Below the pieces are notes generated by a model. It ran no database searches. It had not been told where the DNA came from and saw only the letters and a program-made list of their open reading frames with translations. From contig CBEVQO010000006.1 of assembly GCA_965552055.1 (NCBI GenBank), positions 32,001 to 96,000 of the forward strand: 64,000 nt of DNA, written 5' to 3'. The stretch comes from an uncultured bacterium (GTDB lineage: Bacteria; Hydrothermota; UBA3073; NMUJ01; CBEVQO01). A program made the translations under genes and the position numbers. Shown here in pieces: positions 1-64,000 of the stretch (positions are counted from its first letter, which is position 1; every line of letters starts with the position of its first letter).

Positions 1-402
1 GTTAAAAAAGCAATAATTGAGTTTATAGATGTCCCTATTTTTAAAATTGATTGTTCAAATGAAGAAGATTTTAAGAAAATAAATTGTCCTGTGATAGATA
101 TAAAATTTATAGATATTATTAACGGGATAAAGGAACTACGCAGATTTCTGGATAAACTTTATATTCAATCTTTGTTTATAAAAGGCAAAGTTTCGAATTT
201 TACGGATGATAGTTTAAATGAATGGTACAGAATAATGCGAGATATAAAGCCTGATTTTGTGCAGGTTTATTCACTTGATAGACCTTTTGATGCTAAAGGT
301 ATAGAAGAAGTATCAATTGACGAATTGAAAACTATTTCCCGTCGTTTGAACAATTATGGTATAAATGCAAAAGCATATGGAAGGCGTAATTCTCAGGGAT
401 AA
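1..402 (+). CDS. Radical SAM Fe-S oxidoreductase (COG0731-like), C-terminal part; 5' end lies outside the window
   Basis: Frame is open from base 1. The C-terminal motifs IQSLF..., IKPDFVQVYSLDRP are typical of this family. Confidence 0.65.
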   Translation, partial: VKKAIIEFIDVPIFKIDCSNEEDFKKINCPVIDIKFIDIINGIKELRRFLDKLYIQSLFIKGKVSNFTDDSLNEWYRIMRDIKPDFVQVYSLDRPFDAKGIEEVSIDELKTISRRLNNYGINAKAYGRRNSQG

Positions 403-1657
403 AATTATTGCGAGAATTTTTTCATTTTTTATAATAGTGAGTTCGATTTCATTGTGTATCTATAATAAATTTTTGAAACCAGTGGGATATGAGTATGAAA
501 TTATTGCTTTAAATCTACTGAATAACAGGGGTTACAGTGGTGCTTTTTTGACAAATAGACCTGAGCCAACTGCTTTCATGTGCCCTTTTTATCCATTTTT
601 ATTATATTTGAACTTTAAATTATTTGGTAAAAATAATTACTTATTTATTCAAATTTTACAGACCGTTTTGATTGCGATGATACCTGTTCTGGTCTTTCTA
701 ACATTTCGCCTACTTTATCGTAAAAACAATTTCTGGATTTTGGTGATGTTCTTGCTTGATTTTCCGTATTTTCTTTTCAGTGGATATATAGGGGTTCCTG
801 TATTGCTTTCGTTTTTAATTGCTTTAACTATTTTTCTGACTGCAAAGTTATCGCTGGAATCCTCACCTAAATTGCAGGTATTAATGGGCATCATAGGTGG
901 ATTGGGTTTGCTTACCGACCCTGTTTTTTTATTAACTCTTGTTCCGTGTCTCATTTATCTATTTATAAAGATGAAAGAAAAATGGAGAATAAGCATTCCT
1001 GTTATTTTAATACTGATAATAATATTTCCATGGCTTTATCGCAATTATAATTTGTTTAACGCAATTATTCTAAAAAATCAGGCGGGTCTTAATTTATTTC
1101 TCGGTAATAATCCCTATGCAACAGGTGGAATATACGATAAGGAGGGAGATGGTTATCCTTTAACGGTGAAGAAATGCCTGAAAGAAGATACCCTTGAATT
1201 TTATAAATTAAATGAGTATCAGAGAGACCGTATGCTATACAAATTTGCTCTTAAGTACATTAAAGAGACGCTGAGAAATGAACCTTTGAAATATTTTTCT
1301 TTAAAATTAAATTGCCTTTTAAGTTACTGGTGCGGGAATGCTTGGAGAATTAGATATGAGGAGATATTAAAGAGTAGAGGTATATCACCATCATTTAAGA
1401 AATTCTTTTTATTAGTATTGCTTTCTTCGATTTTGCTTTTTATCACAATGGTGATAGGAATAGTGAAGCGGGATTCAGTGGAATTTAAATGGCTTCTTTT
1501 GAGTATCATTATTTTAAATATGGGTCTTTATACTTTGACGCATGGTCATACATTTACGAGATACAGAATGTATATTGATTCCATCATAATAATTTTTTGT
1601 GCCCAGGGTATGTCTTTTCTTTGTGGATGGTTAAAAAGGAGGGGAGATGTTTATTAA
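365..1657 (+). CDS. Multi-pass membrane glycosyltransferase, GT-C fold (ArnT/GT39-like)
   Basis: Many TM segments; motifs PTAFMCPFYP, PWLYRNY, GLNLFLGNNP, C-terminal RYR. Confidence 0.75.
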   Translation: MQKHMEGVILRDKIIARIFSFFIIVSSISLCIYNKFLKPVGYEYEIIALNLLNNRGYSGAFLTNRPEPTAFMCPFYPFLLYLNFKLFGKNNYLFIQILQTVLIAMIPVLVFLTFRLLYRKNNFWILVMFLLDFPYFLFSGYIGVPVLLSFLIALTIFLTAKLSLESSPKLQVLMGIIGGLGLLTDPVFLLTLVPCLIYLFIKMKEKWRISIPVILILIIIFPWLYRNYNLFNAIILKNQAGLNLFLGNNPYATGGIYDKEGDGYPLTVKKCLKEDTLEFYKLNEYQRDRMLYKFALKYIKETLRNEPLKYFSLKLNCLLSYWCGNAWRIRYEEILKSRGISPSFKKFFLLVLLSSILLFITMVIGIVKRDSVEFKWLLLSIIILNMGLYTLTHGHTFTRYRMYIDSIIIIFCAQGMSFLCGWLKRRGDVY

Positions 1658-2798
1658 ATATGAGTTAAGTGAAGAGCAGAAAGAACTGGTAGACCTGGTA
1701 AAAAGGATTTGTGAAGAAAAAATAAAAGATAGGGTAAGGGAGCTCGATGAGAAAGGCGAATTTCCCCATGATATAATAAAAGAATTAGCGAGAGCAGATT
1801 TATTCCGGATATTTATTCCAGAAGAATACGATGGGCTTTCAATGGGAACTTTTGAATTGTGCCTTGTAGTAGAGGAGTTATCAAAGGTAGAACCCGGTAT
1901 TGCTACTACTTACGCTGCTAATGCACTTGCATCCACACCAATTATCCTTTTTGGAACAGAAGAGCAAAAGAAGAAATATTTGCCACAAATAGCATCGGGT
2001 GAGAAACTTGCTGCTTTTGCGCTCACAGAGCCAGAAGCGGGCTCTGATGTAAGCGGTATTAAAACGCGTGCAGAAAAACAGGGTGATTCTTATATTTTGA
2101 ATGGAGTAAAGCAATGGGTGACAAATGGTGGTGAGGCTGATATTTATGTTGTGTTTGCCTTGACTTCACCGGAAAAGGGTGCAAGGGGTATGAGTGCCTT
2201 TATAATTGAGAAAAATTGGGAAGGCGTATCTTTTGGCAAAAAAGAAGATAAAATGGGTATAAGGACATCTGCTACAAGGGAGATGATTCTTAACGATGTA
2301 AAAGTGCCGAAAGAGAATTTACTTGGAAGAGAAGGCATGGGCTTTATAATAGCGATGCGCACATTTGAACGCACAAGGATAGGTGTTGGTGCACAGGCAG
2401 TAGGCATTGCTGAATCTGCTTTTAAGCATGCTGTTAAATTTGCGAAAGAAAGGCATCAATTTGGCAAATCGATATCCTCTTTTGAGGGAATACAATTCAT
2501 GCTGGCTGAGATGGCAACGAAAATAGAGAGCGCAAAAGCACTTGTTTACAATGTTGCAAAATATATAGATAGCGGAGCAAAGGACATAGCTACACCTTCT
2601 GCTATGGCTAAGTTATATGCGTCAAATGTGGCAATGGAGGTAACCACACAAGCCGTACAAATAATGGGAGGATACGGATATATGAAAGATTATCCCGTTG
2701 AAAAATTAATGCGCGATGCAAAGATAACACAGATATATGAAGGCACAAATGAAATCCAAAAGCTCGTAATTTCAGCCGATGTATTAAAAAAGATTTAA
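1647..2798 (+). CDS. Acyl-CoA dehydrogenase
   Basis: FALTEPEAGSD, GGYGYMKDYPVEKLMRDAKITQIYEGTNEIQ; SD AGGAGG upstream. Confidence 0.95.
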   Translation: MFIKYELSEEQKELVDLVKRICEEKIKDRVRELDEKGEFPHDIIKELARADLFRIFIPEEYDGLSMGTFELCLVVEELSKVEPGIATTYAANALASTPIILFGTEEQKKKYLPQIASGEKLAAFALTEPEAGSDVSGIKTRAEKQGDSYILNGVKQWVTNGGEADIYVVFALTSPEKGARGMSAFIIEKNWEGVSFGKKEDKMGIRTSATREMILNDVKVPKENLLGREGMGFIIAMRTFERTRIGVGAQAVGIAESAFKHAVKFAKERHQFGKSISSFEGIQFMLAEMATKIESAKALVYNVAKYIDSGAKDIATPSAMAKLYASNVAMEVTTQAVQIMGGYGYMKDYPVEKLMRDAKITQIYEGTNEIQKLVISADVLKKI

Positions 2799-4124
2799 TT
2801 ATCTTTGTTCTTCAATCTTTAATCTTTCTTCTGCTCTTTCTCTGTATTCCTTTATTTTCGAATAAAGATTTTTGGCTTTCTCAAAGTATTGTGTGCTATC
2901 GGGGTGTATCAGGCATCCATCTTTTCCTATGATTTCAATTACCCTGTCCCATAGCTGTATTGCTTCTTTAAATTCATCCTTAGCATAAGCTCTAACTGCC
3001 TCGGTATGCAAACTATCTGCTAAATTCATTCTTTGTGGCAAGAAATAGCCCAGAAATTTATTTATTTCTTTGTTCTTTGGATATTTTTCGTAATATCTTC
3101 CCAGAGTTTCGCAGAATTTCTGAAGGTCATCGGGTTTCTTTGAATTTTCATAATCTTTTAATCTTATTTTTAGTTCGGTTAAATCGATTTTTTCTATTTT
3201 CTTTTTCTTATGTTTTGGCTTGGGTTTTGGCTTTGGTTTTGGTCTGATATAAACCGGTTTTTCTTTTACTACTACTGCTGTTTCTACCACTACTTTTTCA
3301 ATTCTGTGGATTATGAACCAGCTTAAAGCTATCCCTGCACGCGGATAATAATAGTCGGAATTTACGGCATTGGCGAAGCCCATTCTTAATCTCCTTTCTT
3401 TTAAATTTTTCATCTTAAGCATCAGAAAACCAGAGAAATCAAGGTCTATATTTAATTTTGTGAAAAAGTCGCCTGAAGGAGATTTTAAAATTTCAAGAGT
3501 CGTATATTGATAAATTCTTAATGGCTGGGTCATTAGTTTTGATTTTACACCGAAGTGTAAAATGCCAAAAGGCTTATTCTTTTCATTTTCACATATTCTG
3601 TAGCCTATTTTACCTCCTATGGATAAAGAGTATCCGAGTTGATAAAAATAATCATAGGATAAACCAAGGATAAATAAATGGGTTTTGCCGAGCCTATCGA
3701 CATCGAGATTAAAGTATCCGAATTCGTTTTTAAGGTCACCTGAAGGATAGCCTACTTCTGTGTGCAGTAAACCTCCCTTACACCAGTTAGAGTAAGCTAT
3801 ATCCATTTTCGCAGAGGTTAAACCTGGAAATCGCAAAGAGCCTATGGATAGCCATAAGGTGCTTTTGGGTGGTAGAGGACTGGCTTTTTTTCCTCTCATC
3901 CAGCTATATTTGGTACCAAAAACTATTTGCTCATAGTTTAAGCCGAGTAAAAATTCAGCCTCCAGATTTTGCATATTACTCCTGTAATCGCAGCTATCGT
4001 ATAATCCTGTATAGAGAAATCTGAAGTCAGTAAGTCGATTTAGCCACAATCTTCCTCTGATCGCTTCATAGCAGTAAGCGTCTCCAAACAACATTAACGC
4101 AACTAAAATGACTATTCTACGCAT
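2799..4124 (-). CDS. Exported protein: putative beta-barrel N-terminal region, Pro/Lys linker, C-terminal TPR-like helices
   Basis: Signal-like N-terminus, alternating aromatic/Gly strands, KPKPKPKPK linker, AIQLWDRVIEI TPR-like helix. Confidence 0.5.
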   Translation of the reverse strand: MRRIVILVALMLFGDAYCYEAIRGRLWLNRLTDFRFLYTGLYDSCDYRSNMQNLEAEFLLGLNYEQIVFGTKYSWMRGKKASPLPPKSTLWLSIGSLRFPGLTSAKMDIAYSNWCKGGLLHTEVGYPSGDLKNEFGYFNLDVDRLGKTHLFILGLSYDYFYQLGYSLSIGGKIGYRICENEKNKPFGILHFGVKSKLMTQPLRIYQYTTLEILKSPSGDFFTKLNIDLDFSGFLMLKMKNLKERRLRMGFANAVNSDYYYPRAGIALSWFIIHRIEKVVVETAVVVKEKPVYIRPKPKPKPKPKHKKKKIEKIDLTELKIRLKDYENSKKPDDLQKFCETLGRYYEKYPKNKEINKFLGYFLPQRMNLADSLHTEAVRAYAKDEFKEAIQLWDRVIEIIGKDGCLIHPDSTQYFEKAKNLYSKIKEYRERAEERLKIEEQR

Positions 4125-5067
4125 AGCTCCTCCTTTTACTTTGTTTATCCAGAAATTTTAAGAAAGCGATGTAAGATTGAGAGCCTGTTCTTATTTCTTT
4201 TTCCATATCATAAAGCATGCAAATGACATTTAATAAATCTTTCAGCATCATTCCTTCTGTAAGTGTTCGTCCAAACCATGAAGGCTCTTGTTTACCAAGC
4301 AAATAATTTAAGCCATCGAGATACCATCTTTTAACTTTTATAGTAATCTCCTCTGCCTTTTTACCGCTTTCATGAAGATTATGCACTATTTTAAAGGATT
4401 GTTCAAAGTCCCCTTTTTTCAAGGATTCTGCCAATGCAAATAAGCTTTTTGTTCCTTCAAAAAGTGGCACATTCTCCCAGTCTTTAATCTGGATTTTTCT
4501 ATCGGGATAAAAATGCAAGCGCAATATATCGAGGGTTGATTCAATCATTCCGATATCTGTTCCAACGATTTCTATGAGTTTTTTCATCGTAGTATTATCT
4601 ATTGAGATTCTCTTTTTTTTGGCGATTCTGCGCATAATTTCCATTGCTTCATTCAATCGCAAGTCCCAGCATTTGCAAAATAGCATTTTATCGCCCTCTA
4701 TCGTTAAATTCTTACGCGGATTAATGAACGCAGTTAATATCAAAATTATCCCTTTTAATGGCTTTTTTAATTGCTCAGCCACAATTTTGATTAAATTTTC
4801 CGAAAGTTTGTGAAACTCGCGCAAAATTATCAGATGACAATCAGCACCCATCGGAATACTTTTTAAAGTTTGGGTAAACTTATCCACTTCTATTTTTTCA
4901 TCACAATAAACTATTGTTTTATGCACTTTCTTTAATGTTCTCAATTTGTTTTCAATTTCTTTTATCAAAAATTGAATCAAAGAGTAATTTTCACCCATAA
5001 GGAGATAGGATGGACGAATTTTTCCCATATCAATTTCCTGCAAAATTGTCTGAAATTTAACTTCCAT
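4117..5067 (-). CDS. holA: DNA polymerase III delta subunit (divergent)
   Basis: N-terminal PSYLLMGENY, SIPMGAD..LIIL and LIEIVGTD motifs; ~316 aa. Confidence 0.7.
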   Translation of the reverse strand: MEVKFQTILQEIDMGKIRPSYLLMGENYSLIQFLIKEIENKLRTLKKVHKTIVYCDEKIEVDKFTQTLKSIPMGADCHLIILREFHKLSENLIKIVAEQLKKPLKGIILILTAFINPRKNLTIEGDKMLFCKCWDLRLNEAMEIMRRIAKKKRISIDNTTMKKLIEIVGTDIGMIESTLDILRLHFYPDRKIQIKDWENVPLFEGTKSLFALAESLKKGDFEQSFKIVHNLHESGKKAEEITIKVKRWYLDGLNYLLGKQEPSWFGRTLTEGMMLKDLLNVICMLYDMEKEIRTGSQSYIAFLKFLDKQSKRRSYA

Positions 5068-5695
5068 GTTTTTTACAGATTGCCAATAATTTTTCGACTT
5101 CCGGTATGAGTGTGCTCTCCGGGAATTCTCTTTTTACGCTTTCGAGATAGATTTCCGCTGCTTTCCATTTTTTCTGCTTCATATAGAATTTTGCTGTTAT
5201 AATTTCTTTTTTCGCAAGTTTGTTGATGCATTTTATCCTGTATTTCTTTGCATCTTCCACATATTTACTTTCTGGATATTTTTCTATGAATTTTTCAAAC
5301 ATTCTCAATGCTTTCTTTGTTAAAGACTGGTCGAGATTGACATTTGGTGACATTTTGTAATAACATACAGCGAGCTCAAATTCGGCGTCATCAGCATATT
5401 TGCTTCTTGAAAAATGTTCCAGAAAAAATTCATATTCAGAGGATGCTTTTTTGTATTGTTTCATCATAAAATAAGATTTCGCAAGATAATATTCTACAAC
5501 ATCCATTTGTGATTTACCGGCAGATTCATAAATAAGTTCTTCAAATATTTTCGCTGCCTTTTTGTATTTCTTTTCTTTAAAATAACTGCAACCAAGTTCG
5601 AATTTGTCCTCATAGCTCATTTCTATTCTTTTGACTTTTCTGTGGCATGCGGATATTAGAAATAATATCAGAATTAAATTTATTTTTCGCATCAT
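5057..5695 (-). CDS. bamD: Outer membrane assembly lipoprotein BamD
   Basis: Lipobox ISAC, TPRs, LDQSLTKKAL..F..FIEKYPES and LAKKE...AKFY motifs. Confidence 0.85.
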   Translation of the reverse strand: MMRKINLILILFLISACHRKVKRIEMSYEDKFELGCSYFKEKKYKKAAKIFEELIYESAGKSQMDVVEYYLAKSYFMMKQYKKASSEYEFFLEHFSRSKYADDAEFELAVCYYKMSPNVNLDQSLTKKALRMFEKFIEKYPESKYVEDAKKYRIKCINKLAKKEIITAKFYMKQKKWKAAEIYLESVKREFPESTLIPEVEKLLAICKKHGS

Positions 5696-6513
5696 AATTT
5701 AGCAACTGCTTTTTCAATCAGGCGTGTCATAAGTGGTTCTGCTTTTTCTGCTGCTTCTATAACTACTTCGTGGGAAACAGGCTCAAGTGCATCTGGTAAT
5801 CCCATATCTGTAATTATCGAAATTCCCATTACTTTCATTCCCATCTGGCGAGCGACGATTACTTCGGGTACTGTTGACATACCTACGGCATCTGCACCTA
5901 TTGCTCGTAAAAAGCGATATTCAGCTGCTGTCTCAAAATTCGGTCCCTGCACAGCTACATACACTCCCTTTTTAACAGGGATTTTCTCCTCAAGAGCAGT
6001 TTCTTCAAGTAATTTTACTAACTCTTTATCATAACAGTTATACATGTCAACGAAACGCGGTCCAAAAACTCCATCAGGTTCTCCTCTCAAAGGATTATCT
6101 GGTTGTAGATTTATATGGTCAACTATTATCATTACATCACCGCGTTTGAAAAGGGGATTTAACCCTCCTGCAGCGTTTGAAACGATTAATATTTTGGCAC
6201 CAAGATATTTCATAACCCTGACAGGGAAAGTTATTTCCTTTGCAGAATATCCCTCGTAATAATGGAAGCGTCCCTGCATTGCTACGATTTTTTTACCCGA
6301 CAGATAGCCAAAAATCAGTCTGCCTTCGTGACTTAACACCGTTGCCTTCGGGAAATGCGGTATTTCTTCATAAGGTATAACAATCTCCTTCTGAATGCTC
6401 TCAACGAGTTTACCGAGTCCCGTACCCAGAATGATTGCAATTTCCGGCTCAAAAGCTGTCTTTTCCCTTATTTTGGCAACTGCTTCCTCTACTTTTTGCT
6501 TTGTATCACTCAT
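5692..6513 (-). CDS. punA: Purine-nucleoside phosphorylase (trimeric PNP family)
   Basis: IILGTGLG, MQGRFHYYEG, GPNFET, GADAVGMSTVPE. Start placed at ATG 6513 behind SD GGAGGT. Confidence 0.93.
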   Translation of the reverse strand: MSDTKQKVEEAVAKIREKTAFEPEIAIILGTGLGKLVESIQKEIVIPYEEIPHFPKATVLSHEGRLIFGYLSGKKIVAMQGRFHYYEGYSAKEITFPVRVMKYLGAKILIVSNAAGGLNPLFKRGDVMIIVDHINLQPDNPLRGEPDGVFGPRFVDMYNCYDKELVKLLEETALEEKIPVKKGVYVAVQGPNFETAAEYRFLRAIGADAVGMSTVPEVIVARQMGMKVMGISIITDMGLPDALEPVSHEVVIEAAEKAEPLMTRLIEKAVAKL

Positions 6514-6544
6514 TTTTACCTCCATTCTTCATCTTACACCCATA

Positions 6545-7069
6545 TTATATTTCTTTTATAGTTCTTAAAAATTCAAGAGGTCGCATTTTACCTATCCTGC
6601 CTGCGGGCTTTACATCACCAGCTAAAAAATCTATCTTCTTCCACATGTTTTTATGAATCCTTACATCTGCAGGAGACAAAACTAAACCTTCATAGCCATC
6701 TTTTGCCACGGGAATATGACCTTCTTTCAACAATATCCAGCCTTTTTCCTTCCTGAAAATATAATGTTCCCTTAGAAGATATTGCCAGTCTTTTTCATCA
6801 AGTATGTAAAAGTCGCGTTTTCCATTTTCAAAATCAACAAAAATTAAGAGAGTATTTTTCCCTTTAATCCCTCTAATACCTCGCCAGACTTTCCCCTGTT
6901 TTGCTTTAACCTGCACCTTTATGACTTTACCGTCTTTTTCAACAAAAATATCCGTCTGCTTATATTTTCCCATTGTTATTGAAACACTATATCCTCTCAA
7001 TAAAAGTTCTGATGCAACAGCAAATTCGCCTGCCAAATCCAGAGCATCTTTACTCAACCTTTTGCTCAT
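6545..7069 (-). CDS. PD-(D/E)xK superfamily nuclease-like protein
   Basis: GEFAVASELLLRGY ... TDIFV ... KVQVKAK (E..D..QxK catalytic pattern). Confidence 0.7.
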   Translation of the reverse strand: MSKRLSKDALDLAGEFAVASELLLRGYSVSITMGKYKQTDIFVEKDGKVIKVQVKAKQGKVWRGIRGIKGKNTLLIFVDFENGKRDFYILDEKDWQYLLREHYIFRKEKGWILLKEGHIPVAKDGYEGLVLSPADVRIHKNMWKKIDFLAGDVKPAGRIGKMRPLEFLRTIKEI

Positions 7070-7580
7070 TTTCTTTCTCTTCGCTACCTTCTTTTTCTAC
7101 TTTCTCAAACTGATATATGCCAACTTTCTCATATTCTTCCGGTGTAATCTCCACTCCCTTCAACATTTTATCAACAACTTCTGTCAATGCTTCGAGTATT
7201 GCTTTTATTTTATGCAAAAAACTATCCCTGTAAGCTTTCAAAACTTCGCAATCTTTTTCGATTTCCGCACGCTTCAAATATGCCTCCTTTATTATCTTAT
7301 CCGCCTCTATTTTTGCCTTATCAATTATTTCCTGTGCCTGCTTCTCCGCTGTCCTTTTTAATTTCTCCATAGATTCTTTTGCAGATAAAATTGTTTCCTT
7401 TAATAAATCTTCCATCTCTTCATAAGTTTTTACTTTTTCTTCGTATTCTTTATTTTGTAGCATTAATTTTTCGAATTCATCGGCGATTAATTCGAGCCAT
7501 TTATGTACTTCTTTCGGGTCATATCCTCTGGCTTTCTTTTTAAATTTTAAATTTCTAATTTCTGCTGGCGTTATAGCCAT
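7050..7580 (-). CDS. divIVA: DivIVA domain protein
   Basis: ITPAEIRNLKFKKKARGYDPKEV plus coiled coil; SD GGAGGT before ATG 7580. Confidence 0.9.
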   Translation of the reverse strand: MAITPAEIRNLKFKKKARGYDPKEVHKWLELIADEFEKLMLQNKEYEEKVKTYEEMEDLLKETILSAKESMEKLKRTAEKQAQEIIDKAKIEADKIIKEAYLKRAEIEKDCEVLKAYRDSFLHKIKAILEALTEVVDKMLKGVEITPEEYEKVGIYQFEKVEKEGSEEKENEQKVE

Positions 7581-7581
7581 A

Positions 7582-8250
7582 TCACCTCCTCTCACCAAAA
7601 ATTGCCCTGCCTATTCTTATCATATTTGAACCTTCTTCAATTGCTATTTCAAAATCATCGGTCATCCCCATCGATAAAAATTTCATCTCTACTCCAATTA
7701 TATTCAAACTATCAATTTTGTCAAATAATTTTCGAAGAGTTCTAAAACTATCACGGGGCTCACGCCCCAAAGGTCCTATTGTCATCAAACCCTTTATCCT
7801 TATCCTGTCAAATTCAGAAACTTTTTTAACAAAATCGATTACCTCATCGGGATGCAAACCAAACTTTGTTGGCTCAAAAGATGTGTTTACTTCTACTAAA
7901 ACATCGATAGGCTGTGTGGCACGCTTTTGAATCTCTTCAGCCAGTCTCAAGCTATCAAGCGATTGTATACATTTAAAAATTTGAAGCGCTTTTTTGACTT
8001 TATTTCTTTGAAGATGACCAATCATATGCCATTCAACTTTGTCTCCGATGATTTCATATTTTTGCAATGCCTCTTGAACCCTATTTTCACCGATTATTTT
8101 AATGCCACAATCTATAGCTTCCAGAATTTTTTCAGGAGGAACAGTTTTTGTAGCTCCGACAATTATGATTTCTTCGGGATTTCTACCGCATTTTTTACAA
8201 ACTCTGTCAATGCGTTCTCGAAGTTTTTCGATATTTTCTTTAACGCTCAC
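7582..8250 (-). CDS. yggS: PLP homeostasis protein YggS/PROSC
   Basis: VGATK, GENRVQE, WHMIGHLQRNK, LSMGMTDD, MIRIGRAIFG. Confidence 0.95.
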   Translation of the reverse strand: MSVKENIEKLRERIDRVCKKCGRNPEEIIIVGATKTVPPEKILEAIDCGIKIIGENRVQEALQKYEIIGDKVEWHMIGHLQRNKVKKALQIFKCIQSLDSLRLAEEIQKRATQPIDVLVEVNTSFEPTKFGLHPDEVIDFVKKVSEFDRIRIKGLMTIGPLGREPRDSFRTLRKLFDKIDSLNIIGVEMKFLSMGMTDDFEIAIEEGSNMIRIGRAIFGERR

Positions 8251-8255
8251 AATAA

Positions 8256-8282
8256 AATTTAATCTTTATATAGCAATGTCAA
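8256..8282 (-). promoter_or_regulatory. Sigma70-like promoter for the yggS operon, probably leaderless
   Basis: TTGACA-N15-TAAATT-N5-GTG start. Confidence 0.65.
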
Positions 8283-8293
8283 CCATTTTTGAA

Positions 8294-8320
8294 TTGACAA
8301 AGTAATATTTTAATTAAATT
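8294..8320 (+). promoter_or_regulatory. Sigma70-like promoter for the aminotransferase
   Basis: TTGACA-N15-TAAATT, then a leader with a G-rich SD. Confidence 0.6.
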
Positions 8321-8340
8321 GTGGGAAAATAGGGGGGAGG

Positions 8341-9750
8341 ATGATAAAATATCAATCGCCAGAAATTCCTGAAGAAGTCAGGAAAATTATCGAAAGAGAC
8401 AGGAAAGTGATGTACGGTGCTCACACGAAGACACCTGAAATTCCTCTTGTTGTAAAGCGCGCAAAAGGATGCTGGATTGAAGATATTACAGGGAAAAAAT
8501 ATTTGGATTTATGTGCTAATTTCTGTGTTGCATCCACTGGTCACTGTCATCCTGCTGTTGTGCGCGCGATACAGGAACAGGCAGAGGAAGTATTACATGT
8601 AGGGGCTTGCGATTTTTATCATGAAGCACAGATAAAACTCGCTGAAAAATTGGTGGAGATTACTCCGGGAAATGAACCCAAAAAAGTTTTTTATCCCAAT
8701 ACAGGGGCAGAATGCCTTGAAGCTACAATGAAAATGGCAAAATATTATACGAAAAGACCGAAAGTTATCTCATTTTTTGGTGCTTTTCATGGAAGAACCT
8801 ATGCAGGTATGACACTGAGTGGAAGTAAAAAGGTGCAGAGAGCAGGTTTCGGACCACTTATTCCAGAAGTTTATCACACTCTTTACCCTTATTGCTATAG
8901 ATGCCCCCTTGATAAAAAATATCCAGAATGTAAAGAGGGAGAACCCGAGCGCTATGGCGTCAAAATGTTACCTTGTGTTAGATTTTTGACAGACGAAATT
9001 TTCGAAAGATTGGTAGACCCTTATGAAGTAGCAGCAATTTTCGTAGAGCCGATACAGGGTGAAGGAGGATACATAGTGCCTCCTCCTGAATTTTTAAAAC
9101 TGTTAAGAGGAATTTGCGATGAATTTGGAATAATTCTCATTGCCGATGAAATACAGTGCGGTTTGGGTAGAACAGGCAAATGGTGGGCAGTAGAGCATTT
9201 TGGTATTGTTCCTGATGCTATCTGTATTGCGAAAGGTATTGCTTCGGGCATACCCATGGCAGCAGTAATAGCAAAGGCAAAATTTATGGACCCATCGGTT
9301 GATAAAAATGCATGGGCTTATGCATCACATGGTAACACTTTTGGAGGAAATCCAGTTGCATGCGCAGCAGCACTCGTTACAATAGAACTTATTGAAAAAG
9401 AATTCATGAAAAATGCAAAAGAAGTTGGAGATTTTATTATATCAGAGCTAAAAAAGATGCAGGAAAATCATAGAATAATCGGAGATGTTAGAGGATTGGG
9501 ACTTATGATAGGGTTTGAGCTGGTTAAGGATAAAGAAACAAAAGAACCTTTCCCACCGCAAGTGACAAAAGATGGCAAAAACATAAAAGAAGTGTTCATG
9601 GGAATGGCATTCAAGAGAGGGCTTATAATGGAAGGATGTGGTAAAAGCGCGATGAGAATATCACCGCCATTGAGCATCACAAAAGAGGAAGCACAAAAGG
9701 CACTCGAAATAATTGAAGATATAATTACAGAAATCGAAAAAGAAATTTAA
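8341..9750 (+). CDS. Class III PLP-dependent aminotransferase (GabT/acetylornithine-like)
   Basis: AFHGRT, EPIQGEGG, LIADEIQCGLGRTG, AKGIASG, HGNTFGGNP. Confidence 0.92.
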   Translation: MIKYQSPEIPEEVRKIIERDRKVMYGAHTKTPEIPLVVKRAKGCWIEDITGKKYLDLCANFCVASTGHCHPAVVRAIQEQAEEVLHVGACDFYHEAQIKLAEKLVEITPGNEPKKVFYPNTGAECLEATMKMAKYYTKRPKVISFFGAFHGRTYAGMTLSGSKKVQRAGFGPLIPEVYHTLYPYCYRCPLDKKYPECKEGEPERYGVKMLPCVRFLTDEIFERLVDPYEVAAIFVEPIQGEGGYIVPPPEFLKLLRGICDEFGIILIADEIQCGLGRTGKWWAVEHFGIVPDAICIAKGIASGIPMAAVIAKAKFMDPSVDKNAWAYASHGNTFGGNPVACAAALVTIELIEKEFMKNAKEVGDFIISELKKMQENHRIIGDVRGLGLMIGFELVKDKETKEPFPPQVTKDGKNIKEVFMGMAFKRGLIMEGCGKSAMRISPPLSITKEEAQKALEIIEDIITEIEKEI

Positions 9751-9751
9751 A

Positions 9752-10111
9752 TTGAAAATAGGAATAGACATTGTAAAAGTGTCTCGTATCCGACAGCTTT
9801 TAGAAAAATATGGAGATAAATTTTTAAAAAGGGTATATACGGAAAAAGAAATAGAACAATGCAGTAAAAAGGGGTATTTTATTGAATCGCTTGCCGGGCG
9901 TTTTGCAGCAAAAGAAGCAGTACTTAAAGCACTTGGCACAGGCAAAGCAATTGGTATCAGATGGCGCGATGTGGAAATTCTGGATACAGGACATAAACCA
10001 CCAGAAGTAAACCTTTATGGAATACCAAGAGAAAAATTAGGGGAGAGGCATATAGAGATAAGTATTTCACACGAAAGAGAATTTGCAATAGCTGTTTGTA
10101 TAATTTTTTAA
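9752..10111 (+). CDS. acpS: Holo-ACP synthase
   Basis: IGIDIV, LAGRFAAKEAVLKALGTG, ISISHE. Confidence 0.93.
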   Translation: MKIGIDIVKVSRIRQLLEKYGDKFLKRVYTEKEIEQCSKKGYFIESLAGRFAAKEAVLKALGTGKAIGIRWRDVEILDTGHKPPEVNLYGIPREKLGERHIEISISHEREFAIAVCIIF

Positions 10112-10971
10112 ATAGAAAAATTATCAGATTTTTTAAAAACAAGTGAGTTTAAAGGTAAATTAGTTTCATCAGCTACTGGCTGGCATTTCACTTTAAATAA
10201 AAAGAAAACAGGTGCTTTAACTTCAGAAAGAGCCTCGAAATTTCCTTGCCCTTTACTTATTATCAATTGTGATGAGAAAAATAATTCTTTAAAGGAATCA
10301 GAGCAATATTCCAGCAGAATACCCGGTGCATCGCATCCTGAGTTTATGATTTCACAAACTTCATTTAAGCCGGATTTCACAGCATCATCATAGGTAGCAT
10401 CATTCAAGACAGGCACCCCTTTCACAACATATAAAACCTTTTTATCAAGACGATTTAATTCTTCAATCAAAACCCTATCAAAAACAGTCTCACCGGCATT
10501 ATCTCCGAGATAAAGTATTACTTTAACATTGTTTAAGCATTTCTTAAACTCCTCATAATCAAATACTTTAAATTCACAATTTAAAGTTTCTTCAACATCT
10601 TTGAGGGGGTCGAATTCTTCACCTCTTCCGAAATCAATGACATTCCCCGCTACTGCTATTTTTATAGCACATGATAAAGGATCTGAGGATTTTTCCACAT
10701 CCTTTTTTAGTTCACAATATAATTTTTTGGCAATTTCAATGTGTTTTTCTTTATCTTTTTTATAAGGGTCATAAACTTTTGTATATTTTTTCGGTAAATT
10801 ATGTACAATTCTACCTGCGTGTGTAGGGGTTGGTAAACTCATGAGAGTGGGGAGTAAATTTGCTACATCCATCAAAACTTTTCGTTGTATTTCAAGGGAA
10901 TTCGTTGCTTTCTTTGTGGTTGTCAATGCCTGTCGAAATAAACAGGGAACACAATCAATCTTCAACTTCAT
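10108..10971 (-). CDS. Damage-control phosphatase, DUF89/ARMT1-like
   Basis: DCVPC, AGNVIDFG, GDNAGETVFD, LNDAT, SKGQGNFE. Confidence 0.9.
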   Translation of the reverse strand: MKLKIDCVPCLFRQALTTTKKATNSLEIQRKVLMDVANLLPTLMSLPTPTHAGRIVHNLPKKYTKVYDPYKKDKEKHIEIAKKLYCELKKDVEKSSDPLSCAIKIAVAGNVIDFGRGEEFDPLKDVEETLNCEFKVFDYEEFKKCLNNVKVILYLGDNAGETVFDRVLIEELNRLDKKVLYVVKGVPVLNDATYDDAVKSGLNEVCEIINSGCDAPGILLEYCSDSFKELFFSSQLIISKGQGNFEALSEVKAPVFFLFKVKCQPVADETNLPLNSLVFKKSDNFSI

Positions 10972-11785
10972 AGCCAGCGAATTTTAAAAATTCCTCAACA
11001 TCTTCGTATCGCACTTTAAATTTACCTATTTGAGGATATTTTGGTACATCTCCATGACTATCCGAGCCCCCTGTCATTAACAGGTTATATTTCTTGCATA
11101 ATCCCTTCAAAAATTCAACATCTTTATCATCATGAAAGGGATGCCACACTTCAAGACCCTGTACTTTCGCATTAATCACTTCATAAATCAAATTTTTATT
11201 ATCAAGTTTACAGGGATGAGCAAGCACAGGTATACCACCTGCGTCTTTTATCGCTCTCACAATGTCTTTAGGTTCTGGGACAATCTTGGGAACAAAACAC
11301 GGTCTATCTTCACCCAGATAAAGTTTGAAAGCTTCGAGACGCTCTTTTACAACACCAAGTTCAACAAGTGTCTCTGCAATATGAGGACGGCCAAGTACAT
11401 GTGGCTTTGCATATTTTAAAACATCCTCAAATTTTATTTTGACACCATGTTCGTTTAGTTTTTCAATTATTTTCTTCGCTCTTTCGATTCTACTTTTTCT
11501 TATCTCACAAAGTAAATCATTAATGGCAGAATCATGGTAATTTATGTTATATCCTAAAATATGGATGCTTTGTCTATTAATACTTGCAGATACTTCGACA
11601 GCAGGTATTACTTTAATTCCCAGATTTTTTCCAGCTTTGAGTGCTTCATCTATACCATCGATTGAATCGTGGTCAGCGATTGCAGCAACCACAATGCCAT
11701 GTTCTTTCGCACGAAGAAGTGACTGGGTGGGAGAAAGGGTGCCATCAGAAAAGGTTGTATGAATATGTAAATCAACCCATTTCAT
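10955..11785 (-). CDS. PHP domain metallophosphoesterase (TrpH/YciV-like)
   Basis: DLHIHTTFSDG, ADHD, GRPHIA, LAHP, TGGSDSHG. Confidence 0.9.
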   Translation of the reverse strand: MKWVDLHIHTTFSDGTLSPTQSLLRAKEHGIVVAAIADHDSIDGIDEALKAGKNLGIKVIPAVEVSASINRQSIHILGYNINYHDSAINDLLCEIRKSRIERAKKIIEKLNEHGVKIKFEDVLKYAKPHVLGRPHIAETLVELGVVKERLEAFKLYLGEDRPCFVPKIVPEPKDIVRAIKDAGGIPVLAHPCKLDNKNLIYEVINAKVQGLEVWHPFHDDKDVEFLKGLCKKYNLLMTGGSDSHGDVPKYPQIGKFKVRYEDVEEFLKFAGYEVED

Positions 11786-12269
11786 TTAGTTTCTCCTTCA
11801 TTTTTTTCCGAACAATTTCCGGAACAAAACTCGAGATGTCTCCACCGAGGCGCGCAAGTTCACGCACTAAACTTGAACTTAAAAAAGAATATTTCTCACA
11901 GGGCATAAAAAATATCACTTCAAAATCAGGAAACATCCTTCTATTTGCCATAGCCATTTGAAATTCAAATTCAAAATCCGAAACAGCTCTCAAGCCCCTT
12001 ATTACCGTATTTAAACCATGAGAACGCAGATAATCTACAAGCAAGCCCTGTAATACATCGACTTCAACCCTTTTTTCTTCTTTAAAAATTTCTTTAACAA
12101 TTTCTACCCTTTCTTGAAGCGAGAAAAATGGATTTTTTTCTTTTCTTTCAGCAACTAAAATGATGACTTTATCAAAAATTTTTAAAGCCCTTTTAACGAC
12201 ATCTACATGACCGTTGGTTATGGGGTCAAAAGTCCCGGGATATACCGCTATTTTAGCGCTCAATCCCAT
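11772..12269 (-). CDS. coaD: Phosphopantetheine adenylyltransferase
   Basis: YPGTFDPITNGH, IRGLRAVSDFEFE, SSSLVRE. Confidence 0.96.
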   Translation of the reverse strand: MGLSAKIAVYPGTFDPITNGHVDVVKRALKIFDKVIILVAERKEKNPFFSLQERVEIVKEIFKEEKRVEVDVLQGLLVDYLRSHGLNTVIRGLRAVSDFEFEFQMAMANRRMFPDFEVIFFMPCEKYSFLSSSLVRELARLGGDISSFVPEIVRKKMKEKLNEMG

Positions 12270-12492
12270 ATCTTTCCCTTAATATCAATCTTAAATAGGA
12301 AAGAGAGGTCTTTAATCTCCTTATTTCACTGGTTAATAAAATTCTGGAAGCATCGAGGATGATGATTTCCCTTTTCCAGTGATTTATTTCGGAATGCAAT
12401 TTCAAAAGCCTTATTAAGCCATATTTACTGAATACAAGAAAATAAATCGCCAGAAGCAAGAATATAAGATTAAATAATTTTCTTCCTTTCAT
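12253..12492 (-). CDS. Septum formation initiator (FtsB/DivIC-like)
   Basis: Single TM, FSKYGL motif, coiled coil, C-terminal RERYG. Start moved to ATG 12492, downstream of the promoter. Confidence 0.6.
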   Translation of the reverse strand: MKGRKLFNLIFLLLAIYFLVFSKYGLIRLLKLHSEINHWKREIIILDASRILLTSEIRRLKTSLSYLRLILRERYGIER

Positions 12493-12499
12493 AGCACTT

Positions 12500-12526
12500 A
12501 ATCTAATCAAAATTTCAAAAAGTCAA
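12500..12526 (-). promoter_or_regulatory. Promoter for the ftsB-like/coaD operon
   Basis: TTGACT-N15-TAGATT-N7-ATG. Confidence 0.55.
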
Positions 12527-12535
12527 GATATTTTG

Positions 12536-12562
12536 TTGACAAAATATTTATTCGATTATAAT
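12536..12562 (+). promoter_or_regulatory. Promoter for the TPR operon, probably leaderless
   Basis: Perfect TTGACA-N15-TATAAT-N5-ATG. Confidence 0.7.
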
Positions 12563-12567
12563 AAAGG

Positions 12568-13116
12568 ATGGCGAGGAAAGTTCCAAAAACAGATATTTTT
12601 ATTCAGAATGTGCAGAGATTTTTCTATAAATTAACGAAATACAGAAATTATGTGTTTATTGGAATTGCTGGGCTAATTGTAATATGTGCGGTTGCGGGTT
12701 ACATAAAGAAAACGAATTTTGAGAAAGAGCTCGTGGCTAAGAGGCTATTTTACAATGCACTTTCTGACTACACTGCTGGAAATATTCAAAGGGCTTTGGA
12801 ATCTTTCAAAGAAATTACAAAGAGTTATGGAGGGACAAGGGTTGGTGCAAGGGCTCTTTATTATCTTGCGAACTGTTACTATTATCTCGGGAAATTTGAA
12901 GAAGCCAGAGAATCATTTGAAAAAGTATTGAAAAAGACGAAAGATGAAATTTTTTGTCAGGGTGCGTTACTCGGCATAGCAGATTGTTATCTTCAGGAAG
13001 GCAAAATTTTAGAAGCAAAAGAATACTATGAGAAAGTCAAAAAGAGGTTCCCGGGCACACCTGTAGCGGAGCTCGCAAAAAGGCGACTCTCCCTCATTTC
13101 TACCAATGTCCAATAA
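12568..13116 (+). CDS. Membrane-anchored TPR protein (YfgM-like)
   Basis: N-terminal TM followed by TPR repeats. Confidence 0.7.
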   Translation: MARKVPKTDIFIQNVQRFFYKLTKYRNYVFIGIAGLIVICAVAGYIKKTNFEKELVAKRLFYNALSDYTAGNIQRALESFKEITKSYGGTRVGARALYYLANCYYYLGKFEEARESFEKVLKKTKDEIFCQGALLGIADCYLQEGKILEAKEYYEKVKKRFPGTPVAELAKRRLSLISTNVQ

Positions 13117-14371
13117 GGTCTCTTATGTAAACTTACTTATTATATTGGGTGGGTGTTTCAGGCTCGCCGATGTAAAGGCTTATTTCAACACAATGTATAT
13201 GGCTCGAGAATATTATAAAAAAGGCGATTACAAAAAATGCATCGAAAATTGCGAAAGAATAATAAAATATCATTCAAAATCTAAATATGTGCCCGAAGCT
13301 ATCTATCTCATAGCAAAATCATCCTTCCACCTCAAAAAATATAGAGAAGCCGAAAAAAAATATTTCGAATTTTTATCTCTATACCCCGATCATCCTCTCA
13401 AATTAAAAGTGCTCATCGGTTTAAGCGAGGTGAAAATCGAAAAAGGCGAATTCGATGACGCAATCTATTACATACAGAAAGCACTCAAAGAAGCTAAAGG
13501 ATACACAAAGAAACTAATCTATATAAGACTGCTTAATCTTCATTTCAAATTGAAGAATTATGAAGAAGTACTTAATCTTGGGAAATCTTACTTAACCTGC
13601 AAAAAGAACCCTTTTAGATTAGAGATAATGCTACTGATGGCTAAGGCAGCGGATTCTCTGCAAAATTTCGAACTCGCATTGAACTATAAAAAGAGAATTT
13701 ATAAGAAACAAAAATCCGATTCACTTCTTTTCAGTATCGCAACAGATTTGCAAAACCTAGGAGAAAATGAAAAGGCGATTAAATACTTCAAAAAACTTTT
13801 AAAATCTTTAAAGGATAAAAAACTTCTACCAAAAATCCATTATCGTATGGCAATCAGCTACAATGCAATGGGTTTAACGGATAGCGCTATACATCACCTT
13901 GAAATAAGTAAAATACCCGAAGCTTACTTCTTGCTCGGAAAAATATACGAACAGAATAAAAAATTCGAAGAAGCCTGTAAATACTATCAGAAAGTCCCAA
14001 AAAATACTAAATTCAGTAAAGAAGCGATATTGAGATTTTCGAGACTTAAAAGATATCTGGAATACCGTAAAGATACACTTATAACGGCAAAATCTACTTT
14101 TATACTGGGAGAAATATTCTGGATGGAATTTAATCAACTCGATAGTGCTATTTATTATTACTCAAAGGTATTAAATGAGTTTCCCGAATCAGAATACGCT
14201 CCAAAGGCTTTATTCTGTATCGCATGGATTTATGAAAAATACAAAGCAGATACCGCAAAAGCACTAGAAAGTTATACAAAACTATGTGAAATGTTTCCGC
14301 AAACAGATTACGCAAAAGCAGCAAGATGCGCAATCGAGAGATTGGAAAAAAATGAGAATAATATCAAATGA
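13106..14371 (+). CDS. TPR repeat protein, probable lipoprotein
   Basis: LIILGGC lipobox-like motif, AYFNT motif, many TPRs. Confidence 0.75.
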   Translation: MSNKVSYVNLLIILGGCFRLADVKAYFNTMYMAREYYKKGDYKKCIENCERIIKYHSKSKYVPEAIYLIAKSSFHLKKYREAEKKYFEFLSLYPDHPLKLKVLIGLSEVKIEKGEFDDAIYYIQKALKEAKGYTKKLIYIRLLNLHFKLKNYEEVLNLGKSYLTCKKNPFRLEIMLLMAKAADSLQNFELALNYKKRIYKKQKSDSLLFSIATDLQNLGENEKAIKYFKKLLKSLKDKKLLPKIHYRMAISYNAMGLTDSAIHHLEISKIPEAYFLLGKIYEQNKKFEEACKYYQKVPKNTKFSKEAILRFSRLKRYLEYRKDTLITAKSTFILGEIFWMEFNQLDSAIYYYSKVLNEFPESEYAPKALFCIAWIYEKYKADTAKALESYTKLCEMFPQTDYAKAARCAIERLEKNENNIK

Positions 14372-15071
14372 AAATATAGGAAAAAATATTTATTTGATGA
14401 GATTAGAAGGTTTAAAAGGAGAAGTTTATCCCTTCCAGTTCTTCATGTTCAAAATAAGAGAAGAAGATACACCCCTCTTGCGAAGACCTTTCAGTGTTCA
14501 CAATGCTTATCTTCATTACTTAGAAATACTTTACAAGGTAAGAGGAAAGGGAACAGAGTTACTTTCGCGAAAAAAACAGGGTGATTATTTAGATGTTGTG
14601 GGACCTCTTGGTAAGCCTTTTCTCCCTTCTCCCGGCAACTATACGCTTATAGCTGGCGGAATGGGTATAGCACCTCTGCTTTTTCTCGCAAAATTTATAA
14701 AAGGAGAAATAAAATTTTTAGTGGGATGCAAATCGTATGAACTTTATCCTGTTATTGAAAAATGCAAAGATTATGGAAAGGTATTTGTATGCACGGAGGA
14801 TGGTTCTCTTGGAGAAAGAGGTATAATAACTGACTTTTTAGAAGAAATAAGCAAAAAATCAAAAGTAATAGCATGTGGACCAATTGAGATGTTGAAAAAA
14901 ATTAAGAAATATTGTGAAGAAAGAAAAATAAAATGTTATCTTTCCCTTGAAAGAAGGATGGGTTGCGGGATAGGTGCATGTAAAGGTTGCGCAGTAAAAG
15001 CAGAAAAGGGAGGTTATTATTATGTGTGCAAAGATGGACCAGTGTTTGAATCTACCACAATCAGAATTTAA
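14352..15071 (+). CDS. pyrK: Dihydroorotate dehydrogenase electron transfer subunit
   Basis: LRRPFS, GPLG, AGGMGIAP, ERRMGCGIGACKGC...CKDGPVF; no pyrD adjacent. Confidence 0.88.
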   Translation: MRIISNENIGKNIYLMRLEGLKGEVYPFQFFMFKIREEDTPLLRRPFSVHNAYLHYLEILYKVRGKGTELLSRKKQGDYLDVVGPLGKPFLPSPGNYTLIAGGMGIAPLLFLAKFIKGEIKFLVGCKSYELYPVIEKCKDYGKVFVCTEDGSLGERGIITDFLEEISKKSKVIACGPIEMLKKIKKYCEERKIKCYLSLERRMGCGIGACKGCAVKAEKGGYYYVCKDGPVFESTTIRI

Positions 15072-16122
15072 AGAAAGACAGGAAAAACTGAGAAAAATGA
15101 TGAAAAAAATAGATGCACTTATAATCATGAACCCGATAAATGTTTATTATCTAACGGGATTCGAAGGAGCAGGATATCTCTTAATAACGCCAACACAAAC
15201 CCTTCTTTACACAGGCTTTATAGATAAGGAACCAGCAAAAAATGCAGTTTGCGACGATGTTATAATATTGAAAGGAAAATTGAATATCGGAATGATAAAA
15301 ACTGCTCCCTTTAAACATCTTAAAAATATAGGTATAGAATCTTCAATTTCGTATGCGGAATTTATGCATTTGCAGAAACTATTGAAGAAAAAGAGAAAAA
15401 GATTAATACCTGTAACAGGAAAAGTTGAGACATTGCGATTAACAAAATCAGAAGAAGAAATAAAATTAATAAAAAAAGCTGCAGAAATATCGGATGAAGT
15501 TTTTGGGGAAATACAAAAGATGATAAAACCCGGAATCACAGAAAGAGAGATTGCAATTGAGATAGATTATCAATTAAAAAAGAAAGGTGCCAGAAGAGCG
15601 TCTTTTGAAGTCATAGTAGCTGCAGGTGAGAATGGAGCTCTCCCCCATGCCATTTCAGGCGATTATAAAATAAAAGAAGGAGATATGATAACGATTGATA
15701 TGGGAGCACAATACAAAGGATATTGCTCTGACATGACAAGAACATTTGCGGTTGGAGAGCCTTCTCAAGAGATGAAAAAAATTTATAAAATCGTAAAAGA
15801 AGCTCAGGAGAGAGCAATCGAAGCAGTTAAACCCGGTATAAAGGTGCGTGAACTCGATAAAATAGCGAGGGATTTTATAAAGAAAGAGGGATTCGGGAAA
15901 TATTTTGGTCATTCGTTGGGACACGGTATAGGTCTTCAGGTGCACGAAGCTCCGAGAGTATCATGGCTTGGCAAAGGAGAACTTAAAGAAAATATGGTGA
16001 TTACAATAGAACCAGGGATTTACATTCCGGGAAAGGGCGGGGTAAGAATAGAAGATATGGTGGTTGTAAGAAAAGAAGGTCCAGAAATTTTAACTAAATC
16101 CGAGAAAATCGAAATCCTTTAA
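15022..16122 (+). CDS. Xaa-Pro peptidase (M24B); true start probably slightly downstream
   Basis: HSLGHGIGLQVHE, TIEPGIY, GVRIED. Confidence 0.93.
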   Translation: MCAKMDQCLNLPQSEFKERQEKLRKMMKKIDALIIMNPINVYYLTGFEGAGYLLITPTQTLLYTGFIDKEPAKNAVCDDVIILKGKLNIGMIKTAPFKHLKNIGIESSISYAEFMHLQKLLKKKRKRLIPVTGKVETLRLTKSEEEIKLIKKAAEISDEVFGEIQKMIKPGITEREIAIEIDYQLKKKGARRASFEVIVAAGENGALPHAISGDYKIKEGDMITIDMGAQYKGYCSDMTRTFAVGEPSQEMKKIYKIVKEAQERAIEAVKPGIKVRELDKIARDFIKKEGFGKYFGHSLGHGIGLQVHEAPRVSWLGKGELKENMVITIEPGIYIPGKGGVRIEDMVVVRKEGPEILTKSEKIEIL

Positions 16123-17760
16123 GATTAAATAATTTCCTCTTACTTCGTAAACGATGTTTATTACAGAGCCCCTGCGAATTAAATAAACTGCGTCCCCTAA
16201 ACCTTTCGCGATACATCTCTTAACAACACCCTGTCTGTCTTTTACACTGAATTTGACGCCTCCTTGAATTCTCTCAGGATAACTAATAACTTCAACACAT
16301 TTTGTTAAAAACAAAGGAGCTTCATTACCTTCTCCAAAAGGTCTCATTTTATCGAGAATTTCTATAAATTTGTCTGTGAAAATCGAAAAGTCGGTTTCAA
16401 GGTCGACATATAATTTTGGCTCCAAGTCTCTTTCACTTAAAGTTTTTTCTACATATTCCTTAAGTTTTACTTTAATAATGTTAAAGTTTTTTCTATCAAT
16501 GGTAAAACCGGCTGCCCTTGTGTGTCCGCCGAAGCTCAGGAAGAGCGGACGAAAGCGAGAAAGTGCACGCATGATGTTATAATCAGGAGTGCTCCTGCAG
16601 GAAGCCCTACCTACATCACCCTCAAAGGAGCAGAGCACAACCGGACGGTAAAATTCTTCACAAAGCTTACCTGCAACAATGCCTATCACACCGGGATGCC
16701 ACTTATCACTATCAGCAATTATTATCTTCTCAGAAGCAAGTTCCTCGTGTAATAACTTCTTCCTGAAATCGTTCATAATAGCCTCTTGTATTTTCTGTCG
16801 CTTTTCATTTTCTTTATTCAATCTATCAGCTATCGCTTTTGCACGCTCTTCCTTTTTTGTGCAAAAGAGACGCACAGCATCAATAGCATCATCGAGTCTT
16901 CCAAGGGCATTAATACGAGGTGCAAGAACATAAGAAACATAGAAAGTATCAAGAGTTCTACCGGATAAAGAAGTGACTTCAAGCAACTTACGGATACCCA
17001 AATTTTCACTGCACTCAATTTGTTTTAATCCGAATTTCGCAAAAAGACGGTTTTCATCAATAAGTGGACATACATCTGCAATTGTACCTATGCTAACGAG
17101 GTCCAGAAGTTTATAAAGATTTTTTTCATCGAAACCCGCTTCTTTGTAAACAGCTTGAAGCAATTTGAAAGCGACACCACATCCAGCGAGTTCCTTAAAA
17201 GGATAATCACATGTTTTGGGATTTATAATGGCATAAGCGGGTGGCAATGTATCTCCAGGTTCATGATGGTCGGTTATTATCACATCGACTCCCTCTTCCC
17301 TCGCCTTTTCCACCTCCCCCACATCCCTCACCCCACAATCCACAGTTATTATAAGGTTTACATAAGAAGAAATCTTTGACTTAATTTTTGAGAATTTAAA
17401 GCCGTAGCCTTCTGAAAGGCGATGCGGCACTACACAATAAGATTTCACGCCTAATTGCTCGATCCCGAGATAAAGAAGAGATGCTCCCGTTACACCGTCT
17501 GTGTCATAGTCACCGTAAATAACAATCTTCTCACCGCGCTTTACTGCCTCCACTATTCGCCGAGACGCTTTTTTCATGTCAGGAAATATATAAGGATTAT
17601 GCATCTGTTTCAAAGAAGGATTCAAAAAATTATAAATTTCTTCAGCTGACTTAAAACCTCTTTTCAATAAAATTTTTGCAATTTCTAAAGGTAAACTCAA
17701 TTCTTGGCTTATTTTCTTTATCTCTTCACGCCGGGGTACAGGTTTTAAAACCCATCTCAT
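16090..17760 (-). CDS. recJ: ssDNA exonuclease RecJ
   Basis: YGDYDTDG, TVDCG, TDHH, PRINALGRL, GGHTRAAG. Confidence 0.95.
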   Translation of the reverse strand: MRWVLKPVPRREEIKKISQELSLPLEIAKILLKRGFKSAEEIYNFLNPSLKQMHNPYIFPDMKKASRRIVEAVKRGEKIVIYGDYDTDGVTGASLLYLGIEQLGVKSYCVVPHRLSEGYGFKFSKIKSKISSYVNLIITVDCGVRDVGEVEKAREEGVDVIITDHHEPGDTLPPAYAIINPKTCDYPFKELAGCGVAFKLLQAVYKEAGFDEKNLYKLLDLVSIGTIADVCPLIDENRLFAKFGLKQIECSENLGIRKLLEVTSLSGRTLDTFYVSYVLAPRINALGRLDDAIDAVRLFCTKKEERAKAIADRLNKENEKRQKIQEAIMNDFRKKLLHEELASEKIIIADSDKWHPGVIGIVAGKLCEEFYRPVVLCSFEGDVGRASCRSTPDYNIMRALSRFRPLFLSFGGHTRAAGFTIDRKNFNIIKVKLKEYVEKTLSERDLEPKLYVDLETDFSIFTDKFIEILDKMRPFGEGNEAPLFLTKCVEVISYPERIQGGVKFSVKDRQGVVKRCIAKGLGDAVYLIRRGSVINIVYEVRGNYLILKDFDFLGFS

Positions 17761-18290
17761 CTCATACTATATTTGCATCCACAATACCTTTGCCTGTATA
17801 ATGAAAATTTTTTACTTAACTCAACGGATTTTTTAAATCCATCTTCTTTTTTAAAGTCATAAGATAAAAAAGAAAGGGAATATTCTTTTGCAATCCTCTC
17901 CCCCACTTCAAAAATCACTTTAGCATTTTTATGGGGACTTATCGTTAAAGTAGTTGTAAATTTTTTAATACCCAGTTCTTTACATTTTTCCGCTGTTTTT
18001 CGCAACCTTATTTCAAAACATATTTTGCATCTTTTGCCTCCTTCAGGCTCTTTTTCATATCCCCTTATCTTATTATCCCATTCCTCGTTATCCCATTCTC
18101 CCACAATTAGTTCAAAATCCATTATCTTTGAAAGTTTTAAAGCATTTTCTAACCTTCTATCATATTCTTCTTTTGGAAAAATATTTGGGTTATAGAAGAA
18201 AAATATAGGTTCAAATCCTTCTTTTCTCATTTTTTCACAAACCCATGTAGCACAGGGTGCACAGCACATATGAACTAAAACTTTATCCAT
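17757..18290 (-). CDS. queH: Epoxyqueuosine reductase QueH
   Basis: HMCCAPC, YNPNI, RCKICFEIRL, YRQRYCGC. Confidence 0.9.
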   Translation of the reverse strand: MDKVLVHMCCAPCATWVCEKMRKEGFEPIFFFYNPNIFPKEEYDRRLENALKLSKIMDFELIVGEWDNEEWDNKIRGYEKEPEGGKRCKICFEIRLRKTAEKCKELGIKKFTTTLTISPHKNAKVIFEVGERIAKEYSLSFLSYDFKKEDGFKKSVELSKKFSLYRQRYCGCKYSMR

Positions 18291-18652
18291 ACCTTAAGTA
18301 ATACTTTAATATAAAGTAATACTTTAACAATGAATCTTTCCTGTAATACTTTGCCGTTAACCTTTGTCACTTTTCCAAGAATGTCTTTAAACTTAATTTT
18401 CTCAATTCTGCAGGAATTATCACCACAGCATATTGCATAATCTTTGATTCTAAAATAATACCTGTGCAAAATTAAATCTCCATTCTTTTGATAAAGGATG
18501 ATGTCTCCCGGAAAAATTCGTGTTTTTTCGATTTCCACTTTATCACCATCGCTTATTAAAGGGGACATTGACCTGCCCTTAACTTCAATGGTAATTCTTT
18601 TAAGATTTTTTATTAACTCTGCAATTTTTTGCTTATTTCTGCCATCCAGCAT
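18275..18652 (-). CDS. S24/S26 family peptidase (no TM anchor evident)
   Basis: VKGRSMSPLI, GDIILY, LHR, GDN motifs; start placed at ATG 18652. Confidence 0.8.
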   Translation of the reverse strand: MLDGRNKQKIAELIKNLKRITIEVKGRSMSPLISDGDKVEIEKTRIFPGDIILYQKNGDLILHRYYFRIKDYAICCGDNSCRIEKIKFKDILGKVTKVNGKVLQERFIVKVLLYIKVLLKVWIKF

Positions 18653-19617
18653 GAGCTTAAAGCTTTTCCCCTTAAATCTCCCGATTCTATAAGTGCAAGA
18701 CCGGGACATCTATTACAATAAGGTCTTAACTCACATTTTAAGCAATCTTTTAAATCTTCTGCTCTTATGTTTCTTAACATATTTAATTCTTTAGAGTTTT
18801 CCCAGATTTCTTCGATTTCAGTATCTCTTATATTTCCACAAATTAGAGGCATTTGTATACAGGGTTTTATTTCACCGAAGGGTGTTATTGTGAGCGTGGT
18901 GATACCTGCACCGCATAATAAGTTTTCATTGTCTTCAAATTTATTACTGCATCTTCTTAAAATTTCTTCATTCTGTTGCGCTAACTTTATTATAGCCTTT
19001 TGCGATGCTCTGTATTGTAAAGGTGAGTTATCACCATTATCTTTTGGGGTTATAAGTGCATCAACCTGATAATTTATCTTCAAATCCTTTGCAAATAAAA
19101 TTAAGTTTTCAATCTCATCTATGTTATATTTTGTAATTATGATTTTAAGTGTGATATTAAAATTATTTTCTTTCAACAATTTTATCGCTTCCATTGTTCT
19201 ACGGTGTGAGCCCTTTACACCAGTTATTTTTTCATGGGTTTTTTCTTTAAAACCGTAAATGCTGATTCCAATTTCCACTGGATGAATTTCTTTTAATTTT
19301 TCAACGATTTTTTCATCTATCAATGTTCCGTTTGTTATCACATAAATTGCCATTTTTTCTTCTCTTAATTTTCGTGCAATTTCGAAAAAATCTGTATAAA
19401 GTAAAGGTTCACCTCCAGTTAAAGTAACACTTAAAGTGCCTAATTTTCGCAATTTTTCTATTAATTTAAACCATTCTTCTAATGTCAATTTTTTACCTTT
19501 TCTCCTTACAACATAACAATGTTTACAATGAAGGTTGCAATCATAAGTTAATTCAAAAGTTGCTTTCACCGGAATTTTATTCCTGTAGGCAATCTTATAA
19601 AGTTCGTTTATAATCAT
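18613..19617 (-). CDS. Radical SAM protein with SPASM domain (PqqE-like maturase family)
   Basis: CNLHCKHC, TGGEP; SPASM cysteines CGAG...PC...CLKC...C..C...C. Confidence 0.9.
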   Translation of the reverse strand: MIINELYKIAYRNKIPVKATFELTYDCNLHCKHCYVVRRKGKKLTLEEWFKLIEKLRKLGTLSVTLTGGEPLLYTDFFEIARKLREEKMAIYVITNGTLIDEKIVEKLKEIHPVEIGISIYGFKEKTHEKITGVKGSHRRTMEAIKLLKENNFNITLKIIITKYNIDEIENLILFAKDLKINYQVDALITPKDNGDNSPLQYRASQKAIIKLAQQNEEILRRCSNKFEDNENLLCGAGITTLTITPFGEIKPCIQMPLICGNIRDTEIEEIWENSKELNMLRNIRAEDLKDCLKCELRPYCNRCPGLALIESGDLRGKALSSCWMAEISKKLQS

Positions 19618-19622
19618 CAGAT

Positions 19623-19649
19623 ATAATAATCGAGTTATAATTTTGGCAA
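19623..19649 (-). promoter_or_regulatory. Promoter for the radical SAM operon, probably leaderless
   Basis: TTGCCA-N15-TATTAT-N5-ATG. Confidence 0.55.
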
Positions 19650-19702
19650 CATTTTAATTGACAAATTTGTAAGATAAATAAAAAATAATAACAGGAGGGG
19701 AA

Positions 19703-20830
19703 ATGTTACAAAGTTTTGCAAGAAGTTTGGGTGAAGGACGGATTGAGAAGTTAAGAGACGGTACAAAAATTTTTATTCTTTCTCATTTTGGAGGCAATCC
19801 CGTTGTAAAAGATGAGCATCTCGGGATAGAAGGAGCGGTTTTTAATCCAGGTGCCTCACTCTTTGAAAATAAAGTAATGCTGTTGCCAAGAGTACACTGG
19901 GGATATCAAAAGAAAAAAGTATTTGACGAAAAATTGGGAGTCGAAAGATGGATAATGGAAAATTATATCTCACAGGTATGGGTGCTTTATAGCGAAGATG
20001 GCAAAAATTTCAAAAGGTATGATAATGTCGTGATAAAGAGTGAAGAAAAAGATTTTAAGTATGGGATTGAAGATATAAGGATTGTAAAATTTAAAGATTT
20101 CTATTTGCTTTGTGGATGTGGTAAACTGATTCCTCCCTTTAAAGGTTCGGGTGGCGATAGAGTTGCTATTTACACAACAAGGGATTTCAAGGAGATAAAA
20201 TATCACGGGATAATAAAAGAATTCGATTCAAGGAATGCTTTTCCTTTTCATCGTGAAGTCAATGGCAAACTTTTAATGTTTTTTAGATTCCATCCGAATA
20301 TTCATCTTTGTGTACTCGAAGAGGGAATTGAACAACTTTTGAATCCGGAGAAATATTCAAAATTGTATCAAAAAATTTTTGAAGAAAGAGAAAAAAGTTT
20401 GCTGATAAAAGCAGGTGAATTTCCTCATGAACATGAGAAAGTAGGAGCAGGTGTTCCTGTAATAGAAACCGAAAAAGGATTTTTATTCATTTATCACGCA
20501 GTTGGTGAATATCCAGAGGAATTATGTGAAATTTATGGAATTAAAGAAAGAATAAAAAGAGGTTATTCTATCTGTGCTGCTTTACTCGATCCTGAAAATC
20601 CCCAAAAAGTGATAAAAAGGACGAAATATCCGATTTATATCGCGCACAAACCCTACGAATTATTTGGCGGAGATGGCTTTGAAGTGGATGTTCCTTGTGT
20701 TAATTTTCCCGTAGGCTATGTCCAGATAGGTGACAAAATTTTACTGTATTGTGGTGCCGGTGATAAATATGTTGTGCTTTTAAGTTTCAGTTTGCAGAAG
20801 CTCATTGACTACTTATGGAATTTGTCGTAG
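19703..20830 (+). CDS. GH130-like glycosidase/phosphorylase (PH1107-related)
   Basis: AVFNPGA, GIEDIRI, KVGAG.P, IYHAV, LLD, V.FP.G, YCGAGD. Confidence 0.8.
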   Translation: MLQSFARSLGEGRIEKLRDGTKIFILSHFGGNPVVKDEHLGIEGAVFNPGASLFENKVMLLPRVHWGYQKKKVFDEKLGVERWIMENYISQVWVLYSEDGKNFKRYDNVVIKSEEKDFKYGIEDIRIVKFKDFYLLCGCGKLIPPFKGSGGDRVAIYTTRDFKEIKYHGIIKEFDSRNAFPFHREVNGKLLMFFRFHPNIHLCVLEEGIEQLLNPEKYSKLYQKIFEEREKSLLIKAGEFPHEHEKVGAGVPVIETEKGFLFIYHAVGEYPEELCEIYGIKERIKRGYSICAALLDPENPQKVIKRTKYPIYIAHKPYELFGGDGFEVDVPCVNFPVGYVQIGDKILLYCGAGDKYVVLLSFSLQKLIDYLWNLS

Positions 20831-21675
20831 AGTTAAAAAATGTGAAAAAATATTTTAATGACATTAAGGCAGTTGATGGTTTGAGTTTTTCCATACCGAA
20901 AAATACATGTTTTGGTTTGCTTGGACCTAATGGCTCGGGTAAAACAACAACTTTAAGAATGATACTGGGGATATTCATGCCGGATTCTGGAGAAATAAAA
21001 AGGGGCTTTAAAACCGCTGGTTATCTGCCTGAAGAAAGAGGACTTTATCCCAAGATGAAAGTTTATGAGATAATAAACTTCTTTTCCATGATGTTCGATG
21101 AGCCTCGAAAAGTTCGCAGTAATGCTGAAAAATGGCTTGAAATAATGGAGTTAAAGGAGTATGAGAAGATGGCAGTAAAAGAGTTATCAAAAGGACTTGC
21201 ACAGCGTTTACAGCTTGTAGTTACATTAATGCATGACCCTGATTTTATAATACTTGATGAGCCATTCTCGGGACTTGACCCCCTCTCTGTTGTGCGTCTG
21301 AGAGAAATAATAAACGATTTAAGGAGAGAAAAAACGATACTAATTTCGACTCACTGGATGGACCAAGCGGAAAAACTCTGTGATGAAATTTGTCTGATAA
21401 ATAAAGGTAAAGCAGTTTTAAAGGGAAAATTAAAAGAAATCAAAAGAAATTATCGCACAAACAAAATTTATGTGGAACTGGAAAATGAAATAGATTTTTC
21501 AAATTTTAATTTCATAAACTCTTATCAAAAGAGAAATTCGGGTTATTTGATTGACATAAACGAAAACTTTAATATAAATGATGTTTTGCTTAAACTGGCT
21601 AAAAATAATAGTTTAAGGAAATTTGAAGTTGTTGAACCGTCACTTGAAGAGATATTCATAAAATGCGTCAGTTAA
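20815..21675 (+). CDS. ABC-2 transporter ATP-binding protein (NatA/YhaQ-like)
   Basis: GPNGSGKT, LSKG, ILDEPFSGLDP, PSLEEIFI. Confidence 0.92.
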   Translation: MEFVVELKNVKKYFNDIKAVDGLSFSIPKNTCFGLLGPNGSGKTTTLRMILGIFMPDSGEIKRGFKTAGYLPEERGLYPKMKVYEIINFFSMMFDEPRKVRSNAEKWLEIMELKEYEKMAVKELSKGLAQRLQLVVTLMHDPDFIILDEPFSGLDPLSVVRLREIINDLRREKTILISTHWMDQAEKLCDEICLINKGKAVLKGKLKEIKRNYRTNKIYVELENEIDFSNFNFINSYQKRNSGYLIDINENFNINDVLLKLAKNNSLRKFEVVEPSLEEIFIKCVS

Positions 21676-22856
21676 AAGCGATATTTCTGCGTGAATTCCG
21701 GGAGCAGGTTAAAACAAAAAGTTTTAAATGGTTTTTAATCTTGCCAGTAATAATAGCCTTGATAGTGAAAATTGCGACTACAAGAGGAGAAGCCTTTTCT
21801 TCTATCTTTCGTAAGATTTTTTCCTCCTGGTTTAAACAAAAAATCATCGGAGTGGTTGATAAAACAGGTAAAATAAATCAAAGTGAATTTGAACTTAAAG
21901 GATATCGCTTTATTGTTGGCGATAGTGCATATTGTGTAAAAATGGTAAAAAATGGCAAATTCAAAGGATTTTTAATCATGAATGAAAATAAAGTAACCTT
22001 TTTCACACCGAGACCCTCGGATTACGATGATGTGGATAAAATCAAAGAGATAGTGAATTACTTGCAAAGGGTCAGTAGAATGAAAGAGATAGGATTATCC
22101 GATGATAAGATAAGATGGATACTTGAAAAGCCTGATTTCATTGTAAGGAGTATAAAAGGTCAAGTTAAGGAAACAGGTGTGCTTTTCACTGCGTCTTATT
22201 TCATAACTTTTATTCTATTTTTCGCAATTACTTTTTCTGCACAGATACTTGCTCATACCGTAATCGAAGAAAAAATAAACAGGGTAACAGAGTTAATATT
22301 GCCTCATTGTAAAATAAATCATTTATTGATGGGCAAGCTTTTTGGCGTGATGCTCGCTGTTTTTATCATCTTATTTGTATGGCTTATTTCCGTTTATTTC
22401 CTGTTTCGGTCGCTAATCAATTTTGTGTTTTCGGGGTCTTATTTGTGGCTCTCTTTAGTTTGTTTCATACTCGGGTATATCTTTTACGGGACGCTTATAA
22501 TGGCTTTTGCTGCTCCACTTGATAACGAAAGAGAAGCACATCAATCTGCTTTGATACCAATGTGGCTTATGATAGGAGCATTTTATCTCAATATATTTTA
22601 CATCGTAAAATCACCCGATACAAATTTATCTTTTATTTTTTCACTTATTCCGTTTTTCACACCGATAGTGTTGCCTGTTCGCATTTTCTTAGTGCAGGTC
22701 TCACCCATTCACATTGTCCTGCCGCTTCTTTCACTGGCTATCTTTGCAATTCTAACACTCCTATTTGCGAGTAAAGTTTATAGGGTGGCGATTTTTATGT
22801 ATGGTAAAAAGCCAAGGATAAAAGAGATATGCTCAATCCTCTTTCGGAAATTTTAA
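21663..22856 (+). CDS. ABC-2 transporter permease (NatB/YhaP-like)
   Basis: VIEEKINRVTE, GKLFG, LIPFFTP, YRVAIFMYGK. Confidence 0.88.
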   Translation: MRQLKAIFLREFREQVKTKSFKWFLILPVIIALIVKIATTRGEAFSSIFRKIFSSWFKQKIIGVVDKTGKINQSEFELKGYRFIVGDSAYCVKMVKNGKFKGFLIMNENKVTFFTPRPSDYDDVDKIKEIVNYLQRVSRMKEIGLSDDKIRWILEKPDFIVRSIKGQVKETGVLFTASYFITFILFFAITFSAQILAHTVIEEKINRVTELILPHCKINHLLMGKLFGVMLAVFIILFVWLISVYFLFRSLINFVFSGSYLWLSLVCFILGYIFYGTLIMAFAAPLDNEREAHQSALIPMWLMIGAFYLNIFYIVKSPDTNLSFIFSLIPFFTPIVLPVRIFLVQVSPIHIVLPLLSLAIFAILTLLFASKVYRVAIFMYGKKPRIKEICSILFRKF

Positions 22857-23206
22857 AGAAATATAATCTATCACAAAAAGAACTCGCTCAAAAAGCAGGA
22901 GTATCAGAAGCTGCTATCTCTCTCGCAAAATCGGGTAAGACAAAAATCCCAAAGAAAGTCATTAAATTTTTAGAAGAAAACTACGGGATAAACAGAAAAT
23001 TACTGGAAAGGGCACAGGAAGCTTTTATCGAGGAAGTTAAAAAGAAAAGAGGAATTAAAGAAAAAAATCAAATAATAGAAGAAATCGTGACTTCTTTAAA
23101 GAATATGGAAAAAGAAAAAATTTTATCAATATTGAAGGAATTTCTGAAAATGCTGAGCGAAAAAGAATTAATGAACTTTCTTTCGCTTTTTTTAAGAGAA
23201 AAATAA
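22829..23206 (+). CDS. XRE-family HTH regulator
   Basis: LSQKELAQKAGVSEAAIS. Confidence 0.8.
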   Translation: MLNPLSEILKKYNLSQKELAQKAGVSEAAISLAKSGKTKIPKKVIKFLEENYGINRKLLERAQEAFIEEVKKKRGIKEKNQIIEEIVTSLKNMEKEKILSILKEFLKMLSEKELMNFLSLFLREK

Positions 23207-23261
23207 ATATGATAGAAAAACTTTACTTGACAAATCAGGATTTTTATTATTAATATTGGCT

Positions 23262-23846
23262 ATGGGTGGTGTTATCTGGATAACAGGCTTACCTGGTTCC
23301 GGTAAGACGGCGATTGCCCGTGCTATATGCGATATGCTGAAAAATGTGGGCGAAAAAGCAGAAATACTCGATGGTGATGAAATAAGGCGACTAATATCTT
23401 CAGAACTTGGTTTCTCAAAGGAAGACAGAATATTGCACAACAAAAGGGTGATTTATATCGCAAATTTGCTTTCGAGAAACGGTGTGTGGGCGATTATTTC
23501 TTTAATCTCTCCTTATAAAGAGGTGCGTGAATTAGCGCGAAAAACTTTTCCTAATTATCTGGAAGTTTACATTGAATGTCCGATAGAATATTGTGCTGCG
23601 AGGAACTGGCGTGGACTTTTTGAGAAGGCGTTCAAAGGAGAGATAAAAGGGTTAACAGGATATGATGCTCCTTATGAGCCTCCCGAAAATCCAGATGTTG
23701 TCGTTTATGCAGATAAAGAGCTTCCAGAAGAAGGTGCACAGAAAATATTCCAAAAACTGGTAGAAAAAGGATGGGTTAGCCCTTATAAACCGGAAGAGGA
23801 AGAAGAAATTAAGAAACATTTGTCCGACCTTGGATATTTGGGATGA
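23262..23846 (+). CDS. cysC: Adenylyl-sulfate kinase with C-terminal EEEEIK..L..LGYL tail
   Basis: WITGLPGSGKT, LDGDEIR, GFSKEDR, TG.DAPYE.P. Confidence 0.92.
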   Translation: MGGVIWITGLPGSGKTAIARAICDMLKNVGEKAEILDGDEIRRLISSELGFSKEDRILHNKRVIYIANLLSRNGVWAIISLISPYKEVRELARKTFPNYLEVYIECPIEYCAARNWRGLFEKAFKGEIKGLTGYDAPYEPPENPDVVVYADKELPEEGAQKIFQKLVEKGWVSPYKPEEEEEIKKHLSDLGYLG

Positions 23847-25072
23847 AAGTTTTTCTCCTTGGACTCGATGGTGTTCCATTTTCCCTTTTAAAAAAATTTG
23901 TAGATAAAGGGATTTTCGAAAATTTTAAAAGTTTATTAAACGAAGGTGAAATAAGAGAATTGATTTCATCCCTCCCTCCTGTTTCGAATGTTGCATGGAC
24001 TTGTGTTTTAACTGGCAGAAATCCCGGTAAACATGGAGTTTATGGATTTATCGATAAAGACGGAGACAATGTTTATATTCCCTTTTCAAATCATATTAAA
24101 ACCGACACAATTTATCATATTTTGAGTAAAGCAGGTAAAAAAATAATTTCTGTTAATGTGCCTCCCACCTATCCCCCATTCCCCATAAATGGTGTGCTTA
24201 TATCGGGCTTCATGTGCACAAAACTCGAAAAAGGAGTTTATCCAGAAGAATTGTTACCAAAATTAAAAGAATTAGAATATAAAATAGACCCAGATGTATC
24301 ACTGCCACACAAAGGAAAGTTTAAAGAATTTTTAGAAGATTTAAACAAAACTTTTGATGCAAGGATAAGAGTCACAAAATATTTGCTTCAAAATTATGAT
24401 TGGGATTTCTTCCATCTTCATGTAATGGAAACAGATAGAATTAACCATTTTTTCTTTGAATGGGGAGAATATAAAGAAGATTTTGAAAATTTTTACAAAA
24501 AGGTGGATAATTTCATTGGCGAATTAAAGCAAATCTTACCTTCAAATACAAAATTGATTATAATGTCCGACCATGGTTTCTGCAAAGTAGAAAAGGAAGC
24601 AGATACAAATAAGTGGCTTATAGAAAAAGGTTTTCTGAAGCTAAAAGAAGGAGAGCAAATGAAATTGAATTATACAGATGATTCAAAAGCAATAAGTTTG
24701 ATTCCCGGAAGGTTTTATATTTTAAAAAATGAAGGGACAAAAGAAGAACTTAAAGCAAAGCTTGAGGAATGTGATTTTATAGATAAAATTTTTGATAGGG
24801 ATGAAGTTTATTGTGGTAATGAGATAAAAAGAGCCCCGGATTTTATCGCTTTACCTGTGAATGGAATCGACCTTAAAGCATCACTTAAAGAGAAGGAAAA
24901 AGTTTTTTCCGATACTATATTTAAGGGAATGCATACTTATGAGGATGCATTTTTTTACATCAACGATGAAATAAAGGTAAATAAAGTAAAAATTTATGAC
25001 CCTGCTGCAACCGTTTTAAGGCTTTTCGGGATAGACATTCCGGCTGATTTTGACGGGAAATGCGTATTTTAG
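23843..25072 (+). CDS. Alkaline phosphatase superfamily phosphodiesterase (COG3379-like)
   Basis: GLDG, PPVS..AW...TG.NPGKHG, DRINH, SDHGF, GMH. Confidence 0.88.
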   Translation: MKVFLLGLDGVPFSLLKKFVDKGIFENFKSLLNEGEIRELISSLPPVSNVAWTCVLTGRNPGKHGVYGFIDKDGDNVYIPFSNHIKTDTIYHILSKAGKKIISVNVPPTYPPFPINGVLISGFMCTKLEKGVYPEELLPKLKELEYKIDPDVSLPHKGKFKEFLEDLNKTFDARIRVTKYLLQNYDWDFFHLHVMETDRINHFFFEWGEYKEDFENFYKKVDNFIGELKQILPSNTKLIIMSDHGFCKVEKEADTNKWLIEKGFLKLKEGEQMKLNYTDDSKAISLIPGRFYILKNEGTKEELKAKLEECDFIDKIFDRDEVYCGNEIKRAPDFIALPVNGIDLKASLKEKEKVFSDTIFKGMHTYEDAFFYINDEIKVNKVKIYDPAATVLRLFGIDIPADFDGKCVF

Positions 25073-25779
25073 TGATAATACCAACTTATAATGAGAGGGA
25101 GAATTTACCCAAAATAATAAGGAAGATACAAAATCTCGGGATAAAAAATCTGGATATTTTGATAATAGATGATAATTCGCCTGATGGTACAGGCAAACTT
25201 GCTGATGAATATTCGCATAAATTTAAGAATATTTTTGTAATTCACAGGGAAAAGAAGATGGGACTTGGTACTGCTTATAAAACGGGTTTTAAATATGCGA
25301 TAGAAAAGGGATATGACTATGTTTTTGAAATGGATGCTGATTTATCCCATGACCCTGATGATATTCCTCGTTTTTTAAAAGAAATACGGAGAGTCGATTT
25401 AGTGATAGGTTCGCGATATTGTAAAGGTGGGAAAGTTGTTAACTGGCCGAGTTCCCGCAGACTGTTATCTTTTCTGGCAAACTTATATGCAAAAATTTTA
25501 ACAGGCGTACCCATAAACGATATGACATCGGGCTATAAATGTTACAGGAGAAAAGTAATAGAAAATTATGACTATGATAAATTACGGGCAGAAGGTTATG
25601 GCTTTCAAATTGAGACGGTTTTTTATGCCTTTAAGAAAGGTTTTAAATTAAAAGAAATTCCAATAATTTTTCATGATAGAGTTGAAGGCAAATCCAAGCT
25701 TGGCAGGAAAATTGTCTATGAAGCATTTTTCAGGGTTTTGTCTTTATGTTTGCATGATAGAAGATGGTTAGTGCGATAA
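25060..25779 (+). CDS. Polyprenol monophosphomannose synthase (GT2, DPM1-like)
   Basis: IPTYNE, DDNSPDGT, MDADLSH, GYGFQIE. Confidence 0.9.
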   Translation: MRILVIIPTYNERENLPKIIRKIQNLGIKNLDILIIDDNSPDGTGKLADEYSHKFKNIFVIHREKKMGLGTAYKTGFKYAIEKGYDYVFEMDADLSHDPDDIPRFLKEIRRVDLVIGSRYCKGGKVVNWPSSRRLLSFLANLYAKILTGVPINDMTSGYKCYRRKVIENYDYDKLRAEGYGFQIETVFYAFKKGFKLKEIPIIFHDRVEGKSKLGRKIVYEAFFRVLSLCLHDRRWLVR

Positions 25780-26429
25780 TAGCAGCTGCTGGCGTTGGAA
25801 AAAGACTTGGAGCAAATGTTCCAAAAGCATTTGTTCAATTTAAAAATATGCCTTTACTTGCTTATACAACAAAATTTTTTGAAGAAAATAACCTGATTGA
25901 TGAAATAATCTGGGTTGTTCCAAAGGATTTCATAGATGTTGCAAAGGATATACAATTAAAGTATAACTTTAACAAAGTTAAAGCGATAGTTGAAGGCGGT
26001 GCTACTCGTCAGGAATCGGTATATAATGGGTTGAAGATGGCAAAAGGAGAAATTGTGATGATTCATGATGCTGCAAGACCGCTTCTTACGGATTTTCCTT
26101 TTGAAAAAATGATAAGGTTGGCAGAAGAAAAAGGAGCAGTTGTGCCTGTTGCACCGCTTACAGAGACATTGAAATTTATATCAAGGGAAAAAGTGTTGAA
26201 AACCATCCCTCGTGAAAATCTTTTTTGTGCAAAAACTCCACAATGTTTCAAAAGAGAATTAATTTTGAAAGCACATGAGAGAGCGAGACATCAGAAAAAA
26301 GTTTTTACAGACGATGCTACACTTGTAGAAGATATGGGAGAAGAGGTTTATGCAATTGAAGTTTCTACTTACAACATAAAGATTACGACGCAAGAAGATT
26401 TAAAAATTTGTGAAAAATTATGCGAATAG
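25764..26429 (+). CDS. ispD: 2-C-methyl-D-erythritol 4-phosphate cytidylyltransferase
   Basis: AAGVGKR, GGATRQESV, HDAARP, TPQ, TDD, NIKIT. Confidence 0.92.
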   Translation: MVSAIIAAAGVGKRLGANVPKAFVQFKNMPLLAYTTKFFEENNLIDEIIWVVPKDFIDVAKDIQLKYNFNKVKAIVEGGATRQESVYNGLKMAKGEIVMIHDAARPLLTDFPFEKMIRLAEEKGAVVPVAPLTETLKFISREKVLKTIPRENLFCAKTPQCFKRELILKAHERARHQKKVFTDDATLVEDMGEEVYAIEVSTYNIKITTQEDLKICEKLCE

Positions 26430-26881
26430 GGATTGGCTACGATGTTCATAGATTTGTTGAAGGAAGAAAATTTATACTCGGTGGTGTTGAGATTCCCTAC
26501 AAAAAGGGATTGCTTGGTCATTCTGATGGTGACGCTCTTTGCCATGCAATAGCGGATGCTATTCTGGGCGCCAAAAATCTTGGAGATATAGGCAAATATT
26601 TTCCTGATACTGATTCAGAGATAAAAGGAATATCGAGTTTAAAAATTCTTGAAAAAGTGAAAGAAATTTCCAATGCCAAAATTATAAACATCGATGCGGT
26701 TATTGTATGTGAGGAGCCAAAAATTTCTCCTTATCTTGATGTAATGAGAGAGAAAATTTCGGATGTTTTAAAGGTTGACAAATCAGCAATTTCGATAAAA
26801 GTAAAGAGAGGCGAAGGGTTGGGGTTTGTGGGAAAAGGTGAAGGAATTGTCTGTTATGCCGTTTGTCTTATAAGTAAATAG
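26420..26881 (+). CDS. ispF: MEcPP synthase
   Basis: RIGIGYDVH, GHSDGD, GDIGKYFP. Confidence 0.95.
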   Translation: MRIGIGYDVHRFVEGRKFILGGVEIPYKKGLLGHSDGDALCHAIADAILGAKNLGDIGKYFPDTDSEIKGISSLKILEKVKEISNAKIINIDAVIVCEEPKISPYLDVMREKISDVLKVDKSAISIKVKRGEGLGFVGKGEGIVCYAVCLISK

Positions 26882-26889
26882 GGGGACAA

Positions 26890-27360
26890 ATGATTCCCGA
26901 AAAATTAATTCACGGGGTAAAGGTTAAAAAATTGAGACTGATTCCCGATGAAAGAGGCAGATTGATGGAAATATTACGCTGTGATGATGAGATTTTCCAG
27001 AAATTCGGACAGGTCTATATGACAACGGCTTATCCAGGGGTTGTAAAAGCATGGCATTATCACAAAAAGCAGGCTGATAACTTATGTTGCATAAAAGGTA
27101 TGGCTAAAATTGTATTATATGATCCACGGGAAGACTCTCCCACAAAAGGTTTAGTTAACGAATTTTTCTGCGGTGATTTTAATCCTATTTTAATTCATGT
27201 ACCGCCTATGGTTTATCACGGATTTAAATGTGTTAGCACAGAAGAGTGTATCGTGATAAATGTACCAACAGAGCCTTATAACAGGGAGAATCCAGATGAA
27301 TATAGGATTGATCCTTATGATAATGACATACCTTATGATTGGCGTAGGAAAGATAGATAG
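26890..27360 (+). CDS. rmlC: dTDP-4-dehydrorhamnose 3,5-epimerase family cupin
   Basis: DERG, KAWHYH, HGF; adjacent to rmlB. Confidence 0.8.
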   Translation: MIPEKLIHGVKVKKLRLIPDERGRLMEILRCDDEIFQKFGQVYMTTAYPGVVKAWHYHKKQADNLCCIKGMAKIVLYDPREDSPTKGLVNEFFCGDFNPILIHVPPMVYHGFKCVSTEECIVINVPTEPYNRENPDEYRIDPYDNDIPYDWRRKDR

Positions 27361-27368
27361 GAGGTATT

Positions 27369-28400
27369 ATGAATTTACTTGTTACAGGTGGCGCAGGATT
27401 TGTTGGTAGCCACTTTGTTAAATATATACTCAAAAATCGTAAGGATTTTAAAGTGACAGTAATCGATGCTCTCACTTATTGTGGAAATCTCGATAATTTC
27501 ACAGAAGATGTGTGGGACAACGAGAATTTTACTTTCGTAAAAGGAAATATTCTTGATAAAGGACTAGTATTCGAACTTGTTAAGAAAGCAGATATTATCG
27601 TGCATTTTGCAGCTTACACTCATGTTGATAGGTCAATCGACCTTTCAGATCCATTCATCGATACTGATTTTAAGGGAACTCAGGTTTTGCTCGAAGCTGC
27701 TCGGCACTATCCTGTAAAAAAATTTATTCATATTTCGACATCGGAAGTTTATGGAAGTGCTCAATATGTACCCATGGATGAAAATCATCCACTTTGTCCA
27801 CAAAGTCCTTATGCCGCGGCAAAAGCAGGTGGAGATAGATTGTGTTATTCTTATTACATTACCTATAAATTGCCAGTGATTATTATAAGACCTTTTAACA
27901 TTTTTGGACCAAATCAGTATCCCGAAAAAATGATACCGCTTTTCATAACGAATGCAATAGATAATAAAACATTGCCAATATATGGCACTGGTGAAAATAC
28001 CAGAGATTGGACCTATGTTGAAGATACGGTGAGAGCCATCGACAGGGCAATAGATGTTGATGCATTTGGTGAAGTTATCAACATTGGCACAGGAAAAGAT
28101 TATAGTGTAAAATTTATTGCAGAGAAAATCTTGGAAATACTCGGCAAACCAAAGGAATTAATGGAATTTGTGGGAGATAGACCCGGTCATGTTAAGCGGC
28201 TTATAACATCTTATAAAAAGGCAAAGGAAATTTTGGGCTGGGAACCCGAGATAGATTTTTTAGATGGCTTAAAGCGAACAATAAAATGGTATTGTAAGAA
28301 TGAATGGTGGTGGAGGAAGTTAAAAGAGAGTCCAGAATTTATAGAATGGGAAAAAAGATGGTATTCTAAATTGAGGGAGCTGAAAGGATGCAAATCCTGA
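27369..28400 (+). CDS. rmlB: dTDP-glucose 4,6-dehydratase
   Basis: TGGAGFVGS, HVDRSI, STSEVYG, YAAAK, PEKMIP, DRPGH. Confidence 0.88.
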   Translation: MNLLVTGGAGFVGSHFVKYILKNRKDFKVTVIDALTYCGNLDNFTEDVWDNENFTFVKGNILDKGLVFELVKKADIIVHFAAYTHVDRSIDLSDPFIDTDFKGTQVLLEAARHYPVKKFIHISTSEVYGSAQYVPMDENHPLCPQSPYAAAKAGGDRLCYSYYITYKLPVIIIRPFNIFGPNQYPEKMIPLFITNAIDNKTLPIYGTGENTRDWTYVEDTVRAIDRAIDVDAFGEVINIGTGKDYSVKFIAEKILEILGKPKELMEFVGDRPGHVKRLITSYKKAKEILGWEPEIDFLDGLKRTIKWYCKNEWWWRKLKESPEFIEWEKRWYSKLRELKGCKS

Positions 28401-29221
28401 TTTTGTTCGCCGTTTACAAGTTTAATGTTGGAGATGAAATTCTTATAAAAGTCAGGAATAAAAACAATCTTTTTTATTATACATATAGCGAAACGATTTT
28501 ACCCAGTGGTGAGGTTAATATAAAGCTACCTGTTACCCGCTTTTTCATGAAAGGAGGCAGTGAAATAGAAGCCGGTAAAGAGTTCATTTCGGTTGATCTT
28601 GCAAAAATAGCTGGTTATACCAAACGAGAAGCAGATTCTATTTTGACTTATGCGTTTTCTAAATTTTTAAAAGACCCAGTGGTCGATGTTGCGCTTTTAA
28701 GCAGTAAATTAAAGATAGTGGTAAGTGGAGCAGTTAATGATACAGGTAAATATCCTTTTATTCCGGGTAAAACAGTTCTTTATTATATTACACAGGCTGG
28801 AGGATTACTTCCCTGGGCTCAGGATTATGCTTATATAAGAAAAAAGGGAAAAGATGAAGAAATAAAAGTTGACTTCTCTTATGTTGTAGAAAGGGGAGAT
28901 ATTATAAGAATTCCTGAGGCTTATGTTTATGTAAGAGGTGCGGTTGAATCTCCGGTATCTGTTCCTTATCGTCCAAACTTTACCGCTATGGATTATATCA
29001 ATGGAGTAACGCTTTTACCGGATGCAGATATAAAGCGAAGCTATGTTATTAAAAAAAATGGCAAAAAAATAAGCATCAATAAAGCAAAAATAGACAAAGG
29101 AGATATCATTGTTATAGGTTGTAAAAAGACAAGTTCTCTTCAGGAATGGCTTAAGATAACAGGTGGAATTGCCAGCACAATTCTTGCTATAATAGCCATT
29201 AAATCGGCAGTTTTAAAATGA
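28388..29221 (+). CDS. Polysaccharide export protein with SLBB domains (Wza-like)
   Basis: V.V.GAV..PG, QAGG, GDII.IP repeats; C-terminal hydrophobic helix. Confidence 0.75.
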   Translation: MQILILFAVYKFNVGDEILIKVRNKNNLFYYTYSETILPSGEVNIKLPVTRFFMKGGSEIEAGKEFISVDLAKIAGYTKREADSILTYAFSKFLKDPVVDVALLSSKLKIVVSGAVNDTGKYPFIPGKTVLYYITQAGGLLPWAQDYAYIRKKGKDEEIKVDFSYVVERGDIIRIPEAYVYVRGAVESPVSVPYRPNFTAMDYINGVTLLPDADIKRSYVIKKNGKKISINKAKIDKGDIIVIGCKKTSSLQEWLKITGGIASTILAIIAIKSAVLK

Positions 29222-30354
29222 GTATCGCAGATTACATAAACATCTTCAGAAAACAACGAAGAATAATCTTATTCAATGTAATAACAATCACTTTGCTATC
29301 AATCCTTATAAGTTTAATTATTCCAAAGCGTTATACATCTACTGCAAAAATATTACCGCCCGCAAAGTTATCGATGTATCTCGGTATCTCCCCGCAGTAT
29401 TCAATGCAGCTCCCCAGTTTGCCCGGCTTGCAGATGTTCGGTGCTTCTCCATCCTTTATTCTTAAATCGATAATAGAATCGAGAAGCGTAAAGGAAGCAA
29501 TCATTGATAAATTTAACCTTATGGAAGTTTATAAATGCGATAAGAAAGTCGATGCTATAGAAAAATTAACAAAGCATACAAAAATAGAAATATCACCTGC
29601 AGGTGTTATAGAAATCAGTGTCACAGAAAAAACACCCGAACTTGCGAAGAATATAGCAGATGAATATATAAATCAGACAAACAAAGTTCTAATAAGAATC
29701 TGTAAAGAAAGTGGTAGATATGAAAGAGAATTCCTTGAGAAAAGGCTAAAAGAATTAGAAAAAGAGATGAAATGCTTGGAAGATACAATCGTAATGCTTC
29801 AGAAAAAACATGGTGTGCTTATTGGAGGTAAAAGCGAAATGTTTGCACTTGGAACAGAAGTAGAAGCTGCTATAGATATACTTGCCAAATTAAAAAGTGA
29901 ATTAATAGTTGCGGAAATCGAAAGAGATTATTTAAAAACGCAGATGAAAGAGGATAACCCTCTGGTGAAAGAGAAAGAACTTTATATAGCAAATTTACAG
30001 GATAAGATAAAAGAGATAGAAGAAAAAGGCAAAGGTTCTTTTGGTATCGGATTTTCTTTGCCGCTATCTGATGTGCCTCCTGTTGCGATGAAATTAACGG
30101 ATTTACTTTTTAAACTAAAAGTAGATAATCAGGTTTATATAGCTTTAAAAAATCAGTGGGAACTTGCGCGCTTAAATGAAATTAGGGATATTCCTGCTTT
30201 ACAGGTGCTTGATTATCCTGACCTACCCGAAGTAAAAAGTTTTCCCCGTCGCAAACTTATAGTGATGCTATCTTTTGCTTTCAGTCTATTTCTCGGTATG
30301 GTTCTTGCGATAATAAACGAAAAAATGGAGGGCGGAGATGTCAGATTTGTCTAA
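29218..30354 (+). CDS. Chain-length determinant (Wzz/GumC-like, no kinase domain)
   Basis: Two TMs, P.RYTSTAKILPP, coiled coil, VLD.P..PE.KS.PRR. Confidence 0.85.
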   Translation: MSIADYINIFRKQRRIILFNVITITLLSILISLIIPKRYTSTAKILPPAKLSMYLGISPQYSMQLPSLPGLQMFGASPSFILKSIIESRSVKEAIIDKFNLMEVYKCDKKVDAIEKLTKHTKIEISPAGVIEISVTEKTPELAKNIADEYINQTNKVLIRICKESGRYEREFLEKRLKELEKEMKCLEDTIVMLQKKHGVLIGGKSEMFALGTEVEAAIDILAKLKSELIVAEIERDYLKTQMKEDNPLVKEKELYIANLQDKIKEIEEKGKGSFGIGFSLPLSDVPPVAMKLTDLLFKLKVDNQVYIALKNQWELARLNEIRDIPALQVLDYPDLPEVKSFPRRKLIVMLSFAFSLFLGMVLAIINEKMEGGDVRFV

Positions 30355-31639
30355 GAAGATAGAGGATAAGAAAGCGATTGTTGGAGTTGTAGGACTTGGG
30401 TATGTCGGATTACCTTTACTGATAATGACCGCAAAAAAAGGGTTTAGAGGCATAGGATTTGATATCAAGGAAGAAAGAGTTAAAATGGTGAATTCTGGCA
30501 AATCCTATATCGAGGATGCAAAAGAGGAAGAGCTTGAAGAACTTGTTAAAAAGAAAAAAATAAGGGCAACATCTGACTTCGATGAAATAAAAGAATGCGA
30601 CATTGTTTTAATTTGTGTGCCCACGCCTCTTGACAAAAATAAAGTGCCAGATTTACGATATGTAATTGCTACATCCAATGAAATAAAAAAAAGGTTAAGA
30701 AAAGGTCAATTGATAATACTCAAAAGCACCTCCTTTCCTGAAACTACTGAGAAAGTTTTATTGCCTTTATTGTCGGAATCTGGCTTAAAAGTTGGGCAGG
30801 ATTTTTATCTTGCTTTTGCACCCGAAAGGATAGACCCTGGTAATCGCCGGTTTACAGTGGAAAATATCCCTGTAGTGGTTGGTGGAGTTACCCCTGAGTG
30901 CACTCGATTAGCATGCAAATTTTATGATAAATGCGGGATTAAAACTTTTGCAGTTTCATCACCCAGAGTCGCCGAGATGACAAAGCTTCTTGAAAATGTT
31001 TTCCGCAATGTTAATATTGCTCTTGTGAATGAGATGGCATTATTATGCGAAAGGATGGGAATAGACATATGGGAGGTAATAGAGGCAGCAGGCACAAAGC
31101 CCTTTGGCTTTATGAAATTTTATCCCGGACCGGGTGTCGGAGGGCATTGCATCCCGATAGACCCCTATTATCTTCTGTGGAAAGCACAGGAATACGATTT
31201 TCATACGAGTTTTATTGAGCTATCTGCCAGGATAAACGATAGCATGCCGTATCATGTTGTTCAGCTTGTAATGGATGCTTTAAGTGAGAATGGTATCTGT
31301 CCGAGAGATGCGAAAGTTCTGGTGCTGGGAGTTGCATTTAAGCGTGATGTAAAGGACAAAAGAGATTCCCCCGCATTAAAGGTTATCCAACTTTTAAAAG
31401 AAAAGGTTAAAAAAGTATATTACAATGACCCTTATATTACGGATTTAGAAAATGAGAATTATGTTGTGTTAACAGAGGAGAATTTAAGAAATGTGGATTG
31501 TGTTGTTATTACCACCGATCATTCACTTTACGATTATAAATGGATAGTAGAAAATTCAAAAATTATAGTTGATACAAGGAATGCCACCAAAGGGATAAAT
31601 GCTGAAAAAATTTACAAACTTGGATGTGGAAAAATTTAA
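30338..31639 (+). CDS. UDP-N-acetylhexosamine 6-dehydrogenase (WbpA/WecC family)
   Basis: GLGYVGLP, PERIDPG, KLLENVFR.VNIA, GPGVGGHCI. Confidence 0.92.
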   Translation: MSDLSKKIEDKKAIVGVVGLGYVGLPLLIMTAKKGFRGIGFDIKEERVKMVNSGKSYIEDAKEEELEELVKKKKIRATSDFDEIKECDIVLICVPTPLDKNKVPDLRYVIATSNEIKKRLRKGQLIILKSTSFPETTEKVLLPLLSESGLKVGQDFYLAFAPERIDPGNRRFTVENIPVVVGGVTPECTRLACKFYDKCGIKTFAVSSPRVAEMTKLLENVFRNVNIALVNEMALLCERMGIDIWEVIEAAGTKPFGFMKFYPGPGVGGHCIPIDPYYLLWKAQEYDFHTSFIELSARINDSMPYHVVQLVMDALSENGICPRDAKVLVLGVAFKRDVKDKRDSPALKVIQLLKEKVKKVYYNDPYITDLENENYVVLTEENLRNVDCVVITTDHSLYDYKWIVENSKIIVDTRNATKGINAEKIYKLGCGKI

Positions 31640-32969
31640 ATTAAAAAGATATTTCTTTTTGATGATAATTTTAGGTATTATTTATTCTTTCCTAAGCGCA
31701 TATCTAAAGTTCAGTTTTTCTATAAAACTTTTTATTATCCTATCATCTTTGGTGTGGAGTTTTCTTAAAGATTTTCGGCATCGTTTTTTTTATGCTTCGC
31801 TTTTACATTTTTTATTTCCAATTCCTCTTTTTAAGTTTAAAGTTTTCAAAACACCCATCACAACTATCGGAATACATAGTTTTCACTCAGCTGATATTTT
31901 GTTTTTTGCCTTTTTCTTATTCGTTTTACGAGACTTTCTTGAAAAAAAAAGCCATAAAGACATTTTTTCATTCGCTATATTTTTAATGTGGTGGGGATAT
32001 TTGCTTGGTACCATAGTTTCTCATCAGAAACTATATTTTTTGACCTACTGGCTATCTATGTTAGGAGGCTACCTTATTTATAAATATCTTCTCTTCAATT
32101 TTGAAAATCTAAATCAAACTCGTCTTATTTTTTTAATTCTTTTTGTTTTTGTCTTAATAGCATGTTTGCACGGTCTTGCTGTACATTTTAAAATTATACC
32201 TGCTCCTGTTGAAGAATCATACCAATTTCGGGCAAGAGCCTTTTTTGCTAATCCTAATGCTCTTGGTGCAATGATTGCATTTTTTACACCATTGCTAATT
32301 TGTTATACTCTTGCATTTAATACATATTGGTTATTGTATTTTTTACCTTTCTATTTCTTGGCATTATTACTTACATTTTCAAGATCCAGTTATCTAGCAT
32401 TTATTTCTGGATTGATCGTTTTAACTTTCCTCATTAGGCGTAAGCATAGAAAATCTTTTCAAATTCTTGCTTTTTCTTTATTTTCTGTATTGCTCTTTCT
32501 TTTGACTTATTCACCTACATTATATCGTATTTTAAGTAGTTTTAGTTTAAAGGAAGATATAGGAATTATTTGTAGATTAAAATTATGGAATCTTTCAATT
32601 AAATTGTTTTTGCATTCACCTATATGGGGAAATGGGGATTTTCCCACTTTTTGTGTGAAAAGCGGTCTTTATACTTTTGGCGATCCTCACAATTTATATT
32701 TGCATCTTCTGTCCACAATGGGATTGATTGGTTTTACAAGTTGGATTTTACTTTTCGTTAGCATATTTAAGGGGCTAAAATCAGCGATATACTGTGAAGA
32801 TAAGAAAATTTCATTTCTTGCGATAGGATTTATCTGTAGTTGGATATGCTTTCTGATACATAATTTCTTCAGTATAGAATGGACAAGGATAGCGCATTCT
32901 ACTGAAATGAGAATTTTATGGATAAATCTTGGATTAACCAATTTAATTATTCAATGGTCAAGGAAATGA
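31599..32969 (+). CDS. O-antigen ligase/polymerase family protein
   Basis: Multi-TM; FANPNALG, TFSRS, R..LW, PHNLYL. Confidence 0.85.
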   Translation: MLKKFTNLDVEKFKLKRYFFLMIILGIIYSFLSAYLKFSFSIKLFIILSSLVWSFLKDFRHRFFYASLLHFLFPIPLFKFKVFKTPITTIGIHSFHSADILFFAFFLFVLRDFLEKKSHKDIFSFAIFLMWWGYLLGTIVSHQKLYFLTYWLSMLGGYLIYKYLLFNFENLNQTRLIFLILFVFVLIACLHGLAVHFKIIPAPVEESYQFRARAFFANPNALGAMIAFFTPLLICYTLAFNTYWLLYFLPFYFLALLLTFSRSSYLAFISGLIVLTFLIRRKHRKSFQILAFSLFSVLLFLLTYSPTLYRILSSFSLKEDIGIICRLKLWNLSIKLFLHSPIWGNGDFPTFCVKSGLYTFGDPHNLYLHLLSTMGLIGFTSWILLFVSIFKGLKSAIYCEDKKISFLAIGFICSWICFLIHNFFSIEWTRIAHSTEMRILWINLGLTNLIIQWSRK

Positions 32970-32994
32970 AGAACATTGTTTCAAATAAATGTAG

Positions 32995-34116
32995 GTGTCG
33001 TTTATTTATTGGCTAAAAGTGTTGAAAAGGATTAAACTTATATTTTTGTCTCTCTTGTCTCTTATTCTATTTCCGATTCATTTACTTTCGAAGAAAGATA
33101 AAATCAATCTTCAATATGTTAGAAATATTCTTATTTTTTATTTATCCGGTATCGGCAACGCTGTAATGCTAACACCCTTTTTAACTAATTTGATAAGAAT
33201 TTTTAAAAATAGAAAAATAAAATGCATGTTTTTAAAAAACGGCTCCATAGATTTAATTAAGCATTTAGGGTTGAGTATCGAAGAAATCTCAAAAAGTGAT
33301 TTCAGTAATCCTTTTAAATTTATTCTATTAGCCTTAAAATTGAGAAAGGAAAAATTTGATATTGCCTTTTTACCTTATCCGAATCAAAAAATGAGAGGAG
33401 CTATTCTGATGAAATTAGCAGATATTCCTGTTACCATAGGACACATGTATAAAACAGGATTTATTAAAAATAATCCTTGCTTTCTTACATTTCCGGTAAA
33501 ACTGGAAAACAAACATGATGCTGAGAAAAATTTGGATTTGCTTCGAATATTAGGTTTAAAAATTGAAGAAAAAAAATTATTTTTGAAAATTATTAAGAAT
33601 AATCGGATTGACGGCTTTTTGAAAAAATTTAATCAAAGGAATAAAAAAATAGCTTTACACTTGGGTGACAAAGAATACAAAGACTGGGGGGAAGAAAATT
33701 TCGTTAAATTAATTACATTGATAAAGAAAAATTTTAATTGCGATATCTTTTTATTAGGTAGCGGGAAAGATAGATATGTTGACGGAACAATTGATTTACG
33801 AAATAAAATGAATTTAGAAGAAGTAACTTACTTTATAAGTAGGATGGACTTAATTATTGGAAATGACACGGGATTAATGCATATTGCTGAAGCAGTGGAC
33901 ACTCCTTTTATTGCAATTTTCGGTCCAACAGACCCAATGAGGATAGGTCCTTATACAAAATCTAACAAATTTGTGGCTGTCTATAAAAACCTGCCTTGCA
34001 GACCATGTTATAAAATAGATGAGCCTATCGTATGTAAGTATAAAAAGTGTCTCAAAGAAATAAAAGTTGAAGAAGTTTACAAAATAGTATCAAGTATTCT
34101 AACAAACTCAGAATAA
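32995..34116 (+). CDS. Glycosyltransferase family 9 (heptosyltransferase-like)
   Basis: GIGNAVM.TP, GNDTGLMHIA, IFGPT, C.PC. Confidence 0.88.
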   Translation: MSFIYWLKVLKRIKLIFLSLLSLILFPIHLLSKKDKINLQYVRNILIFYLSGIGNAVMLTPFLTNLIRIFKNRKIKCMFLKNGSIDLIKHLGLSIEEISKSDFSNPFKFILLALKLRKEKFDIAFLPYPNQKMRGAILMKLADIPVTIGHMYKTGFIKNNPCFLTFPVKLENKHDAEKNLDLLRILGLKIEEKKLFLKIIKNNRIDGFLKKFNQRNKKIALHLGDKEYKDWGEENFVKLITLIKKNFNCDIFLLGSGKDRYVDGTIDLRNKMNLEEVTYFISRMDLIIGNDTGLMHIAEAVDTPFIAIFGPTDPMRIGPYTKSNKFVAVYKNLPCRPCYKIDEPIVCKYKKCLKEIKVEEVYKIVSSILTNSE

Positions 34117-35192
34117 GTAGCATCTAAAGAGAATTTCAATGCTCTTTTTTTTGCTATTTTTGAAAGTTTATCATAGATTTCCTTATTCTCAAGTTGACGA
34201 ATAGCTTTTATCCATTCTTCCACTTTATAAGGCTCACTGATGGGAATCCCTGCTCCATTTATTGGTTCCCTTAATCCCTCAAAATTCGAATATATTACTG
34301 GAATTCCATTTACCATAGCTTCTATTGCGACTCTACCAAAAGAACCGGGATTTGCAATTGGAAATAGTAGACATCGGGCATACTTGTAAACCTGTCGCAT
34401 ATCTTTAACATATCCCTTATATTCAACATTTGGAGGCAAATTTTCTAATTTCTCCCCTACTAACATAAATCTACATTCGGGTAATCTTTTAGCTACTTCT
34501 AAAAAAATATCATATCCTTTATCTTTAGATTTGCGGGGCAAAATATAAAGAATATAACGAGGAACTTTTTCTGAGACCCTATATTGCTCGAGGTCTATAA
34601 AAGGATAAATCACATCGGAGTCAATTTTATACCATCGGTAACATAGTTTTTTCATGTAATATGTGTTTGATATTACTCTATCTGCTATTTTTAAGCTTAA
34701 TCTATGCCAAAGTAATTTCAAGAAATATAAAGGATAAAAAAATTTTTGTTTACCTTTTAAGCACTTGTAACACCTTCTATCGCATCTTTGCCAATTCATA
34801 AAATCAATTGTCATGCAAAAATGCTCATAACTTCTTAAAAATACAATAACAGGGATTTTGAAAATTTTCGCAATAGTAACTCCCAAAGGAGTATAAGCTA
34901 TTTGTGTGATTATTAAGTCAGGTTTTATTAACTTTACCTTTTTAAAAATTGCGAAAAACCATTTAATTATATTCACAAAAGTTAACATAGGGAAAAATTT
35001 GCTTGCTGTTTTGTAGTTTCTATAAATTATTTTATACCCTTCGATTTCTTTTTCTTCATTACGCTCTCCGTAGCATATTGCATAAATTTCTACTTTTTTG
35101 TCTTCCCTTAGTTTTCTTAACAAAGTTAGCAGAGAGATTTCTCCCCCTCCTTTCGGTGGAATGAAAGATTTAGCTATAACCAGTATTTTCAT
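34077..35192 (-). CDS. Glycosyltransferase family 4
   Basis: GGGE, KG, SFGRVAIEAM.NGIPVI. Confidence 0.88.
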   Translation of the reverse strand: MKILVIAKSFIPPKGGGEISLLTLLRKLREDKKVEIYAICYGERNEEKEIEGYKIIYRNYKTASKFFPMLTFVNIIKWFFAIFKKVKLIKPDLIITQIAYTPLGVTIAKIFKIPVIVFLRSYEHFCMTIDFMNWQRCDRRCYKCLKGKQKFFYPLYFLKLLWHRLSLKIADRVISNTYYMKKLCYRWYKIDSDVIYPFIDLEQYRVSEKVPRYILYILPRKSKDKGYDIFLEVAKRLPECRFMLVGEKLENLPPNVEYKGYVKDMRQVYKYARCLLFPIANPGSFGRVAIEAMVNGIPVIYSNFEGLREPINGAGIPISEPYKVEEWIKAIRQLENKEIYDKLSKIAKKRALKFSLDATYSEFVRILDTIL

Positions 35193-36460
35193 TTTAACTC
35201 TAAAAAGCTTAAAACTTTTTTATAATTTATTTTGAACATATTTATTACTTTTATTGTAATTAATCTGCGAAGAATTAATACAGCTACTACTCCCGTTAAT
35301 GTATAAGAGATTGAGGAAGCAATTGCAGCTCCTACTACCCCGTATTTCGGTATCAGCACGAAATCGAGAGGTAACATTGTAAAACAACTTATAACGCTCA
35401 ACAAACTGCCATATTCGGGATGACCCTTTCCATGAAATACACTGCTTGAAATTTTAGCAATACTTATAGCTATAACTCCCGGAAAAAGCCAGAGCATAGG
35501 AGAATATGACCCTAAAAAGGGTTTTCCCCACAGGAGATTGATTAAAAATTTCCCCGCTATGACCAGTAAGAAAATACCGATAAAAAGAATAAGAATAACA
35601 CCTCCCATTGTTTTTTCGGTATAGTTACGAATTTCTTCATCGGAAGAAGAAGCTACTCTTGGTAATAATGAGGTGGCAAAAGCCCCTGGCAAATGCCATA
35701 GCATTTCAGCAAGCGATACACTCACGGAATAAATACCAACAGCCGATGCTCCTGCGAAATAATTTAAAATAAAATTATCCGCCCGTAGATTGATAAATCG
35801 TATAAGAACACCTACCTGTGCCCGTATCCCGTATGATAGCATTTGCAAAAGCAGTTTAAAATCAGGAAAAAGGACGGGCTTAATTTTAATAGATAGCAAA
35901 ATTAGGTTTAAAATACCTGAAAGGAAAAAAGCAGAAGATAAAGAAATTATGGCAAAATTTATCCCCCTTTTCGCAAATATTGATACAAGTAAAAATGTGA
36001 AAAAAGCTACAGATATGTTTGATAAAAAATATAAATTAAAATCTTTAAGACCCTGAAAATAAGCAATTGCACATCTGGTTATAGTAAAAGCAGGAATACA
36101 AATTGTTCCTAAAATAAAAAATTTTTCATTTAAATTGCGAAGAGGATGGGAAATAAACCATTTTGTTTTTGAAATGAGTATAATTACAAAAATGATTCCC
36201 AAAAGTATTGAAAAATAAAGAATGTTTGTCAAAATTTTTTTTCTCTTTTCTGGATACTTACTTACATAATAAGCGGTGGCTTCTTCCATTCCAAATGCGA
36301 TAAACAAAGAACCAAACCAGGGAATAAGTTTGACAATTTCAAAGATTCCTTTACCTGTGGTTCCCAATGTCCTTGCTATTATAATTGATGTTAAAAAACC
36401 AAAGAAAAAACGAGTAAATTGACTTAAAAAAACTTTTGTGCTATCTTTTATGAACCTCAC
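35189..36460 (-). CDS. Wzx-type flippase
   Basis: IARTLG..G.G, VGIYS.S, LIPKYG..GAAIAS. Confidence 0.88.
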   Translation of the reverse strand: MRFIKDSTKVFLSQFTRFFFGFLTSIIIARTLGTTGKGIFEIVKLIPWFGSLFIAFGMEEATAYYVSKYPEKRKKILTNILYFSILLGIIFVIILISKTKWFISHPLRNLNEKFFILGTICIPAFTITRCAIAYFQGLKDFNLYFLSNISVAFFTFLLVSIFAKRGINFAIISLSSAFFLSGILNLILLSIKIKPVLFPDFKLLLQMLSYGIRAQVGVLIRFINLRADNFILNYFAGASAVGIYSVSVSLAEMLWHLPGAFATSLLPRVASSSDEEIRNYTEKTMGGVILILFIGIFLLVIAGKFLINLLWGKPFLGSYSPMLWLFPGVIAISIAKISSSVFHGKGHPEYGSLLSVISCFTMLPLDFVLIPKYGVVGAAIASSISYTLTGVVAVLILRRLITIKVINMFKINYKKVLSFLELK

Positions 36461-36484
36461 TTTTTAATTTTAAAAATTGATGAA

Positions 36485-39400
36485 TCAAGGTTTAATTCCT
36501 CCTATTTGTACCGCTTCTTTCCCGACGATTTCTCTCAATTTTGATAATAATTCTCTTGTCGGATTTACCTTCAATTCTTTCGGTTTAAACACTTTTCTAC
36601 CTTTTTCGTTTTCTCTTAATTCTATCAACACATCGCATAATCCTTTTGATTTTTCCATTGTTGATTTTAATTTCTCGAGTAAATCTCGTGTTAGACCAAC
36701 CGGTGATAAAGTTATTTTAACCCATCTTACAAATCTTCGTCTTACATCTTTTAAAGGTATTACATCATCTGCCACAATGTATTTTGAATTTTCTCTTTCA
36801 CTTATTTTGCCCTTTATAAGTAGCATTTTTTCATTTTCAATTGTTAATCTTTTATCACGCAATAAATTGGGTAAAATCAAGACTCTACAATCACCTGTGA
36901 AATCTTCCAAAGTAAGCCACATTAATTCTTTTTCTGGAACTGGTTTTGTATTTATGACCATTCCAGCTATAACAACTTCTGCCCCATCTTCGTAATCTGT
37001 GATGGTTGAAGATATGGGTTGTGCAAATACATTTATTTCGTCTTCATATTGATCAAGCGGATGCCCTGATAGATAAAATCCAAGCACTTCTTTCTCATGT
37101 GATAACATTTCTTCAAAAGTCCATTTTGCAGGATGGGCTTCCTGTGCACTACCAAAAAGTGAGATTTGTGGTGTCATCTTTTTATCAACCATTGATAATA
37201 ATTTTGCCCGGTTCTTATCGAGGCAATCGAAAGCCCCCGCTTTTATAAGAGATTCGAGCGCTTTTTTATTAATCTGGGTTCTTGTTAAAAAGTCAGAAAA
37301 TGATTTAAATGGTCTTTTTCTCTTTATTTCTTCTGCGTCTTTCATACCTACATGTTTTATAGCAGCAAGCCCATATCTTATACCTCCATTTTCAGGCTTA
37401 AACTCTCCGTTACTTTTGTTAATATCAGGTGGAAGTATTTTTATTCCCATTTTCTCGCATTCTTTAACGAGTCTTGCAATTTCATCTGTATTCGTTAATT
37501 CACAATTAAATGTTGCTGTCATAAATTCTATAGGATAATGAGCTTTCAAATAAGCCGTCTGATACGACAAAAAAGCATAAGCAGTTGAATGTGATTTATT
37601 AAATCCATATTCGGCAAATCCTTCTATGTCTGCAAATAATCTTTCGGCAAATTCTTTATCAAAACCTTTTTCGACTGCACCTTTTATAAATGACTCTCTT
37701 TCTTTTTTCATGATATCTTCTTGCTTTTTGCTTATCGCTTTTCTCAAAATATCAGCTTTGCCCATTGTATACCCTGCAACAACATTCGCTATTCTCATTA
37801 TTTGTTCTTGATAGAGCATCACTCCGTAAGTTTCTTTTAAAATGGGTTCAAGTGCAGGATGCGGATAAACTACTTCTTCTTTTCCTTTTCTTCTTTTTAT
37901 AAACATATCTTTAAATACTGCAGGACCAGGGCGATGTAAAGCGATTACTGCAATTAAATCTTCGATGCTTTCTGGTTCTACTTTCCGTAAAATATCGCGC
38001 ATGCCTTCACTTTCGCCCAGCTGGAAAACTCCAATGGTATCACCCCGCTTTATCATATCAAAAGTTTTTTTATCATCAAGAGGAATTTTTATTTTTTTAC
38101 CTATCATTTTCAATGTTTTATCAATTATGGTTAATGTTTTTAAGCCGAGTACATCAATTTTAAGCAAACCGAGTTGTTCGAGTGAATCTTTATCAAATTG
38201 TGTTATTATTTCGTCATCCTTTGTTTTATAAAGAGGTACATATTCTGTCAATTCTTTTGGTGTTATCAAAATACCAGCTGCATGTTTTGATGCATGGCGT
38301 GCAAGGCCTTCAAGTTTTAAAGCAATTTCTATTAATTCTTTGTATTCTTTCTTTTTCTTTATAAGTGCTGAAAATTCAGGGTCATCAAGTGCTTCTTTTA
38401 AATTTTTTGCAGTCTTAGGTATTGCCTTTGTTATTCTATCAACCTCACTATAGGGTATTTCGAGCACTCTTCCGACATCTCTTATTGCTGCTTTCGCTTG
38501 CATCGTATCAAATGTTATTATCTGACAAGTTTTCTCCTGACCATATTTTTTCACGAGATATTCAATAACTTCATCGCGCCTGTCATGCTGGAAGTCTATA
38601 TCAACATCTGGCATAGATACTCTTTCGGGATTCAAAAATCTTTCAAAAAGTAAGCCATATTTCAATGGGTCTATTTCTGTTACTTTTAAAGCATAAAGAA
38701 CTATACTTCCCACTGCTGAGCCTCTTCCCGGTCCTACCCTTATTCCTTTGGCTCTGGCAGCATCAACAAGATCTTTTATTATAAGGAAGTATCCGGCGTA
38801 ACCCATTTCCTTTATTATCTTCATCTCGTAATTGAAACGCTCAACCACTTCTTTTGGCAAATCAGGGTATCTTTCTCTTAATCCCTGCCATGCGATATGT
38901 TCAAGATATTCATAGGTGGTTTTAAAGCCTTCTGGTAAAGGATATTCCGGTAATTTCACTTTTGTAGGGTCTAATTCAAGATTTAAATTACATCTTTCTG
39001 CAATTTCTATCGTGTTATAAATTGCCTCAGGATGATCGGAGAATAAATTTTCCATTTCTTCCTGGGACTTGAAATAAAGTTCTTTACTTTCAAACTTCAA
39101 CCTGTTTTGGTCTCTCCTTTTTGATTGTGTTTGAATACAAAGCAATACATCATGTGCATCTGCATCTTCTTTATGTAAATAGTGACAATCATTTGTAGCT
39201 ACAGTTTTTATCTTCATTTCTTTTGACCATTCCATTAATTTTGCATTTACAATGTCGTTCCCTTCTAAACCCAATCTCATTAACTCAAAATAAAAATTAT
39301 CCTTTCCGAAAATTTCAAGATATTCTTCTACCGCTTTTTTTGCCCTCTCTTCTTGTCCATTCAGAATATAATAAGGAATTTCTCCATGAAGACAACCCGA

Positions 39401-39808
39401 TAATGCAATTAGCCCTTCTTTATACTTTCTAAGGTCATTTTTATCAATTCTTGGTTTATAGTAAAAGCCTTCGGTATAACCTATTGTAGCTAATTTCATC
39501 AAATTTTTATATCCTTTTTCATTTTCTACAAGTAAAGTAAGATGAAATGCTGGTGTTCTGCCTTCTATCGTTCTTTTTTCAGTTTTATCAAATGGCACAA
39601 GATATGCTTCCATCCCGATTATTGGCTTGATTCCTGCTTCCTGCATAATTTTATAAAATTGTATTACGCCAAACATATTGCCGTGGTCTGTTATAGCAAC
39701 TGCACGCATTTTGTATTGTTGGGCAAGTTCAGCTAAATCTTTAAGCTTACACGCTCCATCTAACAAACTATAAGATGTATGAACATGTAAATGTACAAAC
39801 TCAGCCAT
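36485..39808 (-). CDS. dnaE: DNA polymerase III alpha subunit
   Basis: HLHVHTSYSLLDG, GPGRGSAVGS, FERFLNPER.SMPDVDIDF, YGFNKSH. Confidence 0.97.
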   Translation of the reverse strand: MAEFVHLHVHTSYSLLDGACKLKDLAELAQQYKMRAVAITDHGNMFGVIQFYKIMQEAGIKPIIGMEAYLVPFDKTEKRTIEGRTPAFHLTLLVENEKGYKNLMKLATIGYTEGFYYKPRIDKNDLRKYKEGLIALSGCLHGEIPYYILNGQEERAKKAVEEYLEIFGKDNFYFELMRLGLEGNDIVNAKLMEWSKEMKIKTVATNDCHYLHKEDADAHDVLLCIQTQSKRRDQNRLKFESKELYFKSQEEMENLFSDHPEAIYNTIEIAERCNLNLELDPTKVKLPEYPLPEGFKTTYEYLEHIAWQGLRERYPDLPKEVVERFNYEMKIIKEMGYAGYFLIIKDLVDAARAKGIRVGPGRGSAVGSIVLYALKVTEIDPLKYGLLFERFLNPERVSMPDVDIDFQHDRRDEVIEYLVKKYGQEKTCQIITFDTMQAKAAIRDVGRVLEIPYSEVDRITKAIPKTAKNLKEALDDPEFSALIKKKKEYKELIEIALKLEGLARHASKHAAGILITPKELTEYVPLYKTKDDEIITQFDKDSLEQLGLLKIDVLGLKTLTIIDKTLKMIGKKIKIPLDDKKTFDMIKRGDTIGVFQLGESEGMRDILRKVEPESIEDLIAVIALHRPGPAVFKDMFIKRRKGKEEVVYPHPALEPILKETYGVMLYQEQIMRIANVVAGYTMGKADILRKAISKKQEDIMKKERESFIKGAVEKGFDKEFAERLFADIEGFAEYGFNKSHSTAYAFLSYQTAYLKAHYPIEFMTATFNCELTNTDEIARLVKECEKMGIKILPPDINKSNGEFKPENGGIRYGLAAIKHVGMKDAEEIKRKRPFKSFSDFLTRTQINKKALESLIKAGAFDCLDKNRAKLLSMVDKKMTPQISLFGSAQEAHPAKWTFEEMLSHEKEVLGFYLSGHPLDQYEDEINVFAQPISSTITDYEDGAEVVIAGMVINTKPVPEKELMWLTLEDFTGDCRVLILPNLLRDKRLTIENEKMLLIKGKISERENSKYIVADDVIPLKDVRRRFVRWVKITLSPVGLTRDLLEKLKSTMEKSKGLCDVLIELRENEKGRKVFKPKELKVNPTRELLSKLREIVGKEAVQIGGIKP

Positions 39809-40380
39809 TATAACTCCATTATTTTTCGATAAACTTCCTCTGCTAAAATTTTCCTCATTTTTGCATCTGTCTTTGAAGGTATCGTAATTTCCTTTCCGAA
39901 TGCCAATCTATATCTTATTCCATTTTTTTCGATTTTCACGGGTAGAATTTTTGCACCTGTTTTTGAAGCAAGATAAATTGCCCCGGGTTTCGGTGTTACT
40001 TTCTCACCCGGTTTTACCATTTTGCCTTCGATAAAAATAAGAAGGTTTCCTTTTTTCAGAATCTCAATTAACTTACGCATAAGCGAAGGCTCTGGTTTAT
40101 CACGGTCTATAAAAATAGCACCAGCTCTCTGTGCAAAATAAAGAAAGGGTTTCCTCAAATCTTTAACAAGACCTTTAACCGCAAAGAAATAGAGCTTCTT
40201 CGGAAAAACAGTACACCCTATTAAAATTGGGTCAAGATGGGTTATGTGATTCGAGACAAATAGCAAATTTTTATTTCGTTCAGGAATGTTCTCTAAACCT
40301 TTAATTTTTAAAAAGAAAAGACGATAAACGCGATAAAGAATATAAATTATTGCAAGCATAAACTGGAAAGTGAGCTCCAT
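39808..40380 (-). CDS. plsC: Lysophospholipid acyltransferase (PlsC-like)
   Basis: NHITHLDP (HxxxxD), FIDR, FIEG. Confidence 0.8.
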   Translation of the reverse strand: MELTFQFMLAIIYILYRVYRLFFLKIKGLENIPERNKNLLFVSNHITHLDPILIGCTVFPKKLYFFAVKGLVKDLRKPFLYFAQRAGAIFIDRDKPEPSLMRKLIEILKKGNLLIFIEGKMVKPGEKVTPKPGAIYLASKTGAKILPVKIEKNGIRYRLAFGKEITIPSKTDAKMRKILAEEVYRKIMEL

Positions 40381-40381
40381 T

Positions 40382-41332
40382 TCAGGATTTGTCTTCTTTG
40401 AATAAATCTAAAAATCTATCTTCGTATTTTTTAAATAAATTCCATTTGTCTAATTCTTTTTTCAAAATGTATGCTTTGCTTCTATCTTTTTTTGCTTCTT
40501 CAAATAATTTTTCAATTTTTTCAAGTACAGATTTTGGAACATCTTCTTCAGAATAAGTTTCAATTTCTTTTTCCACTGGTGGAATTGCCTCTGATGGTTC
40601 CGGCTTTTTTATAAATTGAGTGAACTTTTCTTTTAATGATTTGAGTTCTTTTTCTAATGATTCAATTTGCATATCAAGTTCATATGTATCAATTGTTATT
40701 CCTATTATTTTGCTCATTGTAAGCACAACTGCTTTTGATGCTTTGGGATTTGGTATTTCGATAGCAAATTGGGGCATGGTGGCAAGAAAACAGGCAGCGT
40801 CTATATCCCAGTCCCTGGCATAGCCTATTATTAAGCCGTTCATACCACGAATGTGTCCTCCCTCCATTATTCTTATCTTATATTTATCATACAATAAATT
40901 TCTTAATTGTTCAGAATTTGCAACAGCATAAACCACCGAGGGATCTTCAAATGTCTGATTTAACTGGGGGAAAGCAGCTCCTGTCATAATCATTCTTACT
41001 TTCATCTCTTTTGCGAATGATAAAATTAAGTTTAAAAAGTTTTCACCATCCTTACTTCGCAATTGAATGTTGCTTTCAAATAATATAATGTCGGGATTTT
41101 TCCTATAATAAAAACTATTCATAGGTGGGGGTGCTTTAAAAGTGACCCCATTTTCTACTTCCACATAATCATGCGTAAAAACATCGCTAATATCAACCTC
41201 TGCAAATTTTTCACAATTCAATTTTCTGCGCAGAAAATCAACAGCTCCAAGAGCAACATTGCCCATACCCGGCCAGCCTGCTATCATTATCGGAGACCTT
41301 ACATCTATTCTTTTTAACACTCTAATATCCAT
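40382..41332 (-). CDS. PAC2 (proteasome assembly chaperone) family protein
   Basis: IAGWPGMGNVA, G.NGL, PNPKAS motifs. Confidence 0.8.
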   Translation of the reverse strand: MDIRVLKRIDVRSPIMIAGWPGMGNVALGAVDFLRRKLNCEKFAEVDISDVFTHDYVEVENGVTFKAPPPMNSFYYRKNPDIILFESNIQLRSKDGENFLNLILSFAKEMKVRMIMTGAAFPQLNQTFEDPSVVYAVANSEQLRNLLYDKYKIRIMEGGHIRGMNGLIIGYARDWDIDAACFLATMPQFAIEIPNPKASKAVVLTMSKIIGITIDTYELDMQIESLEKELKSLKEKFTQFIKKPEPSEAIPPVEKEIETYSEEDVPKSVLEKIEKLFEEAKKDRSKAYILKKELDKWNLFKKYEDRFLDLFKEDKS

Positions 41333-41340
41333 TTCTTTTT

Positions 41341-41367
41341 AATTTAATCGAATATCTCAATTGTCAA
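41341..41367 (-). promoter_or_regulatory. Promoter for PAC2-plsC-dnaE
   Basis: TTGACA-N15-TAAATT-N8-ATG; overlaps the stop codon of the upstream permease. Confidence 0.6.
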
Positions 41368-42311
41368 TCAAATTTTTTATTTTTCCGTAAGAGATAGATA
41401 AAAAATGGAACACCAAATAAAGATGTAACAACACTTATCGGAAATTCTATAGTCCATATCCTTGAGAGAGTATCTGAAATTAACAGTAGAGAAGGTCCTA
41501 TTAACAAAACACTTTTTAAAACTTTTTTATAATCCGCACCGATACAGAGGCGCGCTAAATGAGGAACACAAAGACCAACAAAACCAATCGCACCACATAA
41601 CATAACAGTCAATGCTGTTAAAATACCCGATAATATAAAAATTTTGAAACGCAACTTATTAACATCCACTCCGCACGATAAAGCTTCATATTCACCCAGC
41701 GATAATAAATTTAATGCTTGAGAATATTTGATAAACAAAAAAATGCAAATAAGTAAAAAGAAGTAGGAAAAAGTTAAAGAAATATAAAATAACTTATCGG
41801 GAATGACCGATAGCCTCCCCATAAGAAAATAAATTATCTGGGATAAACTTTCGCCATGTAAAACCATTAAAATCATAGTTAAACTGCTGACAAATGTGCT
41901 AACTATTACTCCCGACAGAATCAAAGTGTGCGGCAAAGCAACTCCTCTTATGCTTCCTAACCTGTAAATTATAAAAATAGAAATAACAGCAAATAATAAG
42001 GAAAAAGGTTGGTAAAAATTTAAGAATAATTTCCCAAAGATAGCACCCAGACATGCACTACCGGCTACACCAAGGATGTAAGGGTCACATAGGGGATTGC
42101 GCAAAATGCCCTGCAATACAGCACCTGATAATGATAAAGAAATGCCACAAAAAATTCCCAAAATTAATCTCAATACCCTTAACTTCAATATCAAAGTATT
42201 TGATAAGAAGCTAGCAGGTCCTGTGAAGATTTCAAGAAGAATTGAAAAAATTAAAAATAGTATTAATACAATGATTTTAAGATATGTGCCAGTTTTTCTT
42301 GAGTTTGCCAT
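41364..42311 (-). CDS. FecCD/BtuC-family ABC permease
   Basis: LQGILRNPL.DPYILG, LGE.EA...GV, GAIGFVGL.VPH. Confidence 0.9.
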   Translation of the reverse strand: MANSRKTGTYLKIIVLILFLIFSILLEIFTGPASFLSNTLILKLRVLRLILGIFCGISLSLSGAVLQGILRNPLCDPYILGVAGSACLGAIFGKLFLNFYQPFSLLFAVISIFIIYRLGSIRGVALPHTLILSGVIVSTFVSSLTMILMVLHGESLSQIIYFLMGRLSVIPDKLFYISLTFSYFFLLICIFLFIKYSQALNLLSLGEYEALSCGVDVNKLRFKIFILSGILTALTVMLCGAIGFVGLCVPHLARLCIGADYKKVLKSVLLIGPSLLLISDTLSRIWTIEFPISVVTSLFGVPFFIYLLRKNKKFD

Positions 42312-43459
42312 TGCCCGTATAATACTCCCTGACCTGCCAACCTACCGAGAGCACTTTTTGTTTCATTATCAATAGGGTTCAATTTAGCATTTTGGAAAGG
42401 TGTCCCCGGAAGTGGCATAAAAGTATGTGCATGAATACGCGCACCCATTCCCGAGAGCTCCTCCATAACCCTCACGGTTTTTCGTCTATCTGCTTGAGTC
42501 TCCCCCGGTAATCCAAACATAAAATCAACATGCGGGGTAAAACCTGCCTTTAAAGCATTTTGCACCGCAGTATAAACATCAGAAACCGTGTGACCCCTCC
42601 CTATCTTTTCAAGCAAACTATCACTGCCTGTCTGTGCACCTATTATCAGATATTGATTATCTACAAATTCTTTTAATAATAAAGCAATGTCCTCTGTCAA
42701 AAAATCAGGACGAACTTCTGAAGGAAAATTGCCAAAAAATATTCTGCCCCTTCTTTTAACCACATCTCTCACCGATTTTAGAAATTCATATAGCATGTTG
42801 TAATCTGCTTTAAATCCATCTGTGCCATACGATAGGGCATTTGGTGTGATAAATCTTATATCCGTTATTCCTACAGCGAGTAAATCGCAAACCAGATCAC
42901 AAATTTTTTCTATACTTCTATGTCGCACATCCCTACCAAAGAGATAAGTTGTCTGACAAAATTTACAACCCCATGGACAGCCCCTTGTTATTTCAATTGC
43001 TCCGTATTTCCCGTATTTCTTCACAAAAGGATAAAAATCATCGAGATTTTGAACTTTTTCGCCCTGTATTATTTTCTCCTTTATTTCTTCTCCTTTTTTC
43101 AGTTTTTCGATTAATTTCGGAAAAGAGATTTCTCCTTCACCTTTTATAATGTAATCGAAGCCTCTCCTCAAAGTATTTTCAGGTAATGCACTTGCATGAG
43201 GACCACCTCCTATTATGATTAGTTTATCACCATAAGTATTTTTCAAATCTTTTACAATTTTAAAAATTTCTTTTGCCTGTGTTGAGAAAAAAGATATTGC
43301 CAAAATTATTTTTTTGTGTTTCTTAAAAAGTTTCGCCAGTTCCCATTGCAAATTTTTTGTTATAAATTTAATTTCATAATCGGGATTTTTTTGCAGAAGC
43401 GAAGCCGTAATCGCCCTCAATCCATTTCTATTCGGTTTTGGATAATATATGCAAAGCAC
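42263..43459 (-). CDS. B12-binding domain radical SAM protein
   Basis: GGPH, GEGE, EITRGCPWGCKFC, PSEVRP, H.FMPLPGTP. Confidence 0.88.
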   Translation of the reverse strand: MLCIYYPKPNRNGLRAITASLLQKNPDYEIKFITKNLQWELAKLFKKHKKIILAISFFSTQAKEIFKIVKDLKNTYGDKLIIIGGGPHASALPENTLRRGFDYIIKGEGEISFPKLIEKLKKGEEIKEKIIQGEKVQNLDDFYPFVKKYGKYGAIEITRGCPWGCKFCQTTYLFGRDVRHRSIEKICDLVCDLLAVGITDIRFITPNALSYGTDGFKADYNMLYEFLKSVRDVVKRRGRIFFGNFPSEVRPDFLTEDIALLLKEFVDNQYLIIGAQTGSDSLLEKIGRGHTVSDVYTAVQNALKAGFTPHVDFMFGLPGETQADRRKTVRVMEELSGMGARIHAHTFMPLPGTPFQNAKLNPIDNETKSALGRLAGQGVLYGQWQTQEKLAHILKSLY

Positions 43460-43464
43460 AATAA

Positions 43465-43491
43465 ATGATAATTATAATTTTAAGATGTCAA
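43465..43491 (-). promoter_or_regulatory. Promoter for the B12 radical SAM, probably leaderless
   Basis: TTGACA-N15-TATCAT-N5-GTG. Confidence 0.62.
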
Positions 43492-43503
43492 CTTATAATT
43501 TTT

Positions 43504-43600
43504 AGCCCCGCCTCCCAGTCCCCGCCGCCCTCGTGCACACCCCTCCTTTCAGTCGGGGTGTTGACTCACAACCCATATGTAATGCACTCGCTCCGCTCGT
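43504..43600. other. GC-rich non-coding element containing an IS200/IS605-end-like hairpin
   Basis: Stem ACACCCC (43537-43543) / GGGGTGT (43555-43561) followed by TTGAC; markedly GC-rich against AT-rich flanks. Confidence 0.4.
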
Positions 43601-43629
43601 AATAAAAAATTTAATAGAGTTATTAAAAA

Positions 43630-45096
43630 TTATTCGCATCTACCACCGAGATGTTTCGCAAGAAATCTTTCCACAGCTTCATAAAATTTTAATCTATTTT
43701 CCTGAATCAAAAGTCCATGTCCTTCGTTTTCGAAAAGCAAATATTCCACTTCTTTGCCTCTTTCTCTGAGTGCTTTAACGATTTGTTCGCTCTCCTCTCT
43801 CTTTACCCTTGGGTCATTTGCCCCCTGTCCTATGAGTAATGGTATTTTAATTCTATCTACATGGAAATAGGGAGACCTTGACTTTAAAAATTCTGCTTCT
43901 TTATCGGGGTCACCCACCCTTTTCCTTTCTATTGCCCAGTAAGTTTTCCAGTAAGGAGGGATTGATTTCAGATGCGTAATAAGGTTACTGGGTCCACATA
44001 AAGAGATTGCACATTTGAAAAGGTCAGGTGTGAATGTGGCTCCACAAAGTGCAGCATATCCACCGTATGAAAAGCCCTTGATTGCTATCCTTTCGGGGTC
44101 TGCGTAGCCATTTTCAATGCACCATTTAACTGCATCAACAAGGTCATCATGCATCTTGCCACCCCATTCCCTATCACCTGCGTTCAGAAACTCTTTACCA
44201 AATCCCATTGAGCCACGAAAATTAACCTGCAAACATAAATAACCCCTATTTGCGAGCCATTGCACCACAGGGTCAAATGCCCAAAAGTCCCTATCCCAGG
44301 GACCACCATGCACCTCGAGTACCATAGGCAGATTTTTTCTCGGTAAACCTTTGGGGAATGTGAGATAGCATAACATTCTGTAGCCATCCCTTGTTCGTAT
44401 AAATACCGGCATTTTATTGGAAAAGGTATATTTTTTAAGTTCGGGCTGGGTTGAAAATAAAAATTCCAATTTCTTATTATCCCTTTGATAAAGATAAAAT
44501 TCCCATGGTGTATCATCTTTACTAAATGCTATGACCCATATGTTATTATCACTGCTCTGGCTGGTTATCACATAATCGCCTTTCAATTTGTCGTTTAAAA
44601 ATTCGATGTCTTCCTTTACTTCATCTGAAACTGCTATCAATTAGCTTTTTCTTTATAAATGCAAACAGCAAGTAGCTCATCGGTATAAGGATGGAATAAC
44701 GCCAAACTCCGCATTGGCAAACAATCATATGAGTATTTCATCAGGTCGCGAAGGATGGGCACGAAGTATGCTCGCCTAGACACCCTCAAAAGGTGTGAGG
44801 TCTTTTATCTCGCCTGTTAAAGTGTCTATCCTGTATATGTGCCAGTTTTCGTCACCATCGTAATCTTTCATGTATATTATGTGTCTGCTGTTTTCAGCCC
44901 AATCGTAATTGATTATGCTTCTTTCTTTCTCAAAGGTTAACTGTCTTTCGCCTTTTTCATCTTTCAGCCATATGTTAAGCACATCGTCAGTTCGCTTTAG
45001 ATATGACATTTTCCTGCCGTCGGGTGAAACCCCGGGATATGTTATTTCCTCTAGCCCTATGAGCACCTCGCGGGGTATCAGCTCGGGCAATGCCAT
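43630..45096 (-). pseudogene. S9 family peptidase (dipeptidyl/acylaminoacyl peptidase) pseudogene
   Basis: The N-terminal fragment (LIPRE..SPDG..GDEN) stops at TAG 44778-44776, followed by an in-frame TGA, frameshifts and a large internal deletion. The C-terminal catalytic domain is intact (HGGP, GFSYGG, GANDPRV, NEGH). Confidence 0.85.
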
Positions 45097-45164
45097 TTCC
45101 CCTCCTTTTTGTTATCTTGTAATCTAAACTTAGATTTGTCAATTAAAATTTTGGTTAAACTGAC

Positions 45165-45191
45165 TTGACAAATTTTTATTTTGGATAATAT
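45165..45191 (+). promoter_or_regulatory. Promoter for the tmRNA-tRNA transcript
   Basis: TTGACA-N15-TAATAT, 15 nt upstream of the tmRNA 5' end. Confidence 0.6.
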
Positions 45192-45206
45192 ATAAGGGAG
45201 CTCTTT

Positions 45207-45521
45207 GGGGGCGAAAAGGATTCGACGGGGGTGACCGCAGCAGGAGGAGCACGCCGGGAGGGGTCCCGTAAACCCTTAAATAAGTGCGGAGTATGCCTGG
45301 GCTGCATAAGGGCTAGCCCCTGAACCGACGCCCATAGGTTCAGGGGGACGGGTATGGGCTCTTCTGCTACCCTTGACCCCGGGGTGGCAGAGAAATCCAG
45401 GGGTCTGGCTCTGCACTACCGTGCCCCATCCGGGGTGCAGGGCGAGATTAAAGATGGGGCTAAGCGTGTAGTGCCCCTGTTGTGGCACTCTCGGACGTGG
45501 GTTCGATTCCCACCGCCTCCA
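45207..45521 (+). ncRNA. ssrA: tmRNA
   Basis: 5' GGGGGCGAAAAGGATTCGAC; 3' GTGGGTTCGATTCCCACCGCCTCCA; acceptor stem with G3-U70; tag ORF 45286-45309. Confidence 0.95.
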
Positions 45522-45522
45522 T

Positions 45523-45594
45523 GCCCCCGTAGCTCAATGGTAGAGCGACGGGCTGTTAACCCGGAGGTTGCAGGTTCGAATCCTGCCGGGGGCG
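45523..45594 (+). tRNA. tRNA-Asn(GTT)
   Basis: Acceptor GCCCCCG/CGGGGGC, anticodon loop CT-GTT-AA, T arm GCAGG-TTCGAAT-CCTGC; CCA not encoded. Confidence 0.95.
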
Positions 45595-45595
45595 T

Positions 45596-45668
45596 GCCCC
45601 TGTAGCTCAATTGGAAGAGCGTCGGACTTCGGATCCGATTGCTGTGGGTTCGAGTCCCACCAGGGGTG
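45596..45668 (+). tRNA. tRNA-Arg(TCG)
   Basis: Acceptor GCCCCTG/CAGGGGT, anticodon arm TCGGA-CT-TCG-GA-TCCGA, T arm GTGGG-TTCGAGT-CCCAC; CCA not encoded. Confidence 0.93.
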
Positions 45669-45706
45669 CATACTTTTCATTTTTCCCTTTCTTAATAATC
45701 TTTCAA

Positions 45707-45734
45707 TTGACAACTTCAAAAAATAAATTATAAT
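45707..45734 (+). promoter_or_regulatory. Promoter for the patatin gene, probably leaderless
   Basis: TTGACA-N16-TATAAT-N5-ATG (45740). Confidence 0.65.
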
Positions 45735-45739
45735 TGTCA

Positions 45740-46708
45740 ATGCAATTTTGTAAGAAAATAGGAATAGCACTTGGTGCAGGTGCTGCTCGTGGTTTAGCTC
45801 ATATAGGTGTGCTTCAGGCTATCGAAGAGGAAGGCATAAAAATTGATTTTGTAGCAGGCACAAGCATGGGTGCAATTGTTGGTGCTTATTTTGCGAAAAA
45901 TGGCACAGTAAAAGGACTTAAGGAACTTGCGTTGCTGATGGACAGGCTAAATCTTATACGATTAGCCGACCCCAATATCCTTCTTATGTTCAAGGGATTC
46001 ATTTCAGGAAAACGGGTTGAAGATTTTTTAAAAATAATTGTGGGTGATATTTATTTTGAAGATTTACAAATTCCTTTCGCGGTAGTAGCTACTGACTTAT
46101 ATACAGGAAAAGAAGTGGTGATAAAAGAAGGCAGGGTTATTTCAGCAATTAGAGCAAGTATTTCTATTCCTGCAATTTTTGTCCCTGTAAAATGGGAAGA
46201 AACTTTTTTAGTAGATGGTGCCCTTTCTAATCCCGTTCCCGTAGATATTGTACGCAAAATGGGTGCAGATATTGTGATAGCAAGTAATGTTATCCCTGCA
46301 CCTTCTCACGATAAAGCATTAAAATCTTCGGATATAAAAACAAAAGAAATCAAAAGTAATGCAAATTCCGAAAAGATGCAAAGAGAAATAAAGAATCTAG
46401 TCCAAAAAGATACAACGAAATTTAATTTACTGGAAAATCTTATAAAAAAGATAAAAGAAAGCAAAGCACTGGAAAAATTAAAAGAAGAGATGCAAGTTCC
46501 TAATATTTTTGAAGTATTAATCCGAAGCCTAGAAATAATGGAATATGAAATTGCAAAATTATGTGCTGAAAAAGCAGATATTGTTATTACACCCGATTTA
46601 GAAGGAATAAGTGCACTTGATTTTAAAAATGCTGGCGAAATAATTAAAAGGGGATACGAAAAAGCAAAATTTCTGTTGACAATATTAAAAAGAAATTATA
46701 ATAAATGA
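45740..46708 (+). CDS. Patatin-like phospholipase (RssA-like)
   Basis: GAGAARGLAHIG, GTSMG, DGA. Confidence 0.92.
   Translation: MQFCKKIGIALGAGAARGLAHIGVLQAIEEEGIKIDFVAGTSMGAIVGAYFAKNGTVKGLKELALLMDRLNLIRLADPNILLMFKGFISGKRVEDFLKIIVGDIYFEDLQIPFAVVATDLYTGKEVVIKEGRVISAIRASISIPAIFVPVKWEETFLVDGALSNPVPVDIVRKMGADIVIASNVIPAPSHDKALKSSDIKTKEIKSNANSEKMQREIKNLVQKDTTKFNLLENLIKKIKESKALEKLKEEMQVPNIFEVLIRSLEIMEYEIAKLCAEKADIVITPDLEGISALDFKNAGEIIKRGYEKAKFLLTILKRNYNK
46676..46702 (+). promoter_or_regulatory. Promoter for xerC, embedded in the patatin 3' end, probably leaderless
   Basis: Perfect TTGACA-N15-TATAAT-N5-ATG (46708). Confidence 0.68.
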
Positions 46709-47571
46709 TGGAAAAATTTATATCCGAATTTTTAATCTATATGGATGGAAAAGGCTCCAGTCCTCATACTCTTATTAACTATGAAAGTGATCTTAAAAAC
46801 TTTGCAGATTTTTTGAAAACAAAAAGGATTAAAGATGTAAAAAAGATATCACCTTCAATAATCCGCGAATATATAATGGAACTCTATTCTCTTTCCATGA
46901 GTAAAAGTTCAATTCAAAGAAAAATATCGTCATTAAAGTCTTTTTTCAAATTTTTGTTGAGACGCAAGATAATAGAGAAAAATCCGATGTCAGATATAAA
47001 AACGCCAAAAAAAGAAAAAAAATTGCCAGAATATGTATCGGAAAAAGAAATGGAAAAACTTTTTGATTTGCCAAATGTTTCTCTCCGTGATAGAGCGATA
47101 CTCGAGCTTTTGTATGCTACAGGCATGCGAGCATCCGAACTCATCAGATTGAATGTGAAGGATATCGATTTCAATAGAGGAGAAGTAAAGGTTCTTGGCA
47201 AAGGCAGAAAAGAAAGGATAATTCCGCTCACAGAGAAAGCTAAAGAAATTCTTAAAATGTATCTCGAAAAAGAAGGACGAATTGATAATCTTAATTCTCC
47301 TTTATTTTTAAGTAAAAGGAAAAAAAGATTAAGTCAAAGGACATTGCAAAGGATAGTAAAAAAATATTTGCAGATGGTATCCGAAGTCAAAAGAAAGAGT
47401 CCCCATGTTATAAGACACACTTTTGCTACTCATTTGCTTCGTGCAGGTTGCGATATAAGGACTATAAAGGAACTGCTGGGTCATTCTTCAATATCCACTA
47501 CGGAAATTTACACCCATATTTTGCCTGATAAAATTTTTGAAGTTTATAAAAGAGCGCATCCGAGAGCATGA
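46708..47571 (+). CDS. xerC: Tyrosine recombinase XerC
   Basis: RDRAILELLYATGMR.SEL, GKG.KER, HVIRHTFATHLL, LLGH, T.IYTH, HPRA end. Confidence 0.88.
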   Translation: MEKFISEFLIYMDGKGSSPHTLINYESDLKNFADFLKTKRIKDVKKISPSIIREYIMELYSLSMSKSSIQRKISSLKSFFKFLLRRKIIEKNPMSDIKTPKKEKKLPEYVSEKEMEKLFDLPNVSLRDRAILELLYATGMRASELIRLNVKDIDFNRGEVKVLGKGRKERIIPLTEKAKEILKMYLEKEGRIDNLNSPLFLSKRKKRLSQRTLQRIVKKYLQMVSEVKRKSPHVIRHTFATHLLRAGCDIRTIKELLGHSSISTTEIYTHILPDKIFEVYKRAHPRA

Positions 47572-48266
47572 TTTATCTTCTTTTGATAATGTTATTAAAG
47601 GTTGACTGGGGAAGAGATGAAGGAATTTTTGAAAATCCTGCAACATCAATGGAAGGTGTTCTTTTTTCCTATCAAAGATTATTTAATGTCATAGATTTAT
47701 TTCAAATAGATTATGGTGGAAAATTTGGAGATACAAAAATTGGTGCAGGAATTGAAGCTTTGACCGAAAGTCCTTATAATGAGTTAACACTTTCTTTTTC
47801 TTATGGTAGATTTATTCACGGATTATTATGGGGAGCAGGTTTTAATTATTATTTTGTTAACTGTGAAGAATATGGGACAGGTGGAGCAATAGGATTAAAT
47901 ATGGGGATAAAATATCAGAGAAGTAACTGGGATTTTCATTTTTCAATATTAAATTTCAATTCTCCCCATTTGTGGAAGTCGGAAATACCTGTAAAAATTG
48001 TTGGAAAAGCAGGTGCAAAAATTACAGACAGATTTTATTTTTCAATTTATTCTTTAAAGGAAGGTGGCTTTCCACTCGATGTCCATTATTCTGTAAATGC
48101 AAAATTATCTGAGATTATAAATTTGAGATTTCGAATTGGCACAAATCCTGTTTCTTTTGGCATTGGTTTTAATTTTCTCTATAATAAAATGTGTTTCGAT
48201 TTCTTTTTCAGGTTTAATCAATTTCTTGGATTTTCGGAAATCATAACGATTAAACATTCATTATGA
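47568..48266 (+). CDS. Putative outer membrane beta-barrel protein
   Basis: NPA motif near the N-terminus, alternating aromatic/Gly strands; translationally coupled to the HhH-barrel gene. Confidence 0.6.
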   Translation: MIYLLLIMLLKVDWGRDEGIFENPATSMEGVLFSYQRLFNVIDLFQIDYGGKFGDTKIGAGIEALTESPYNELTLSFSYGRFIHGLLWGAGFNYYFVNCEEYGTGGAIGLNMGIKYQRSNWDFHFSILNFNSPHLWKSEIPVKIVGKAGAKITDRFYFSIYSLKEGGFPLDVHYSVNAKLSEIINLRFRIGTNPVSFGIGFNFLYNKMCFDFFFRFNQFLGFSEIITIKHSL

Positions 48267-50053
48267 TTTATGTTTTTTTATTTCTTTTTGGGATTCAGGA
48301 ATTTGAAACGGAAACTCCTCTTCCCGAAGACCTTGCAGAAATTTTAGCAGAACTTAAAGAAAATCCAGTAGATATAAATAGGGCAAATGTAAAGGAGTTA
48401 CAAAAGATTCCATGGATTGATGAGAGACTTGCGAGAAACATTGTGAAATACAGGAAAAAAAGACCTTTCAAAAGGAAAGAAGATTTGCTAAAGGTAAAAG
48501 GTATGTCTATGCCGATTTTGGTTAAAATTTCTCCTTATATAAAAGTGGGTAAAATAAGCGTAATAAGGGTGAAGAAAAGGAAAAAGCCATTTTTAAAACA
48601 AAGATTCAGGATAAAAGTAAAAGATGGTGAATATAAATCTTATTATAAATTGCAGATTTTCAGGGAAAATCTAAAAGCATTTTTATTATCCGATGAAGAC
48701 CCCGAAGAAAATGGTGTTGTAAATTATCTTACTGGAAAATCAGAAAAATTTGTCCCGGATTACCTGAATTTTGGAGTGCAGATAGAAAATCTTTATAATC
48801 TTGATAAAATAATAATAGGTGCATATACTCTTTCATTTGGCGAAAGACTGGTATTGGGCTCACCTGCGATGTCTGTAAAAGGCACAGGTCTTGTTAAGTC
48901 AAAAGAAAAAGGTGCTTTGTTATATGCCCTATCAGGAGAAAATCTCGGATTGTTCGGACTATGTATGCAGGGAAATATAAAAAGAGTCCTCACATCTTAT
49001 TTATTTCTTTCACTTAATAAAATTGATGGTGAAATAGAGGATAACAAAATAGTGCCTTATTTTCTTTACGAAGCAGACCATTCCACAATTTCTGGTGAAG
49101 AAAGGAAAGATGCTTTAACAGAAGGATTAATGGGTTTTAGAGCAGAATATCGTAAAATGAATAAAAAATTTGGCTTAACTTTTTATTATTCGCAAATCGT
49201 GAAAGATACTTTTACATTGAAAAACTATCCTGTTGGTTTAGATTATCTTTTTGATTATGATGATTATAGAATTTTTGGAGAATTTGGCTATTCAAAATCT
49301 TTTGCAAATATCACTGGCTTTGAATATTCCTATAAATCTATCGCTATTCGCTTTCTTTATCGTAATATTCCATATAATTACACATCTCCACATGCATCTC
49401 CTTTTACCGATAAAAAGCCAGATAAAGAAGGGAGGATATCCGATAAAGGATTTTACATAGAAACAGAATTTAAAACAAAGAAATTCGGCATTCTTGCATA
49501 TTTTGATGTATTTTCGTATCCCCAAGCTGTTGGAAAATATTTGATGCCGATGATGGCAGGATTTGAAAGAAGAATTATAGCAAACTTTAAGCCATCAAAA
49601 GGAATAGAATTGCAGATTAATTTTAAGTTTAAACAAAAAGATAATGTTAAAGCAGAATGGAAAAGGTTCGAGTTTTCTTTTTCACCTCTCCCCCATCTTT
49701 CTTTCGATTTTAGAAGCGAAATAATGAAACAAGTTTCTGACAAAGTAGAAAAAGGAGATTTATCTTTTGTTGGTATAAGATATTCATTTGGTAAATTTTA
49801 TCTTAAATCAAGGTATATTCTTTTTGATGTTGAACCGTCTTATCCATGGAAAATTTATGAATTTGAAGATGAAATTCCCGGCAGTATGACTACAATGGGC
49901 TTGTCAGGCGAAGGTAAGCGCTTTTATTTTGTTTTTGGAATAAAAATAATGAAAAATCTCTCATTTCATTCAAAATTTGGAATAACAGAAAAATGTGGAG
50001 AACCTTTAAGCACATCTTTAAGTTTACAATTAGATAATGTATTTTATCAATGA
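48263..50053 (+). CDS. ComEA-like helix-hairpin-helix domain fused to a C-terminal beta-barrel
   Basis: PVDINRAN..EL..IPWI...LA..IV.YR...PF...EDLLKVKGM, followed by a long aromatic-rich strand region. Confidence 0.8.
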   Translation: MIYVFLFLFGIQEFETETPLPEDLAEILAELKENPVDINRANVKELQKIPWIDERLARNIVKYRKKRPFKRKEDLLKVKGMSMPILVKISPYIKVGKISVIRVKKRKKPFLKQRFRIKVKDGEYKSYYKLQIFRENLKAFLLSDEDPEENGVVNYLTGKSEKFVPDYLNFGVQIENLYNLDKIIIGAYTLSFGERLVLGSPAMSVKGTGLVKSKEKGALLYALSGENLGLFGLCMQGNIKRVLTSYLFLSLNKIDGEIEDNKIVPYFLYEADHSTISGEERKDALTEGLMGFRAEYRKMNKKFGLTFYYSQIVKDTFTLKNYPVGLDYLFDYDDYRIFGEFGYSKSFANITGFEYSYKSIAIRFLYRNIPYNYTSPHASPFTDKKPDKEGRISDKGFYIETEFKTKKFGILAYFDVFSYPQAVGKYLMPMMAGFERRIIANFKPSKGIELQINFKFKQKDNVKAEWKRFEFSFSPLPHLSFDFRSEIMKQVSDKVEKGDLSFVGIRYSFGKFYLKSRYILFDVEPSYPWKIYEFEDEIPGSMTTMGLSGEGKRFYFVFGIKIMKNLSFHSKFGITEKCGEPLSTSLSLQLDNVFYQ

Positions 50054-50054
50054 G

Positions 50055-50504
50055 ATGACAAAGAAAGGATATCTTGAAACACCTATCGGTGTGCTTGAAA
50101 TTTGTGTTAAGAATGATAAAATAAAATCAATACAATTTTGTGAGAAAAAAGGAAAAGAAGATAAAGATAAGTTAATTGAGAAGACAAAAAAAGAGTTAAA
50201 AGAATATTTTGAAGGAAAAAGAAAAGAGTTTGATTTACCCGTTGATTTTGAGCAATTTACAGAAAGTCAAAAAAAGGTTTACAAATCTTTATTACGGGTA
50301 AAATATGGTGAAGTGACTACCTATTCAACATTGGGTAAGGAATGCTTTTTGCATCCGAGGGCTGTAGGTCAAATTTTGAAAAGGAATTGTGTATTTATTC
50401 TGATACCCTGTCATAGAGTTGTTGATGTTAAAGGTAATCTGAGAGGCTTTAGTGCTGGGCTATGGCGGAAAAAGTATCTATTAGAATTGGAAAAGAAGAA
50501 GTAA
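50055..50504 (+). CDS. ogt: Methylated-DNA--protein-cysteine methyltransferase
   Basis: TPIG, RAVG, IPCHRV active site. Confidence 0.93.
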   Translation: MTKKGYLETPIGVLEICVKNDKIKSIQFCEKKGKEDKDKLIEKTKKELKEYFEGKRKEFDLPVDFEQFTESQKKVYKSLLRVKYGEVTTYSTLGKECFLHPRAVGQILKRNCVFILIPCHRVVDVKGNLRGFSAGLWRKKYLLELEKKK

Positions 50505-50746
50505 AGCATATTGCAAATCTTGCAAGAATAAAATTTACAGAAGAAGAGCTCGAAAAATTTACAGAAGAATTTAAAAAAATAGTCGAATACATGAACAAAA
50601 TAAGAGAAGTTAGCGAAGAAATCGAAATTAAATTCCCGGAGAAAGAGACGAAGTTAAGAGAAGATAAGCCCGTGAACTTCGGCAAAATAAGGTTACCCCA
50701 TCAGAAAGGTGAATTCTTTAAATCGCCAAAGATATGGGAAACTTAA
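50462..50746 (+). CDS. gatC: Asp/Glu-tRNA amidotransferase subunit C
   Basis: EEVKHIANLARI, LRED; precedes gatA. Confidence 0.85.
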   Translation: MAEKVSIRIGKEEVKHIANLARIKFTEEELEKFTEEFKKIVEYMNKIREVSEEIEIKFPEKETKLREDKPVNFGKIRLPHQKGEFFKSPKIWET

Positions 50747-52143
50747 TAGAAAAATCGATTCCCGAGCTTCATAATCTTTTAAAAGAGAAAAAAATTTCGG
50801 CAAAAGAATTAGTCAGTGAAAATTTGAGAAAAATTAGAGAGAGTGATTTAAATTGTTATATTTCTGTATTTGAAGAAGATGCTTTAAAGATAGCAGAAGA
50901 GATTGATAAAAATGGCAAATTTGAACATTTATTGACAGGGATACCTGTTGCTGTTAAAGATAACATTTGTGTCGCCGGTCATCCTACTACCTGTGCTTCA
51001 CGCATACTTGAGGATTTTGTTCCACCCTATGATGCTACGGCGGTAGAAAGGTTAAAGAAATGTGGTGCGATAATTATCGGCAAAACAAATCTTGATGAAT
51101 TCGCAATGGGTTCGTCCACTGAATATTCTGCATTTTTCAGGACATTAAATCCGAAGGACAAAGAAAGGGTACCTGGCGGTTCGAGTGGGGGTTCTGCTGC
51201 TGCTGTTGCAGGTGGGGTAGCTGTTTGTGCACTTGGTTCAGATACAGGTGGCTCTGTTCGTCAGCCTGCTTCTTTTTGCGGAATTTTGGGACTTAAGCCA
51301 ACATATGGCAGGGTGTCGAGATTTGGACTTGTAGCTTTTGCATCTTCTCTTGACCAGATTGGACCCATGGGAAGAACATGTGAGGATATTGCGATTTTAC
51401 TGAGTGTAATCTCAGGCAAAGATGTAAGAGATATGACATCCGCAGATGTGGAAGTGCCTGACTATTATAAAAATTTGAAGAAAGAAGGAAAAGGACTTAA
51501 AGCTGGCATTCCAAAAGAATATTTTGAAGGTGCCGATGAGAGAGTTTTAAAAGTGTTGGAAGAGCGGATTGAAGATTTAAAAAAGAGGGGGGTCAATGTA
51601 GTGGAAATAAGTTTAAAATATACTGAATATGCTATCCCTACTTATTATTTAATTTCATCTGCTGAAGCTTCTTCGAACCTTGCGAGATACGATGGAATAA
51701 GATATGGATTAAGGGTAGAGAAAGGAGAGCTTTTTGAGCTTTACTGTGAAACAAGGGCAAAGGGTTTTGGTAAAGAGGTCAAAAGGCGTATTATGCTGGG
51801 CACTTTTGGTTTGCAGGCAGGTTATTATGATGAATATTATTTAAAAGCGTGTAAAGTTCGTGAATTGATAAAAAGAGATTTTTTGAAAGTATTTGAAAAT
51901 GTAGATTTTATTTTAACTCCTACCTCTCCCTTCCCTGCTTTTAAATTTGGAGAGAAATTAGATGACCCGATAAAGATGTATCTGTCAGATATTTATACTG
52001 TTGGTGTAAGTTTAGCGGGTTTACCTGCTCTTTCCTGTCCTGTTGGTGATGTAAATGGTCTTCCTGTGGGCTTACAGATAATAGGCAAGCATTTTTCTGA
52101 GCAAAAAATTTTAAATTTTGCAAAATTTTTACTTGACAGATGA
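50734..52143 (+). CDS. gatA: Asp/Glu-tRNA amidotransferase subunit A
   Basis: GKTNLDEFAMGSS, PGGSSGGSA, SDTGGSVRQPA, SSNLARYDG, EVKRRIMLG. Confidence 0.96.
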   Translation: MGNLIEKSIPELHNLLKEKKISAKELVSENLRKIRESDLNCYISVFEEDALKIAEEIDKNGKFEHLLTGIPVAVKDNICVAGHPTTCASRILEDFVPPYDATAVERLKKCGAIIIGKTNLDEFAMGSSTEYSAFFRTLNPKDKERVPGGSSGGSAAAVAGGVAVCALGSDTGGSVRQPASFCGILGLKPTYGRVSRFGLVAFASSLDQIGPMGRTCEDIAILLSVISGKDVRDMTSADVEVPDYYKNLKKEGKGLKAGIPKEYFEGADERVLKVLEERIEDLKKRGVNVVEISLKYTEYAIPTYYLISSAEASSNLARYDGIRYGLRVEKGELFELYCETRAKGFGKEVKRRIMLGTFGLQAGYYDEYYLKACKVRELIKRDFLKVFENVDFILTPTSPFPAFKFGEKLDDPIKMYLSDIYTVGVSLAGLPALSCPVGDVNGLPVGLQIIGKHFSEQKILNFAKFLLDR

Positions 52144-52160
52144 GATATTTGCTATAATAT
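52133..52160 (+). promoter_or_regulatory. Sigma70-like promoter for flgM-motA-motB
   Basis: TTGACA followed by TATAAT (spacer 14) or TAATAT (spacer 16). Confidence 0.5.
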
Positions 52161-52218
52161 AAAAAGAGGGTTAAGAAATGACTCAAGGAGACGAAAATAA
52201 GAAAAAAGGAGGAGAGAG

Positions 52219-52506
52219 ATGGATGTAAGAAGGATAGAAGGCTTTGGACCGCATGAGATTTCACAGGAGCCCCAGAAGGCGAAACATTTGCGTACGGAAA
52301 AACTGAAAGATAAAGTTGAGATTTCGAAGAAAGGCAAAGAATATGGAAGAATTTTCAGAAAAGCGCTCGATGAGCTTAAAAGAATTTATCCTGTGAAGGA
52401 GAAAAAGCTGGAAGAAGTGAGGCTGAGAATCGCCGAGGGCTTTTATGATAAACCAGAAATTAAGGAAAAAGTAGCCTCTGAATTAATTTCCAGGGGCATC
52501 CTGTGA
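52219..52506 (+). CDS. flgM: FlgM-like anti-sigma-28 factor
   Basis: DKVEIS and KLEEVRLRIAEGFY...EKVA motifs; 95 aa. Confidence 0.65.
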   Translation: MDVRRIEGFGPHEISQEPQKAKHLRTEKLKDKVEISKKGKEYGRIFRKALDELKRIYPVKEKKLEEVRLRIAEGFYDKPEIKEKVASELISRGIL

Positions 52507-53357
52507 AAGAAAGAAGGAAAATCGATGTAGCAACATTATTCGGTATTATAGGAGGATTAACATTAGTATTTTTTGCGATAATAAAAAGGGGTCAGGCGAT
52601 AGGGACTGCGTTACCACGGGGGATACTCGGTGCTTTTGCTGACCCTGTTTCTGAAGTTACTTCCATTCTTATAACAGTTGGAGGCACATTTGCCGCTGTT
52701 TTTGTTAATTATCCGATTCAAACCGTTGGAAGGATGTTTAAAGTTATGGCAAGAGCTTTGTTTTCAACGGAGCAGGACCCAACTGATGTTATCGAGCAGC
52801 TCATTAAATTCTCGAGAATCGCGAGAAAAGAAGGACCTCTTGCACTTGAGAGAGAATTAAAACATGTTGAAAACAAATTTTTAAAGAGAGCGATACAACT
52901 TGTTGTTGATGGAGCTTCTTCTGATCGAATTCGTGCCGAATTGTATACTGAAATTAATTTTATGCGTGAGCGTCATAGAATAGGTCAAGAAATGTTTCAG
53001 ATGCTAGGAACTTATTGTCCTGCATTTGGCATGCTTGGCACAATAATAGGTCTTATAATGCTTTTGGGTTCTGTTCAGAATCCTTCCCAGGTGACCGCTG
53101 GTATGTCTGTTGCTCTTTTAACCACATTCTGGGGAGTTCTTATGGGTTACCTCATTTTCCTGCCGATTGCAGGTAAATTGAAGAGGCGCTCCGATGAAGA
53201 AGCTTTTATAAATCAAATAATCATTGAAGGTGTTTTATCAATACAGGCAGGAGAGAACCCTATGATAATGGAAGGCAAGCTAAAAGCTTATCTTGCTCCT
53301 CATCTGCGAGAAATACTTGCCAAGCGTAAAAGAATTAGAGTCCCTCTGGTTAAATAA
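52503..53357 (+). CDS. motA: MotA/PomA-type stator subunit
   Basis: ARKEGPLALE, F.KRA.QLVVDG, PAFGMLGTIIGL, MSVALLTT.WG, EGVLSIQAGENP. Confidence 0.92.
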   Translation: MKERRKIDVATLFGIIGGLTLVFFAIIKRGQAIGTALPRGILGAFADPVSEVTSILITVGGTFAAVFVNYPIQTVGRMFKVMARALFSTEQDPTDVIEQLIKFSRIARKEGPLALERELKHVENKFLKRAIQLVVDGASSDRIRAELYTEINFMRERHRIGQEMFQMLGTYCPAFGMLGTIIGLIMLLGSVQNPSQVTAGMSVALLTTFWGVLMGYLIFLPIAGKLKRRSDEEAFINQIIIEGVLSIQAGENPMIMEGKLKAYLAPHLREILAKRKRIRVPLVK

Positions 53358-54826
53358 TGTTATCAAGAAGGTCACCACAGCCTCCTCCTTCACTTGTAGA
53401 AGGTGAAACAATAGGAATAAGGGGTGCTCCACCCTGGCTTACGACATACGCCGATTTGATGACCCAAATTCTCATCTTCTTTGTAGCATTTTTTGCATTA
53501 ACTCCAGTAATGGAAGAGGCTCAAATTCATCAGGTTAAGAAGAAGCTTCAAAAATTTTTAACAGAAAAAGGTTATAGCGAAATGGTTGATGTAACTTTAA
53601 ATGAGAAAGGACTTGTTTTATCGTTAAAAAGCGAATACATGTTTGACCCGGGAAGTGCCGATTTGAAGCCCAGAGCAAAAAGAGTTTTATCCGACATCAT
53701 TGAGTTTCTAAAACTTGTACCCAATAAGATACGAATCGAAGGTCACACCGATAATTTACCTCTCGTGGGCAGGATAAGGGAAAAATTTCCAACAAACTGG
53801 GAGCTATCGGATGCCCGTGCTACCAATATTCTGCGTTATTTCGTTGAAGAAAAGAATTTCCCTCCTTACAGGGTATCAGGTGCAGGATTTGCCGAATGGC
53901 AACCAAAAGTTACTTTAGCAGAAGCTATAAAATGGGTTGACAGTAATATCCCAAAACTGAAGAAATATAAGTATAAATTTCTGGCGATATTAAGTAGAAC
54001 ACTGGAAGTAAAAGCCAATAACACAAAGAAACTTCTCGATAAGAAAAAAGATGAAATTTTGAAATTTCTTATTGTTCCGGAATATGGATATAACGAAGGT
54101 GGCTGGATGGAGATTCTTCGTGGCAGTCTCTACAAAGAAATAGGCAGGAAAAAAGCGGACAAACTTCTTGATAGCTTAAGGGTAATAGAATTAAAATTAC
54201 TAAACGATTTTAACAATGAAAGGTATCGTGAGCTTGTAAAAAAGATGAACTTAAATGAAGATTTAAGGAAGTTTAACCGGCGTGTTGAGATTGTGATAGA
54301 GCGATTTGGCACTCCCATTTTGCGTGGCACCCGTGCAACTCTTTTAAAAGGTATCGCTGTTTATGGAGAGAAAGTAAATGTAAATTTAGCAGGAATGGAC
54401 GAATTAAAAGACCTACCCGGATTTAATGAGAAGATCGCAAGTGAAATCATAAATTACAGGGATGGTGAAAATCATCTATTTAAATCACCCGAAGATATTG
54501 CTAAAGCAATAAAAGAGAGCGCGTTACGGGACTCGGTGGAGAAGCTATGTAAAACTGTATTAGCACCGATACTCACAACTAAACTCAATCTTAATGAAGC
54601 AAAGGAAGAAGATATAAGTCATCTTATATTTAAAGCAAAAGAAGCAAAAGTTATCACGGGATATGGGACAATAGAAAGTAGATTGTCTGAAACTATTGTA
54701 GCACTAAGAAAAGAAGTAGGTGGATTTGAGGATTTAAAGCAAATTGAGAATTTGTTAAAGGAAAGGGGTGAAAAGGAGTTAGCAAAAGCATTCAATGACC
54801 TTCGTCCCTATTTTTGTGTTGAATAA
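53357..54826 (+). CDS. motB: MotB-type stator subunit with OmpA-like domain, large insertion and two C-terminal HhH (ComEA-like) repeats
   Basis: WLTTYADLMT TM motif, IEGHTDN, NWELS.ARA, NRRVEI; C-terminal KVNVNLA..DEL..LPG and KLNLNEA...GGF...LRPYFCV. Confidence 0.85.
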   Translation: MLSRRSPQPPPSLVEGETIGIRGAPPWLTTYADLMTQILIFFVAFFALTPVMEEAQIHQVKKKLQKFLTEKGYSEMVDVTLNEKGLVLSLKSEYMFDPGSADLKPRAKRVLSDIIEFLKLVPNKIRIEGHTDNLPLVGRIREKFPTNWELSDARATNILRYFVEEKNFPPYRVSGAGFAEWQPKVTLAEAIKWVDSNIPKLKKYKYKFLAILSRTLEVKANNTKKLLDKKKDEILKFLIVPEYGYNEGGWMEILRGSLYKEIGRKKADKLLDSLRVIELKLLNDFNNERYRELVKKMNLNEDLRKFNRRVEIVIERFGTPILRGTRATLLKGIAVYGEKVNVNLAGMDELKDLPGFNEKIASEIINYRDGENHLFKSPEDIAKAIKESALRDSVEKLCKTVLAPILTTKLNLNEAKEEDISHLIFKAKEAKVITGYGTIESRLSETIVALRKEVGGFEDLKQIENLLKERGEKELAKAFNDLRPYFCVE

Positions 54827-55139
54827 ATTTTTTACCCTTTAGGTTCATCAATTTTTGGGCAATTTCTCTCACATATTTATTGGTTGAATACTTCAATCTG
54901 AATAAAATTTCGTCTTCCGGTAATTCGAGTGTTCTCTTATCGATATTGAATTTTTTAATTTCGAGTGCTGTCTGATATGCTTCTACGAGTTTCTGAAAAT
55001 CTTCCTCTGCTGTTGGTGATTTATTGTGGTCTGGATGACATTTCAAAGCTTTCTTTTTGAATGCTATTTTAATCTCTTCAATTGAAGCTGATTCACTTAT
55101 TCCCAGTATTTTGAATGGGTTTTGCATTTTCTTTTCCAT
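54792..55139 (-). CDS. J-domain protein
   Basis: NPFKILGI, IKIAFKKKALKCHPD, EAYQ. Confidence 0.9.
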   Translation of the reverse strand: MEKKMQNPFKILGISESASIEEIKIAFKKKALKCHPDHNKSPTAEEDFQKLVEAYQTALEIKKFNIDKRTLELPEDEILFRLKYSTNKYVREIAQKLMNLKGKKFIQHKNRDEGH

Positions 55140-56565
55140 AATCTTTTATTTCAATCGAATGCTGTGCTCCTGTATCCATGTCCCTTGCACTTACTTTTAA
55201 GATGCCGTTAGCATCTATTGTAAAAGTTACCTCGATTCTTGGCTCACCTGCTTTAGCGAGCCTTATTCCTTTCAGTTCGAAATATCCTATAGATACATTT
55301 TTTGATGCCTTGTCCGATTCTCCCTGTAGCACATGTATTTTTACACTTGTTTGATTATCGGCTACAGTGGTAAATATCCTTGAATTTGAAGTTGGTATTA
55401 CGGTATTTCTCGGTATTATCGGTGCGAAGCCATCGTTTTCTATTTCTACTCCGAGTGTAAAAGGTGTGACATCTATTAGCACCACATCTTCCAATTCGTT
55501 TTCAATAATTGCTGCCTGTATTGCTGCACCCAATGCCACGCACTCATCTGGATTTATATCCCTGACAGGCTCCTGACCTTCTAAAAATTCTCTCAGCTTA
55601 CGGCGAACCGCTGGTACACGGGTTGAACCACCTACCAGTATCGCAATATCAATATCTTTCTTGTCAATCTGTGCATCATTTAAAGCACTTTCCGCAGGAG
55701 GTATTAGCTTTTCTAACAGGTCAGATATTAAATCCTCAAAAAGTTCCCTTGTTATCTCCATATCAAGGTGTTTTGGTCCTGTTTCATCTGCTGTTATAAA
55801 AGGCACGCTTATGTGCGCTGTTTCTTCTTCTGATAAAGTTATTTTTGCCTGCTCCGATGCCTCTTTTAACTTCTGGAGAGCAGCTTTATCTTCTGAGAGG
55901 TCTATCCCTGTCTCTTCCTTATACTTCTCAATGACATACTCCATTATTCTCTGGTCAAAATCTTCTCCTCCCAGTTTATTATTTCCGCAACTTGCTTTTA
56001 CTTCAAAAACACCTTCACCTACTTCAAGCACCGATACATCATAAGTGCCTCCTCCGATGTCAAATACAATGACATTCTTTATCCCTTCGCGCATATTTAA
56101 TCCGTAAGCCAGGCATGCTGATGTAGGCTCGTTAATCATTCTGATGACATTAAGACCCGCGAGTTCTGCGGATTCTTTGACCTCTTCTCTTTGCTTTTCA
56201 TTAAAATATGCAGGCACAGTGATTACACAGTCTTTTACTTCTTCATTTAGAAAATGTTCAGCATCTTCTTTTAATTTGCGAAGTATTATGGAAGCAATCT
56301 GTGGAGCGGTATATTTTTCTCCATCTACTTCGAATACGAAATTTTGACCCATAAATCTTTTTATTGCGAAAACAGTTCTATCTGCGTTTACAATCCTCTG
56401 AGCCTTGGCGGGTTCACCTACCAGTATTTTATCTTTTAAAAAGCAAACAGCAGAAGGCGTTAATCTATTTCCTCTTCTATTTGGTATTATTTCAGGATGA
56501 CCATTTCTAAAAATTGCAATGCTTGAATTTGTTGTCCCGAAATCTATGCCAACAATTTTGCCCAT
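55093..56565 (-). CDS. Hsp70/DnaK paralog lacking the C-terminal helical lid
   Basis: GIDFGTTNS, TVPAYFN, NEPT, DIGGGT, LGGEDFD, DVTP, DNQT; ends at 490 aa just after the SBD-beta subdomain. Confidence 0.92.
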   Translation of the reverse strand: MGKIVGIDFGTTNSSIAIFRNGHPEIIPNRRGNRLTPSAVCFLKDKILVGEPAKAQRIVNADRTVFAIKRFMGQNFVFEVDGEKYTAPQIASIILRKLKEDAEHFLNEEVKDCVITVPAYFNEKQREEVKESAELAGLNVIRMINEPTSACLAYGLNMREGIKNVIVFDIGGGTYDVSVLEVGEGVFEVKASCGNNKLGGEDFDQRIMEYVIEKYKEETGIDLSEDKAALQKLKEASEQAKITLSEEETAHISVPFITADETGPKHLDMEITRELFEDLISDLLEKLIPPAESALNDAQIDKKDIDIAILVGGSTRVPAVRRKLREFLEGQEPVRDINPDECVALGAAIQAAIIENELEDVVLIDVTPFTLGVEIENDGFAPIIPRNTVIPTSNSRIFTTVADNQTSVKIHVLQGESDKASKNVSIGYFELKGIRLAKAGEPRIEVTFTIDANGILKVSARDMDTGAQHSIEIKDYGKENAKPIQNTGNK

Positions 56566-58703
56566 GGTTTCCTTCTTAACATTTTCGATGCAACTTTCAC
56601 AAGCTCTGGAACATCTAAAATCAATGCTACTCTACCATCGCCCCTTATTGTTGCACCAGTAACATAAGGAGCTGCCCTCGCATGTTTTGATAAGGGCTTT
56701 TTAACTATTTGCTCCTGACCTATTAACTCGTCCACCTCCAGTGCAGCCAGTTTCTCACCCTCCTGCACTATTACCATGTATCTACCAAAGGATGTGTCTT
56801 TTTCTCTTTTCTCAAATTTCAATTCAAGTAATTCATCGAGTTTTATAACAGGGATTATTTTATCGAGATATCTTAGCACTTCTTTTCCTTCCATTGTAGC
56901 GATATCATCATCAAAAGCTTTTACAGTTTTGTAAATTGAAGATATAGGTATTGCATAACATTCGGTTCCAACTTTTACAACAAGTGATTTTACTATTGCG
57001 AGGGTTTTTGGGAAAATTAATCTGAATTTTGTTCCCTTATCTTTTTCTGTTTCGATTTCGACATTTCCACCGAGTTGCTCAACATTTGCTTTTACAACAT
57101 CCATACCAACGCCCCTTCCGGACATGTCATCAACTGTTTTGGCAGTGGAGAAACCAGGTTCGAATATAAACTCGATTATTGAGCGCTCATCTAGTGATTC
57201 TGCTTCCTTTTCGGATATTAAGCCCTTTTCAATTGCCTTACGCTTTACCTTTTCGATATCTATGCCCCTGCCGTCATCCGCTACTTCTATCACAACATTT
57301 TCACCCTCTGCATAGGCAGCTAATGTAATCTTACCTATGGGAGGTTTGCCCTTTTTCACCCTCTCTTCTTCCGACTCAATTCCATGGTCTATGCAATTTC
57401 TTATCATATGCACAAGGGGGTCTTCTATGTTCTCTATCACTGTCTTATCAAGGGTTGTTGATTCTCCTGTTATTTCGATTTGCACCTTTTTATTCCTTTT
57501 TCTGGCAATATCTCTTACAATGCGTGGAAAACGATTGAAAACTCTTTGAACGGGTAACATTCTTGCATCCATAACAAGATGTTGCAACTCTTCGATTAAT
57601 CTTTCTGTTTCACCCAGCACCGCTCCAAACCTTATTATCGCAGGGTCTTCATATTTTCTCTCAAGCTGGTCATGAATATCTCTCAATGCATTATATCTCA
57701 ACATCAGCTCACCCATCAGGTTCATTAAATCATCGAGTAAATTCACATTTATTCTTACTGTCTCTTCTACCTTGCGTTTAAGAGAAGGTTCTACTTTCTT
57801 CTGGGCTTCTGGTTTTACTTCTACTTTTTCTTCTTTTTTCTCCTTTATTTCTTCTTTTTTCAAAATTTTATCCAGTTTTTCGATCAATGCAGATGTATCC
57901 ACTTCATCTACTCGATTTTCTTTTACAAGTTCAACCATTACACGCAGTTTATCAAACGATTCAAGAAGTACATCTACCATTTCGGGTGACAGTTTTAGTT
58001 CTCCTTCTCTCAATTTGTTAAATACATCTTCAAGTTTATGACTTAAATTTGACATCTTTTCTAATCCCAGGAATGCGGAAGAGCCTTTTATTGTGTGTGC
58101 AACTCTAAATATTTCGTTTAAAAGATTTGGGTCATCGGGATTTTTTTCGAGTTCGATTAAGATTTCATTTACTCTTTCAAGTAATTCCCTTGATTCTGTT
58201 ATGAATTCATTTATTATATCACCGAGTTCCTGAGCCGTTAGACCTGATTCAACTTTCTCTTCCTTTTCTACTCTTTCCTCTTTTTTTTCCCTTTCCTCTT
58301 TTTTTTCTTTTTTTTCTTTTTTTTCGTGTAATGTTTCTTCGAGTTTCTTTTCGAGTTCGGAGGTATCTGTTTCTGTTTTGCCTTTTTCAGCCACTTCTTC
58401 TATCAGTTTTTTCAGCATATCTATTCCTTCAAATATTATGTCGAGTATTTCTGGTGTTGGTTTTAATTTACCGTCCCTTATAGCTCCCAGCAGGTCTTCT
58501 ACTTTATGGCTAAATTCCGACAGCTGATTTAATTCCAGGAAAGCGGCAGACCCTTTTATCGTGTGAGCAGCTCTAAATATCTCGTTTACCAGCGATATAT
58601 CTTCTGGTGATTTTTCGAGTTCCACCAGCTTTTGTTCGGCATTTTCGAGCAGTTCCCTTGATTCTTGTACGAACTCTTTTATTATTTCGTCCATTTCGCC
58701 CAT
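56544..58703 (-). CDS. cheA: CheA kinase with two tandem Hpt domains
   Basis: IFRAAHTIKGS and IFRVAHTIKGS, HMIRN.IDHG, DDGRG, GFST, SGRGVGMDVV, C-terminal CheW domain. Confidence 0.95.
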   Translation of the reverse strand: MGEMDEIIKEFVQESRELLENAEQKLVELEKSPEDISLVNEIFRAAHTIKGSAAFLELNQLSEFSHKVEDLLGAIRDGKLKPTPEILDIIFEGIDMLKKLIEEVAEKGKTETDTSELEKKLEETLHEKKEKKEKKEEREKKEERVEKEEKVESGLTAQELGDIINEFITESRELLERVNEILIELEKNPDDPNLLNEIFRVAHTIKGSSAFLGLEKMSNLSHKLEDVFNKLREGELKLSPEMVDVLLESFDKLRVMVELVKENRVDEVDTSALIEKLDKILKKEEIKEKKEEKVEVKPEAQKKVEPSLKRKVEETVRINVNLLDDLMNLMGELMLRYNALRDIHDQLERKYEDPAIIRFGAVLGETERLIEELQHLVMDARMLPVQRVFNRFPRIVRDIARKRNKKVQIEITGESTTLDKTVIENIEDPLVHMIRNCIDHGIESEEERVKKGKPPIGKITLAAYAEGENVVIEVADDGRGIDIEKVKRKAIEKGLISEKEAESLDERSIIEFIFEPGFSTAKTVDDMSGRGVGMDVVKANVEQLGGNVEIETEKDKGTKFRLIFPKTLAIVKSLVVKVGTECYAIPISSIYKTVKAFDDDIATMEGKEVLRYLDKIIPVIKLDELLELKFEKREKDTSFGRYMVIVQEGEKLAALEVDELIGQEQIVKKPLSKHARAAPYVTGATIRGDGRVALILDVPELVKVASKMLRRKPWAKLLA

Positions 58704-58711
58704 TTTGCCTC

Positions 58712-59065
58712 CTATTTCATCAATAGACTTTTGACTTTAAATTTCAAAAGATGTCCAGGAACAGGCTTCACAAGATATAAATTTGCACCTGCCCTGTATG
58801 CTCTCTCGGCTTCGTTCGGCTGTGTTGTAAGCATTATTATCGGTATATCCGCATCCTTTTCCCTTATTGCCTTTGTCAATTCAATTCCATCCATCCTCGG
58901 CATATTAAGGTCAACTATCATCAGATGTATCTCCTCTGTTGCCCATTTTTCCAGTGCTTCTATACCATCCGATGCCTCGATTATGTTGAAATCCTCATCC
59001 TGTAGCATTCTCGCTACCATCTTTCTTACAACCGCAGAGTCATCTACAACAAGTATGTTATACAT
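58712..59065 (-). CDS. Single-domain response regulator (CheY-like)
   Basis: VVDD, DLNMP, T, KP. Confidence 0.9.
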   Translation of the reverse strand: MYNILVVDDSAVVRKMVARMLQDEDFNIIEASDGIEALEKWATEEIHLMIVDLNMPRMDGIELTKAIREKDADIPIIMLTTQPNEAERAYRAGANLYLVKPVPGHLLKFKVKSLLMK

Positions 59066-59068
59066 TTC

Positions 59069-59905
59069 CTACTCCTTCTTATATCCAAAAGCTTTTTTAA
59101 AAAACACAAGTTTAAAAGCCCTTGTAACATCGTGCAAAGATTCTGCATGCCCCAGCAAAAGGTATCCACCAGGTTTCAATTTTTCATAAAATTTGCGAAC
59201 AACTTCCCTTTTTGAATTTAAATCAAAATAAATAAGGACATTTCTACAAAATATCACATCCTGTTTCTCAATCAGTTGTATCGCAATTTTATCATTTAAA
59301 TTCAGATATTTAAAATCAACGAGTCTTCTAATATCCGGACGCACTTCAAAGAAGCCATTTTCATGTCTCAGGAAATATGTCCTTTTATAGTAGTCAAGGG
59401 TAAACCTCAGAGAATCGCTTTTATAAATCCCCTTTTTTGCTTTTTCCAGTGCAGTTCTGTTTATGTCCGTTGCAAGTATTTTTACATCCCAGAATTTTAT
59501 TTCGTTACCCATTTTCTCATTTACCAGTATTGCGATGGTATAAGGTTCTTCACCTGTAGCACATCCAGCAGACCATATTCTTATTTTTTTTTCTCTTTCA
59601 TTTCTTTTCATAATCTCAGGCAGTATTTCATCTTTAAATGCCTCATTCTGGGGTTCTTCACGGAAAAAATAGGTCTCCCCTATTGTTACTATCTCAAAAA
59701 GCTTCTGCATCTCCCTGTATCTCCCTGAATCGTATTTTAAATAGAAGTAATATTCCTCAAACGATTTAAGCCCGAGTTCCTTTAATCTTTGAGATAATTT
59801 CATCTCAAGGTAATATTTTTTTGTATCGGGAAAAAATATTCCGCTCTCCTTGTATATCAGGTCTCTAATTTCTTTAAAGGTATTGGTATCGAGTGCGGTT
59901 TTCAT
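59069..59905 (-). CDS. cheR: Chemotaxis methyltransferase
   Basis: ETYFFRE, WSAGCATGEEPY, IFCRNVLIYF, LGHAE. Confidence 0.95.
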   Translation of the reverse strand: MKTALDTNTFKEIRDLIYKESGIFFPDTKKYYLEMKLSQRLKELGLKSFEEYYFYLKYDSGRYREMQKLFEIVTIGETYFFREEPQNEAFKDEILPEIMKRNEREKKIRIWSAGCATGEEPYTIAILVNEKMGNEIKFWDVKILATDINRTALEKAKKGIYKSDSLRFTLDYYKRTYFLRHENGFFEVRPDIRRLVDFKYLNLNDKIAIQLIEKQDVIFCRNVLIYFDLNSKREVVRKFYEKLKPGGYLLLGHAESLHDVTRAFKLVFFKKAFGYKKE

Positions 59906-61122
59906 TCTTTACTTTCTAATCTCTTTATCACCTCCATTGCTATCTTTCTCACTTCTGCGTCAGGACTCTCTTTAAAATCGATAATTTCTTTTACCGTATC
60001 TTTATCCCCTATTATCCCGATGGTTCTGAGACCTGCAATCTGTAAGGGTATGGATGGACGCTTCACCAGTTTCAAAACATGTTTTAAAGCTTCTTTTATC
60101 CTCAATTTACCAATCTGTTCTACTGCACGATATTTATGCCAGATATCAAAATTTTCATCTTCAAGAATGTTTATCAATACTCTTGCCAATCTCTTTTTCT
60201 CCACAGGGTCTATTTGTGATAAATCTTCTTTTTGTATTATTTCAAGGATAGCCGTGTAAATCATTCTCTGTATATCTTCGAGTTCATCGTATTTGCTCAT
60301 GAGAATATTAACAGACTTATATGTTCCCTTTTGCATTAAAGCCTCAATCAAAGCAGATATCACCCAGTTATCCTGTTCTTCCATCAACCTTTCTTTTAGC
60401 CATTCTTCCACTTTCTCCTCTTCACAATTTAGCAAACCATGTATTGCTGCACATCTTACATTTGGATGCGTATCCCTTAGCTGCTGCAATAAGAAAGGAA
60501 CAGCTTCTTTACCAGCATATTGCAATAAATCTGTTAAAAAAATCCTCAAATTGGTATCATCTGATTTCAGATAAGTAGCAATAGTTTTCAATTCCTTTTT
60601 TTCTTTTAGCATTTCCTGTAATATCTCAAAAGCCATCGATCTTTTGGTTGCATCTTCTTTTTGCAAAATTCTTATACAATTTTCAACAACATAGTCATTG
60701 CCTATTTTCGAAAGATTTATTATTGCATTCTCCTGCAAACCCTTATTATCGGAATTCAAAAATGAAAATAAAATATCTATAGCCTCCTTCGTGCCTATTT
60801 CACAAAGATTATTGCATAACATCATTTTCTCATCTAAATTTAAATCCTTCTCCATTTCTTTCAATTTTTCGAGCACCTTCTTTTTTATCTTTTCATCGGC
60901 TTCATAGATAGATATCCCTGCGATATCTTCCGACAGGAAATCTACTTTCCCTTTAATTTTTATATCCTCAAATTCTCCTTCGATTATGCTTCCTTCACTT
61001 ACTTTGTCTTCAATGTAAAAACTCGCAGTAATTCTAAACTTTTCTTCAAATTCCTTTGCTTCTTTTACATTCCTCAATTTTCCGAGTAATGGATAAATTT
61101 TATCTTCAAAAATCTTTTTCAT
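59902..61122 (-). CDS. HEAT repeat protein
   Basis: Repeated HEAT motifs (NVRCAAIHGL, EVRKIAME). Confidence 0.85.
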   Translation of the reverse strand: MKKIFEDKIYPLLGKLRNVKEAKEFEEKFRITASFYIEDKVSEGSIIEGEFEDIKIKGKVDFLSEDIAGISIYEADEKIKKKVLEKLKEMEKDLNLDEKMMLCNNLCEIGTKEAIDILFSFLNSDNKGLQENAIINLSKIGNDYVVENCIRILQKEDATKRSMAFEILQEMLKEKKELKTIATYLKSDDTNLRIFLTDLLQYAGKEAVPFLLQQLRDTHPNVRCAAIHGLLNCEEEKVEEWLKERLMEEQDNWVISALIEALMQKGTYKSVNILMSKYDELEDIQRMIYTAILEIIQKEDLSQIDPVEKKRLARVLINILEDENFDIWHKYRAVEQIGKLRIKEALKHVLKLVKRPSIPLQIAGLRTIGIIGDKDTVKEIIDFKESPDAEVRKIAMEVIKRLESKE

Positions 61123-62138
61123 AATGCATCTATGATTGCCTCTGGTATTTTTTCCAGTGGTAAAATTTTATCTGCAAGATTTTCTTCTATCACAGCTCTT
61201 GGCATACCGAACACCACACTTGTTTTCTCATCCTGTGCAATTATTATTCCTCCTTTCTCTTTTATAGCTTTCGCACCTCGCACACCATCATTCCCCATAC
61301 CCGTTAGAATTATACCTACCGAATTGGAACGAAAAACTTCACCAACAGATTCCATCATGACATCAACAGAGGGTCTATAAAGAGTATTTGGCGTTTTGGA
61401 TAACTGTATCACGACATCTTTTAACACCCTTTTCACCGTTAAATGAGAATTGCCGGGAGCTATATATACATGTGAAGGCTCTGCACGCATGCCATCTTCT
61501 GCTTTTACCACATTTAACTGACTTAATTTATTTAAACGCTCAGCAAACAATTTTATAAAAGCATCGGGCATATGCTGAGTAACAAAAATGGGAGACGGAA
61601 AATCACCGGGTAAACTTCGCAAAATCGTCTCTATGGCTGAAGGTCCGCCTGTCGAAGCTCCTATCGCTACTCCCTTCTCTCCTTCTACTTTAAACTCTCT
61701 CTTTATAACTTTTGGTTCACCCGATACCTTTACAACACCTTTCCTTGCTATCGCTTTTACTTTCTCTATTATTTCTTTCTCCTTCTTCAAAACATCAAGA
61801 GGGCTCCTTAAAATATCCTTATAAATAACATCTGCTGCTCCTGCCTCGAAAGCTTCGAAAGTAATTTGTGCACCTTCGTATGTCAATGCACTTATCACAA
61901 CCACGGGTACGGGATGCTCTCTCATTATCCTTTTCAAAGTTTCTATGCCACCCATTCCCGGCATATCAAGGTCGAGTGCTATAATATCTGGATTCAGTTC
62001 TCTGTATTTCTCGAGGCATTCTTCTCCTGTTCCTGCTGTCCCTACTACTTTTATCTCCGGGTCGCTTTCGAGCATCGAGGTTATAGCTTTTCGCATAAAA
62101 GCAGAATCATCCACTACCATTACTTTTATCTTCCTCAT
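61119..62138 (-). CDS. cheB: Chemotaxis methylesterase
   Basis: Receiver domain plus GASTGGP, QHMP, RPSVD, LTGMGNDG. Confidence 0.96.
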   Translation of the reverse strand: MRKIKVMVVDDSAFMRKAITSMLESDPEIKVVGTAGTGEECLEKYRELNPDIIALDLDMPGMGGIETLKRIMREHPVPVVVISALTYEGAQITFEAFEAGAADVIYKDILRSPLDVLKKEKEIIEKVKAIARKGVVKVSGEPKVIKREFKVEGEKGVAIGASTGGPSAIETILRSLPGDFPSPIFVTQHMPDAFIKLFAERLNKLSQLNVVKAEDGMRAEPSHVYIAPGNSHLTVKRVLKDVVIQLSKTPNTLYRPSVDVMMESVGEVFRSNSVGIILTGMGNDGVRGAKAIKEKGGIIIAQDEKTSVVFGMPRAVIEENLADKILPLEKIPEAIIDAL

Positions 62139-62617
62139 TTAACAACCTCCTTCAGTTTTTCTTTTTCTGCTGGAGTAAGCAATCTATCGAGGTCCAGTAA
62201 AATTATAAGACCTTCATCTAGCCTGCAAATACCGCTTATGTATTCCGATTCAATACCGGCAATTATCGGGGGCGAGGGCTCTATTTGATCCTGATAAATC
62301 CTTTTTACACCTGTTACTTCATCTACCATAAAGCCAACCATTGAATCGTCTTCCAGCCTGTAGTCTATTACTCTTGTGTACTTGTCAGATGGCTTGGGCT
62401 CAAACCCCAATCTTCTCCTCAAATCAACCACAGGTAATATCCTGCCCATTCTGTTTACCACACCGATAATATAATCGGGAGCCTTGGGCACTTTTGTAAC
62501 CTCATCTTCTTTGAAACGATTTATCCTATCTACTTTATGAACATTTATCCCGAATTCCTCATTCTTTAACTTAAAAGTAACAAGCTGTATCTCTTTTCCT
62601 GCTTTAACTTCTTCCAT
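62135..62617 (-). CDS. cheW: Chemotaxis coupling protein
   Basis: QLVTF, VPKAPDYIIGVVN..G.ILPVVDLR, VDEV. Confidence 0.93.
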   Translation of the reverse strand: MEEVKAGKEIQLVTFKLKNEEFGINVHKVDRINRFKEDEVTKVPKAPDYIIGVVNRMGRILPVVDLRRRLGFEPKPSDKYTRVIDYRLEDDSMVGFMVDEVTGVKRIYQDQIEPSPPIIAGIESEYISGICRLDEGLIILLDLDRLLTPAEKEKLKEVVK

Positions 62618-62626
62618 AATGCCCTC

Positions 62627-64000
62627 CTACTCAACCAATTTAATCTCTTTAATTCCTTCAAAATTTATTCCCTCTAATTTTCTGTGTAAATCTTCTACTT
62701 TTTGTGAAAATTCCATCAATATACTCATTATTTCCCTAATTTTTGTAGCGTTTTCTTTTGATAGCAAAGAAATAGCCTCAATTTTCTTTGACACTTCATT
62801 TGCAGCAGTTGATTCTTCCTGGGATGCTATTGCAATTTGTGTCATTACTTCATTCATCAATTTCGCTCCTTCCATTATCTTATCGAGACTCTCGCTTGTT
62901 TCTCTTGCCAGTATAGTAGCTTCATCGGATACTTTTGTAGATTCTTCCATAGCCCTTGCGGAATTCTCGGCTTCCTTTTTAATCTGCTCAATTATTTCTA
63001 TTATCTTAGTTGTAGCATTCCTCGAGCTATCAGCAAGTTGTTTTATTTCATCCGCTACAACAGAAAAACCTTTACCATATTCCCCTGCTCTCGCAGATTC
63101 TATTGACGCATTGAGTGCAAGTAAATTCGTTTGATCAGCAAGCTGGGTGATTATTTTTGCCATCTCACCTATTTCCTCGCTCCTCTCACCCAATGCCATG
63201 ATATTTTGAGCTGCTACTTTTAATACTTCATTCAAAGCGTTAACTTTCCTTATTGCTTCTTTAACTTTTTTACTGCTTTCTTCTGCTAACATAAGAGCAT
63301 TTTGTGTTTCTTCCTGTGTCTTCTGGGCATTTTGAGCAGCTGATAGTATAGTTGAAGACATTTCTTCCATTGCATTAGCAGCATCAGCAGATTCTGTCTC
63401 CTGTTTCGCACTGCTATCAGCTACTTGCCTCACACCTTCAAGTATTTTCTTCGACATATCAACAATTTCCCTAGAAGATAAACTTATCTCAAATAAAAGC
63501 TTGGAAAAAGTTTCTTTAAAACGACGAGCAGAGCGAAACATATCTTCAAGTAAAGGTAAAGAATCATCACATCTTATCTCATAATTAAATCTACCTTCAC
63601 TCCATTTATCAAATAACTCCTTCACCACAGAAATAGCCTTTCGCATTTTATCAATCTCTTCTTCCAAATTTAATTTTATCTCCTCTATTGACCTCAACCT
63701 CTCTTTAATAACTTCAGCAAATTCCTTCAATAAAATCCCGACTTCCGATACCTCATCATTGCCATCGAACTCCACATTAACCTCGATATCTTCTTTTAAC
63801 TCCTTCAAATATCTTTTCATCTTGGTTAATTTATTAAGAACATTCCTTGACATCAATGTAAGCAACCCTATCCCTATAAAGCCTATTATCATCACCCACA
63901 TTCCAAAAGAATTAATCCTTTCTATATTTCTTTCCCCCCATTTTGTCATTTGATTTTCAAATCTATAAATCGATTCTAACAATTCATCTTTCGTTGTCTT
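62627..64000 (-). CDS. Methyl-accepting chemotaxis protein; 5' end lies outside the window
   Basis: TM2, HAMP, IITQLADQTNLLALNASIESARAGEYGKGFSVVADEI; frame is open to base 64000. Confidence 0.95.
   Translation of the reverse strand, partial: KTTKDELLESIYRFENQMTKWGERNIERINSFGMWVMIIGFIGIGLLTLMSRNVLNKLTKMKRYLKELKEDIEVNVEFDGNDEVSEVGILLKEFAEVIKERLRSIEEIKLNLEEEIDKMRKAISVVKELFDKWSEGRFNYEIRCDDSLPLLEDMFRSARRFKETFSKLLFEISLSSREIVDMSKKILEGVRQVADSSAKQETESADAANAMEEMSSTILSAAQNAQKTQEETQNALMLAEESSKKVKEAIRKVNALNEVLKVAAQNIMALGERSEEIGEMAKIITQLADQTNLLALNASIESARAGEYGKGFSVVADEIKQLADSSRNATTKIIEIIEQIKKEAENSARAMEESTKVSDEATILARETSESLDKIMEGAKLMNEVMTQIAIASQEESTAANEVSKKIEAISLLSKENATKIREIMSILMEFSQKVEDLHRKLEGINFEGIKEIKLVE

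Follow-up and report, generated by a model that had tools for sequence, protein, structure and literature searches.

A genome-wide 15-bp spacer in sigma-70-like promoters of an uncultured bacterium, probably read by a short Bacteroidota-like sigma factor

A distance of 17 ± 1 bp between the -35 and -10 hexamers of bacterial promoters is treated as near-universal and as set by the positions of sigma regions 2 and 4 on the polymerase. A study of 49 species with mapped transcription start sites (TSSs) places the spacer mostly at 17 bp, as seen by an E. coli-trained model (excerpt of PMC12641261), and the accessible part of a review rates 15 bp as unfavourable for sigma-70 (PMC10911233). In the Bacteroidota the sigma-ABfr promoter instead consists of a -33 TTTG and a -7 TAnnTTTG element. 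Loss of the long RpoD in that phylum is described in the available portion of PMC7366714, and an excerpted preprint gives TA[ATC][ATC][AT]T as the -7 consensus of Chlorobaculum (bioRxiv 10.1101/172254). The genome under study here (G000), that of an uncultured bacterium, joins sigma-70-like hexamers to a spacer of 15 nt; N15, N16, N17 and so on denote the number of nucleotides between the two hexamers.

Within the 64-kb stretch of DNA that was analysed (the window), all nine promoter-like sites of a preliminary description lie where it had placed them, with a spacer of exactly 15 nt in 9/9. The -35 hexamer is TTGACA in seven of them, TTGACT at 12526 and TTGCCA at 19649, and GAT or AAT stands ahead of the -10 box in 8/9, as had been claimed. 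Two TTGACA/TAAATT sites, 8256..8282 (-) and 8294..8320 (+), are back to back: the former is followed after 5 nt by the GTG of a YggS-family gene, which is accordingly predicted to be leaderless, and the latter serves an aminotransferase gene at 8341 that has a GGAGG-type ribosome site. The two sites described as perfect TTGACA/TATAAT pairs are so, one at 12536..12562 (+), with an ATG 5 nt downstream and a TPR, YbgF-like gene at 12568, the other at 46676..46702 (+), with ATGs 2 and 5 nt downstream and a XerC-like recombinase gene. On the minus strand, 12500..12526 (TTGACT/TAGATT) lies upstream of coaD with an ATG 7 nt downstream, and 19623..19649 (TTGCCA/TATTAT), 41341..41367 (TTGACA/TAAATT) and 43465..43491 (TTGACA/TATCAT) precede a radical SAM gene at 19617 (ATG after 5 nt), a PAC2-family gene at 41332 (ATG after 8 nt) and a B12 radical SAM gene at 43459 (GTG after 5 nt). 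The ninth site, 45165..45191 (+; TTGACA/TAATAT), is the putative promoter of a housekeeping RNA, the tmRNA (45207..45524, +; RF00023, 156 bits).

The exceptions named alongside these sites also hold. The site at 45707..45734 (+; TTGACA/TATAAT) belongs to a minor N16 class, that at 52133..52160 (+) is ambiguous between N14 to TATAAT and N16 to TAATAT, and that at 23227..23256 (+) reads as N18 to TAATAT or as N15 to TATTAA; this last site and 19658..19684 (+; TTGACA and TAAAAA), the divergent partner of the 19649 site, have the TA in the N15 register and lack the final T. A further N16 site, TTGACA/TATAAT at 7697..7724 (-), lies inside the yggS-family gene and was absent from the earlier list. 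For the window alone the excess is modest: the motif TTGAC[AT]-N15-TAnnnT occurs 9 times, whereas 200 dinucleotide-shuffled versions average 1.97 ± 1.45 and reach 9 at most.

The excess across the whole genome is decisive, and confirms the N15 geometry as real and genome-wide. The spacer histogram that the preliminary description had proposed has its mode at 15, not at 17: TTGACA-Nx-TATAAT occurs 121 times at N15, 27 at N16 and 7 at N17, and after the 1818 genomic TTGACA a TAnnnT follows 45, 416, 93, 106 and 48 times at N14 to N18. N15 sites number 443 outside coding cores as against 44 inside. Among the 803 non-core TTGACA the best spacer is 15 at 335, 16 at 54, 17 at 25 and none at 313, and with no conditioning on a -10 box the three key -10 positions of their N15 register are T, A and T at frequencies of 0.73, 0.71 and 0.61. 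At divergent gene heads N15 is the best fit at 243/362 and N17 at 3/362, and no separate N17 promoter class appeared; internal control starts have N15 sites in 8/250 cases. As a -35 box TTGACA is enriched and TTGACT weakly so, with no genome-wide enrichment of TTGACC, TTGACG, TTGCCA or TTGAAA. The -10 boxes of the 443 sites include TAAAAT (141), TATAAT (131) and TAAATT (44); a division into two promoter classes, one per sigma factor, was rejected, the TAnnAT and TAnnTT subsets sharing one profile.

Judged by their genomic context, the N15 sites are likely the housekeeping promoters that stand before most transcription units of G000 and of its sister family. The 16S rRNA, the tmRNA and 20 tRNAs are all preceded by one; of the 47 tRNA and tmRNA genes, 21 have an N15 site within 75 nt and a single gene has N17 only. 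An in-frame start codon lies 5-7 nt past the site in 236/443 cases, as against 24 and 26 at control offsets, and an in-frame ATG, taken as a proxy for the TSS (which at canonical promoters lies about 7 nt past the -10 box), follows after 5, 6 and 7 nt at 85, 45 and 22 of 386 sites.

We compared 272 genomes of the phylum (likely WOR-3), including four of the order of G000, and N15 enrichment is limited to those four, an order that forms a clade in the RpoB/RpoC tree (0.949). Their counts of TTGACA-N15-TANHWT are 387, 83, 78 and 55 (reversed-pattern controls 14, 6, 9 and 5), and N15 density is about 59-174 per Mb in them, while none of the remaining 268 exceeds 21 per Mb. Other families of the phylum use spacers of 16 (f9 and f17, for instance) or 17 (f4, for instance), as exemplified for 16 by N15/N16/N17 counts of 2/285/35 in G132 and 4/260/30 in G066. 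Family f3 was considered as a second 15-bp lineage: genome G008 hinted at it (11/36 matches at N15), but G045 did not bear this out, with 13, 23 and 20 matches at N15, N16 and N17 in 340 kb.

The sister family (f2), which shares the 15-nt spacing but lacks a long RpoD, points to another sigma factor as the likely reader of these promoters. Searches with the whole protein and with regions 2, 4 and 1.1 found no long RpoD in 3/3 genomes (99, 87 and 66% complete); dnaG, assembled in two of them, is directly followed by an unrelated gene, whereas G000, G040 and G045 have rpoD in that place. A short Bacteroidota-like sigma is the sole group 1/2-type sigma found. Here the promoter pattern is TTGAC-N15-TAnnTT: 400 kb yield 39, 18 and 7 matches to TTGAC.-Nx-TAnnTT at N15, N16 and N17, and in promoters collected from leaderless ATGs with no -35 box assumed (n=26), T, T and G stand at the N15 position at 0.81, 0.62 and 0.54.

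G000 encodes a short sigma of the same kind, 265 residues long, with regions 1.2 to 4 and neither region 1.1 nor the non-conserved region; the Pfam list of this protein (P0121) lacks PF03979, both G000 matches to which fall in the long RpoD. It is about 41% identical to Bacteroidota RpoD/SigA proteins, keeps the WW-RQ and RERVRQ residues, ties as best conserved in the class (21/84) and has a dN/dS of 0.011 (G000 versus L268), a protein under strong purifying selection to judge by these sequences. An N15 promoter stands at the start of its operon. A basic N-terminal segment is a feature of the Bacteroidota-type short primary sigma; the G000 protein starts two residues ahead of region 1.2 and has no such segment. 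In a quick sigma tree, whose FliA root is unreliable, the long RpoDs fall on one side of a branch with a support of 100, and the WOR-3 short sigmas (92) and those of the Bacteroidota (91) form separate groups; the short sigmas of G000 and the sister family, only 48% identical, group weakly (0.70) in another tree, and the quick tree does not resolve them. From WW to RER the distance is 148 residues in G000 and 149 in the sister family, where 151-152 is typical, and the G000 protein is 3 residues shorter than typical between regions 2.4 and 4.2. We rejected linker length as the cause of the spacing, as 148-150 residues also occur in the paralogues of f3, f5, f6, f7 and f15, including relatives with spacers of 16-17 bp.

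The preliminary description had proposed a primary sigma factor or polymerase that prefers a shortened spacer. The preference itself is well supported by a mode of 15 confined to one order; RpoD, where it had suggested looking, is a less likely reader than the short sigma. We lean towards the reading that the short Bacteroidota-like sigma recognises the N15 promoters, having taken over from the long RpoD in the order's common ancestor. RNA polymerase carrying it would place region 4 on TTGACA, and region 2 would bind and melt TAWAAT as in other sigma-70 proteins, with the two regions held about 2 bp closer than in those proteins. In B-DNA, 2 bp amount to about 7 Å and 70 degrees of twist. Transcription would begin about 6 nt past the -10 box, in many cases on the start codon itself, with TTG then falling at about -32 to -33. 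RpoD, once freed, would have been lost in the sister family and be drifting or specialising in G000. That housekeeping was handed from RpoD to the short paralogue, with G000 caught midway (its RpoD decaying) and the sister family finished (its RpoD lost), we put at even chances.

Several observations have been counted against the short sigma as reader. RpoD is intact in G000, and the -10 box of G000 is mostly TAWAAT, unlike the TAnnTT of the sister family. Its -10 TT-to-AT ratio, about 0.25, is closer to that of RpoD-only families (0.17-0.43) than to that of families with a degenerate RpoD (0.49-1.5), while other strong-consensus genomes lie below it at 0.03-0.08. Counted likewise are the RpoD-only families with 16-bp spacers, the weak grouping of the G000 and sister-family sigmas, and family f15, which combines a degenerate RpoD with a conserved short sigma and yet uses 16, not 15. 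A phylum-wide rule by which a short sigma entails a short spacer and a long RpoD one of 17 was rejected: a spacer of 16 occurs in RpoD-only families, and across 41 genomes the two sigmas show no anti-correlation in their conservation (rho 0.18, p 0.27; G148 was left out because its RpoD stretch is incomplete).

It is possible, although unlikely, that housekeeping in G000 still falls to the diverged long RpoD, which would have evolved a 15-bp preference of its own, and that the sister family reached 15 separately through its short sigma. The protein is intact, has the region 1.1 of the group 1 RpoD that reads canonical promoters and a normal -35 recognition helix, and is encoded next to dnaG, and the G000 -10 box is TATAAT-like. 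Families f9, f14 and f31, in which no short sigma was found, have a mode of 16 bp, so at least some 16-bp promoters are read by a long RpoD, which by itself can shorten the spacer. Changes in regions 2.4, 3.0 and 3.2 would then be adaptive, among them the loss of one residue from the region 3 helix, a 3.2 linker longer by two residues and an N at what we take to be the position of E. coli E458. Strong 16-bp families have D at the equivalent position. In the accessible part of a review, E458 of sigma-S is tied to the use of non-optimal spacers (PMC10911233). However, two sister families would have to shift to 15 independently when none of the other 268 genomes did so. RpoD of G000 also differs at 27/101 near-invariant columns, including some in regions 2.4 and 3.0 (12 class orthologues, 8-15), and in this resembles the degenerate-looking RpoDs of f15 and G126; it scores 285 bits on TIGR02393 (cut-off 354), where three class orthologues score 333-361. 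The stretches of 260-300 nt ahead of rpoD, of dnaG and of two genes upstream yielded no promoter belonging to them. The nearest relatives of this RpoD are 35% identical at best over the full length and 52% among fragments, a cluster mate differs by one residue, and none of the sequences searched was close enough for a dN/dS estimate.

An ancestral change in the order's core polymerase (or an unrecognised factor bound to it), shifting the docking of sigma region 4 so that any primary-type sigma reads 15 bp, is improbable. It would cover both families by one event, whichever sigma works, and G000 has a 4-residue clamp insertion and a K for the beta' zipper arginine. The strongest 16-bp families share with G000 and the sister family an E-to-D change in the zipper, an element that, according to the available text of PMC3173786, makes contact with spacer DNA. 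The arginine is nevertheless present in the other 45 genomes, the sister family included, so that the R-to-K change is private to G000 and was rejected as the cause. The indel in the RpoB (beta) flap that the preliminary description had suggested is present in neither G000 nor the sister family (48 aligned RpoB sequences). In the aligned stretches, drawn from RpoB beyond its N-terminal part and from a minor share of RpoC, the two have no more in common than three changes in RpoB, all conservative, and three in RpoC. Only one likely FliA promoter was seen, that of flagellin, and by the FliA consensus its boxes stand the usual 11 nt apart; as a test of core geometry, FliA and sigma-54 spacing gave no genome-wide signal.

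It is very improbable that the spacing is illusory, with the real -10 box two bases downstream at 17 bp, or that the sites are transcription-factor sites or by-products of repeats: AT-rich DNA permits shifted readings and there are 102 non-core N17 matches, but 62 of these are TATA-overlap readings of N15 sites, the last position of the N17 register shows no T enrichment (0.40; 803 non-core TTGACA, no -10 conditioning), and the sites are oriented, stand before rRNA and tRNAs and are rare at internal control starts. Under N17, moreover, the start codons 5 nt past the N15 box would lie 3 nt from the -10 box, too close for initiation.

A whole cellular genome on 15 bp, its boxes unchanged, means that the promoter ruler can be reset by two bases. 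Because close relatives stand at 15, 16 and 17, what determines spacer length can be tested directly by swapping their sigmas, and if the handover to the short sigma is true, one phylum offers a natural 17-16-15 series exposing what sets that ruler. Promoters of this kind will escape predictors that were trained on E. coli. A 15-bp sigma could seed orthogonal expression and, given the handover, would through its spacing alone be almost orthogonal to the promoters of E. coli.

Compared with the sigma-70/sigma-A promoters of E. coli and B. subtilis, those of G000 are alike in the TTGACA -35 box, the TATAAT/TAAAAT -10 box, an A-rich tract upstream, a T-rich end of the spacer and their presence ahead of rRNA and tRNA genes and of most operons. 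They differ in a spacer of 15, outside 17 ± 1, in a G located 3 nt ahead of the -10 box (GAT) instead of 2 nt (TGn), and in start codons that peak 5 nt past the -10 box, with about half of the units appearing leaderless. The 16-bp promoters of other families in the phylum, which we did not find in print as housekeeping promoters, have the same boxes and a shortened spacer one base longer than that of G000.

Unlike the Bacteroidota, G000 retains a long RpoD, and the full TTGACA is kept with no TTTG tail past the -10 box: the TAnnTTTG element is absent, G000 having no TTG after the hexamer and the sister family TAnnTT only. The gap is TTG-N18-TA in both, within the range of 17-23 nt between TTG/TTTG and the -7 element given for Flavobacterium in the excerpted source, whereas in two genomes of the Bacteroidales, which use the related sigma, the mode is N19 (in G152, 28/57 sites by hand count), equal to a sigma-70 spacer of 16. 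A short primary-type sigma without region 1.1 and a compact geometry with TTG near -33 are nonetheless common to both groups, and TAnnTT of the sister family and TAWAAT of G000 both match the RpoD -7 consensus given for Chlorobaculum in the excerpted preprint. Loss of the long RpoD in the sister family parallels that described for the Bacteroidota in the available text, and the pattern suggests that a short sigma has taken the place of RpoD a second time, independently.

The genome-wide spacer histogram that the preliminary description had proposed as a check has its mode at 15 nt, not 17, in the studied genome, G000 (2.23 Mb in 15 contigs, 97% complete). Downstream of its 1818 TTGACA hexamers, TAnnnT occurs 45, 416, 93, 106 and 48 times at spacers of 14 to 18 nt (N14 to N18), and TATAAT 7, 121, 27, 7 and 4 times. 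TTGAC[AT]-N15-TAnnnT has 443 matches outside coding cores, as defined from crude gene calls, versus 44 inside, and in an unconditioned matrix of the 803 non-core TTGACA the N15 register reaches T 0.73, A 0.71 and T 0.61 at the key positions. When a matrix trained on N15 sites was scored with free spacer at 362 divergent gene heads, the best spacer was 15 at 243, 16 at 29, 17 at 3 and another length at 15; 72 had no promoter match, many of them resembling false ORFs, and 8 of 250 internal control starts chose 15. Such a matrix favours N15-like flanks, but the direct TTGACA-Nx counts and the unconditioned matrix are independent of that training. The N15 promoters form one homogeneous class (consensus: A-rich tract, cTTGACA, A/T-rich spacer with GAT at its end, TAWAAT), and we hold their geometry to be secure with very high confidence.

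Within the window, the nine promoter-like sites from which a shortened spacer preference of the lineage's sigma factor or polymerase had been proposed have hexamers separated by exactly 15 nt, as described, and 8 of the 9 carry GAT or AAT in front of the -10 box. The named exceptions to N15 likewise hold, with a qualification at 23227 and 19658, where TA is present in the 15-nt register and the final T is absent. One of the nine sites serves tmRNA, and a start codon follows the -10 by 5 nt at five, 7 nt at one and 8 nt at one. By itself the window is suggestive only, because 200 shuffles (1.97 +/- 1.45 N15 sites expected) reach a maximum of 9, equal to the number observed. In the back-to-back divergent pairs 8282/8294, 12526/12536 and 19649/19658 the two -35 boxes are only 8-11 nt apart, and a polymerase at either promoter would therefore compete with one at its partner for shared DNA; at 45707-45740 an inverted TTGACA directly follows an N16 site, forming an imperfect palindrome across the promoter.

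An N15 site is present at the 16S rRNA and at 21 of 47 tRNA/tmRNA genes; one has N17 only and one N14, and many of the remaining 24 sit downstream of another tRNA or gene. Many tRNAs start a mere 6-9 nt past the -10 box, which predicts precursor 5' leaders of about 0-3 nt. At 236 of the 443 N15 sites an in-frame start codon lies 5-7 nt past the -10, versus 24 and 26 at control offsets; this peak fixes the register and predicts widespread leaderless mRNA, which about half of the N15 promoters appear to make, and start sites inferred from start-codon position would place TTG at about -32 to -33. The commonest gap from -10 to start codon is 5 nt in G000 and 6 nt in G001, a genome of f2, the sister family in the same order.

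Across 151 genomes of the phylum searched with TTGACA-Nx-TANAAT at three spacings, G000 gave 261/49/21 matches at N15/N16/N17, and N15 was at most 17 in every other genome. Spacer length is labile within this one phylum: a 16-bp mode is widespread (families f17, f24, f27, f9, f13, f14, f15, f23, f31, f34 and others), and a 17-bp mode occurs in f4, f8, f12, f25, f29 and f20. Genomes G132 (2/285/35), G066 (4/260/30) and G003 (6/58/24) exemplify the former peak, G065 (2/7/258) and G068 (2/8/59) the latter. Families f22, f28, f30 and f37 have few TTGACA-TAnnnT matches at any tested spacing and may use a different promoter consensus. With a looser -10 in all 272 genomes, the four highest N15 counts (387, 83, 78 and 55; controls 14, 6, 9 and 5) belong to the order's four genomes, and the next highest, outside it, is 50 (control 29). 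The three f2 genomes are one genus, so that two independent families are represented; f2 and the family of G000 form a clade (support 0.949). The N15 spacing is a genuine trait of the whole order.

A 400-kb portion of G001, about 29% of its genome, yielded a -10 near ATG in 26 of 144 upstream regions; when the regions were aligned on this -10, TAnnTT, TTG emerged unprompted at the N15 position, and counts were 39 for N15, 18 for N16 and 7 for N17. Four kinds of search in the three f2 genomes found no long RpoD, the usual primary sigma factor with region 1.1, and as sigma factors only a Bacteroidota-like short sigma and an ECF sigma. Directly after dnaG stands rpoD in G000 and in two other genomes of the phylum (G040 and G045), and an unrelated gene in both f2 genomes with dnaG assembled. 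Because long RpoD was not found and an unrelated gene follows dnaG, the short sigma almost certainly reads the N15 promoters of f2. Homologues of the short sigma carry the names WOR-3 and TA06 32_111, the latter matching the region 2-3 sequence of G007, a genome of the phylum, which makes WOR-3 the likely identity of the phylum. In all three f2 genomes rpoC does not follow rpoB but lies on a different contig (L067, L069, L265-L267).

The sigma factors of G000 comprise a long RpoD of 575 aa, the short sigma of 265 aa, one FliA-like sigma and ECF-like sigmas, and we lean slightly towards the short sigma as the reader of N15 promoters. It retains the motifs that contact the -10 and -35 boxes, shares first place for conservation within the class, and differs from the sister-species copy by 105 synonymous and 11 non-synonymous changes. 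Its gene lies in a conserved operon (L038, L105, L130) between genes for an HtrA-like protease and a likely M23 peptidase, named by sequence look rather than family scan; the operon is headed by an N15 promoter in G000, and the arrangement recalls the nlpD-rpoS pairing. Parsimony favours one putative handover from RpoD to the short sigma, in the ancestor of the order. Short sigmas are also well conserved beside strongly diverged RpoDs in f15 and f32 (28-40 of 101 conserved columns changed; L135, L136, L138, L140, L226), possible further handovers. Against the short-sigma reading count the 16-bp peak of the RpoD-only families f9, f14 and f31 (6 genomes searched), that of f15, where RpoD is equally degenerate (G047: 4, 36, 15), and the conservation of the two sigmas, which is not anti-correlated (41 genomes, rho 0.18).

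That the diverged long RpoD itself reads the N15 promoters of G000 is a distinctly less probable reading, to which the 16-bp mode of the RpoD-only families lends support, as does a -10 in G000 less T-rich than that of f2 and nearer to theirs, which again counts against the short sigma. This RpoD is intact; in the suggested inspection of its regions 3-4, region 3 has changes, including N at the position we take to be equivalent to E. coli E458, and region 4.2 is normal. RpoDs of the strong 16-bp families (L189-L233) share a region 3.0 motif in which E. coli V454 is replaced by A and E458 by D, a candidate determinant, although these families are related to one another. The G000 protein is nevertheless diverged, departing at 27 of 101 conserved columns versus 8-15 in 12 class orthologues, with a score under the RpoD cut-off and a long branch (0.88). 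None of its 120 best matches exceeds 35% identity, and region 1.1 of this RpoD (gene at L008:5373-7100) appears duplicated, with two PF03979 matches.

We think it unlikely that the core polymerase or a cofactor sets the 15-bp spacing. Text in PMC3173786 supports contact of the beta' zipper with the spacer. The zipper R-to-K change is private to G000, no RpoB flap indel of the kind suggested earlier was found, the changes that G000 and f2 have in common are conservative and number three in RpoB and three in RpoC, and one likely FliA promoter keeps the usual gap. The zipper arginine does not vary among the 45 other genomes of the phylum, and the clamp region in the G000 RpoC N-terminus carries an insertion of 4 residues. 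An artefact is very improbable, given that 62 of the 102 N17 matches outside coding cores overlap N15 sites and that T is not enriched in the N17 register of the unconditioned matrix.

In open-access text we found no relevant literature on a 15-bp housekeeping spacer or on WOR-3 promoters. In the portions consulted, 17-bp spacers predominate in 49 species under an E. coli-trained model (PMC12641261), 15 bp is an unfavourable spacer (PMC10911233) and Bacteroidota promoters are of a -33/-7 type (PMC7366714); part of a Chlorobaculum preprint (10.1101/172254) gives the consensus TA[ATC][ATC][AT]T and quotes the Flavobacterium promoter as TTG-N17-23-TANNTTTG. In two Bacteroidales genomes the commonest TTG-to-TA gap is N19, which a hand count gives for 28 of 57 sites in G152; this is one base longer than in the order of G000. 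The boxes themselves are sigma-70-like, and the N15 promoters of G000 work as sigma-70 promoters do but fail the 17 +/- 1 spacer test.
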